From Hormoscilla sp. GUM202 (GTDB taxonomy: Bacteria > Cyanobacteriota > Cyanobacteriia > Cyanobacteriales > Desertifilaceae): 32,000 bases of DNA. The stretch is taken from positions 25,598 through 57,597 of the forward strand of contig RFFC02000018.1 of assembly GCA_005518205.2 (NCBI GenBank). The letters are read 5' to 3'. Each line of letters opens with the position of its first letter. Within the stretch, counting starts at the first letter, position 1. Below are positions 1 through 32,000 of the stretch, one piece after another. The position numbers were made by a program, and so were the translations under genes. The notes under the pieces are model-generated. The model was not told the DNA's origin, made no database searches, and saw only the letters and a program-made list of their open reading frames with translations.

Positions 1-410
1 AACTTTATGTAAATTATGATGAAAAAAAATTAGCGTATGTTGCTACAATATTTAAGAGAAAAAAAGTTAAACATTTACCCGCCTACACCTTAAAAACACA
101 CAATTCGGGTTTCCTCTAAGGGAACTCCAAATAAATAATCCTCCTTTAGGATCCAGTAGTCTAGATGCACCAGTTGGTACAGCGATAGAAATTGGGTAAT
201 TTATTTTTTGGAAGTCCCTTAAACAACAAAACGACTATTTATCGGCTAACTTTGACCAATTCGATATCTCTGCCAGAGCTCTTGTCCAGCAGTAGCGCTA
301 CCGTTACATAAGACTTACCCAAAGCTACCCACAAGTGGACATCGAAGGCAACTTACTTCCTGCTTCGTCCTGATAGTGTCGGCACTGACCAGTCCACAGG
401 CTAACACCAC

Positions 411-881
411 CTAACTGGCGGCTTGTTCTAAATTAAACGATGCGTTCAAGTAGAGATCGCACTCAAACCCGCAGTTGTCACATCGGAAAACCCTTTCTGA
501 TAACGGCATGGAATCTTTTTTTGTGTGACACCTAGAGCAAGTCTTCGTTGAAGGATACCATTGGTCAACCACAACTAAGATCGAGCCGTATAACTCACAC
601 TTGTACGACAACTGTCGTCTGAATTCATAGAATCCCATGTCTGCAATAGCTTTTGCTAGTTTATGATTCGCCATCATCCCTGCTCCCTGCTTCTTTTTAT
701 GCAGGTCAATTGCTGTCGTAAATTTGATTTTCTCTTCTGGATTATCCCGATTATGCTCCAGTATCTGTTTTGTTAAACCCAGTCCCCAATTCCAAGCATG
801 ACGAGCTACTCCGCAATGTTTTGCTAATAGCGTGCGTTGCTTGTTGTTCAGTTTCAATTCTGTCTTAAAGCCTAATAACAT
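411..881 (-). pseudogene. tnpB: TnpB (IS200/IS605-family OrfB) relic with large internal deletion
   Basis: 156-aa ORF. The N-terminus MLLGFKTELKLNNKQRTLLAKHCGVARHAWNWGL is the typical TnpB N-terminal segment. The C-terminus (KLAKAIADMGFYEFRRQLSYKCELYGS...WYPSTKTCSRCHTKKDSMPLSERVFRCDNCGFECDLYLNAS) is the TnpB RuvC-II/zinc-finger/RuvC-III end. Full-length TnpB is roughly 400 aa, so the central core is missing. No TnpA is adjacent. Confidence 0.75.
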
Positions 882-1324
882 TCCGGCTCGTGATATCCTT
901 GACTTAATGATTATGCAATAGGGAGCTTGATGCTTCCTTTTTCTCTGTTTTTATTATAGCAATCCCTACCTCAGAAAATTATCCGAGATAATACTAAATT
1001 TAGTTGATTGGGTGAAATATATCAATTCAAGAACTAAAAAACACTATTCTTACCCAATCCGGTAACAATGTCCAACAATGTCCAATAATTTACTTACAGC
1101 TACGTACCCTAAAGGGCAGCGCTACAAGAACAAAGCCCACGCGCAGGGCCCCCTCCTCGCAGCGGAAGGGGCCTGGAGCGTGCAGGGGCTAGCTTCTCTG
1201 TGGGGACGCGGCACACAGGAGATATCTCGGAGACATCGACCGGCGATTAATATTGCTGGTCTTGGTTTATTGTGCTTGACATAAGTTAGATGATGACCTA
1301 TAATCACGGCTCGCCATTCCCCAA

Positions 1325-1984
1325 TCACCCTACTGCCTGACGCTGCTGCTTGAGATAGGCAAAAACAGACTTATCGCCAATATCAGGGGGGATGGCTTGC
1401 AGGGCCTTGCGCAGGGTAAACACTACAAACCCCACCGCCCAGGTAGCCAGCAAGACTCGTTCTGCCATGACTGGTAAGATGCCAGTCAGATGTCCTAACA
1501 GCAGTATGGGTACTAAGGGAGTCAGCAACTTAGTTTCCAGGCGCGAGAAGCAAAAGGCTTCCTTAAAGTAAATTCCTGTCAAGGCGGCGAAAGTGAAGCC
1601 GATGCCAAATAAAGTGGTTGGGTGGTTGTAGACAGTCAAGGCCAAAGGTTCCCTGAAGAACAGTATGTACCCGATCGCGGCCAGGACCCCGATCGCCCAA
1701 AACATCTGTAGCGCGCGGTGCAGTACTGCCAGATAGATGTGAATGGTAAGTAAGCTGACGCCTAGGGCTAAACAAAACACTGCATAGAGGGGGGTGATGG
1801 CCTTAATAACAGCTGGGGTGCCTCCTTGCCACAGCACTAGGGTACTACCGATGGCAAAGCAGAAGGCGGCTATGTTTAAGCCGGTGCGATAGATAATCAC
1901 GCCCGATCGATCGGCCTCTGTAATAGTAAAGGAGCCAAACTGACCTTGATAAATTTCTGGTTCGGATGCTTGCAACTGAGTCAT
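1325..1984 (-). CDS. conserved integral membrane protein, function unknown
   Basis: 219-aa ORF, largely hydrophobic with several TM-like stretches (GLNIAAFCFAIGSTLVLW, LYAVFCLALGVSLLTIHIYLAVL, WAIGVLAAIGYILFF). Its ATG overlaps the stop of the upstream gene in an ATGA at 1981-1984, suggesting an operon. Confidence 0.7.
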   Translation of the reverse strand: MTQLQASEPEIYQGQFGSFTITEADRSGVIIYRTGLNIAAFCFAIGSTLVLWQGGTPAVIKAITPLYAVFCLALGVSLLTIHIYLAVLHRALQMFWAIGVLAAIGYILFFREPLALTVYNHPTTLFGIGFTFAALTGIYFKEAFCFSRLETKLLTPLVPILLLGHLTGILPVMAERVLLATWAVGFVVFTLRKALQAIPPDIGDKSVFAYLKQQRQAVG

Positions 1985-2790
1985 AGCTTGCTAATTGAAA
2001 TGTCATGAAAATTAACTTCTATTTGATCTTTCCAGTCTAGCTGAAGTTGAGATTGAGCATTACCTCCATTGACAGCAATCTCTACCCAGCCATGACTTCC
2101 TACCAAGGCGATCGCCTCTAGAGGCGGGCTGTCTGCATAAGTATTGCTACCCTTAATCACCTGGTTCTCTAATTTAATATACCACTGTTTTGCCCGAACG
2201 CAGCTGCCGGGAATATTGGTGATTAAATTGCCAAAATGGTCGATATACTGAATGCAGCCAGTGATGCTGGTTGCTGTGTGAGTACATGCAGGTAGGGGTA
2301 ACTGGACTAAAGTTTCTGGGTCGATCGGGTTTCCCAGTTCAACTAGAGGGACGCCGCTAGCCAGATGGGCCCCCACAGGTGCGAAGATATCTCTACCGTG
2401 AAAGGTGCTGCTAGGTGTGGGCGTATGCCAATATTCTGGGTTGTCGAGTTCGACCGCTGCCAGCACGGGATTTTCCGCCAAAATGCCGCTGAATATTCCG
2501 TTATCGGGTCCGACTAGATAAAAGTGCGACAGGAAAAGGGCGATCGCCCTCCTGCTACTCCCCACTCCGGGATCGACAACAGCGACATGAACGGTCCCGG
2601 CGGGAAAATAGGGCAGGGCCTCACGCAAGCAGAACCTGGCCGCGAGAATGTTCTGGGGAGGAATGTTGTGGGTGATATCCACTACTTTTAAACTCGGGTT
2701 AATCCGGGCAATTAGGCCCTTCATTACCCCTACATAGATGTCACTCAAGCCAAAATCACTCAGCAAAGTTAAGAGGTGGCGATCGTCCAT
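1981..2790 (-). CDS. SAM hydrolase / SAM-dependent halogenase family protein (DUF62, SAM hydroxide adenosyltransferase-like)
   Basis: 269-aa ORF with family motifs LLSDFGLSDIYVGVMKG, VVDPGVGSSRR, GPDNGIFS and STFHGRDIFAPVGAHLA. Confidence 0.85.
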   Translation of the reverse strand: MDDRHLLTLLSDFGLSDIYVGVMKGLIARINPSLKVVDITHNIPPQNILAARFCLREALPYFPAGTVHVAVVDPGVGSSRRAIALFLSHFYLVGPDNGIFSGILAENPVLAAVELDNPEYWHTPTPSSTFHGRDIFAPVGAHLASGVPLVELGNPIDPETLVQLPLPACTHTATSITGCIQYIDHFGNLITNIPGSCVRAKQWYIKLENQVIKGSNTYADSPPLEAIALVGSHGWVEIAVNGGNAQSQLQLDWKDQIEVNFHDISISKL

Positions 2791-3107
2791 TAACTTATTT
2801 TCCCTTAAACAAAGGACTATTTTACAGCATGTTTATATAAGAGGCAGAAACTGGAGTTTGCGTTCCGGACAGCTGTGCCCAAGGTAGATTCACTTAAGGA
2901 AAAACCGAAAGGTTCTCATGAAATCCTTATGAGGCATCTACTGCTTTGTAAGCACCCCAGGGAAAGTAGATCCCTTTTGTTGGCTTTGATGCTCCGGAAA
3001 CCACCGGTTTTATTAATTTTTGTAACCATCGCTACACAGTTTTTTCCAGAAAGGGTTATCTTAGAAGTGTGAGCCTTAATTAAATTTCGTCTAAAAAAAA
3101 GTCCACC

Positions 3108-3260
3108 ATGAACATGAATCGTCAAACCAGGAAAAAACTAGCCCAAGTCCATCAAGACAACCTGCAAAAGAACTTACAGCACCGGCTGGAAGTCGCCAGA
3201 ACCAAAGGGGATGAAAACTTAATTCGGATGCTAGAGGCGGAAGCTAACTACTTCAGCTAG
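3108..3260 (+). CDS. small basic helical protein (50 aa), hypothetical
   Basis: ATG at 3108 and TAG at 3258-3260, below the ORF-track length cutoff: MNMNRQTRKKLAQVHQDNLQKNLQHRLEVARTKGDENLIRMLEAEANYFS. A strong terminator hairpin follows at 3408-3439. There is no homology evidence beyond my impression that it resembles small conserved cyanobacterial proteins. Confidence 0.4.
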   Translation: MNMNRQTRKKLAQVHQDNLQKNLQHRLEVARTKGDENLIRMLEAEANYFS

Positions 3261-3264
3261 AACG

Positions 3265-3369
3265 CTAGAGCATCGGTCAAGAAACCGGGTTTCTGTTACC
3301 AAAACGTCAATATAAGTGCTATTTTTGACGAGAAACCCGGTTTCTATCTCATCTTGACCGACTCTATAG
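3265..3369. repeat. MITE-like element with terminal inverted repeats and subterminal AGAAACCGGGTTTCT palindromes
   Basis: The left end is CTAGAGCATCGGTCAAGAAACCGGGTTTCT. The right end, reverse-complemented, is CTATAGAGTCGGTCAAGATGAGATAGAAACCGGGTTTCT. A related hairpin, AGAAACCAGCTTTTGACAAAAAACCTGGTTTCT, lies at 6465-6497. Confidence 0.5.
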
Positions 3370-3407
3370 TCCATGTCAGCTGCGGTCAATTAATTTAACC
3401 GGTGCAT

Positions 3408-3439
3408 AGCCCACCCGATCGCTTCTCGGGTGGGCTTTT
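3408..3439 (+). terminator. rho-independent terminator candidate
   Basis: AGCCCACCCGA-tcgcttc-TCGGGTGGGCT forms a perfect 11-bp GC-rich stem followed by TTT. It lies downstream of the 3108-3260 small ORF. Confidence 0.55.
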
Positions 3440-3478
3440 GGCGCGATCGCCCCGTCCCAGAGGCGATTCGGTTAATAA

Positions 3479-3658
3479 CTTGTCATTGCGAAGGGGGGGA
3501 GTCCAAACCAACATTGTGAGTATCTCCGCTTATATCCCCGGACGCACGACGAAACCCGGGGGACATCATCTGAGCACTACCCAGGTTTGGCCGCGCTACT
3601 CGCACTACCCGGGGAACACAGCCCCCCCACGCTGCGCGAAAAATCGCAATGACAAATG
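3479..3658. repeat. inverted-repeat-bounded element (TTGTCATTGCGA...TCGCAATGACAA) carrying nested hairpin repeats
   Basis: TTGTCATTGCGAAGGGGGGGAG at 3479-3500 faces CCCCCCCACGCTGCGCGAAAAATCGCAATGACAAATG at 3622-3658. A third copy of this end (CCCCCCCCCTCGCAATGACAAATAG) is at 29519-29545. The interior contains the 48-nt hairpin module also found at 11319-11368. Confidence 0.4.
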
Positions 3659-4969
3659 GGGAGCATCCCAGTTTTGCCCTAAGTAATTGTACTTAGAGAA
3701 AGAGCGCCATTAAGATAAGCACAGCGTAAGCGAAGCATTTGGTTAACTGACGTTGGAAGCCATTGAGCCCCAGAGAGCTTGAGACGAGAACCAATACGCT
3801 TGACTACAGACTCTACCTCCCCAGAGCCAATGGGAATGCCCAAGAATTGATAAAGATCATAGTTAACGATACGGTGACAATGTTTGGTTAAATAAGCGCG
3901 GAAGTTCTGTACTTTTTGTCCGTGACAACTGGCTAACAACTCCAATGCTTCGTCAATAAAACCGTGCCAGAGAGATGATTTAACCTGCCTTAAACGCTTT
4001 TTATAGTCGCCAATTTTATAGATATTTTCGACTAGATCGTACCAATCAAGAACTTCACGTCTGCCATTTTCTGGTCTCAATTGAGCAATAATGTTCCAAA
4101 TGCCATCATGACCATCTCCCAAACAAGTAATTATAGCTGTCAACGGCTGTTGTTTAACCCACTCCACCAGGGCGGCATTGTCCTGAAAGTAAGCCCCACA
4201 AACTTCTCCATGCAGGCTGACTGCTTTATAATCTCGCCACTCACAAGAACCCTTACCTTCAGTTCTTAAACGTACTTTGCCACCAGAAACGCTCACAGCG
4301 GTTACAGGGTGACTGCTTTGAGCTCCAGGAAATTCGCTTCTTTGCACTAATCGATGTATGCTGCTGTGTCCCACTTTTATTCCTGTTAACAGTTCCAAGT
4401 CTTTTTCCGCTTGTTGATATGATTCATTAGCACTCAATACCCAGCAACACTTGGAGATTACGGGACTGATTTGTGTGCCTTTCTTTAAGCCCAATTTTTT
4501 GGCCTGTTTGCTGTTTACAGTTACTGTTCCTACGCCGGTTTTGACTTGCCGCTTGCGTCCGGATTGAGACGGCTCCCCATCAGCCAAAAAAAATTTCCTA
4601 AAACTGGTCCAACTGTCCTGAATAAATGCTCTCGTACTGCTAACTCTCTGCTTTCAAAGTCTTTAAGAGCCTCGGGGGGCGTATCTGCATACAGGAGTTT
4701 TGATAATTCTTTGAGATGGTATTCAAGTTTTTGATTTTCTTCTGGGGTCATGTAGCCTCCTCAACCGTGGATATTTTTTCCATATTACCAGAATAAATTT
4801 TTTTCTCGCTTAGTTTGCCCAGAAGAGAGTTGTGCAACTAGTATTTTTCCAGCAACGCCTTACCCTGCAAGGACTTAGGGCCGCCATCTCCCAACCGAAG
4901 GAAATTTGCACAAATCTATAGTCCGCCAATCCTGAGTATAAATACTCATTGCAAAAGTGGGATGCTCCC
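3659..4969 (-). mobile_element. complete insertion sequence, ISKra4-like (family assignment tentative), 1311 bp
   Basis: The terminal inverted repeats are GGGAGCATCCCAGTTTTGC (3659-3677) and GCAAAAGTGGGATGCTCCC (4951-4969), matching at 18 of 19 positions. They are flanked by a perfect 8-bp direct repeat, GACAAATG (3651-3658 and 4970-4977). The element encodes one transposase split by a frameshift. Confidence 0.8.
3679..4751 (-). CDS. DDE transposase (ISKra4-like), two overlapping frames joined by a -1 shift at a T8 run
   Basis: ORF 4530-4751 (MTPEENQKLEYHLKEL...GNFFW) and ORF 3679-4587 (..ADGEPSQSGRKRQVKTG...DGHDGIWNI...LDWYDLVENIYK...GSGEVESVVKRIGSRLKLSGAQW) overlap at AAATTTTTTTTGG (minus strand; A8 at 4586-4593 on plus). 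A -1 slip on T TTT TTT gives ...GNFFLADGEP.... Confidence 0.75.
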
Positions 4970-5062
4970 GACAAATGTCCCAGCCGTCTTGCTTAACCAA
5001 AAAGTATTGCGATTACTATTGTAATTAATATAGAATTCAATTGGCAGTAAAAGGAGGAGGGG

Positions 5063-5683
5063 ATGTCAAAGATAACAGTTATCGAACCAGAAAAGTCTTA
5101 TACATTTGCGGAATACTTTAAGTTGAACTGTGAACCAGACGATCTTCTAGCTTATTTTGGCTATGGGTACGAGGCCAAATCACTAACGTTGCCGCAGTCA
5201 AATCGGGAGTTAAATCGGTTAGAGAATCTGAAACAGCAGTTAGAACAAAATTTACCATACATTAGCCTGAGTAGCGAAATGGCAAGGCGGGAGTTTTTAA
5301 TTGCTCCAGTGTTGATGGAGGTAATTTATTACACGAAAGCGCGAGTGAAGGTGGGGTATTCCTTAACCGTAAGCGAACAACTGAAAGGAGAGTTAGATTA
5401 TTATTTACAATCTCAAAGTCAGTTACTGGTGATTGAAGCAAAAAATGCGGATCTCCAACGGGGCTTTACTCAATTAGCCGTGGAATTAATTGCGGTTTCA
5501 CAAGCACAACTAGCGAAAGGGGACATACTCTACGGTGCGGTTTCTGTTGGTAATATTTGGCAATTTGCGGTTTTGCATAGTCAGGAACAGCAGGTTGTAC
5601 AAGATCTGAATTTGTATCGGGTTCCGGCAGATTTACAGGAATTATTGCCAATTATCGTTGGTATTTTGGAATTGGATTTGTAG
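5063..5683 (+). CDS. PD-(D/E)xK (restriction-endonuclease-like fold) family protein, distant paralog of 5761-6357 and 29620-30228
   Basis: 206 aa. It shares the blocks SEMARREFLIAPVLMEV, GELDYYL, LLVIEAKNADLQRGFTQLAVELIA and YGAVSVGNIWQF, i.e. a D...(V/I)EAK nuclease-like motif set. Confidence 0.6.
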   Translation: MSKITVIEPEKSYTFAEYFKLNCEPDDLLAYFGYGYEAKSLTLPQSNRELNRLENLKQQLEQNLPYISLSSEMARREFLIAPVLMEVIYYTKARVKVGYSLTVSEQLKGELDYYLQSQSQLLVIEAKNADLQRGFTQLAVELIAVSQAQLAKGDILYGAVSVGNIWQFAVLHSQEQQVVQDLNLYRVPADLQELLPIIVGILELDL

Positions 5684-5760
5684 CAGCATAAGATTTAGGT
5701 GAGTTGGTGGGCGCTTGCTCGCCCCGATCGTGGCAATATTTGTGCAACCAACCCTACTAC

Positions 5761-6357
5761 TTACTCAATTGCACTCCGTAAGATACCCAGAATCTTGCCG
5801 ACATTATTCAGAAAATACTCATTTAAGTCTATGGATATCGTTTGTTCTTCAAGTTTCAAAAATTTCCAGTTAGTTCCTGTCGTGACTGAGCCATAGATGG
5901 TTTTGATTTCACTTTCTTGGCGTTGATTAAATAACTGAGCTGCTAACATTTCGGCCATGCATTGCCCTAAGCCTGATTTAATATTATCATTTTTTGCTTC
6001 GACGAGGGTGATAACGGGTGCTTCAATTAACAACTGTTCGGGAGAACGACTAATTAGAAAGTCGCAACGTCCATTCAAGCCTCTTTCCAAGTCAACATTA
6101 AAGTCTTTGCCTGAAAATAAGCCGATCTGACCTTGTAATTGTGTCTTGAGTTCAAATAAAATGGGGGCAATGATAAATTCAGACCGGGATTTTTCTGTAT
6201 CAATTGCTAGTGCTAAGGGTATATATTTTTGCAACGATTGTGCTAGAAAATCGCTGTACTCTATCTCGGGAATATCTGCAAATATCCCAAATTTATCGAA
6301 AATTGTTATGCCAAAGGTGGTTTTGATTTCCTCTATGCTAAATTGACTGTATGACAT
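5761..6357 (-). CDS. PD-(D/E)xK-like family protein (paralog of 29620-30228)
   Basis: 198 aa: MSYSQFSIEEIKTTFGI...SEKSRSEFIIAPILFEL...GRCDFLISRSPEQLLIEAPVITLVEAKNDNIKSGLGQCMAEMLAAQ...YGSVTTGTNWKF. It aligns along its full length with the 29620-30228 product. Confidence 0.65.
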   Translation of the reverse strand: MSYSQFSIEEIKTTFGITIFDKFGIFADIPEIEYSDFLAQSLQKYIPLALAIDTEKSRSEFIIAPILFELKTQLQGQIGLFSGKDFNVDLERGLNGRCDFLISRSPEQLLIEAPVITLVEAKNDNIKSGLGQCMAEMLAAQLFNQRQESEIKTIYGSVTTGTNWKFLKLEEQTISIDLNEYFLNNVGKILGILRSAIE

Positions 6358-6526
6358 TTGACTGCCTCTCTATTATCAGGAATGGGCGATCGCCTCCTAT
6401 ATTGTAGCACATAAATCGCATCTCACTTTTGCTGCTGGCATATGGCATATTCGCTCCGGAGGCCAGAAACCAGCTTTTGACAAAAAACCTGGTTTCTTAA
6501 TCCCAAATTGAGATGCACCCCATAAA

Positions 6527-6868
6527 TCATTTGAAAACACCTGTCATGGTATTAATAGTTAAACTGTCTCCATCGAGGGTTTTAATCACCAGATATACAC
6601 CAAATACGGACATTTCTATTCCCTGGTCTGGTAAGTCCTCACTAAATCGGATAGAACCACCTGGGTTAAACAGCAGCACTTCCTCTTCCGTCAGTACCGC
6701 TGTTACCCGATCGAACGTCAGGATTTGTACTATATAGGTTGTTAAGGGTAGTGCAACTAGGAGGCGACCGCTTTGCAGACAAATACAGGCTAACTGTTGG
6801 TCTACGCCGATCCAAACTGTATTTTGTTCGGACCATACTTGAATTATCGGCTCTAGTGAGGAACTGCT
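6527..6868 (-). pseudogene. start-less open frame, probably a gene whose 5' end was destroyed by repeat insertion
   Basis: The minus-strand frame ends at TGA (6527-6529): ...SLEPIIQVWSEQNTVWIGVDQQLACICLQSGRLLVALPLTTYIVQILTFDRVTAVLTEEEVLLFNPGGSIRFSEDLPDQGIEMSVFGVYLVIKTLDGDSLTINTMTGVFK. More than 110 codons are open, with no ATG/GTG/TTG until the last 50 codons. The 5' side runs directly into the 6870-6976 repeat. Confidence 0.3.
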
Positions 6869-6869
6869 T

Positions 6870-6976
6870 CGATATCTCTGCCAGAGCTCTTGTCCCAGGG
6901 GACTCGTGATATCTTTTGCGTGCCGAGTCCTTCAGGACAAGAGCACAGCAAAAGATATCAAACACAGGAGATATCG
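6870..6976. repeat. nested palindromic repeat of the CGATATCTCTGCCAGAGCTCTTGTCC family
   Basis: Three concentric inverted repeats are visible. The outer pair is CGATATCTCTG...CACAGGAGATATCG, then CTCTTGTCC...GGACAAGAG, and the inner pair is GATATCTTTTGC...GCAAAAGATATC. The same 5' module occurs at 262-287 and 12063-12088, and a variant at 15856-15935. Confidence 0.8.
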
Positions 6977-7244
6977 CCAACTCATTCCCAATCTTTCTCC
7001 CAAGTCTAAGATAGCAAATTTGTGAGAATAGTCATGGACAATTATCTGCCTCACTCCCTCACCTGTCGTGGGTTGCCTCGATTTTACCGGAAGCCCCAAC
7101 ATGCAGTTTAGATGCGCGACAGCTTATCTCTCATACTTTGTCCATATCGGAATAAGAATTGGGGCGATCTGGGCTTTCTCTAATCGGTAAGCGATATCCC
7201 ATTCCCCCTATACAAATTCTCCACAGGGCCAACCTTCCTCTTGC

Positions 7245-7601
7245 TCAATACTCAATTTGCCTTTGGCACTTCCCTAGAAGTGGCGATCGGGCATAGGCAG
7301 GTGCTCTCAGACCGATCCAGATAGCATATCGATCGTCCGAAGCAGTGATCGCAACCAGTTTCTCCGATGCTGCCAATTCGCAGGCGATTTGATACCCTTT
7401 AAGCCAGTGAGAGCCGGGGAACTTGTGAGCCAACACATAGAGTTCGTCATTGTACCGCATTCCCTCACGGATGCTCCCATCCATGTAGAATTTAAACAAA
7501 TTCACCACATTTTCACTCAAGACAACTGGCAGCATAGGTTTAACCGTAAACTTTTTGTTACATTTCTTATCATAATGTAACATTTGCCTTCGACAACCCA
7601 A
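7245..7601 (-). CDS. hypothetical protein
   Basis: 118-aa ORF with no recognisable motifs. The start is uncertain because several internal Met are present. Confidence 0.3.
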   Translation of the reverse strand: MGCRRQMLHYDKKCNKKFTVKPMLPVVLSENVVNLFKFYMDGSIREGMRYNDELYVLAHKFPGSHWLKGYQIACELAASEKLVAITASDDRYAIWIGLRAPAYARSPLLGKCQRQIEY

Positions 7602-7955
7602 AAAGGTGATATTGAGATTTTCCCCAGCTACAGATCTGTCTTATAGCAGAGGGATGGGGGGCATGGCCCTGCAAGGCGATCGCCCCTCCGAGGGAAAACT
7701 GTATGTAGCATCTAACCTACATTACGCACGACAAGTGTACTACATAAATAAAACACTGGTTTTTTCAACTCTTACACTATCACAAATACAGACAAATATC
7801 CGGCGCAACGTCCCTTACAATACCCAAAAGCTTATACCAACCAACAACAAAAACTTACTTGACATAAAATTCCTAAAATTTCCCTATTATTGCTCACAAG
7901 AGAGCTACTCAGAGATGAATATCCCTAAGTTCTACTCATTATTGAATGTGTATTT

Positions 7956-9565
7956 TTACATAATTGACTCCAGCAAATAGTACCGCTGACATGCTGGTGG
8001 AAAGAACTTCAAAAAGTGCAACCGCTCCTCATTAATATTGGAAATCTGTTTGCTCCCGCGATCGATATAGATATGAATTGACTGAAAACATTGAAATATC
8101 CAACGAAGAGTTGGTCTATCCGTCAGCCGACCTAACTGATTTTTTACTCCTGAACCTGTTCGTTTAAGTGTTTGCCTTATCTGTCGCTCTGCTACCTTAT
8201 ACACTAACAAAGATAAGGCCATAATTAAACCTAAAACTTCAATGCGTTTTGGCGATTTAATAAATACACTATCAGCAAAAAACATGGGCGATTTAAAAAA
8301 CTTAAAACAACGCTCCACGCTGCTCGTTTTTATGGAGAGCATTTTTTCGGGATTTAGCGCTAATTCATCGAGTTGATTAGTTGCTAAAATAAAGCGTCCT
8401 GCCTGGTTTTTTTTCTCTTGCACTTGTTCGAGACATTCCCTAATAGTTGCTTGGACTTGATAGTGGCAATCAGACTCTCCACTCTCAGACTTAGTGAAAA
8501 TCGATTGAGTTGTTATGTCCGTTAGTTGATGATACAATGATTTTTTTAATAGCTTATTTGCCGCTACTATAGCATCCGGGGCACAAGCAAATTCACGACA
8601 ACTTAATTCTTTTAATTTATTTTTGGCAACACGTAAATCTTTGTCAATTTTATCCTGCAATTTTTTGAGGTCTGATTCCCGACGCTCCTGACTTTCAATT
8701 ACTAGCCATCTTTGTTCTATATCTCCATAGTTTTGCCTTACTTCTAGGTAACGATATCCTGGCTGTTCGCAAGAAATAAAATTCTCTGTATCCGCCTCCG
8801 TGACCAACTTCTTGGCTGCTTTAATAGTAAGTGGCACTCGCGATAACCACTTGATATCACCTAAAATTTGCAGTCTTGCGTATATAATGCTGCATCGGCT
8901 ACCATTAACCCTGAAAATTCAAAAGTTTTTTTGAACTCTGTTATTGCTAAAGGAATTTCTTTTTGGTCTGAGGCATTTCCATCTCCCATCTTTATCCATA
9001 AAGGAATACCTCCATCTCCTGAACAAATTAACTGCATTGTATATTGTTTCAAATCTGGTCTATGGTCTCTTGAATATCCATGAGTTATTTTTATTGGCCT
9101 AGGTTCGACTACAGATGATGTTTTGTACTCTCCATGAACATGAAATGAACTTGAATCTCTATGTGCTGTTTCCCTTTTGATTTGATATTTTTTTAATACT
9201 GATAACGCTATCTCAACTTCTCCAATTCCTATTTCATATAGCTCATCCATAACTCTTCCCAATTTATCATCATTCAAATATTCCGGTTTGACTCCAACTC
9301 CAATTAAGTGTTCTATTGCTTTTCCTTCAAAAAATCTGGAAAACAGGTATAATGGTGCTGACACTAATCCTAAGGCATTTATTATCATTGCTTTAACAAC
9401 TTGACCAGAACTAATTTTCTCTGATGAGTGTTTTGGCAATCGCCGGTTAATTATCAATTCTATTCCTATGTCATCGATGATTCCGGCCACTAATCCCAGA
9501 TGATCTAGATTGGTAATTTCCATCATTCTGTATCTGAACTTCAAACACGTTCCATTATAACTCAA
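7956..9565 (-). pseudogene. IS1634-like (IS4 superfamily) transposase interrupted by one frameshift
   Basis: The N-terminal ORF (8861-9565) has LDHLGLVAGIIDDIGI and ITHGYSRDHRPDLKQ...VADAALYTQD. The second frame continues ..LQILGDIKWLSRVPLTIKAAKKL...QRWLVIESQERRESD (7956-8837). The two frames join if one nt is added or removed near 8865-8880. Element ends were not resolved. Confidence 0.75.
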
Positions 9566-9708
9566 TGCCAGGGATTTTGGGGCAGATCGGGAGCATGTCT
9601 GAGTATTTATACTCAGATACCTTCTTCACTACGTACTACATTTGTGGCACAAAATGATTTTTTTCGTAATACATGATACAGCATTTATCATAAAGATGAG
9701 GTACAATA

Positions 9709-10692
9709 GTGAGGTCAGCAGTAGAACCCTCGAAAACCATGAAGCCCTATTCAGTTGATCTCCGCCAGAAAATTATAGAAACCTATGAAAATGAGGAGAT
9801 ATCACAAAGACAACTAGCCAAAAGATTCCGAGTAGCATTCAGTTTCGTTATCAAAATTCTCAAGCAGTACCGGTCCACTGGCAACTTGAAGCCGGGTATT
9901 AGCACCGGTCGTCCCCTCAAGCTCAACCAGTCCCAACAGGAAAAGCTCAAAGTTTTAGTAGAGGAAAATAATGATTGGACATTGTCAGAATATCAGTCAG
10001 AATTAGAAAAACAGACGGAGGTAAAAGTCAGCCGTTCCACAATAGACAGAATGATTAAACGGTCGGGATTGACCGTAAAAAAAAAGGCATTACATCCGAC
10101 GGAAAAGAGAAGTTCTCGAGTTCAGCAGTTAAGGTTAGACTACTGGAAAGAGATAGAAGGAATTGAGCCTACTGACCTCATTTTTCTGGATGAATCGGGC
10201 TGCAACCTGGCTTTAACACGGATGTATGCCCGCTCACAATGTGGTCTGAGAGCTTATGGAAGTAAACCCAGTAAGCGAGGACAAAATGTTTCAATAGTTG
10301 GGGCAGTTAGTCTCAATGGGATAGTGAGTTCATTGAATATTTTAGGTGCTTATGATAGCTTAACATTTGAGGCATTTGTGATTCGACACTTAGTGCCAAA
10401 GCTGTGGAAAGGAGCTTGTGTTGTGATGGACAACTGTACAATTCATAAGGGAGATGTAATCCGACAAGCTATTGAAAAAGTGGGGGCGCGGTTAGTCTAT
10501 CTTCCTCCTTATTCGCCAGACTTCTCTCCAATTGAAAATATTTGGTCAAAGCTGAAGAGTTATCTCAAGAAACTAGAAGCCAGAACCTATCGGGCCTTAG
10601 TAGATGGCATTCAGGAGGGCTTTGCTACCATCAACCTGCAAGATATCCACAACTGGTTCACCCACTGTTGCTACTGTACCTCACCATTTTGA
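9709..10692 (+). CDS. IS630-family (Tc1/mariner-like) DDE transposase
   Basis: An N-terminal HTH is followed by the DDE triad context FLDESG, VVMDNCTIHK and PYSPDFSPIENIWSKLK. The likely true start is the ATG at 9739 (MKPYSVDLRQKI). An imperfect inverted repeat, AGCATTTATCA / TGATAAATGCT, lies at about 9681 and 10691. The outer ends are roughly 9640 and 10735 and are not resolved. Confidence 0.85.
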   Translation: MRSAVEPSKTMKPYSVDLRQKIIETYENEEISQRQLAKRFRVAFSFVIKILKQYRSTGNLKPGISTGRPLKLNQSQQEKLKVLVEENNDWTLSEYQSELEKQTEVKVSRSTIDRMIKRSGLTVKKKALHPTEKRSSRVQQLRLDYWKEIEGIEPTDLIFLDESGCNLALTRMYARSQCGLRAYGSKPSKRGQNVSIVGAVSLNGIVSSLNILGAYDSLTFEAFVIRHLVPKLWKGACVVMDNCTIHKGDVIRQAIEKVGARLVYLPPYSPDFSPIENIWSKLKSYLKKLEARTYRALVDGIQEGFATINLQDIHNWFTHCCYCTSPF

Positions 10693-10841
10693 TAAATGCT
10701 ATAGATTACAATTTGTCGTGCGGAATGTGGGATCTAAAAATACAATTAATCCGATCGTTAGACTGGGAAGCGGGGGAGTCGGTATATGACTGAGAGTTAA
10801 CTCTCAAAGTAGTCTAAATCATCAATTGGAGGCTTACTGCC

Positions 10842-11993
10842 GTGGTTTCTGGGAATCAGCAGATTTTGGGTTATTTCATCGAGGAAGCCAAAGAACACCT
10901 GGAGACGATCGAACAAGGGCTGTCGGATCTACAGTCCACGATGAAAGACCCCGAAATCATGAACGAAATGTTTCGCGCCGCCCATTCCGTCAAAGGGGGT
11001 GCGGCAATGTTGGGCTTTGGTAGCATTCAAAAAACAGCCCACCGCTTAGAAGATGGCTTCAAGATTCTGAAAGAAAACCAGATCGAGATCGATCAAAAGC
11101 TGGAGTCCTTATTTTTCAAGTGCTTTGATACCATGCGGGACTTACTCGATCGCCTGCAAGGACCATTTGGCTTGCGAGATGAAGAAGCGAATCAAGTGAT
11201 GCTGTCCGCGGAGCCAATCTTTGGCCAACTCCAGGCTTATCTAGAGAGTTTAACGGGTGGGGTTGCCGAACAGCCAATCAAAACAGATGCTGCTTCGATG
11301 TCTCTGGGGAGCTTGATGTCCCCCGGACGCACGTCGAAACCCGGGGGACATCATCTGAGCACTACCCCAGAGACATCGCCACCTAAGCCAGATTTTGTGA
11401 CTCAGGTAACGGCGGTCCTCAGAGAGATGTTGCAGCTGTTTAAGCAAAAAGCTAATCCTGCTAATCGTCAACAGCTGGAACAATTATGTAGCAGTCTCCT
11501 CAATCTGGGCGAAGATACCGAAAGCTGGCAAAATATAGTACAAACGGCTCAGACTGCCATTGCTAATTATAACTGTCCCTATCTCACCCTGGCTCCCCTG
11601 GTGATTAAGGAACTCAAGCAGGCAAGCGAACAACTGAAGGCTGGCCAAGCTAGCCAAATCGCTCCTTCTAAAAACTTGCAACGCATAGCGGATAATTCTC
11701 CTTCTCAGCGAATTATCCTAGTTGTCGAACCAAAGGCAGCCGCAGAAACTCTGGTCAAGGCTTTCAACAAAAAGCAGCTATCACAATTTATGAAGGCGCT
11801 ACAAACAACCGCTAAAACCTTCGAGGCCTCTCGGTCGGGAGATGTCTCCCGGTCGGGAGATGTCCTCCGGGGCGAGGCGTCTCCCGGGAGCGCTATTCGC
11901 ACGTTCCCAGGCAGAGCCGTGGGAACGAGGGGGGAGACGTCTCGCTCGATGTCTGACGGGAGCGCTAATCGCACTACCCGTCAGACATCGTAA
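10842..11993 (+). CDS. Hpt-domain protein (CheA/PilL N-terminal-like); contains one internal repeat insertion and a repeat-derived C-terminus
   Basis: The N-terminal Hpt domain has the phospho-His motif FRAAHSVKGGAAMLGF. Residues ..SLGSLMSPGRTSKPGGHHLSTTPETS.. are encoded by repeat 11296-11378. From about 11828 the ORF is read out of the repeat cluster (SRSGDVSRSGDVLRGEASPGSAIRTFPGRAVGTRGETSRSMSDGSANRTTRQTS). The GTG start is uncertain. Confidence 0.65.
   Translation: MVSGNQQILGYFIEEAKEHLETIEQGLSDLQSTMKDPEIMNEMFRAAHSVKGGAAMLGFGSIQKTAHRLEDGFKILKENQIEIDQKLESLFFKCFDTMRDLLDRLQGPFGLRDEEANQVMLSAEPIFGQLQAYLESLTGGVAEQPIKTDAASMSLGSLMSPGRTSKPGGHHLSTTPETSPPKPDFVTQVTAVLREMLQLFKQKANPANRQQLEQLCSSLLNLGEDTESWQNIVQTAQTAIANYNCPYLTLAPLVIKELKQASEQLKAGQASQIAPSKNLQRIADNSPSQRIILVVEPKAAAETLVKAFNKKQLSQFMKALQTTAKTFEASRSGDVSRSGDVLRGEASPGSAIRTFPGRAVGTRGETSRSMSDGSANRTTRQTS
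11296..11378. repeat. hairpin micro-repeat (outer unit with a nested 48-nt hairpin) inside the Hpt gene
   Basis: CGATGTCTCTGGGG-AGC-[ttGATGTCCCCCGGacgcacgtcgaaaCCCGGGGGACATCat]-CTGAGCACTA-CCCCAGAGACATCG. The nested part recurs at 3535-3582 with 2 differences. Confidence 0.85.
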
Positions 11994-12144
11994 TCGCACG
12001 TTCCCAGGCAGAGCCGTGGGAACGTGGGGGAGACATCGTAATCGCACTACCCGAGAGGCATCGCATTCGATATCTCTGCCAGAGCTCTTGTCCCAGGGGA
12101 CATGGCTGCGCTCCCGCAAGGGATACGGCACACAGGAGACATCG
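11828..12144. repeat. cluster of about 317 bp made of nested or abutting hairpin micro-repeats between convergent genes
   Basis: It contains a tandem CGGTCGGGAGATGTC x2 and two GTTCCCAGGCAGAGCCGTGGGAAC hairpins (11903-11926, 12000-12023). It also holds a clean loop unit at 11947-11990, the module CGATATCTCTGCCAGAGCTCTTGTCC (12063-12088) and GGCACACAGGAGACATCG (12127-12144). Confidence 0.85.
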
Positions 12145-12152
12145 CAAAGTAG

Positions 12153-13472
12153 TCAGTTGAAGGTGAGGGCTTGCCCCCGGACTTCTTTGCGCAAATTGCC
12201 GCGATCGTAGGCAACTTGACCGCCGACAATGGTCACAACGGGCCAACCTGTCAAGTTCCAACCTTCAAAGGGACTCCAACCACATTTGGTCAGGAGTTCC
12301 TCGCGGCGTACTGGACGATAGCTGTTCAGGTCTACCAGTACCAAGTCAGCATCATAGCCCGGGGCAATGACGCCTTTATTAGGAATCTTGTAGGCTTTCG
12401 CTGGTGCCAGTGACATCCAGTGAGAGACTTGGGCAATGCTACAACGCCCCTGCATTGCCTGAGTCAGCATCAGGGGTAAAGATGTCTCTACTCCTGGCAT
12501 GCCCGAAGGAGAATTAGGATATCCTCGGGCTTTTTCCTCTAAAGTGTGGGGGGCGTGGTCTGTAGCGATAAAGTCAATTACCCCATCTAGCAAGGCTTGC
12601 CACAGGACTTGGTTGTCCTGGGGAGTGCGCAAAGGGGGATTCATTTGAGCCAAGGTGCCAAGCTGTTCGTAAGCGCTAGTATTGAGTAGTAGGTGTTGGG
12701 GCGTTACTTCTGCTGTCACCCAGCTGGGCTTATCCTGACGCAGCAATTCTGCTTCGACACCGGTAGACATATGTAGAATATGCAGGCGTCGCTGGTATTT
12801 CTTCGACAGCCCCAGGGCCTGAACAGTCGCGTTCAAGGCTGCCTGTGAGTCCTGTATTTGGGAATGAACCGCTGGGTTAGTCTCGCCCACAAATAACTGC
12901 CGGCGCTCGGATATCCGGGCTTGGTCTTCGGCATGTACAGCGATCGGCCGCCTGCCAGTAGCAAAGATTCTCTCCAGCACCTCGGACTGGTCAACCAGGA
13001 GATCGCCCTTCATGGACCCCATAAAAATTTTAATTCCTGGCGTGGGATTTGCGGAGAGCAGATCGGGGGAACAGGCTGACGTTGCTCCAATAAAAAAGCC
13101 ATAATTGACTAAGCACTTCTGTTGGGCCCGTCCCAGCTTGTCATCTAGAGTGGACTGGTCTGTTGTCAGTGGGCGTGTATTGGGCATCTCCAAAAATGAA
13201 GTCACGCCCCCCTTAGCACAAGCACAGCTAGCTGTCAACAGGTCTTCTTTATGCTCTAGACCTGGTTCTCGGAAATGCACCTGGGGGTCGATCGCACCTG
13301 GCAACAATGTCAACCCCTCGGCGTCTAGAACCTCCTCAGGGACGGATCCGAGATCCGGGGCGACTTGGACAATTTCTCGATCGCGGATCCCGACATCCCC
13401 CACCAGGAAATCACCAGTGGGTAAAAGAATCCGTGCCTGACGAATCAACAAACTAAAAGGAGTAGCTGACAT
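12153..13472 (-). CDS. pyrC: dihydroorotase (amidohydrolase superfamily, about 440-aa class)
   Basis: Motifs DPQVHFREPGLEHKEDL, VTSFLEMPNT, IAVHAED, HILHMST and FIATDHAPH are present. Confidence 0.8.
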   Translation of the reverse strand: MSATPFSLLIRQARILLPTGDFLVGDVGIRDREIVQVAPDLGSVPEEVLDAEGLTLLPGAIDPQVHFREPGLEHKEDLLTASCACAKGGVTSFLEMPNTRPLTTDQSTLDDKLGRAQQKCLVNYGFFIGATSACSPDLLSANPTPGIKIFMGSMKGDLLVDQSEVLERIFATGRRPIAVHAEDQARISERRQLFVGETNPAVHSQIQDSQAALNATVQALGLSKKYQRRLHILHMSTGVEAELLRQDKPSWVTAEVTPQHLLLNTSAYEQLGTLAQMNPPLRTPQDNQVLWQALLDGVIDFIATDHAPHTLEEKARGYPNSPSGMPGVETSLPLMLTQAMQGRCSIAQVSHWMSLAPAKAYKIPNKGVIAPGYDADLVLVDLNSYRPVRREELLTKCGWSPFEGWNLTGWPVVTIVGGQVAYDRGNLRKEVRGQALTFN

Positions 13473-13566
13473 GGGAGAAGGTATTGCTCAAATTCATTAC
13501 CGTTAATTGACTATACTTGAACTGTAAATAATTGTCAATCTTACTGATATATCCCCAAAATCGAAC

Positions 13567-14241
13567 ATGACTTCTGTGAATAAGCAAGATATGAAGGAAA
13601 AGCCGGCGAACAATAGTGAAAACCCTTGGATAGAGGGAATAAAGACGATCGCCCTGAGTGGAATTTTGGCTTTTGGGATTAGAACTTTTGTAGCGGAAGC
13701 CCGTTATATTCCTTCGGGGTCGATGTTGCCAACTCTACAGATAAACGATCGCCTGATTATCGATAAGTTAGGTTATCACTTCAGGGATCCGCAACGGGGA
13801 GATATTGTGGTATTTAAGCCGACAGATGGACTGCTTGAGGAAAATCCAAATCTGAAAGATGCTTTTATTAAGCGGGTGGTAGGTTTACCGGGAGAAAAGG
13901 TAGAGTTGCGACAGGGAAATGTCTATGTAAACGATCGCCCCCTGGCGGAAAAATATGTAGCTTCTGATTTTAACCCAGCTGCACCTGTGACGGCCTCATC
14001 GACACATCAGCGGACGCAAATAAATGTCTGCCCACCAGATAAGCGGTTCCTCTCTCAACCAGTCACTGTGCCTGCCGACTCCTATCTGGTCATGGGCGAT
14101 AACCGCAATAATAGTTATGATAGCCGCTGCTGGGGGTTCGTGCCCCGCGATCGGATTATCGGCAGGGCGATCGTCCGCTTCTGGCCCTTTAATCACTTTG
14201 GTCAACTGGATGAGTCCCCGATATATCCCACTGAAAAGTAA
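13567..14241 (+). CDS. lepB: signal peptidase I
   Basis: An N-terminal TM segment is followed by the catalytic Ser box [10 protein letters not shown], the Lys box [11 protein letters not shown], and [19 protein letters not shown]. Confidence 0.9.
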
Positions 14242-14425
14242 AATACTTAGTGTTATTTTGACTTGAGAGGATAGTGCGATCGCCCCTTAACCAGAAGCGA
14301 TCGCCGGAGCGTTCGTAGTAAGAGATCTATAATCCAACTATAACAACCGCAGTAGCCATATTGGACCTTGTTGAGTAATTTATCTCTAATCAGGGTTGAA
14401 TAAATGTTACAATCAAGGGACTACC

Positions 14426-14499
14426 TATCGTTTACCGATCCACCCACCCATGTCGTTGCCTGCTGGCGAACGACAGGGTGGGTGAAGAGGAAACGACTC
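14426..14499 (+). repeat. 74-nt long-hairpin repeat, copy 1
   Basis: ATCGTTTACCGATCCACCCACCCATGTCGTTGCCTGCTGGCGAACGACAGGGTGGGTGAAGAGGAAACGACTCC. It is identical to 18514-18587 except for one base. The pairings are CACCCACCC/GGGTGGGTG, GTCGTT/AACGAC and TCGTTT/AAACGA. Confidence 0.85.
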
Positions 14500-14507
14500 C
14501 CTGGTAA

Positions 14508-14981
14508 AATGGAAACTGTATATCTACCTCCCAAAGGGAGAAGTTTACTAGCATCCCGTCTTTTGCTGGCCTACGTGGGCTTTGCTACTATCACTTTATC
14601 CGCCTGTACAGGAGAACCGGTTATGACTTCATTAAACAAGGAAATTGTCACCCTTGATGTTGGTCCCAATTTGGTGGACTGCGTTGGCTTTATACCCCAG
14701 AAATGTATGTTGGTGCGGGAAGAGGACGAGCAGGATTTTACCTATTTATACGATGCTATTGAGGGGTTTGATTATGAATCGGGCTATAACTATAAGCTGC
14801 GCCTATGGCTGGCGCCACGCTGCGCGATCAGAAAACCCCGATCGAAAATCCTCCTGCGGATGCTTCGTCTATCCAGTGGACGTTAGTTGAACAGTTGGTC
14901 ATTGCACTCCCGCTACCCCGTAGAAGCGCTAAAGCGCTTACTACAAACGGCTTATTACAAATGGACAACGCGCCCCTGTAA
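14508..14981 (+). pseudogene. DUF4377-like lipoprotein gene frameshifted by a 23-nt repeat insertion
   Basis: METVYLPPKGRSLLASRLLLAYVGFATITLSAC has a lipobox, followed by ...CVGFIPQKCMLVRE...IEGFDYESGYNYKLR in one frame. The conserved end QKTPIENPPADASSIQWTLVEQLV is in another frame. The shift coincides with CTATGGCTGGCGCCACGCTGCGC (14803-14825), which is flanked by the direct repeat CTGCGC. Removing 23 nt restores the frame. Confidence 0.6.
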
Positions 14982-16274
14982 TTTGCGCCCTAACCAAGGC
15001 GTATTAGTAGCACGAGATTTCAGAGTTAGATTCTCAACAGTCCAGGTTTGTTGAGGGTCAAATAGCATAAGTTCCGCTGGTTCTCCTGCTGATATGACAG
15101 CAGGTTTCTGCTGCAAACATAAGGCCGGATTTGTACTCATACTCCGCCATAATTGAGCAGCTGATAATTGCCCGGTTTCTACCAAACTGTGCCATAATAA
15201 CGGTAATGCTAGTTCTAACCCGATCGCCCCTGGAGGTGCTTCGGCAAAAGCTACGGTTTTTTCCTCGTAGGTATAGGGACTGTGGTCGATCGCGATCGCA
15301 TCGATTACCCCATCCCTGACTCCGGCAATTAAACTCTCCCGATCGACTGGGTTTCCTAAAGGCGGTTCCAAACGCAAATTCGGGTCGTAGCAATGACTAG
15401 CGATCGCCGGAGTATCCAGCAACAGATGCATCCAGGTAGTGCTAGCTGTCACGGGCAATTTGCGACTCTTAGCATCGTAGATCATTTCCACAGCCCCAGC
15501 AGTAGAAACCCGCATCACATGCACCCCCGTACCAGTATATTCCACCAATTGTAACAAAGTCGCCAGGGCAGTTGTTTCCCCAATTGCTGGAGTTCCCGGT
15601 AACCCCAAACGTAGGGAGAAAATTCCCTCTCGCATCACCCCATCTTCCGCCAAACTGCCATTATTCGGCCACAGCGCCACTGGCTTTCCTAAAGGCTGCA
15701 AGTATTCTAACAAACGTCTGAGTAGAGCCAGATTTTCCACTGGCTTACCATCAGCAAAACCTACCACTCCTGCTGCGGCTAACTCTGCCAATTGAGTCAT
15801 CTGTAGTCCTTGGGTACCCAAAGTAAGAGCCCCCCAGCAATAGAGATGGACTCGTCGATATCTTCCGTGTGCTCTTGTCCTGAAGGACATGCGCTGCGCG
15901 CCCAGCGCAGCGCCATCGGCACACTCTAGATATCGCCTTTTCATCAATGCCAAAGCACCTGTGTTATCCACTGGCGGCATTGTATCTGGTAAAATGGCAA
16001 TTCTGGTAAAACCCCCCGCCGCCGCCGCTTCCATCAGAGACTCTAAAGTTTCCCGCTGCTCAAACCCAGGTTCTCCAGAATGGCTGTACAGATCCACTAA
16101 TCCCGGTCCCATTACCAGTCCCCGGCAATTCTTCACATTCCCCTCACTGGGGTTGTCCGCAATCATTGCGCTTAAGCGCTTAATATAACCCTCTTCTATC
16201 AGCACATCGCATACTCTATCTGTACCCGAAACTGGCTCAATTAAACGCACTTGTTGCAGCAGTAATTCACTCAT
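14955..16274 (-). CDS. dihydroorotase-like protein lacking the HxH metal motif (PyrC-prime-like), with in-frame repeat insertion
   Basis: 439 aa of the amidohydrolase fold with GLVDLYSHSGEPG in place of DxHxH, and AIDHSPYTYEEK. Residues RYLECADGAALGAQRMSFRTRAHGRYR are encoded by the palindromic repeat at 15856-15935. Confidence 0.8.
   Translation of the reverse strand: MSELLLQQVRLIEPVSGTDRVCDVLIEEGYIKRLSAMIADNPSEGNVKNCRGLVMGPGLVDLYSHSGEPGFEQRETLESLMEAAAAGGFTRIAILPDTMPPVDNTGALALMKRRYLECADGAALGAQRMSFRTRAHGRYRRVHLYCWGALTLGTQGLQMTQLAELAAAGVVGFADGKPVENLALLRRLLEYLQPLGKPVALWPNNGSLAEDGVMREGIFSLRLGLPGTPAIGETTALATLLQLVEYTGTGVHVMRVSTAGAVEMIYDAKSRKLPVTASTTWMHLLLDTPAIASHCYDPNLRLEPPLGNPVDRESLIAGVRDGVIDAIAIDHSPYTYEEKTVAFAEAPPGAIGLELALPLLWHSLVETGQLSAAQLWRSMSTNPALCLQQKPAVISAGEPAELMLFDPQQTWTVENLTLKSRATNTPWLGRKLQGRVVHL
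15856..15935. repeat. about 80-nt nested palindromic repeat (CGATATCT family) inside the dihydroorotase-like gene
   Basis: The outer arms are CGATATCTTCCGTGTGC ... GGCACACTCTAGATATCG. The inner hairpins are TGTCC-tgaa-GGACA and GCGCTGCGCG-ccc-AGCGCAGCGC. Confidence 0.8.
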
Positions 16275-16436
16275 TATCGCTAATTTTCAATTGTTACCCT
16301 CTCTTCCTCTCGTTCTTCTCGTTCCCAGGTTCTACCTGGGAACGGTCTTCTGAGGCGGGAGCCTCCAATCAGCGCAGGAGTGCCGAGTCAAGATTGGAAT
16401 ATGTTGAATAAAATGGTATTACCGTACCATTTCTAA

Positions 16437-16586
16437 CTCAAGTTGCTACCTATAAAAATTCCACGTCCGAAACAGCCATTTTTGGCAATTGAATCCACCA
16501 AAATGCCATTTTGGGGTAAATTACAAGGCGATATGGGATGATAATGGTTGATCTTGACCTTGATTTTCTATAGGTAGCAACTTAGG
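16437..16586. repeat. MITE-like element of about 150 bp
   Basis: The terminal inverted repeats are CTCAAGTTGCTACCTATAAAAAT (16437-16459) and ATTTTCTATAGGTAGCAACTTAGG (16563-16586), with a perfect 14-bp core AGTTGCTACCTATA. It is AT-rich and non-coding and lies in the intergenic region between two minus-strand genes. Confidence 0.6.
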
Positions 16587-16619
16587 TTTTCTAGCATCTG
16601 ACAGTGGGCGCGGCCCACC

Positions 16620-18062
16620 CTACAGTGCTCCTGCTGCTGTTTGGTCGAGAATACTGCCACTAATGTGGGTAGTAATATTATGAGCTTCTAGCACGGGTTT
16701 TCCTTCCAGTCCTTTGGGGTAATCTATCACCGTAACTGCACAATTTCCCTGCTTAAATTTCCAGAAATGCTCTGGATACAAGCCAAACAATTGGCAGAGA
16801 ACCGCTTTATCGATCGCATCGTGGGCAACCACTAAACCTATACTGTTAGGGGGCGCTGATTTAACGACTTCATTCCAAGCTGCCATTCCCCGTTCCCAGA
16901 CCTGCTGCAAGTTTTCTCCCTCCGGCATTTGCACCGTTGCCGGAGCCGTTTTCCATTGCTCTAATTGACCGGGAAACCCTTTTTGAATTTCTGCTTCTAA
17001 CTTCCCTTCCCACAAACCGTGACTTATTTCTCTGAGTCCCTCAGACAGTTGCAGCTGCAAATGCGGGTGATGCTTTCGATGCCTCCCCTCTGGGGACGCG
17101 CTAATCGCACTACCCGAGAGGCATCGGAGAATAATTTCTGCTGTTTCCTTGGGGCGTAACATGGGACTAGAAAAGGCAAAATCAATCTTCACATCTTTGA
17201 GAAACTCCCCAGCTTTCTGGGACTGTTGGCGCCCGGTTTCATTCAGCGGAATATCATTCCATCCCTGAAAGCGTTTCTCGCGATTCCATTGTGTTTCCCC
17301 GTGACGCACTAACAACAGTCGGCAACCCCGATGTCCTTCTCGCGGTTTGGGGAAACTCTCTCCCATATGAGATGTGAGATTCATCGATTCTAGCTGCACT
17401 GCTTCGCCCAAATCTCCAGCAAAATTCAGCACGCTGATGCCGCAGTTAGACTGCTGGAGCGAATGGTAGTAAGCTGGTGGAATTTCCACAGCGCTTGCCA
17501 GCAAGCAACGGTTAATGCCGTTGTGCGCCACTACCATAATTGTCTTGCCTTGATGGCGAGGCAAAACTTCCTGCCAGAATTTCTTTGCTTGCTCGTAGAG
17601 TGCTAAAACTGGATAATGTTCTCTGTTTCCCTCTGGTTCGGGTACTAGCATGTGAAATTCATCGGGACGTTCCTTCCAGCAGCGGTAGTCGGCGGCAAAT
17701 TTTTCCTTTACCTCATCCCTGAGCATTTCTTCCCAGAGAGGCAGGTCGATCTCCCTCAAATTATCGAGCACACGCACTTCCGGCGATGCTTCTAAGCAGG
17801 AGGCGATAATTTGAGCCGTGCTTTTCGCCCGTTGCAGAGGACTACAGTAGATGGCATCAAAGCTGAGACTCTTCAGGGCCGCACCCACTTTGCTGGCGTC
17901 GGCACGACCTTTTTCCGTTAAGACTGAATTGTCACACCGGCCCTGAATGCGGCCCTCAATATTGTAACTGCTTTGACCGTGGCGGACTATAATAACGCGA
18001 GTAGTCAGGGTTTTATCCTCCGTATTTTGCGCGACAGCTGGATTTACATAATGCAACGCCAA
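16620..18062 (-). CDS. tandem histidine-phosphatase (phosphoglycerate-mutase-like) protein with in-frame repeat insertion
   Basis: There are two RHG domains (VIIVRHGQSSYNIEGRIQG and LLLVRHGETQWNREKRFQG). Residues RCLSGSAISASPEGRH are encoded by repeat 17077-17126. The apparent start is TTG and no upstream ATG exists. Confidence 0.85.
   Translation of the reverse strand: MALHYVNPAVAQNTEDKTLTTRVIIVRHGQSSYNIEGRIQGRCDNSVLTEKGRADASKVGAALKSLSFDAIYCSPLQRAKSTAQIIASCLEASPEVRVLDNLREIDLPLWEEMLRDEVKEKFAADYRCWKERPDEFHMLVPEPEGNREHYPVLALYEQAKKFWQEVLPRHQGKTIMVVAHNGINRCLLASAVEIPPAYYHSLQQSNCGISVLNFAGDLGEAVQLESMNLTSHMGESFPKPREGHRGCRLLLVRHGETQWNREKRFQGWNDIPLNETGRQQSQKAGEFLKDVKIDFAFSSPMLRPKETAEIILRCLSGSAISASPEGRHRKHHPHLQLQLSEGLREISHGLWEGKLEAEIQKGFPGQLEQWKTAPATVQMPEGENLQQVWERGMAAWNEVVKSAPPNSIGLVVAHDAIDKAVLCQLFGLYPEHFWKFKQGNCAVTVIDYPKGLEGKPVLEAHNITTHISGSILDQTAAGAL
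17077..17126. repeat. hairpin micro-repeat (composite unit) inside the phosphatase gene
   Basis: CGATGCCTC-CCCTCTGGGGACG-CGCTAATCGCACTA-CCCGAGAGGCATCG. The arms CGATGCCTC/GAGGCATCG pair with each other. The same right arm, CCCGAGAGGCATCG, is seen at 12050-12063. Confidence 0.8.
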
Positions 18063-18117
18063 TTATTTTACCCTGTCTGGGGCACTTTCTCCCATATAGC
18101 AACGGTCGGGGCGATCG

Positions 18118-18589
18118 CTAAAACCCCAAATACTTGCCCAATATAGCTTTCGCCTGGTTGAGTAGTTCAGTTTCCAGTTGACCCAACCGTTGTACCAGTC
18201 TGACTTTATCGAAGGTCATTGGTTCGACACAGATGAGCAAGCTATCTACCGATAAACCATTTTCTGCCGCTGTGTCCGCCGGGAGCGCTACTCGCACTAC
18301 CCGGCGGACACAGGATGATGGTACGACCACCACAGCAGGAGAAATTCTAGGATCGTATGGCTGCGCCACGCTGCGCGATCGGACGGGCGGGCTTGCGCAG
18401 TCACCTTGTGCGCTGGGCATTAAACACAGAAGCAGAAATTACCAGGGCTGGACGTGTTTGGCGAAATTCAGTGCCTACTGACGGTTCAAACCTGACTATC
18501 CAGATGCTTCCCGATCGTTTACCGATCCACCCACCCATGTCGTTGCCTGCTGGCGAACGACAGGGTGGGTGAAGAGGAAACGAGTCCAT
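18118..18589 (-). pseudogene. mazF: mazF/pemK-type toxin gene broken by repeat insertions
   Basis: The N-terminal part SGSIWIVRFEPSVGTEFRQTRPALVISASVFNAQ and the C-terminal part ISPAVVVVPSS...ENGLSVDSLLICVEPMTFDKVRLVQRLGQLETELLNQAKAILGKYLGF are in different frames. They are separated by repeat 18355-18415. A second loop unit (18272-18311) is inserted in frame, and the 5' end is replaced by the 74-nt repeat. Confidence 0.7.
18514..18587 (+). repeat. 74-nt long-hairpin repeat, copy 2
   Basis: It has the same sequence and orientation as 14426-14499 (73 of 74 identical) and sits between the decayed antitoxin and toxin genes. Confidence 0.85.
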
Positions 18590-18770
18590 AATCGCTCTGT
18601 TCTGCCATTCTTCATCCCAGCCTAAATCTAGTTCATCAACCAGTCTACAAGCCTCCGCTAGGGCCTTGTCTTCCTGCTGCTGCCGCCATTGTTGAGGCGC
18701 TACGGTTGTCTACCTTTTGGTCTAGGTATGCCAGCAAGTCATCGGGCATGGAAATAGAAATATTTGTCAT
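18590..18770 (-). pseudogene. ribbon-helix-helix antitoxin gene (mazE-like) with frameshift
   Basis: The ATG is at 18770 on the minus strand: MTNISISMPDDLLAYLDQKVDNRSA. The frame then changes to PQQWRQQQEDKALAEACRLVDELDLGWDEEWQNRAI. Neither half reaches the ORF-track cutoff. Confidence 0.55.
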
Positions 18771-18833
18771 TTACTTTGCCATTTGCTACGATGAGTTCTA
18801 CTTTGATTAGCATAGCAATAAAAATACGGCTCT

Positions 18834-20378
18834 GTGGCCCTAAAGCGTGCCACGATCGAACCGATCGATACTATTGACAACGGACGAATGACTATCAAGC
18901 GGTTTATTTTAGGTGCCCTGACGGTTTTTGCTCTGGCCCTAGTTGGTCTGTCTCTGTACAGCAGCTGGAGTCAGCCTCAGTTTCAAGGTCGTCTGGAACT
19001 CTACGAAACTAATCTCTTACTCCAAGCTAGCGAGTGGGAGGGTGGTTCCGACGATGGGCGTCGAGCGTCTGTACGTGAGATCCTGCTAGGGGAAGGCGTG
19101 ACTGAAACGGCTTTACAACAGTATCTCAATGCCCGCGATCGGGCCCAGTCCTTACTAGACCAACTCCAGATGCAACTCCCACAGTCTGTTGATCCCAGCA
19201 TCCCCGGGCAAATATCTCAGCTGCACAATGAAATCGATCGACTGGATCTGCGCCTCTGCATTTTACAGATAGCTACCGATCAAACCGAGGCCGCAATGGA
19301 TACCTGGGACAATTTATCTGACTCTTCAAGGTTGGTTAATACTGCTATCCTCTTAGAGGGACTTTGGAAAGATCCTCCCCGCTTCCCCGCTGATGCTGAG
19401 ATCCAAATTAACGAACAGTTGGACGGATGGTTCCGCTATCAAGCTTTATCGCGACTTTATCAATTACAGAAACGCCAGGACTTATTTGGGGCCCTGTCCG
19501 CTGCGGAACAAGAATTGGCCCAGGAAGCTTTTTTCAAGTTAGTGCTAGCTAGCGGTATTCAAACTTTAGCCGCAGTCTTGGGGACAGGATTGTTAATTTT
19601 TATTCTGGTCCAGCGGCTGCTGAAAGGTAAAGAATCCCTCTGGACTCAGAATGTCGATCTTTCCTGGTTCGCCCCTTGGGATCTAGAAACGATTTTGCAG
19701 GTACTCGTCCTCGGGTTTTTCTTTGTCGGACAAATTCTCATCCCCCTGTTCTTGCAGTTGCTGCCCATCAACGAAGCTGCTGCTGGAGCTACCACTCAGG
19801 CTTTTTATATTCTGGTAAATTATCTGCTACTCGCTTTGGGGGGCTTGTTAGTATTAGTGCTATCTGTAAAGCGATTTTTACCCTTGCCCAGCCCTTGGTT
19901 TCGTTTTGATTGGCTAGAATATCAATGGTTAGGATGGGGACTGGGTGGCTTTCTGGCTGCCATGCCTTTGGTGATTGCCGTATCTTTGATTAATCAGCAG
20001 TTCTGGCAAGGACAGGGGGGCAGTAATCCCATTCTGCCTCTCGCTTTGCAGGGTCGCGAACCCTTGGCGATCGCCATTTTCTTCCTGACTGCCTCGGTCG
20101 CTGCACCTGTCTTTGAGGAAATCATCTTCCGAGGGTTTCTCTTGCCCTCTTTAACTCGCTATTTTCCCCTTTGGGGGGCGATCGCCTTTTCGAGTCTCTT
20201 ATTTTCTGTTGCGCACCTGAATCTCTCGGAAGTCCTGCCTCTGATGACTTTAGGCATGGTCCTGGGGTTCGTTTATACCCGATCGGGCAATCTCCTAGCT
20301 CCCATTTTACTCCACAGTCTCTGGAATGGCAGTACCTTATTCACTCTCTTCCTCCTCGGCAGTGGTGCCAATGGTTAA
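18834..20378 (+). CDS. CPBP-family intramembrane metalloprotease (CAAX protease/Abi-like)
   Basis: The C-terminal domain has the motifs EEIIFRGFLLPSL, FSVAHLN and LHSLWNG, with multiple TM segments. The ATG at 18888 (MTIKRFILGAL) is a likelier start than the GTG at 18834. Confidence 0.8.
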   Translation: MALKRATIEPIDTIDNGRMTIKRFILGALTVFALALVGLSLYSSWSQPQFQGRLELYETNLLLQASEWEGGSDDGRRASVREILLGEGVTETALQQYLNARDRAQSLLDQLQMQLPQSVDPSIPGQISQLHNEIDRLDLRLCILQIATDQTEAAMDTWDNLSDSSRLVNTAILLEGLWKDPPRFPADAEIQINEQLDGWFRYQALSRLYQLQKRQDLFGALSAAEQELAQEAFFKLVLASGIQTLAAVLGTGLLIFILVQRLLKGKESLWTQNVDLSWFAPWDLETILQVLVLGFFFVGQILIPLFLQLLPINEAAAGATTQAFYILVNYLLLALGGLLVLVLSVKRFLPLPSPWFRFDWLEYQWLGWGLGGFLAAMPLVIAVSLINQQFWQGQGGSNPILPLALQGREPLAIAIFFLTASVAAPVFEEIIFRGFLLPSLTRYFPLWGAIAFSSLLFSVAHLNLSEVLPLMTLGMVLGFVYTRSGNLLAPILLHSLWNGSTLFTLFLLGSGANG

Positions 20379-20512
20379 GCAATTCAAAATTCTTGCATTG
20401 GGAAAAAATTGCATAACAAGGAACTCAGCTTTTCTCGTTATGCAATTTAAATGCGCGACAGCTTAATATCGTAGGTTTGGTTAAGCTAAGCGCGAAACCC
20501 AACCTACCGTGA

Positions 20513-20567
20513 CTTACAACTGACCACTTACAACTGACCACTCACAACTTACAATTAACCATTAACC
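20513..20567. repeat. heptamer-based short tandem repeat (STRR-like)
   Basis: CTTACAA CTGACCA CTTACAA CTGACCA CTCACAA CTTACAA TTAACCA TTAACC, lying between convergent genes. Confidence 0.8.
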
Positions 20568-21293
20568 GTCCAACTCTGGTAAGTCACCAAAGCGTTGACG
20601 ATAGCGTTCAACTAACTCAGCTAATGATGCTGTTTCCCTTTGGGCAAATTCTGCTTGCAGTTGAGCTTGTTGAGCGATTTCTTCTGATGTCTGATACCGA
20701 GTACCGTTTTCGTCATACCAGCATAGCACCTCCCGCCGCAGCCCGCCTGGAGATGCGTGAGCCCTCCCTATTCCCAAGCCTATTTCCGGCATCCAGAATG
20801 GTTCTCCTATTTGCGGCACGTATTCCCCATCTACCAAGCGATATACTACAAAAGGTGTTTGTCTATCCCGTCGCCAATACTCCGGGTTGTACACCACATA
20901 GTATAGCACCCCCAGTCGGGAATATATGTTCATTTTTCTATCATATTCTCCTCCATAATTACGAGATACAATCTCCAGCACCAATGTTGGTACTACATCA
21001 TTTTCTTCCCAGACTACATAGCTTGTGCGCGAACCATTGTTCTTTCTCCGTTCCACGCCTAAGCTGAGAAAGCCATCTGGCACAACTGGCACTAACGTAC
21101 TCACGCCCGTCGTATGATATACGGCCATATCCACGCCCCAAAACCAGTCCTGACGTTCGGGCCAGATAAACGCCAGTAAGAATAGCAGGAAATTGGGAAT
21201 AAAATTTTGCTCTTCGTTATCCACAGGGGTATCATCCGAACAAGGTAACTCCTCGCTAGTTGGTAAATCTAGCTTCTCCGATAGTTTTACCAT
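20562..21293 (-). CDS. Uma2-family (DUF820) restriction-endonuclease-like protein
   Basis: The family pattern is VVPDGFLSLGV ... VPTLVLEIVSRNYGGEYDRKMNIYSRLGVLYYVVYNPE (PD...E-x-S/K), followed by a C-terminal coiled extension. Confidence 0.85.
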   Translation of the reverse strand: MVKLSEKLDLPTSEELPCSDDTPVDNEEQNFIPNFLLFLLAFIWPERQDWFWGVDMAVYHTTGVSTLVPVVPDGFLSLGVERRKNNGSRTSYVVWEENDVVPTLVLEIVSRNYGGEYDRKMNIYSRLGVLYYVVYNPEYWRRDRQTPFVVYRLVDGEYVPQIGEPFWMPEIGLGIGRAHASPGGLRREVLCWYDENGTRYQTSEEIAQQAQLQAEFAQRETASLAELVERYRQRFGDLPELDG

Positions 21294-21438
21294 TTCTCAC
21301 TCTCCTCATCTTTGGGGATGCTAATGGTTAACCATACTTAACTTTCCCATGTCCCATTACATCAGAAATTAGTCCTTTCCACACCAATGATATCGTCATA
21401 GGCAGCAGCATACTAAAAAACTGGTAATTTCCGGAAAA

Positions 21439-22704
21439 TTATCCCCATTTATACGCATATCCATCTCTTCTGAAGACAGGTTTTAGGTCTATTGGCTTGA
21501 CTGACTTCTGGGTTTTGTCAGGTTTGGTCAACACAAAACTACCCCGACTTCTAGGAGTAATTCTACCTATCCCATGTACTTTATGCTTGGCAATATCGCC
21601 AGTTTGCCATCCCTTAATGGGCTTTAATGGATTGTGACGGATTGGATATCCGTACTTGTTAAGAGCTGCTTTTTGACGACCTCCACGCCCCTTACAAGTA
21701 ATTAGTAGTGGTTGAGTAGTTGAGATTTTTAACATGGGGGTACTTTTACCCACACAAGCTGCATCTAACCAATGAGTTTTAGGTAGCCCTTGAAGAGTCC
21801 GGTTGTATTTTGTTAAACCTCCCGTGCCAGTTTCAATAGTTAATCCAGTTTCCTTAAGGCGGTTAAACAATGCCCATCGGGTAGAATTGACTGCCGCTGC
21901 ATCTTTTAGGGGTGCTTTTGCTTGCGCTAGCAAGCGCTTCAAAACTTCGGGCCTCTTTTTTAAGAATTGCTCGACAGCAGAGGCTGCTTTTTTCTGGTTG
22001 CATTTATGGCAAGCGATAGCGAGATTACTAACTCTGTCAGAGCCTCCCTTACTCTTAGGATGAATATGTTCTATTTCTAACGGGACTTCTTTTGCACCGC
22101 AGTAAGCGCACTGGTGCCGCCATTTCGTTAAGAGATATTCCCTTAATTCGTATCCAAACAAGACTCCCTGCTGATACTCGACCCCTGATATCTCAGGGTT
22201 TTGCAGCTTTTGCATGTCGAACCGCACCAGCTCCATTGAGATGTCCGTTATCGGGCAATACTTCCGCAAGCGCTTGACCCAGGTCATAGTCGTTTCTACT
22301 CGATGTTGCAGGCTAGGAGTTAGCCATCCTAGGGGGCGCTTCCTGTTATTGAATCTCGCAGGACGGTAGCGAGTTTTACGATTGCGACGGTTGCGGCGAA
22401 CAACACGGCGGAAGCTCAACTTTTGCCGTATTATATCTCCTCTGTGACTCAATTCTGCTGCCCAGACAACTGTACCAGTCCTCTCATTAACTAGCGCAAT
22501 ACCAGTCACCTTAGCTCCCGGGTCTAATTTAATCCGATAAGGTTCATTACCGGGAGTTCCAACAGTTTTTCTGAGAATAATCGTAAACGGATAAGTCCTA
22601 AACACTGCTGCCTTTCCCTGCTTCAAAAGCTTTCTCGCTCTGGCCGGATGAGTTGAACTGAGCGGTTGCTTATTGGCATCTAAAACGAAAATACAATTTT
22701 GCAT
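21439..22704 (-). CDS. iscB: IscB RNA-guided nuclease (HNH + split RuvC, OMEGA system effector)
   Basis: 421 aa. The domains read in order as follows. PLMP-like N-terminus: FVLDANKQPLSSTHPARARKLLKQGKA. RuvC-I: IKLDPGAKVTGIAL. Arg-rich bridge helix: RRNRRNRKTRYRPARFNNRKRPLGWLTPSLQH, where the ARFNNRKRPxGWLTP block matches what I recall of characterised IscB. RuvC-II: ISMELVRFD. HNH: CAYCG..LEIEHIHPKSKGGSDRVSNLAIACHKCNQKK. RuvC-III: THWLDAACVG. Confidence 0.9.
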   Translation of the reverse strand: MQNCIFVLDANKQPLSSTHPARARKLLKQGKAAVFRTYPFTIILRKTVGTPGNEPYRIKLDPGAKVTGIALVNERTGTVVWAAELSHRGDIIRQKLSFRRVVRRNRRNRKTRYRPARFNNRKRPLGWLTPSLQHRVETTMTWVKRLRKYCPITDISMELVRFDMQKLQNPEISGVEYQQGVLFGYELREYLLTKWRHQCAYCGAKEVPLEIEHIHPKSKGGSDRVSNLAIACHKCNQKKAASAVEQFLKKRPEVLKRLLAQAKAPLKDAAAVNSTRWALFNRLKETGLTIETGTGGLTKYNRTLQGLPKTHWLDAACVGKSTPMLKISTTQPLLITCKGRGGRQKAALNKYGYPIRHNPLKPIKGWQTGDIAKHKVHGIGRITPRSRGSFVLTKPDKTQKSVKPIDLKPVFRRDGYAYKWG

Positions 22705-22928
22705 TTAAGCAACTCCCAAAAAAGGGGTAAAGTTTGCCTCGGTCATGTTAAGGGAGCTTTTTACATCTAACTCACGCGGTCCTACAAAATCCATTCGTTC
22801 CGTTCCTTAAAGCTAGACGACAGAGCTACGAGCTGGCGCTCACCCGTAGGTATCATGACTCCCCTAACGTAGGTCTGATCCTGGACCTGCATCTTGCATC
22901 TCCCCAAGGGAGATAATTACCGGTATTG
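22705..22928 (-). ncRNA. candidate IscB omega RNA (HEARO-class) scaffold
   Basis: This non-coding gap of about 220 nt lies immediately 5' of iscB on the same strand, which is the canonical position of the omega RNA. It is rich in stems (minus strand): ATCTCCC-ttg-GGGAGAT, AGGTC-caggatca-GACCT, AGCT-cgt-AGCT, and AGCTCCC...GGGAGTT next to the start codon. The exact 5' end and guide were not determined. Confidence 0.65.
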
Positions 22929-22945
22929 CCGGTAATTACCGGATT

Positions 22946-23551
22946 TTATGCAAGAGCTATTACACAGTAAGATAAAGGTATCGTTACCAACAGCCCTAGT
23001 CCTAGTAGCAGCAGGCCACCTAGGTTAATCAAGGCCAAAATTAAGGCCAACCCCAAAAATGAGAACCATTCCTTAGTGACGATTTTTCTACTTGTTTCCA
23101 TCCCTTGCCAAAAATCCATTCTTCTGTCCAAGATAATGGGATATGTGAGCAAATAGGATATTACCAGGTAAATTCCCGGAAGGATTAGTAAAATTGTCCC
23201 CAGCAATATTAAAATAAGCGCAACTAAGTCTGCTAACACCAGGGGCACAAAATAGTTGAACCCCTTAAAGAAGTCTCCTATCACCGTTGACTGTTTTTTG
23301 ACAATCTGTAATGCCGCAATGAGAAGACCTGCGCTTAGTGGTCCATAAATCACTATGAACGCCGGATACGAGATTCTTGGAACCATTTGTTCGAGGGCCA
23401 TACTGACAACGAACAACAAAACAGTAAAGCCCAGAAAAAGACAGATTTTTTGCTTGAATATTTGCCAACCTTCACTGATATATTTGCCAATTTTTACTGT
23501 GTAGCCTTCGCTAATTACAGTTTGCAAGTTTTTCGGAATGTTCTCAGACAT
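22946..23551 (-). CDS. integral membrane protein, function unknown
   Basis: Hydrophobic ORF. The likely start is the ATG at 23551 (MSENIPKNLQTVISEGYTVKIGKYISEGWQIFKQ...) rather than the track start at 23587. It is co-directional with, and ends 3 nt from, the palindrome at the iscB element end. Confidence 0.65.
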   Translation of the reverse strand: MSENIPKNLQTVISEGYTVKIGKYISEGWQIFKQKICLFLGFTVLLFVVSMALEQMVPRISYPAFIVIYGPLSAGLLIAALQIVKKQSTVIGDFFKGFNYFVPLVLADLVALILILLGTILLILPGIYLVISYLLTYPIILDRRMDFWQGMETSRKIVTKEWFSFLGLALILALINLGGLLLLGLGLLVTIPLSYCVIALA

Positions 23552-23855
23552 AATTATCGCTCCGCAACAAAGGATATCAGCCATCAACTCGCGCCAGTCG
23601 GAACTAGAACGGCAAGGGGCCGCTATTTCAGGATATCAGATAATTTCGCTAATCGGGCAGTAATATAACTCATATCTTACATCTATCCCTGACTCGGGTA
23701 CAAAGAACCTTTCGTTTCAGGATATCATAACTCAGATATGCCGGATTGTCAACCAAAAGCCAGGATAATAAAAAAATCATAAAAAATAGATAATTTCGCA
23801 GCATTACGACTAAGATACTAAAAAAAGGTAATTTATTGCTATCCCATTCAGTTAT

Positions 23856-26303
23856 ATGCAAGTGGTTTCCCAAACAGCAGCTCACACCGCCAACCCCGCC
23901 CCACCACGAGAAACAATAACTCTGGATGTTGGGGGCATGAAATGTGCTGGTTGCGTGCAGGTAGTGGAAAAGCAGCTAACCCAATACCCAGGTGTGGTTT
24001 CCGCTTGTGTAAATCTGGTAACGGCTGTGGCAGCAGTGGAATGTGCAGCGGGTACAGTCGATCGCACGGCCCTGGCAGCGCAGTTGACAAAGGCGGGTTT
24101 TCCCACTCAGCCCCGTTCTCCCCACCAACACCGAACCCAGGATGACCAGCAACAGCGGGAATATATTCGGCAACAAATTAGAAATCTAGTAATTGCTGGC
24201 TTGCTAATCCTCCTATCGGGGATGGGTCATTTCTTTGGTCATGCCTCCGTTCTGAGTAATATCTGGTTTCACTGGGGACTGGCAACCTTGGCCTTGCTGC
24301 TGCCCGGACGTACTATATTAATAGATGGCTGGCGGGGACTCTGGCAAAATGCCCCCAATATGAATACCCTGGTGAGTTTGGGTACTCTATCTGCTTACAT
24401 GGCTAGCTGCATAGCCTTGCTATTCCCCCAACTCGGTTGGGAATGCTTCTTTGATGAACCGGTGATGCTGCTGGGTTTCATTCTTCTGGGACGTACCCTG
24501 GAACAACAGGCGAAAACTCAGGCAGCAGTTTCCTTAAAATCCTTGCTAGCACTCAGACCGAAAATGGCACATCTGATTCCTAGCGAAACTGATGAGATCC
24601 AAAAATCAGTAGACATTCCCGCTTTTGATGTGAAAGTAGGTGAGTATTTGCGGGTGTTGCCAGGAGAAAACATACCCTCCGATGGGTTAGTGGTGGCGGG
24701 AGAAACTGCGGTAGATGAATCAATGCTCACGGGAGAACCGGTCCCCGTAGGAAAAAAACCGGGAGATGCAGTGGCAGCGGGAACCATGAACCAGTCGGGA
24801 GTAATTGCCATGCGGGCCACCCGTACTGGCCAGGATACTACTGTGGCTCAGATTATCGCCCTGGTAGAAGAGGCGCAAACAAGAAAGGCCCCCGTGCAGC
24901 AGTTGGCAGATAGGGTAGCTGGATACTTTGCCTATGGGGTGATGGCATTGGCAGCACTGACTTTCGGGTTCTGGTATTTTGTGGGAACTCAGATCTGGCC
25001 TCATGTCTTGATGCCAACAATGGGACATCACCTGATTCATCAAACTCCCCTGTTGTTGAGCTTAAAGCTGGCGATCGCGGTTTTGGTGGTGGCCTGTCCC
25101 TGTGCTTTAGGACTGGCCACTCCGACGGCGATCCTGGTGGGCACCGGCATGGGGGCGCAGCGGGGCATTTTAATCAAGGGCGGTGATGTGCTGGAACTTG
25201 TCCATCAGCTGGATGTGGTGGTGTTCGATAAAACTGGTACTCTCACTACTGGAAGGCCTACTGTCACAGATTCTGTACCTATTGGGACAGGCCACTTCGA
25301 TGTCCCCCAGAGGAGTATGCTTTCGGTGTCCCCGGGGAGCGCCTTAAGCACGTTCCCAGGCTTCGCCGTGGGAACGAGGGGGGGGACACCGAATTCGCAC
25401 TACCCCAGAGACATCGATAGACAATCTCTGTTACAAATAGCAGCAGCGGTAGAAACAGGCAGCAATCATCCTTTGGCTCAGGCTATCACTCAAGCGGCGA
25501 TCGCCCAAGACTTGCCCATCCCAAGGGCCCAGGACTTTCGCACAGTACCGGGACTGGGAGTATCGGCCTGGGTGGATGGTCAATTGGTGCTTCTGGGAAC
25601 TAGAGAATGGTTGACAAAGCATGAGATTGATGTTAAAAAGGAGGAAGAAATAGCCCAAGGCTGGGCAGAGTTGGGTAAAACAATAGTATATGTAGCAGTA
25701 GAGGGTAGAATAGCGGGATTGATAGCAGTAAGGGACCAACCAAGGCCAGATGCCAAAACAACAATAGAAGAGTTGCGGCAGATGGGATTAAAGGTGAAAA
25801 TGCTCACAGGAGATAGACAAAAGACAGCAAACGCGATCGCCAGATCCATCGGAATAACATCGGACGAGGTAATAGCAGAAGTGCGGCCAGAAGAGAAGGC
25901 AGAGGCGATCGCCCGCTGGCAAGCAGAAGGGTTGCGGGTAGCAATGGTTGCCGACGGCATCAATGACGCCCCCGCATTGGCCTCTTCTGATGTGGGCATT
26001 GCCTTGCACAGCGGCTCGGATGTGGCCCAGGAAACAGCGGAGACGATCCTGATGCGCAATTGCCTCTGGGATGTGGTAGAAGCAATCCGCCTCGGACGTG
26101 CCACCTATAGCAAAATTCGCCAAAATCTATTTTGGGCCTTGGCCTACAACAGCTTAGGTATCCCCGTAGCTGCTGGCCTGTTACTGCCTGGGTTGGGCAT
26201 CGGACTCACGCCGGCTGCGGCGGGTGCGATGATGGCTTTCAGTTCCGTCAGCGTGGTGACCAACTCCCTGCTGTTGCGTCGATGTCCTTGGGGTAGTGCT
26301 TAA
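23856..26303 (+). CDS. copper-translocating P1B-type ATPase (CtaA/PacS-like) with an in-frame repeat insertion of about 43 aa and a repeat-derived C-terminus
   Basis: Motifs present are the HMA domain GMKCAGC, TM CPC (VACPCALGLATP), DKTGTLT, MLTGD and VADGINDAPAL. Residues GHFDVPQRSMLSVSPGSALSTFPGFAVGTRGGTPNSHYPRDID, between DKTGTLTTGRPTVTD and LLQIAAAVETGSNHPLA, are encoded by repeats 25290-25417. Confidence 0.9.
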   Translation: MQVVSQTAAHTANPAPPRETITLDVGGMKCAGCVQVVEKQLTQYPGVVSACVNLVTAVAAVECAAGTVDRTALAAQLTKAGFPTQPRSPHQHRTQDDQQQREYIRQQIRNLVIAGLLILLSGMGHFFGHASVLSNIWFHWGLATLALLLPGRTILIDGWRGLWQNAPNMNTLVSLGTLSAYMASCIALLFPQLGWECFFDEPVMLLGFILLGRTLEQQAKTQAAVSLKSLLALRPKMAHLIPSETDEIQKSVDIPAFDVKVGEYLRVLPGENIPSDGLVVAGETAVDESMLTGEPVPVGKKPGDAVAAGTMNQSGVIAMRATRTGQDTTVAQIIALVEEAQTRKAPVQQLADRVAGYFAYGVMALAALTFGFWYFVGTQIWPHVLMPTMGHHLIHQTPLLLSLKLAIAVLVVACPCALGLATPTAILVGTGMGAQRGILIKGGDVLELVHQLDVVVFDKTGTLTTGRPTVTDSVPIGTGHFDVPQRSMLSVSPGSALSTFPGFAVGTRGGTPNSHYPRDIDRQSLLQIAAAVETGSNHPLAQAITQAAIAQDLPIPRAQDFRTVPGLGVSAWVDGQLVLLGTREWLTKHEIDVKKEEEIAQGWAELGKTIVYVAVEGRIAGLIAVRDQPRPDAKTTIEELRQMGLKVKMLTGDRQKTANAIARSIGITSDEVIAEVRPEEKAEAIARWQAEGLRVAMVADGINDAPALASSDVGIALHSGSDVAQETAETILMRNCLWDVVEAIRLGRATYSKIRQNLFWALAYNSLGIPVAAGLLLPGLGIGLTPAAAGAMMAFSSVSVVTNSLLLRRCPWGSA
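25290..25417. repeat. composite hairpin micro-repeat cluster inside the ATPase gene
   Basis: GGCCACTTCGATGTCCCCCAGAGG... is followed by CGGTGTCCCCGGGG-AGCGCCTTAAGCAC-[GTTCCCAGGCTTCGCCGTGGGAAC]-GAGGGGGGGGACACCG, and then GAATTCGCACTA-CCCCAGAGACATCG. Confidence 0.85.
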
Positions 26304-26336
26304 GGCGCGTCCCCAGAGGGGGACATCGAAGTGGCC
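26281..26336. repeat. inverted copy of the loop unit plus GTCCC-CAGAG-GGGGACATCGAAGTGGCC module, spanning the ATPase stop codon
   Basis: GATGTCCTTGGGG-TAGTGCTTAAGGCGC-GTCCCCAGAGGGGGACATCGAAGTGGCC. TAGTGCTTAAGGCGC is the reverse complement of the loop variant seen at 25338-25351. The TAA stop (26301-26303) lies inside it. Confidence 0.8.
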
Positions 26337-26468
26337 GCAATGGGCTGGCTGACAGATCTCGATGGGAATGCTAAAATAGCAGTATGGGAAAAACAGCCAC
26401 TTTCGCGTTCGTGAGAGAGGATGTCGCCACTTTTGTTGACCTAGAACAATTCCTGAAACATCCTGACA

Positions 26469-26900
26469 ATGGCTTCATCAACACAGCAAACTCATAAACT
26501 GATTATTGAAGACGACAAAGGGAAGCGGGAATTTACGCTGTCATCCCCTGTATACTCAATTGGCAGAGATGCCCAATGTGATATTCGCTTGGTTTCTCAG
26601 TTTGTCTCCCGCAGACATGCTACCTTGGTACGGTTTCCCCATGAAAATGGAAGCTATTACTACCGGATAGTGGATGGCAATTTGAAAGGGAAAAGCAGTG
26701 CTAATGGCATCTTGATTAACAGTCGGAAACTGGTAACTCATGACCTGCAAAATTCCGATGAGATCGTATTTGGACCGCAGGTGCGTGCCATCTATTACTT
26801 ACTGGAGAAAGAATCAGTTGCTAGCAGCCCAGCGGATGAGTTCGATATCACTCTGATCAGTCCCAGCATGATGTCTGATGATAAACAGGCTGATTGCTAA
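26469..26900 (+). CDS. FHA-domain protein
   Basis: YSIGRDAQCDIRLVSQFVSRRHATLV ... SANGILINSRKL ... DEIVFG is a typical FHA core. Confidence 0.8.
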   Translation: MASSTQQTHKLIIEDDKGKREFTLSSPVYSIGRDAQCDIRLVSQFVSRRHATLVRFPHENGSYYYRIVDGNLKGKSSANGILINSRKLVTHDLQNSDEIVFGPQVRAIYYLLEKESVASSPADEFDITLISPSMMSDDKQADC

Positions 26901-26948
26901 CATACCATTAGCACTGCTCAAAATTCTCTCATTCAAAATTCAAAATGT

Positions 26949-26993
26949 ACAACTAACAACTGACAACTGATAACTGACAATTGACAACTGACA
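26949..26993. repeat. heptamer tandem repeat (STRR-like), about 6.4 units of ACAACTG
   Basis: ACAACTA ACAACTG ACAACTG ATAACTG ACAATTG ACAACTG ACA, lying between convergent genes. Confidence 0.85.
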
Positions 26994-27004
26994 TGCACCC
27001 AAAT

Positions 27005-27352
27005 CTATCCCGCCACAGTTTCAATCAGCTGCAAATGGTTGTCCTCGGCGATCGCCATAGTCAGGCGATCGAACATTTGCCGACAGTGGTTGTCCAGTTT
27101 CAGGGCCAGTTCGTCGTTTTTCATGACTAAATTAAATTTCAGTTCCGTTTCGGTAGCAGTGGTGCTGTCAATCAGAAATTCTACTTCCACTAGCTTGGTA
27201 AAGGAGACTTGACCAGGGAACTCACGACCCCTGATATAGTCGGCTTTGTTGTAGACAACCTCGAAGTTACAGGACTCCAGAATCTTACTCAAAGACTGCT
27301 GGAGATGATCGGCGGGAAGCGCAACAGTGAAAGAACAAGTGTACCGAGCCAT
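27005..27352 (-). CDS. hypothetical protein (115 aa)
   Basis: A clean ORF with an ATG start and normal composition; no motif recognised. Confidence 0.55.
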   Translation of the reverse strand: MARYTCSFTVALPADHLQQSLSKILESCNFEVVYNKADYIRGREFPGQVSFTKLVEVEFLIDSTTATETELKFNLVMKNDELALKLDNHCRQMFDRLTMAIAEDNHLQLIETVAG

Positions 27353-27442
27353 ATAAAATTCAAAGACCTCGACAGTGCGACTCTTTTATGATAACTATGG
27401 CCGCACCAAGACTCAACCGGAGAAATTACCATATAATTATAA

Positions 27443-28075
27443 ATGCAGGGAAAACTGATCGTCTTTGAGGGAACCGAAGGTAGTGGTAAGACAACTCAGA
27501 TCCATCTGCTGTACCAGTGGTTGCGCTGCTGGACCGATCGCGTTGCGGTCACCAGAGAACCTGGAGGTACGCCCTTAGGAGAGAAACTGCGCCAGATTTT
27601 GCTCGCCGACTCTGACCTAGGAGGGATGACAGAACTGTTGTTATATGCAGCGGACCGATATCTACATGTTGAAGAATTCATCAAGCCTCAGTTGGCGAAG
27701 GGGACGATCGTTTTGTGCGATCGCTTCACTGATTCGACTCTAGCCTATCAGGGTTATGGTCGCGGTCTGAGTCTGAGTAAAATCGAGCAACTCAATCAAA
27801 TGGCTAGCTTTGGTCTGCACAGCGATCTAACTTTGTGGTTAGATTTAGATGTGGAGGTGGGTCTTTTGAGGACGCGCCAACGGGGTAAAGCTGACCGGAT
27901 GGAGCAAGCTGATTTGGAGTTTCACCGCCGAGTATATCGGGGATTTGCTCAATTGGCAAAAGAACAAGATCGCATTATCCGAGTTGATGCTAGCGGTTCC
28001 CAGTCCCAAGTCCAAGCCCATATCCAAACCATTATAACAGAATACTTAACTAAATGGCAAATTATCGAAAATTAA
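27443..28075 (+). CDS. tmk: thymidylate kinase
   Basis: P-loop FEGTEGSGKTTQ, REPGGTPLGEKLR and CDRFTDSTLAYQGYGRGL; it lies directly upstream of holB, as in many bacteria. Confidence 0.9.
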   Translation: MQGKLIVFEGTEGSGKTTQIHLLYQWLRCWTDRVAVTREPGGTPLGEKLRQILLADSDLGGMTELLLYAADRYLHVEEFIKPQLAKGTIVLCDRFTDSTLAYQGYGRGLSLSKIEQLNQMASFGLHSDLTLWLDLDVEVGLLRTRQRGKADRMEQADLEFHRRVYRGFAQLAKEQDRIIRVDASGSQSQVQAHIQTIITEYLTKWQIIEN

Positions 28076-28114
28076 AAATTAAAAATTTACAAGAACAATT
28101 AGCAATGAAAAATT

Positions 28115-29137
28115 ATGTTTTTTGAGAGAGTGATCGGGCAAGAACAGGCGGTAAAATATTTAAGGGAGGCGATCGCCCGTCAGCGCCTGGCCCCAGCTTA
28201 TTTATTTGCGGGTCCCGATGGTGTGGGCAAGAGTATAGCAGTCAAGTGTTTTATCGAAGCCATGTTTTGCGATCGTGCTCCCAGTTCGGAGCATACCAAA
28301 ATCCAGAAACTTGTACGAGATGGCAATCATCCTGATGTATTGTGGGTGGAACCAACCTATCAGCATCAGGGTCAACTATTGTCTGCTCGAGAAGCTGCTG
28401 CTGCGGGGTTAAAACGGAAAGCGCCTCCCCAGATTAGAATTGAGCAAGTGCGAGAAATTGCCAGTTTTATCAGCCGATCGCCTCTAAAAGCACCGCGACA
28501 TGTGGTAGTAATAGAACAAGCTCCCACAATGGCAGAAGCTGCTGCTAATAGTTTACTCAAAACATTGGAAGAACCAGGAAGTGCTACCATCATTTTGCTA
28601 GCCTCGTCTGACTTATTGCCGACAATTCGATCGCGATGTGCTAGGATTCCTTTTTATCGGCTCCCTAAAGCACAAATGAGTCAAATATTGCGACAATTGG
28701 GTTATGAAGAGATCTTACAGCAAGACCAGATAATGGCAATGGCACAGGGGAGTCCTGGAGAGGCGATCGCCTGTTTTGCCCAACTCCAGGCTATACCAGC
28801 AGAACTGCTATCCCGACTGCGCCATCTTCCGGTCTCTCGTGGTGAGGTGTCTCCTGGGAGCGCTATTCGCACTACCCAGGAGACACCTCGCGCTACTCGC
28901 ACTACCCACGAGACACCGCCCAATACTCTCCGGGATGCTTTAGAATTGGCAAAGGAAATTAACCAAAACCTTGACACAGAAGCTCAACTCTGGTTAGTTG
29001 ATTATTTACAGCATAGCTACTGGCAACAGGACTGTCGATCGGATGTCCTGCAACAGCTAGAAACAGCTCGCAAATACCTGCTCAGTTATGCTCAACCCCG
29101 ACTTGTTTGGGAAGTGACTCTGCTGGCGATGTGTTAA
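28115..29137 (+). CDS. holB: DNA polymerase III delta-prime subunit with an in-frame nested repeat insertion
   Basis: AYLFAGPDGVGKS, LLKTLEEP and IRSRC motifs are present. Residues VSRGEVSPGSAIRTTQETPRATRTTHETP are encoded by repeats 28830-28918. Confidence 0.85.
   Translation: MFFERVIGQEQAVKYLREAIARQRLAPAYLFAGPDGVGKSIAVKCFIEAMFCDRAPSSEHTKIQKLVRDGNHPDVLWVEPTYQHQGQLLSAREAAAAGLKRKAPPQIRIEQVREIASFISRSPLKAPRHVVVIEQAPTMAEAAANSLLKTLEEPGSATIILLASSDLLPTIRSRCARIPFYRLPKAQMSQILRQLGYEEILQQDQIMAMAQGSPGEAIACFAQLQAIPAELLSRLRHLPVSRGEVSPGSAIRTTQETPRATRTTHETPPNTLRDALELAKEINQNLDTEAQLWLVDYLQHSYWQQDCRSDVLQQLETARKYLLSYAQPRLVWEVTLLAMC
28830..28918. repeat. two loop-type hairpin units, one nested in the other, inside holB
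   Basis: The outer unit is CGGTCTCTCGTGG ... CGCTACTCGCACTA-CCCACGAGACACCG. The inner unit is GAGGTGTCTCCTGGG-AGCGCTATTCGCACTA-CCCAGGAGACACCTC (28844-28889). Confidence 0.85.
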
Positions 29138-29144
29138 TTGAGAA

Positions 29145-29171
29145 CGTTCGTAGTAAGGACTTTAGTCCTTA
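29145..29171. repeat. CGTTCGTAGTAAGGACTTTAGTCCTTAC hairpin repeat
   Basis: The stem is GTAAGGACT/AGTCCTTAC. Further copies are at 30220-30247 and 30269-30296, and a partial copy (CGTTCGTAGTAAG) is at 14309-14321. Confidence 0.8.
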
Positions 29172-29211
29172 CCCGGGCCTTCGTATTAAGGACATTCCCC
29201 TGTTAGGAGAT

Positions 29212-29360
29212 CCCGATGTCTCTGCGATGTGGGTGTGGTCATGGAGAAGTTGCAGCGGGATCCGGCGACTGGGGTATCCCATGCTCGATCAACGGGTTTT
29301 GACCACGGGATGTGCTCTGCGCAGTGCGAATAGCGCGTCCCCTCTGGGGGACATCGAAGG
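29212..29360. repeat. intergenic cluster of hairpin micro-repeats
   Basis: It starts with CCCGATGTCTCTGCGATGTGGG and ends with AGTGCGAATAGCGC (inverted loop) followed by GTCCC-CTCTG-GGGGACATCGAAGG. Confidence 0.7.
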
Positions 29361-29619
29361 AGATAAGATTTTCAGCTATATAGTAGTTCTCTTTCTTAGT
29401 GTGATATGCTGTTGGGGAGATTGCTAGCCCTCCTGGCGTCGGGCCGCTGCGATGAAACGAAGTGCGCTACGCGCTACGGGGGGGTAACTCTATAAAAGCA
29501 TAAGTTACTCGCTAGTCTCCCCCCCCCTCGCAATGACAAATAGGCTATTGTGCTATACCACATCAATTTGAGAAATGCTATAATATGGTCAAGATGATAT
29601 CAAAAGAGTCTCAAATTTT

Positions 29620-30228
29620 ATGTCCTACAGTCAATTCACCCTAGAAAGCCTCAAGACAACTTTCGGAATCACCATTGTCGAAACTGCGGGCATTTTTGCC
29701 AATGTTCCAGAAGTTAAGTACAGTAATTACTTGACTGAAACGCTCCGGTATAATATACCTTTGGCCTTATCTATCGCTTCTGAGAAAGCCCGCTCTGAGA
29801 TGATCGTTACGCCAATTTTAATAGAAATTAGAAAGCTGTTATCGGAAGCTGTTAGCTTATTCTCCGGTAATAATTTTGAAGTAGATACAGAAAAAGGTTT
29901 GAGTGGATTTTGTGATTTTTTAATTAGCATGTCTCCCGAACAACTATTCATTGAAGCTCCCGTAGTTACGATAGTGGAAGCTAAGAATGATAAAATTGAA
30001 TCAGGATTAGCACAATGTATGGCAGAAATGATTGCTGCTCAATTGTTTAATCAGGGGAAAGAGAATAACATCAAGACAGTCTATGGAGTAGTCACAACTG
30101 GCAGTGTCTGGAAGTTTATGAAACTAGAAGAACAAGTAATTACCATTGACTTGCAGGAGTATTTTATCAATCAGGTGGGGAAAATAATCGGGATTATTAA
30201 AAGTGGTATCGAAGCAAATCGTTCGTAG
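29620..30228 (+). CDS. PD-(D/E)xK-like family protein (paralog of 5761-6357); last codons and stop supplied by a hairpin repeat
   Basis: 202 aa: MSYSQFTLESLKTTFGI...SEKARSEMIVTPILIEI...GFCDFLISMSPEQLFIEAPVVTIVEAKNDKIESGLAQCMAEMIAAQ...YGVVTTGSVWKF. The C-terminal ..EANRS-stop is read from ATCGAAGCAAATCGTTCGTAG, which is part of the duplicated block 30208-30297. Confidence 0.7.
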   Translation: MSYSQFTLESLKTTFGITIVETAGIFANVPEVKYSNYLTETLRYNIPLALSIASEKARSEMIVTPILIEIRKLLSEAVSLFSGNNFEVDTEKGLSGFCDFLISMSPEQLFIEAPVVTIVEAKNDKIESGLAQCMAEMIAAQLFNQGKENNIKTVYGVVTTGSVWKFMKLEEQVITIDLQEYFINQVGKIIGIIKSGIEANRS

Positions 30229-30297
30229 TAAGGACTTTAGTCCTTACCTTCCCGGCATCGAAGCAAATCGTTCGTAGTAAGGACTAAAGTCCTTACC
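30208..30297. repeat. tandem duplication of a 41-nt block ending in the GTAAGGAC hairpin, with inverted loop
   Basis: ATCGAAGCAAATCGTTCGTAGTAAGGACTTTAGTCCTTACC (30208-30248) and ATCGAAGCAAATCGTTCGTAGTAAGGACTAAAGTCCTTACC (30257-30297). They differ only in the loop, TTTA versus TAAA. Confidence 0.85.
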
Positions 30298-30696
30298 TCG
30301 GGATAATAAACTACCGCTCTTACCGAGGGCGATCGTCAATTGTCCTGAAACCGCCCCATCCTAATAGCTGTTGTCAAAAATTAATAGGCGATCAATCGCT
30401 TTTTATCTACTTTATCTGTTACTATATTCTTGGGGTTTCGAGTAGGAAAGAAAGGGATGATATTATGGAAATGAAGCTTGATAAACGATACTGCCCAATG
30501 ATAGATAAGCATTGACCAAGCAACCGTAATCTCGATATTTTGATTATCTATTATCGTTTCATCCAGACAGTATACAGTATATTTATGGAGAAAAAATCGC
30601 GCGATCGATCTATTTCTGGTCGAAAATTATATTTTTTTGCCAGCGATGTTTGCCAATTTATTCCCATTCCCTAAAGTCAAAAGACTCAACGAGGTA

Positions 30697-31099
30697 TTAT
30701 ATATAATTGATTCTGCTGCGCTTAGTACGGGGGATGGCGGAAATGTGCAGATTTGAACTAGACAACTGAGAATCCAAGGTGGTGGCATAATTCAAACTGC
30801 TACTTTGGGGGAGGGGAATGCCGGTAATGTAACTATTAACTCGTCAGAATTAATTGAAGTGGACAGTGCCGTTCCTGAAGCAAATCAGCGGTTGGCAAAT
30901 ATAATTTCTGCTAACGCTCCTAATTCTACTGGTAATGCTGGAAATATAAGGATTACTACGGAATAATTGATTGTCAAGAATGGCGCATACATATTTAGTT
31001 CAGCTTTTAGCTCTGGTAGAGGTGGTAATATAACGGTAAATGCCTCGGAATTGATTCTCGAGAATGGCGCAAGTATATTTAGTTCAACTTTTAGCTCCG
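30697..31099 (+). pseudogene. fragment of a filamentous-hemagglutinin-like beta-helix repeat protein with in-frame stops
   Basis: One frame reads IIDSAALSTGDGGNVQI*TRQLRIQGGGIIQTATLGEGNAGNVTINSSELIEV...[58 protein letters not shown]. There is a TGA at about 30754 and a TAA at about 30964, no start, and truncation at about 31099. Confidence 0.6.
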
Positions 31100-31213
31100 A
31101 TACAACACTGCTTCAACAAACAGTCGATTATTTTTGGCCGTTCGGACTACATGGCCGTCTCTCCCCGGTAGGAAATCCTTGATTTTTTCCCACTGGTTAT
31201 CGAAGAAGTGCAT
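31091..31213 (-). pseudogene. IS5-family transposase N-terminal fragment (about 40 codons)
   Basis: [39 protein letters not shown] matches the conserved N-terminus of IS5/IS1031-group OrfA-type transposases. It breaks off where the hemagglutinin-like fragment begins. Confidence 0.6.
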
Positions 31214-31372
31214 ATCTGCGCATTTTTCTCTCTGTTTCCCTCTCTTCGGTTCATCTATTCTATCCTTTCTTTCTCTAACTGATGACACGCCCTAGCAAGC
31301 TTTGCCCGGGAAATATTCTAGACAATTTCCCCTTCAATGTCTCCGGAGAGCCCATTTTGGTATTATTTTTAT

Positions 31373-31488
31373 TTTTTGTATTATAAAACCGGGCGATCGC
31401 CTCTCGTAAATACTACGAAGTAACTCGCATAATTCACATTTTTTGTATTATTTATGCTTTTTGTATTATAGAGCCAGGGGAGCGCCTC
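31373..31488 (+). repeat. direct repeats beginning TTTTTGTATTAT
   Basis: TTTTTGTATTATAAAACCGGGCGATCGCCTC (31373-31403) and TTTTTGTATTATAGAGCCAGGGGAGCGCCTC (31458-31488), plus a short copy TTTTTGTATTAT at about 31439-31451. Confidence 0.6.
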
Positions 31489-32000
31489 CATTTCATATTG
31501 CCTCGTATAGTTGAGTTCAGCCAGGGATCATCCTTTGAAATAGTCAGAGTTTTACCTTTCCAAAACCCAACTGGTGCAAGACCACACCCGTCAGCGATCG
31601 GCGATCGCTGAAAAGTGCAGCTAAGGGCAATAGCCTATCTTCTCAACTGGCGATAGTGGGGAGATGCCTTCAGAAAGCCGCCAAAAGTGGAGGAGATGCC
31701 GATTTTTCGGGAGCTAAAATGACTTCTCCCTTCCGGGAAGCGGCAAAACCTCAAAGCTTTTATCAACCAGTTTTGACCGCACCCTTGCGAGGGGGGGATA
31801 TAAGTCTTGACGCCAAGGAAGTTTGGGTAGAGAGTGGAATGTATGCTCAACAGAAAACTGTCGAAGAGATAGCCTCAGAAAAAGGGGGTGCGATCGGAAT
31901 CCAATATCGAGCCGCTAAAATCAGGCAATCATCGGGGCTTGACTCCTAGAGGCGGACTCGGAGATAGTCAGATAAGATAAGTAGACGTAACCAGATGCGA

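Follow-up and report, generated by a model that had tools for sequence, protein, structure and literature searches.

In IS608, a tyrosine HUH transposase recognises imperfect hairpins containing a bulged T in their single-stranded DNA form, and the element, which lacks terminal inverted repeats, inserts without duplicating its target; an orientation bias on the scale of replichores might result from lagging-strand insertion of the IS608 type. The small dispersed repeats (SDRs) of Nostocaceae (Elhai et al. 2008, Genome Res 18:1484) are reportedly 21-27 nt long, with the consensus sequences SDR1-8, and are said to insert into other repeats and to occur as empty and filled sites between relatives, and to our knowledge no enzyme is known for them. 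None have been found beyond Nostocaceae (PMC5861425). REPs are occasionally located in ORFs (PMC3733652), as are the Hormoscilla units described below, the hairpin parts of REPINs show compensating changes (PMC3116915), and cyanobacteria possess RAYT subclasses with long REPs (PMC6006769). The additional peptide segments encoded by Rickettsia palindromic elements (RPE) are tolerated, as reviewed in PMC3184786.

The 32,000-nt stretch of DNA analysed here (the window) derives from the sponge-symbiont cyanobacterium Hormoscilla sp. GUM202. In this window, the loop motif AGCGCTANTCGCACTA was matched eight times with up to two mismatches, as against 0.01 matches expected from shuffles (Table 1). 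The five hairpin copies listed in a preliminary description of this DNA were all found in place, four having 100% complementary arms; the fifth (28830-28918), the outer unit in holB, encloses the third and has one mismatch in its left arm.

Table 1. Hairpin units, composites and modules in the window, with covariance-model scores.
Feature	Position	Strand	Composition and setting	Score (bits)
Degraded composite	3534..3621	+	second-type hairpin (loop ACGCACGACGAAAC), half-tip CTGAGCACTACCC, then partial unit	
Partial unit in 3534..3621	3589-3610	+	tip CGCGCTACTCGCACTA (3592-3607), right arm CCCGGGGAACACAG; no matching left arm	partial match
84-nt composite in Hpt-domain gene	11295..11378	+	outer arms CGATGTCTCTGGGG/CCCCAGAGACATCG (11296-11309/11365-11378, 100% complementary), variant tip AGC..TCTGAGCACTA; encloses nested second-type hairpin, 11314-11353	
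Onion-like cluster of nested units	11815..12062	+	forms 3' end of Hpt-domain ORF; left arms ~11820-11872, module-split unit 11873-11945, canonical unit 11946-11990, then half-tips and right arms of outer units up to 12062	
24-nt hairpin module, second repeat family	11903..11926	+	GTTCCCAGGCAGAGCCGTGGGAAC, placed after ..GCAC of unit tip	
Further 24-nt module copies	12000-12023, 25352-25375		form GTTCCCAGGC..GGGAAC	
Canonical 45-nt unit	11946..11990	+	T + CGATGTCTGACGGG + AGCGCTAATCGCACTA + CCCGTCAGACATCG; arms 11947-11960/11977-11990, 14/14 pairs	68.8
Unit in histidine-phosphatase gene (minus-strand gene)	17077..17126	+	left arm with variant CCTCCCCTCTGGGGAC in place of CCTCTCGGGA; right arm CCCGAGAGGCATCG	37.8
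Canonical unit in PemK-like ORF	18271..18315	+	CTGTGTCCGCCGGG-AGCGCTACTCGCACTA-CCCGGCGGACACAG + one G; arms 18270-18283/18300-18313, 14/14 pairs	68.5
120-nt composite in HAD domain of heavy-metal P-type ATPase (sequence, Pfam)	25296..25416	+	outer unit with variant left arm; inner unit with tip AGCGCCTTAAGCAC, split by 24-nt module	
Reversed unit	26280..26332	-	tip variant GCGCCTTAAGCACTA, variant left arm; overlaps ATPase ORF stop codon	24.5 (on window + strand, i.e. unit reversed)
Two nested units, 90 nt = 30 codons, in holB (DNA polymerase III delta')	28829..28918	+	outer unit 28829-28843 + 28889-28918; inner unit 28844-28889, arms 28844-28858/28875-28889, 100% complementary	
Reversed, partly decayed unit downstream of holB	29308..29356	-	tip CGCGCTATTCGCACTG, variant left arm CGATGTCCCCCAGAGGGGAC	14.9
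Matches to AGCGCTANTCGCACTA (<=2 mismatches)	3592, 11889, 11961, 17097, 18284, 28859, 28889; 29322	+; -		

The inserted unit was found to be the whole hairpin of 44 nt plus one extra base, and its better-folding strand was opposite to the one written in the preliminary description. On that strand, a lower stem of 14 bp is followed by a bulged T, an upper stem of 5 bp (AGTGC/GCGCT) and the apical loop GA-N-TA. The near-invariant 16-nt loop reported earlier was resolved into the bulge, the conserved upper stem and a pentaloop with a free middle base; conservation of this tip was upheld, being far better than that of the stem in a family of high copy number, but its invariance had been overstated in part, because the copies were collected by loop sequence. 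Tip conservation is inflated by the choice of sample blocks, which were picked for exact matches to the tip, and copies collected through their arms alone showed zero to two loop mismatches. In the lower stem, about seven positions are unconstrained in sequence, and TGTC and the uppermost three G:C pairs are fixed. Invariance likewise characterises the G:C clamp and the self-complementary upper stem. In the opposite-strand alignment, 71 of the 72 copies retain the T·G pair of the upper stem, in which G:C to A:T compensations were observed twice. On the better-folding strand, GTAG extends over the clamp, bulged T and upper stem and is internal to the hairpin, and the foot positions vary. Five of six reading frames are open in the ATT loop variant, as had been stated, and likewise in the ACT variant, and four of six in the AAT and AGT variants.

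The folding energies predicted for the units as single-stranded DNA were -18 to -20 kcal/mol; in comparison with shuffles, the z-scores ranged from -6.7 to -9.5. The two strands were not equivalent: -20.8 kcal/mol was obtained for the better strand (ensemble frequency 0.81) and -18.3 kcal/mol for the other (0.30), as for the canonical unit at 11946..11990, in which the latter is the strand as written. In addition, G·T-type stem mismatches numbered 20 on the better-folding strand and 8 on the other (p=0.036), and a subfamily in which a tandem G·A/A·G internal loop is inherited folded at -13.1 on one strand and at -7.6, no better than shuffles, on the other.

The proposed covariation of the arms was tested and found to be strong. 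Doubly changed pair cells numbered 183-188, compared with 46-57 in shuffles (64-72 distinct copies), and 14 of 16 arm pairs were changed on both sides (183 such cells versus 57±9 shuffled); the covariation score was 0.486, compared with 0.168 in shuffles and 0.09-0.13 when the partners were slid, and the opposite-strand alignment of 72 copies gave the same picture. Together with the 25 distinct arm sequences found among 28 perfect hairpins, the covariation bore out the earlier view that the arms conserve pairing, not sequence. The outer and inner stem positions were statistically linked, which fits descent in lineages. Stem pairs were almost strictly Watson-Crick; of the copies forming 11 or more of the 14 pairs, over half had one or more mismatches. 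Since the G·A/A·G subfamily (at least six copies, at least five distinct loci) keeps the same internal mismatch while its outer pairs vary, both arms must be inherited as such. Furthermore, all eight scored arm substitutions between orthologous copies, in four units, were one-sided.

Orthologous loci revealed how the individual copies differ between strains. In strain GM7, the partial unit at 3589-3610 retains its tip and right arm, the 84-nt composite is represented by an empty site (GATGCTGCA/CCACC, net +84), and the cluster at 11815..12062 is entirely absent. The 84-nt composite, which folds at -31.9 kcal/mol (z -9.1) and is read in frame as SMSLGS...TTPETS, is present in OZ001293; the cluster differs from its OZ001293 ortholog at many more positions than do the flanks (96-97% identical), and the TAA stop codon of the Hpt-domain ORF (11991-11993) comes from a half-tip. 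The unit at 17077..17126, which falls within the His_Phos_1 domain match (Pfam), corresponds to a perfect 14/14 unit in OZ001293 and to an empty site in ZHEN15 (L094; net +45 nt), and ZHEN15 (L094) is likewise empty at the ATPase composite, where L091 carries a shorter version in which the left arm is plain, the tip is TATTC and AAAA stands instead of the module. The unit at 18271..18315, within an ORF (18118-18420) matching Pfam PemK_toxin, is a strain-specific 45-nt insertion, OZ001293 (L048) and L091 reading TCTGCCG/ATGAT. At the holB site, a series was observed from an empty site (L093) through one 45-nt unit (L091) to two units (window) and on to a 30-nt deletion between the two tips (L094), and in the HolB protein alignment the insert was found in Hormoscilla only. 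The 24-nt module was confirmed at all three positions given previously and is missing at the orthologous positions, where OZ001293 and L091 show ..GCAC-AAAA(A)-GGG.. and, opposite the copy at 12000-12023, ..CACCACCC-GTCAGAC.. in place of the module.

Among eight comparisons of empty and filled sites between related strains, five gave a net difference of +45 nt (holB outer, holB inner, His_Phos, window 18271, and L064 vs L076), the others being the +84 (Hpt) and +120 (ATPase) composites and the whole cluster 11815-12062; a difference of +45 also separated empty from filled copies of a further repeat module. The empty-site check proposed earlier hence identified the inserted unit as the whole hairpin including its arms, net 45 nt. 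As judged from these alignments, whole units were shown to be gained or lost between strains at unrelated sites with both arms faithfully copied, and they were also shown to flip in place, flipped whole units being found at 2 of ~11 orthologous pairs. Left-arm segments were in addition found swapped for their own reverse complement at orthologous sites (e.g. TCTGGGG to CCCCAGA). Units also insert into the tips of older copies, and the nesting noted previously was evident in the holB pair and the cluster. Insertions lie in frame in holB and in the P-type ATPase, histidine phosphatase and Hpt-domain genes, the 45-nt length preserving the reading frame. Residence in genes, described as frequent, is real, but long open frames account for only some 30% of copies and the majority lie outside genes. 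Six simple empty sites shared no consensus target motif, and no target duplication was found at the empty sites beyond an ambiguous 1-3 nt. The OZ001293 chromosome showed no replichore-scale orientation bias (35+/26-, interleaved).

The family was present in all five Hormoscilla assemblies examined and, on a sequence scan, abundant in the four other than GUM202, with exact motif matches. Among the 90 stretches listed by the scan, those outside Hormoscilla held only single motif matches without arms, and the viral contigs scanned for the motif gave none; among the matches listed, the 45-nt hairpin family is, on sequence grounds, specific to Hormoscilla. Its density was 0.25-0.33 per kb in the small samples of GUM202 and L091 (0.25 per kb in the window) and 0.10 per kb in 21 kb sampled from ZHEN15, and 9.5 kb from the most distant relative contained no copies, a drop across related strains that looks like a recent selfish expansion. 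No published description was found by term search of Hormoscilla genome papers or in the wider searchable literature, and the family in Hormoscilla sp. GUM202 is apparently undescribed. The window was confirmed by Pfam searches of 30 ORFs to contain no RAYT-like gene or tyrosine HUH transposase, and it carries IS200/IS605-superfamily relics, namely IscB with HEARO RNA and a TnpB fragment. A motif scan and tblastn found no tyrosine HUH transposase in ~0.69 Mb of Hormoscilla DNA, which amounts to a few percent of any one genome and included ~5% of the OZ001293 chromosome.

Of the two mechanisms put forward in the preliminary description, selection on a folded single-stranded DNA or RNA form and the templating of one arm from the other, the first is favoured by the evidence, with folded single-stranded DNA, of the strand opposite to that written, preferred to RNA. 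The evidence goes against obligatory templating. We regard it as moderately probable that the unit is a non-autonomous, REP/SDR-like mobile hairpin that is recognised as single-stranded DNA and whose stem pairing is kept by selection on copying. The element would be copied via a single-stranded DNA intermediate, and a protein, for which IS200/RAYT-type tyrosine HUH transposases are the best precedent, would recognise the bulge, T·G pair and G:C clamp of the conserved tip together with the paired stem. Multiplication would continue only in well-paired copies with an intact tip, and the stem sequence would drift, the surviving lineages being those that regain pairing through compensating changes. 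Selection on copying would need many independent double substitutions, with at least 39 extra pair types, and is demanding unless helped by some templated correction. Further counterpoints to this reading are the want of a target consensus, of a clear target duplication and of a replichore bias, the position of GTAG away from the foot, and the negative transposase search in ~0.69 Mb. Copying in which one arm serves as the template for the other, by snap-back priming from the self-complementary tip or by quasi-palindrome template switching in replication that perfects imperfect repeats, would account for the near-strict Watson-Crick stems and for nearly every perfect copy having its own arm sequence; quasi-palindrome correction exists in E. 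coli. The invariant clamp and self-complementary upper stem are what a fold-back primer requires, and the whole-unit flips and the left-arm reverse-complement replacements, the latter a template-switch signature, point the same way. Obligatory templating is nevertheless disfavoured because the subfamily mismatch is fixed and the ortholog arm substitutions are one-sided, showing no correction, and the many mismatched copies also speak against templating, which we consider unlikely. Distinctly unlikely, in our view, is a self-templating replicator moved by an enzyme other than the known hairpin transposases, in which the tip would serve as fold-back primer or switch point to regenerate or flip the stem, and whose 45-nt stop-poor design would be adapted to colonise essential genes of an obligate symbiont; if so, the stem would be regenerated or flipped from one arm and not inherited base by base.

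Selection might instead act through the host. Hairpins kept for use by the cell, for instance as binding sites of nucleoid or topology proteins, as REP/BIME elements are for gyrase and IHF in E. coli, would explain the conserved tip, and the high copy number, the better conservation of tip than stem, and strand-asymmetric irregularities typical of protein-recognised hairpins are consistent with such a role. This explanation appears quite improbable, however, given that presence varies among closely related strains, that copies decay by one-sided changes and insert within essential coding regions and within each other, and that density falls across related strains, small as the samples were. 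Covariation and a conserved wobble pair are also classic RNA signatures, and one repeat module carrying the unit has promoter-like sequence upstream, as might be expected of a hairpin acting in transcripts as an mRNA stabiliser, processing site or small RNA. Against such an RNA-level element, which we consider very improbable, copies just 3' of genes showed no orientation bias (7 vs 6), the sense strand inside ORFs was usually the worse-folding one (19 vs 9), G·T pairs were rare on the strand most often transcribed, the unit matched no Rfam family, and there was no terminator-type U-tail, with units sitting in holB and the ATPase gene. A conventional MITE with fixed terminal repeats from a parent IS, or a mobile loop with host-derived arms, possibilities that the preliminary description had allowed for, retains next to no probability. 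The host flank GATGCC at the His_Phos empty site does look similar to the unusual outer arm of the unit inserted there, but both arms were missing from every empty site, and these comparisons ruled the candidate out. The arms differ in sequence between copies and are not flank-derived, because the longest string shared by arms and flanks (5.09) was no longer than expected (4.93±0.15), and neither a direct target duplication nor a parent element with matching ends was seen.

Compared with known systems, the Hormoscilla unit differs from MITEs, which have fixed TIRs and target duplications, in having neither. Like the subterminal hairpins of IS200/IS605 elements it is imperfect with a bulged T, but these elements are bounded by two different ends and insert at a fixed tetra- or pentanucleotide, whereas the Hormoscilla unit is one symmetric hairpin with no target motif and no chromosome strand bias. 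RPE (Ogata et al. 2000) are also palindromic selfish DNA lying in frame within genes of a host-restricted bacterium; they are 100-150 bp long, occur in Rickettsia and have a conserved sequence, in contrast to the 45-nt unit with its conserved tip and free stem, most copies of which, unlike RPE, lie outside genes, and the shared in-frame insertion into conserved genes does not make the units RPE. The SDRs of Nostocaceae are likewise very small mobile hairpin-forming repeats of cyanobacteria, from which the 45-nt units of Hormoscilla (Oscillatoriales) are set apart by described length and host lineage. With REP/REPIN sequences, which are mobilised by RAYT (TnpA-REP) tyrosine HUH transposases whose genes typically have their cognate REPs on either side, the units share their short, G+C-rich, imperfectly palindromic, non-autonomous nature, high copy number, clustering and nesting. 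In REPs, however, the conserved recognition sequence (GTAG + REP), with an unpaired GTAG (or GTGG) at the 5' foot, lies at the foot and ends and the spacer varies, and a REPIN is a doublet of inverted REPs with conserved ends, whereas the Hormoscilla unit is a single 45-nt hairpin with an internal GTAG, a conserved tip at its centre and variable arms, and its in-frame length is a feature of its own.

The unit family is real. Eight matches to its motif (two mismatches or fewer) were found in the window against 0.01 expected, and the arms reported as complementary in the preliminary description were indeed 100% complementary in the copies at 11947-11990, 18270-18313, 28844-28889, and 11296-11378; a proposed fifth copy was likewise confirmed, as an outer, older hairpin around the third of these. 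Folded as DNA, the units displayed energies of -18 to -20 kcal/mol with z-scores of -7 to -9.5, and a covariance model revealed further copies, decayed or reversed, at 17077-17126, 26280-26328, 29308-29356, and 3589-3610. The 24-nt module GTTCCCAGGC..GGGAAC, a second hairpin repeat family, was found in all three places from which it had been reported.

The host, Hormoscilla sp. GUM202, is a filamentous cyanobacterium living in symbiosis with Lamellodysidea sponges. The holB product of the window was 100% identical to an NCBI protein of the GUM202 MAG, and at the DNA level the window showed 94-97% identity to the syntenic blocks in strain GM7 and in the OZ001293.3 chromosome. When the tip motif GCGCTANTCGCACTACCC was scanned against one genome per species, the matches listed included at least dozens of blocks in four other Hormoscilla assemblies and 11 blocks in unrelated bacteria, each of the latter with a single match and without hairpin arms. 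The viral contigs scanned for the motif gave zero matches, and a phage origin of the units was rejected on that ground. Extrapolated from 0.25 copies per kb in the window, a genome would hold roughly a thousand.

Insertion of whole units was assessed in eight empty-versus-filled strain comparisons, and both arms were missing from every empty site. In holB, the site was empty in the sampled locus L093 and occupied by one 45-nt unit in L091 and by two in the window, the second (45 nt) having entered the first between its left clamp and its tip; in L094 (ZHEN15), a 30-nt deletion lay between the two direct-repeat tips. Single units gave +45 in the His_Phos gene, between loci L064 and L076, and at 18271-18315, which is missing in OZ001293 and L091 (empty site TCTGCCG|ATGAT). 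Where copies of a separate repeat module differed in carrying a unit at one fixed position, the gain was again +45, whereas composite inserts gave +84 in the Hpt gene and +120 in the ATPase gene, and the cluster 11815-12062 was wholly missing from GM7. The differences of 45 thus define the unit as 44 nt plus one base of ambiguous side. Neither a target consensus nor a clear target duplication was seen among the empty sites compared. Copying of the arms from the target, suggested at one site, was rejected by a family-wide test: the sequence shared by arms and their own flanks did not exceed that shared with the flanks of other copies.

Arm pairing was assessed in 124 tip matches gathered across the window and 90 blocks of 8 kb. 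Pairing was 14/14 in 31 matches, 13/14 in 19, and 12/14 in 12, and the poorly paired ones were nested copies with a displaced left arm or, in other taxa, hits by chance. Among 64 distinct copies, both-sided changes were observed at 14 of the 16 arm pairs, doubly changed cells numbered 183 against 57±9 in column shuffles, and the covariation score was 0.486 versus 0.168, or 0.09-0.13 with the partners slid. The perfect hairpins (n=28) carried 25 distinct arm sequences. Variation was confined mostly to about seven positions, and covariation was never seen at TGTC and the three G:C pairs adjoining the tip. Outer and inner variable stem positions were statistically linked, indicating that the copies fall into lineages, and free recombinational shuffling of outer against inner stem modules was rejected because of this significant linkage. 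Conservation of the tip is to be read against the selection of the sampled blocks by exact tip match; copies found via the arms alone carried 0-2 tip mismatches or the CTTAA variant.

The tip, previously taken for an unstructured 16-nt loop, proved instead to fold into a structure of its own. On the better-folding strand, opposite to that written in the preliminary description, the unit comprises a 14-bp stem, a bulged T, a 5-bp upper stem (AGTGC/GCGCT), and a pentaloop GA-N-TA, in whose middle A, C, G, and T are about equally frequent. This strand reached -20.8 kcal/mol with an ensemble frequency of 0.81, versus -18.3 kcal/mol and 0.30 for the written strand, which folds worse because the T·G pair becomes a C·A mismatch there. 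Of 72 copies, 71 retained this T·G pair of the upper stem, and two G:C to A:T compensations were found at one upper-stem pair in the same set. Stem mismatches read G·T 20 times on the better-folding strand versus 8 on the other (p=0.036). In addition, in a subfamily whose internal mismatch is fixed, the better-folding strand (-13.1 kcal/mol) contains a tandem G·A/A·G internal loop, while the other strand (-7.6 kcal/mol) was no more stable than shuffled sequences.

We lean slightly toward regarding the family as a non-autonomous element that would be copied through a single-stranded DNA intermediate, with only well-paired copies of intact tip continuing to multiply, so that surviving lineages would have compensated stems. 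A protein may read the conserved, strand-asymmetric irregularities of the tip on the single-stranded hairpin, for which the bulged T at IS608 ends provides a precedent. The orientation of copies 3' of genes was split 7 versus 6, and inside ORFs the worse-folding strand was the sense strand in 19 cases versus 9; the better-folding strand is therefore not preferentially transcribed, which points to DNA rather than RNA.

The main rival, in which template switching writes one arm from the other, appears unlikely as the principal source of the pairing. Such switching does occur, as the flipped units and reverse-complement patches show, and it may help: a whole unit was flipped, with identical flanks and arms, in 2 of about 11 orthologous pairs (L057 versus L087 and L064 versus L076). 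Obligatory templating, however, is rendered improbable by the mismatch subfamily, which inherits both arms, and by decay through one-sided changes, since all 8 arm substitutions scorable between orthologous copies (four units) were one-sided. Clustered swaps between orthologous units, namely left clamp TCTGGGGA versus CCCCAGAGGGGAC, GCAC-TACCC versus GCAC-AAAAG, and tip TATTC versus CTTAA, cannot be fully explained, and the cluster 11815-12062 differed from its OZ001293 ortholog at far more positions than did its flanks (96-97% identical). At 17084-17096, 25303-25318, 26311-26324, and 29338-29351, the place of the left clamp is taken by a small palindrome, CCCC-AGA/TCT-GGGG(G)AC. Its centre is found in both orientations, and among orthologous units the palindrome is present in some strains and missing in others, as would be expected of a recurrent product of template switching.

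A dedicated mobilising enzyme had not been noticed earlier, and Pfam searches of 30 window ORFs likewise identified no tyrosine HUH transposase. A motif scan and tblastn of 0.69 Mb of Hormoscilla DNA returned nothing credible for such an enzyme, and weak tblastn matches to queries for TnpA of IS608 and RAYT of E. coli were dismissed as unrelated proteins, e.g., TldD. No replichore pattern or strand bias in unit orientation was seen on the OZ001293 chromosome. The 2.3-kb stretch 21407-23747, holding the IscB-type gene and HEARO RNA, was without counterpart in syntenic L091 and L094 and thus looks like a strain-specific insertion, and the TnpB-like ORF is a remnant of an IS200/IS605-family element. 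About 3 kb (7692-10725), including the IS630-type transposase and a DUF4277 ORF (8861-9565) beside an unannotated one (7956-8837), is missing from GM7. A 1319-bp insertion relative to GM7 (3651-4969), flanked by inverted repeats GGGGAGCATCCCA../..TGGGATGCTCCC and duplicated GACAAATG, is probably an uncharacterised insertion sequence; its 302-aa ORF had no Pfam match.

Features associated with the hairpin units and with candidate mobility genes
Feature	Location	Strand	Evidence or remark
IscB-type gene	21439-22704	minus	Pfam RRXRR + HNH, 421 aa; directly downstream of HEARO RNA
HEARO/omega RNA	22727-22917	minus	Rfam RF02033, 79.1 bits, just below gathering score 83
Truncated TnpB-like ORF	411-881	minus	156 aa; HTH_OrfB_IS605 + Cas12f1-like TNB domains
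IS630-type transposase	9709-10692		Pfam DDE_3
Hpt-domain protein gene	window		hosts unit; Pfam
His_Phos_1 protein gene	window		insert within domain; Pfam
Heavy-metal P-type ATPase gene	window		insert within HAD domain; Pfam
holB	window		hosts units
PemK-like ORF	window		hosts unit; Pfam
~150-nt module	L055 ~5960-6140		
~150-nt module	L010 ~7520-7700	minus	
~150-nt module	L094 5290-5385		
~150-nt module	~20 other places		

About 30% of 69 copies lie within open frames of at least 150 residues, where the most frequent reading of in-frame units is ..SMSPGSAxRTTxETS; the earlier count of five stop-free frames out of six for the ATT variant was correct. Alignment of holB proteins located a 15-30 residue insert that is confined to Hormoscilla, varies between strains, and is missing in the most distant relative and other cyanobacteria. 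The unit length of 45 nt preserves the reading frame, which may be chance or an adaptation of the element.

Several other repeats were observed. The sequence GGGTTCAAACCC, which resembles a tRNA T-arm, comes directly after several units; the tRNA link was rejected, as neither a tRNA by ARAGORN nor an Rfam family was found, and GGGTTCAAACCC is a separate repeat module and target of unit insertion. A second module of ~150 nt has two terminal hairpins, GCCCGCC-GGGGGTTCAAACCCCCGG-CTAATAGCTAAAGTCGGTTGAAAACCGACT, and some of its copies are preceded by a promoter-like TTGCAA..TACAAT; the module matched no Rfam family and is not a tRNA. A 45-nt unit occupies one fixed position in some copies and is lacking from others, and the 24-nt hairpin inserts into the module as well. 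A third hairpin repeat, TTACCGATCCACCCACCC..GGGTGGGTGAAGAGGAAA, lies at 14427-14495 and 18519-18580, the former being a 69-nt insertion (a multiple of three) relative to OZ001293 inside ORF 14404-14886. Palindromes like GTTCGTAGTAAGGACTTTAGTCCTTAC, with 20-nt perfect inverted copies at 29140-29175 and 30228-30296, form another dispersed family, present in L010 too. The motif around CCACGCTGCGCGA(TCG), at 3625-3645, 14800-14830, and 18350-18385, contains or adjoins the cyanobacterial HIP1 palindrome GCGATCGC and stands beside hairpin units in several Hormoscilla blocks.

The family, if the proposed copying is true, would exemplify structure-only inheritance in DNA, and its fixed tip with a free but paired stem constitutes a natural experiment in covariation on the features read by a hairpin-recognising enzyme. 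An uncultured sponge symbiont tolerates 15-40 added residues in holB, the P-type ATPase, and further genes. For Hormoscilla genomes mined for natural products, the repeats lead to broken assemblies and inflated protein lengths, and presence or absence of units provides a fine-scale strain marker.

The family is apparently undescribed, and the Hormoscilla genome papers examined by term search do not mention it. Compensating changes in REPIN hairpins (PMC3116915) and REPs inside ORFs (PMC3733652) have already been described, and one paper (PMC5861425) states that SDR-like repeats were not known outside Nostocaceae. The family widens the range of tiny cyanobacterial mobile hairpins beyond that lineage. 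Unlike MITEs, the unit has neither fixed terminal repeats nor a clear target duplication, and it lacks the GTAG at the foot and the doublet organisation that define REPs, the REP features testable here. Nevertheless, it works like REP/REPIN and the small dispersed repeats (SDR) of Nostocaceae, and it resembles Rickettsia palindromic elements in inserting in frame. The general phenomenon is already known, and what is notable in Hormoscilla is the architecture of conserved tip and free stem, the nesting, the flipping, and the colonised essential genes.

Follow-up and report, generated by a model that had tools for sequence, protein, structure and literature searches.

The window analysed here, a stretch of 32,000 nucleotides from the sponge-symbiont cyanobacterium Hormoscilla sp. 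GUM202, contains on its minus strand a 1551-bp repeat unit that is best explained, with a probability of about 85%, as a non-autonomous 'ISC' insertion sequence (IS200/IS605 superfamily) residing in the chromosome, whose only cargo is an omega RNA gene and the gene for IscB, an RNA-guided nuclease and ancestor of Cas9. The element, about 1.55 kb long and apparently intact, is an ordinary cyanobacterial member of a kind already well described; all its features agree with published accounts (Kapitonov et al., 2016; Meers et al., 2023) and current understanding is unchallenged. The element is now precisely delimited, with its ends, the point where its omega RNA begins, a predicted guide and a candidate TAM, which is of modest practical value, and the model of the neighbouring membrane-protein gene is corrected, its 3' end having been replaced through the insertion. 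The features are as follows.

21362-21405, minus strand: orphaned 3' end of the membrane-protein gene, encoding (A)AYDDIIGVERTNF and a stop
21406-22956, minus strand: ISC (IscB) insertion sequence, conserved repeat unit of 1551 bp (multi-copy alignment and identical contig)
21406-21408, minus strand: CTG, candidate target-site motif or TAM adjoining LE (invariance and empty-site reconstruction)
21409-21438: LE, the other element end, the 30 nt after the iscB stop codon, conserved in copies
21439-22704, minus strand: iscB coding sequence, 421 aa, intact (Pfam, NCBIfam, alignment to solved IscB structures, dN/dS)
22722-22956, minus strand: omega RNA (HEARO) scaffold, about 230 nt, 3' limit uncertain (RF02033, MFE fold and covariation)
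22892-22955, minus strand: omega RNA 5' module, P1 enclosing two hairpins (fold of the window)
22912-22940: hairpin lying subterminally on the omega RNA side, the end called RE by Meers et al., GGTAATTACCGG-CAATA-CCGGTAATTATC
22946-23551, minus strand: 5' part of the membrane-protein gene, 201-aa product as annotated (exact match to P0001)
22957-22972, minus strand: predicted guide segment TCTTACTGTGTAATAG, encoded by flanking host DNA
23724-23752, minus strand: promoter-like site TTGACA-17-TATGAT, 11/12 (consensus scan only)

The limits of the unit were set by comparison with 16 related copies from Hormoscilla, Arthrospira and metagenomes; four chance matches obtained when the metagenomes were scanned with a 20-mer of RE (L072, L073, L075, L080) were left out. 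Among copies with unrelated flanks, similarity begins at CTYTTGCAT and ends after TATGCTG, and the same ends recur at unrelated sites in seven genome copies and six metagenome copies, the flanks differing, as expected of a discrete unit. In addition, a JGI metagenome contig of 1551 bp (L082) is 100% identical to exactly 21406-22956. The ends fall at 21406/21409 and 22956, both outside the palindromes, and the unit is thus wider than the 21421-22946 proposed in an earlier sequence-only reading.

Insertion of this unit accounts for the structure of the adjacent gene. The same reading had described a co-directional upstream gene that ends 3 nt from a palindrome; the position is correct (stop codon at 22948-22946), but the gene is interrupted and the end of its open reading frame lies inside the element, which supplies bases 22946-22956 (the last three codons, ...LA, and the stop). 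The annotated product matches exactly a 201-aa protein of Hormoscilla sp. GUM202 (P0001), and its homologues have 213 aa. The true 3' end, encoding AAYDDIIGVERTNF and a stop, sits just past the opposite end of the element, where the translation of the orphaned tail equals the C-terminus of the homologue P0002 (...AAYDDIIGVERTNF). Judged from the coding sequence on both sides, the element has split the gene 14 codons before its natural stop.

The trinucleotide CTG at 21406-21408 is probably the target or TAM and not part of the element. It is invariant beside LE in all ten copies with LE recovered, and the sequence diverges right after it. One empty site was reconstructed at the protein level: retaining CTG fits both the C-x3-AAY spacing and the 213-aa length of the homologues, which suggests that CTG was the target. 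The other junctions tried were rejected, namely a direct join (212 aa, C-x2-AAY) and retention of ATGCTG (C-x4-AAY, with an Asp in a helix), which mismatch the homologues, and retention of GCTG or TGCTG, which shifts the frame. The reconstruction suggests an uninterrupted allele of the form ...GTGTAATAGCTGCTGCCTATGAC, that is, TCTTACTGTGTAATAG followed by CTG. The flanks (AATAG and CTGCC) show no target-site duplication; the one ambiguity is that both the element and the CTG motif start with CT (2 nt), which leaves two possible cut positions, N|CTG and CT|G. If CTG is indeed the TAM, the combination of a 3-nt TAM and a nuclease of 421 aa could be of interest for tool development.

Both element ends carry subterminal hairpins. 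The palindromes reported earlier are all present, CCGGTAATTACCGG at 22929-22942, CTGGTAATTTCCGG at 21421-21434 and the half copy TAATTACCGG at 22914-22923; the two palindromes are the only matches in the window at no more than two mismatches, where 0.06 are expected, and none of 100 shuffles gave two. The RE hairpin (22912-22940) includes the 14-mer palindrome and the half copy, lies inside the P1 stem of the omega RNA and shows compensatory changes among copies. LE carries the imperfect palindrome at 21421-21434 together with a T-run, and is conserved in nine full copies and in the mini-element L078. A block common to LE and RE matches at 18 of 22 positions; this block, being palindromic, scores the same whether aligned directly or inverted. 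As the termini are also out of register, the ends are not true terminal inverted repeats of the kind that would point to a DDE transposase. Of the two interpretations first offered, hairpins of the IS200/IS605 type are supported; the other, a duplicated target, is excluded, as the palindromes are conserved element parts in all copies and not host duplications.

The 421-aa open reading frame credited by the sequence-only reading with all IscB motifs is found at 21439-22704 on the minus strand, with the named motifs LDPG at residue 60 (D61), MELVRF at 157 (E158), EHIHP at 212 (H213), CHKCN at 232 and HWLDAAC at 311 (H311, D314). The protein gives an equivalog-level match to NCBIfam NF040563 guided_IscB (477.7 bits, cutoff 175) and matches Pfam PF14239 RRXRR (245 bits, 4e-73) and HNH PF01844 (47 bits), so that the curated cut-offs are exceeded for a split RuvC with its arginine-rich bridge helix and for the HNH inserted in it. 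In phmmer comparisons with solved IscBs (E 1e-30 to 1e-45), D61, E158, H213, H311 and D314 align with the catalytic residues of OgeuIscB, as do N227/N236 and the CxxC...CxxC cysteines of the HNH with their counterparts; the search for catalytic substitutions relative to characterised IscB revealed none in RuvC or HNH. At the level of sequence IscB is intact with every catalytic residue present, nuclease activity itself being predicted, and dN/dS values of 0.1-0.25 against other copies indicate purifying selection on the gene.

Two other identities for this protein are highly improbable and effectively refuted: a small CRISPR-associated effector resembling Cas9 (type II-D-like), and the HNH homing endonuclease of a group II intron. 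In their favour are weak, partial similarity to Cas9d (NF049971, 42 bits, cutoff 375) and to the HNH domains of Cas9, and group II intron domains matched a few kb or less from two of the related loci. However, the window has no CRISPR-like array, the scanned open reading frames include no cas genes, no Rfam group II intron match occurs in the window, and the protein, of only 421 aa, is matched at equivalog level as IscB and belongs to a unit with transposon-like conserved ends at unrelated loci.

The omega RNA scaffold begins at 22956, the repeat boundary, directly upstream of iscB and on the same strand. At the Rfam gathering threshold (83 bits) RF02033 has no match in the whole window; at a relaxed threshold the full model (positions 1-211) matches 22727-22917 with 79.1 bits (E 3.9e-16). 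The score stays below 83 because P1 and the two internal hairpins at the 5' side have diverged and cmscan mis-assigns P1. Four Hormoscilla sister copies scanned with Rfam likewise give no gathering-level omega RNA match, and the gathering threshold therefore overlooks this RNA in the window and in these four copies. The only Arthrospira copy scanned (L008) lies narrowly above the gathering score with 84.2 bits, and relatives match RF02033 at 84-150 bits in the same place, some 250 nt before the ATG. The spacer of 241 bp that separates iscB from the upstream open reading frame folds more stably than shuffled sequences (z = -4.1). In the MFE fold P1 starts from the element boundary, its strands 22955-22948 and 22899-22892 enclosing hairpin 1 (22939-22913) and hairpin 2 (22912-22900). 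This architecture also folds in 12 subfamily copies, hairpin 1 showing an A-T / T-A / T-G exchange. The RNA retains the RF02033 core helices, with compensatory changes in 20 of 24 RNAalifold pairs (21 sequences), as well as the segments of the pseudoknot and, at the 3' side, the conserved tail CGAGGCAAAC..UUAC. The covariation and the relaxed match support the omega RNA placed on the iscB strand by the sequence-only reading.

The guide is predicted at 22957-22972, inside the upstream gene, because the scaffold starts at the element boundary and the hairpin lies within P1; its length of 16 nt is an assumption taken from characterised IscBs. The sequence directly 5' of the conserved boundary, where the guide is positioned, differs in every copy. 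The earlier proposal that the guide is copied from the palindrome junction is not upheld, the predicted segment belonging to the membrane-protein coding sequence. Read-through transcripts with guide and scaffold could start from the promoter-like site upstream of this gene; between this site and iscB the minus strand shows no terminator-like site.

Guide RNA transcription, targeting by IscB and the action of TnpA in trans are here inferred from published IscB biology, in which read-through supply of the guide RNA is an expectation (Meers et al., 2023, bioRxiv 10.1101/2023.03.14.532601). Transcription entering from the interrupted gene would produce an RNA in which about 16 nt of flanking sequence (22972-22957) are followed by the scaffold. 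IscB loaded with this omega RNA would recognise the uninterrupted allele (...TCTTACTGTGTAATAG then CTG), which would be re-created whenever a Y1 TnpA acting in trans excised the element. The subterminal hairpins would be the recognition sites of TnpA, the one at the omega RNA end doubling as part of the RNA.

No Y1 TnpA was detected by tblastn, with IS608 and IS200 TnpA queries both validated against Pfam, anywhere in the 32 kb of the window or among 81 related loci (up to 3 kb around the relatives on genome contigs, L001-L071, and metagenome stretches), nor by Pfam scans in 27 of the 34 window open reading frames of at least 110 aa. The lack of a local TnpA noted earlier thus holds, and the element is classed as non-autonomous for this reason. 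Given this result its mobility may have ceased. A stranded relic, structurally intact yet no longer mobile or functional for want of a compatible TnpA in the genome, with IscB idle or kept for a host function, would fit the same finding, the fairly diverged nearest copies in other genomes (dS 0.24-0.40) and the decay of sister copies: L005 is disrupted, L008 truncated, L007 internally deleted, and L074 and L078 are devoid of iscB. This explanation is nevertheless unlikely. No damage is seen in the open reading frame, the catalytic residues, the omega RNA pairings or either end, the peptide encoded by the 44-nt orphaned tail is still the ancestral one, and the contig of the metagenome assembly stops precisely at the limits of the element, as occurs with multi-copy or polymorphic repeats. 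Moreover, iscB is linked to tnpA in only about 1.5% of cases (Meers et al., 2023), so that absence of a nearby tnpA, in about 98.5%, is the norm for active IscB elements.

Beyond the identification of the unit as an insertion sequence, it is tentatively proposed, with the odds somewhat against it, that the Hormoscilla/Arthrospira ISC subfamily is a currently active homing system, combining a compact 421-aa IscB, a variant omega RNA 5' module and an unusually short, non-AT-rich CTG TAM; mini-elements with an omega RNA alone, such as L078 (350 bp), may also be served by it in trans. Should this be true, the nuclease would be small and its TAM permissive, and guide-only parasitic elements would have a natural example.

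The closest known systems are the cyanobacterial ISC transposons, such as ISC1-1_MA of Microcystis and the elements of Geitlerinema PCC 7105, which are described as inserting at short specific targets without duplicating them (Kapitonov et al., 2016, PMC4810608). The element resembles them in having iscB as the sole open reading frame within 1.3-1.7 kb, subterminal hairpins, no target duplication, no tnpA and an apparent insertion beside a short motif; the PCC 7105 relative (L012) shares 59% protein identity with the window IscB. It differs in its terminus, 5'-CTCTTGCAT instead of the canonical 5'-GTCA, and in its target, an apparent CTG from one reconstructed empty site as opposed to GT|GG, GT|RA and N|ATGA. 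As in the IscB elements of Meers et al. (2023), the omega RNA lies upstream of iscB, is bounded by RE and would take its guide from the 5'-adjacent flank outside RE, and the candidate TAM adjoins LE; co-orientation with the upstream host gene, for which a bias was reported, is also shared, as is a predicted dependence on TnpA in trans. The candidate TAM CTG is not AT-rich, unlike the Gst TTCAT. The RNA aligns over the full length of the HEARO model RF02033 (the IscB omega RNA) and has the canonical layout of P1 and two hairpins, these parts having diverged in sequence from canonical HEARO. The protein aligns with OgeuIscB (PDB 7utn, 7xht) at the catalytic residues and is smaller, 421 aa compared with 496 aa, and the locus as a whole, with no array-like repeats in the window and a Cas9d score of 42 bits against 375, is unlike type II CRISPR-Cas9.

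The iscB ORF (21439-22704, minus strand) encodes a 421-aa protein that carries all the IscB motifs listed by the sequence-only reading, namely LDPG (D61), MELVRF (E158), EHIHP (H213), CHKCN and HWLDAAC (H311, D314). Pfam assigns it RRXRR (4e-73) and HNH domains; it scores 477.7 bits against the NCBIfam equivalog NF040563 'RNA-guided endonuclease IscB' (cutoff 175) and is already correctly named by the NCBI annotation model. Its matches in the PDB (phmmer) include TbaIscB (9.4e-46) as well as HfmIscB and OgeuIscB (~1e-30), and in these alignments D61, E158, H213, H311 and D314 lie opposite the RuvC-I, RuvC-II, HNH and RuvC-III residues of OgeuIscB. The C-terminal 90 residues fall outside the PDB alignments, yet they are kept among relatives, which align to residues 1-420 with 55-93% identity. 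Pairwise dN/dS between this iscB and other copies is 0.11-0.25, and the gene has therefore evolved under purifying selection. Judged by its sequence, the IscB of this element is intact.

Scanning genomes with the IscB protein retrieved 71 loci, the closest being Hormoscilla MAGs (88-94% aa) followed by Arthrospira platensis PCC 7345 (80%). The alignment of iscB copies that had been proposed to find the limits of conservation did provide them: among copies in unrelated flanks similarity starts at CTYTTGCATAAAATCCGG (22956) and stops after ...TTTTTTAGTATGCTG (21406), ends also supported by six metagenome loci sharing the 5' end. The conserved unit is thus longer than the 21421-22946 first delimited, by 15 nt at one end and 10 nt at the other. 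A 1551-bp metagenome contig (L082; JGI 3300017829, Ga0189853_1071157) is 100% identical to 21406-22956 and encodes exactly the same IscB protein. Since assemblers break at repeat borders, this coincidence of contig and element limits points to several copies, or to a filled/empty insertion polymorphism, in that sample.

Hairpins occur at both ends. The palindromes described earlier are present, the perfect 14-mer CCGGTAATTACCGG at 22929-22942, its half copy at 22914-22923 and the related CTGGTAATTTCCGG at 21421-21434; the two full ones are the sole matches in the window at <=2 mismatches (0.06 expected; two seen in 0/100 shuffles). Both are subterminal rather than terminal in the 21406-22956 unit. 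Their reading as a duplicated target was rejected, as they are conserved parts of the element in all copies. There is no target duplication at the insertion site. The two ends (21406-21465, plus; 22897-22956, minus) have in common a 22-nt block of A-run and palindrome (18/22 identity, a score reached by 2/1000 shuffles), and the hairpin feet are identical (GGTAATT...AATTATC), with the foot G.T pair on opposite strands.

The proposal of an omega RNA upstream of iscB on the same strand was borne out, although the Rfam scan of the window at the gathering threshold gave no match, HEARO included. When an E-value threshold is applied instead, 22727-22917 (minus) aligns with the full RF02033 (HEARO) model at 79.1 bits (E 3.9e-16), below the gathering score of 83 bits. 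In related loci 13 of the 20 scanned score 84-150 bits, always starting ~250 nt upstream of the iscB ATG; like the window, none of the four Hormoscilla sister copies scanned matches at the gathering threshold. Alignments show that canonical HEARO opens with a P1 stem (GUCAAC.../...GUUGAC) around two hairpins, a module diverged in the subfamily of this element, on which cmscan imposes a wrong P1, hence the sub-threshold score. Folding of 22956-22722 gives the canonical architecture:

22955-22948 with 22899-22892, minus strand: omega RNA P1 stem (fold), enclosing hairpins 1 and 2
22939-22913, minus strand: omega RNA hairpin 1 (fold)
22912-22900, minus strand: omega RNA hairpin 2 (fold)

A P1-like closing stem and hairpin 1 are folded by 12/12 subfamily copies, and one hairpin-1 pair, A-T here, is T-A or T-G in others. 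RNAalifold predicted 24 core pairs from 21 sequences, 20 of them with compensatory changes. From the RF02033 match, the P1 and hairpin folds and these changes, the omega RNA is judged to be real, with a scaffold of ~230 nt; the average reported by Meers et al. (2023) is 242 nt.

The upstream ORF is indeed co-directional, with its stop 3 nt from the palindrome, but the gene does not end there: with the unit extending to 22956, the final three codons (..LA) of the ORF and its stop are element sequence. This ORF exactly matches a 201-aa hypothetical protein of Hormoscilla sp. GUM202; homologues have 213 aa and the C-terminus ...PLSxCxxxAAYDDIIGVERTNF. Beyond the other end, from 21405 downward, (A)AYDDIIGVERTNF and a stop are encoded, so the element splits the gene 14 codons before its stop. 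An empty site keeping CTG (21408-21406), ...GTAATAG CTG CTGCCTAT..., is the sole reconstruction with the C-x3-AAY spacing and 213 aa. As CTG is also invariant beside 10/10 copies with a recovered LE (the end beyond the iscB stop), divergence starting immediately beyond, we infer that CTG is probably not part of the element but the target motif and, with it, the TAM. Because the element too begins with CT, cuts N|CTG and CT|G are both possible, an ambiguity equivalent to that discussed for GT|GG and N|ATGA (Kapitonov et al., 2016). Downstream on the same strand, ~70 bp from the orphaned 3' end, is a gene (20562-21293, minus) for a putative restriction endonuclease of the Uma2 family (PF05685).

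In IscB elements HEARO has the transposon RE as its limit and takes its guide from the neighbouring flank, so transcription has to come in from outside the element; this accounts for the documented co-orientation bias with the upstream gene (Meers et al., 2023). The TAM abuts LE and is used also by TnpA; once the element has been excised, IscB cleaves the resulting donor joint, and recombination brings the element back (Meers et al., 2023). Here the sequence directly 5' of the scaffold varies in every copy. As the scaffold starts at the element border, 22956, the guide first placed at the palindrome junction is moved: applying the published biology, it would be ~22972-22957 (TCTTACTGTGTAATAG), from the flank, and its predicted target the uninterrupted allele of the membrane-protein gene, with CTG after it. 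Guide-bearing transcripts could originate from the interrupted host gene; consensus scans found a promoter-like TTGACA-17-TATGAT at 23752-23724; on the minus strand from there to iscB they gave no terminator-like site. Of the sister copies, L004, L005, L008 and L076 have a co-directional upstream ORF and L081 has one in the opposite orientation.

The claim that no TnpA accompanies the unit holds: Pfam found no Y1 transposase among the 27 ORFs scanned of the window's 34 of at least 110 aa, and tblastn with IS608 and IS200 TnpA (queries confirmed as Pfam Y1_Tnp at 1e-42 and 3e-38) found no match in the window or 81 related loci. On these searches the element is non-autonomous, as are ~98.5% of iscB loci (Meers et al., 2023). 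This absence, the decay of several sister copies and a dS of 0.24-0.40 to the nearest copies would suit a stranded, inactive relic, which is nevertheless unlikely given that all functional parts are intact, the orphaned tail of the interrupted gene is unchanged and the L082 contig ends exactly at the repeat ends. Two other readings were rejected: CRISPR-Cas9, as the window has no array and the Cas9d score is far under cutoff, and a group II intron, as the Rfam scan of the window gives no intron match.

Derivatives occur among the relatives. A 350-bp miniature (L078 6278-6627, metagenome contig FWWL01000052.1) keeps the whole scaffold (~233 nt) and LE with CTG, without iscB; it is a PATE-like element with the guide RNA only, and would need IscB in trans. 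A ~990-bp internally deleted copy (L007 2922-3912, Hormoscilla sp. SP12CHS1) has both ends intact and lacks the first ~129 iscB codons as well as most of the omega RNA. The Prochloron locus L024 has HEARO RNAs at 2756-2978 (plus) and 5846-6074 (minus), ~3 kb apart on opposite strands, and so contains a pair of neighbouring IscB elements. Group II intron domain matches (RF00029) lie ~1.5-3 kb from iscB in one Hormoscilla and one Arthrospira locus (L003 1565-1641; L008 5473-5550).

Elsewhere in the window, a 156-aa ORF (411-881, minus) fuses an N-terminal HTH_OrfB_IS605 directly to a C-terminal Cas12f1-like TNB zinc-ribbon and matches positions 306-387 of 389 of NCBIfam guided_TnpB; by domain content it is an internally deleted TnpB remnant, so the window holds a second, decayed element of IS200/IS605 type. 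The region around 7956-10692 is IS-rich: an IS630-type DDE_3 transposase (327 aa, 9709-10692, plus) adjoins a DUF4277-containing ORF (8861-9565) and a neighbouring 293-aa ORF (together 7956-9565, minus), which look like a split IS1634/IS4-type transposase. Two amidohydrolase-family ORFs of 439 aa each (12153-13472 and 14955-16274, minus) lie 1.5 kb apart, with a signal peptidase gene and a DUF4377 gene between them.

Once boundaries, guide position and gene model are corrected, the sequence-only interpretation is supported. The element fits the IscB/omega RNA systems reportedly described by Altae-Tran et al. in 2021. It likewise matches what Kapitonov et al. (2016) describe for ISC transposons and Meers et al. 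(2023) for IscB/omega RNA systems. The kind of element is already known; this member is set apart from known ISC/IscB systems by its different terminal sequences, a P1 module diverged to below the Rfam threshold, and an apparent CTG target.
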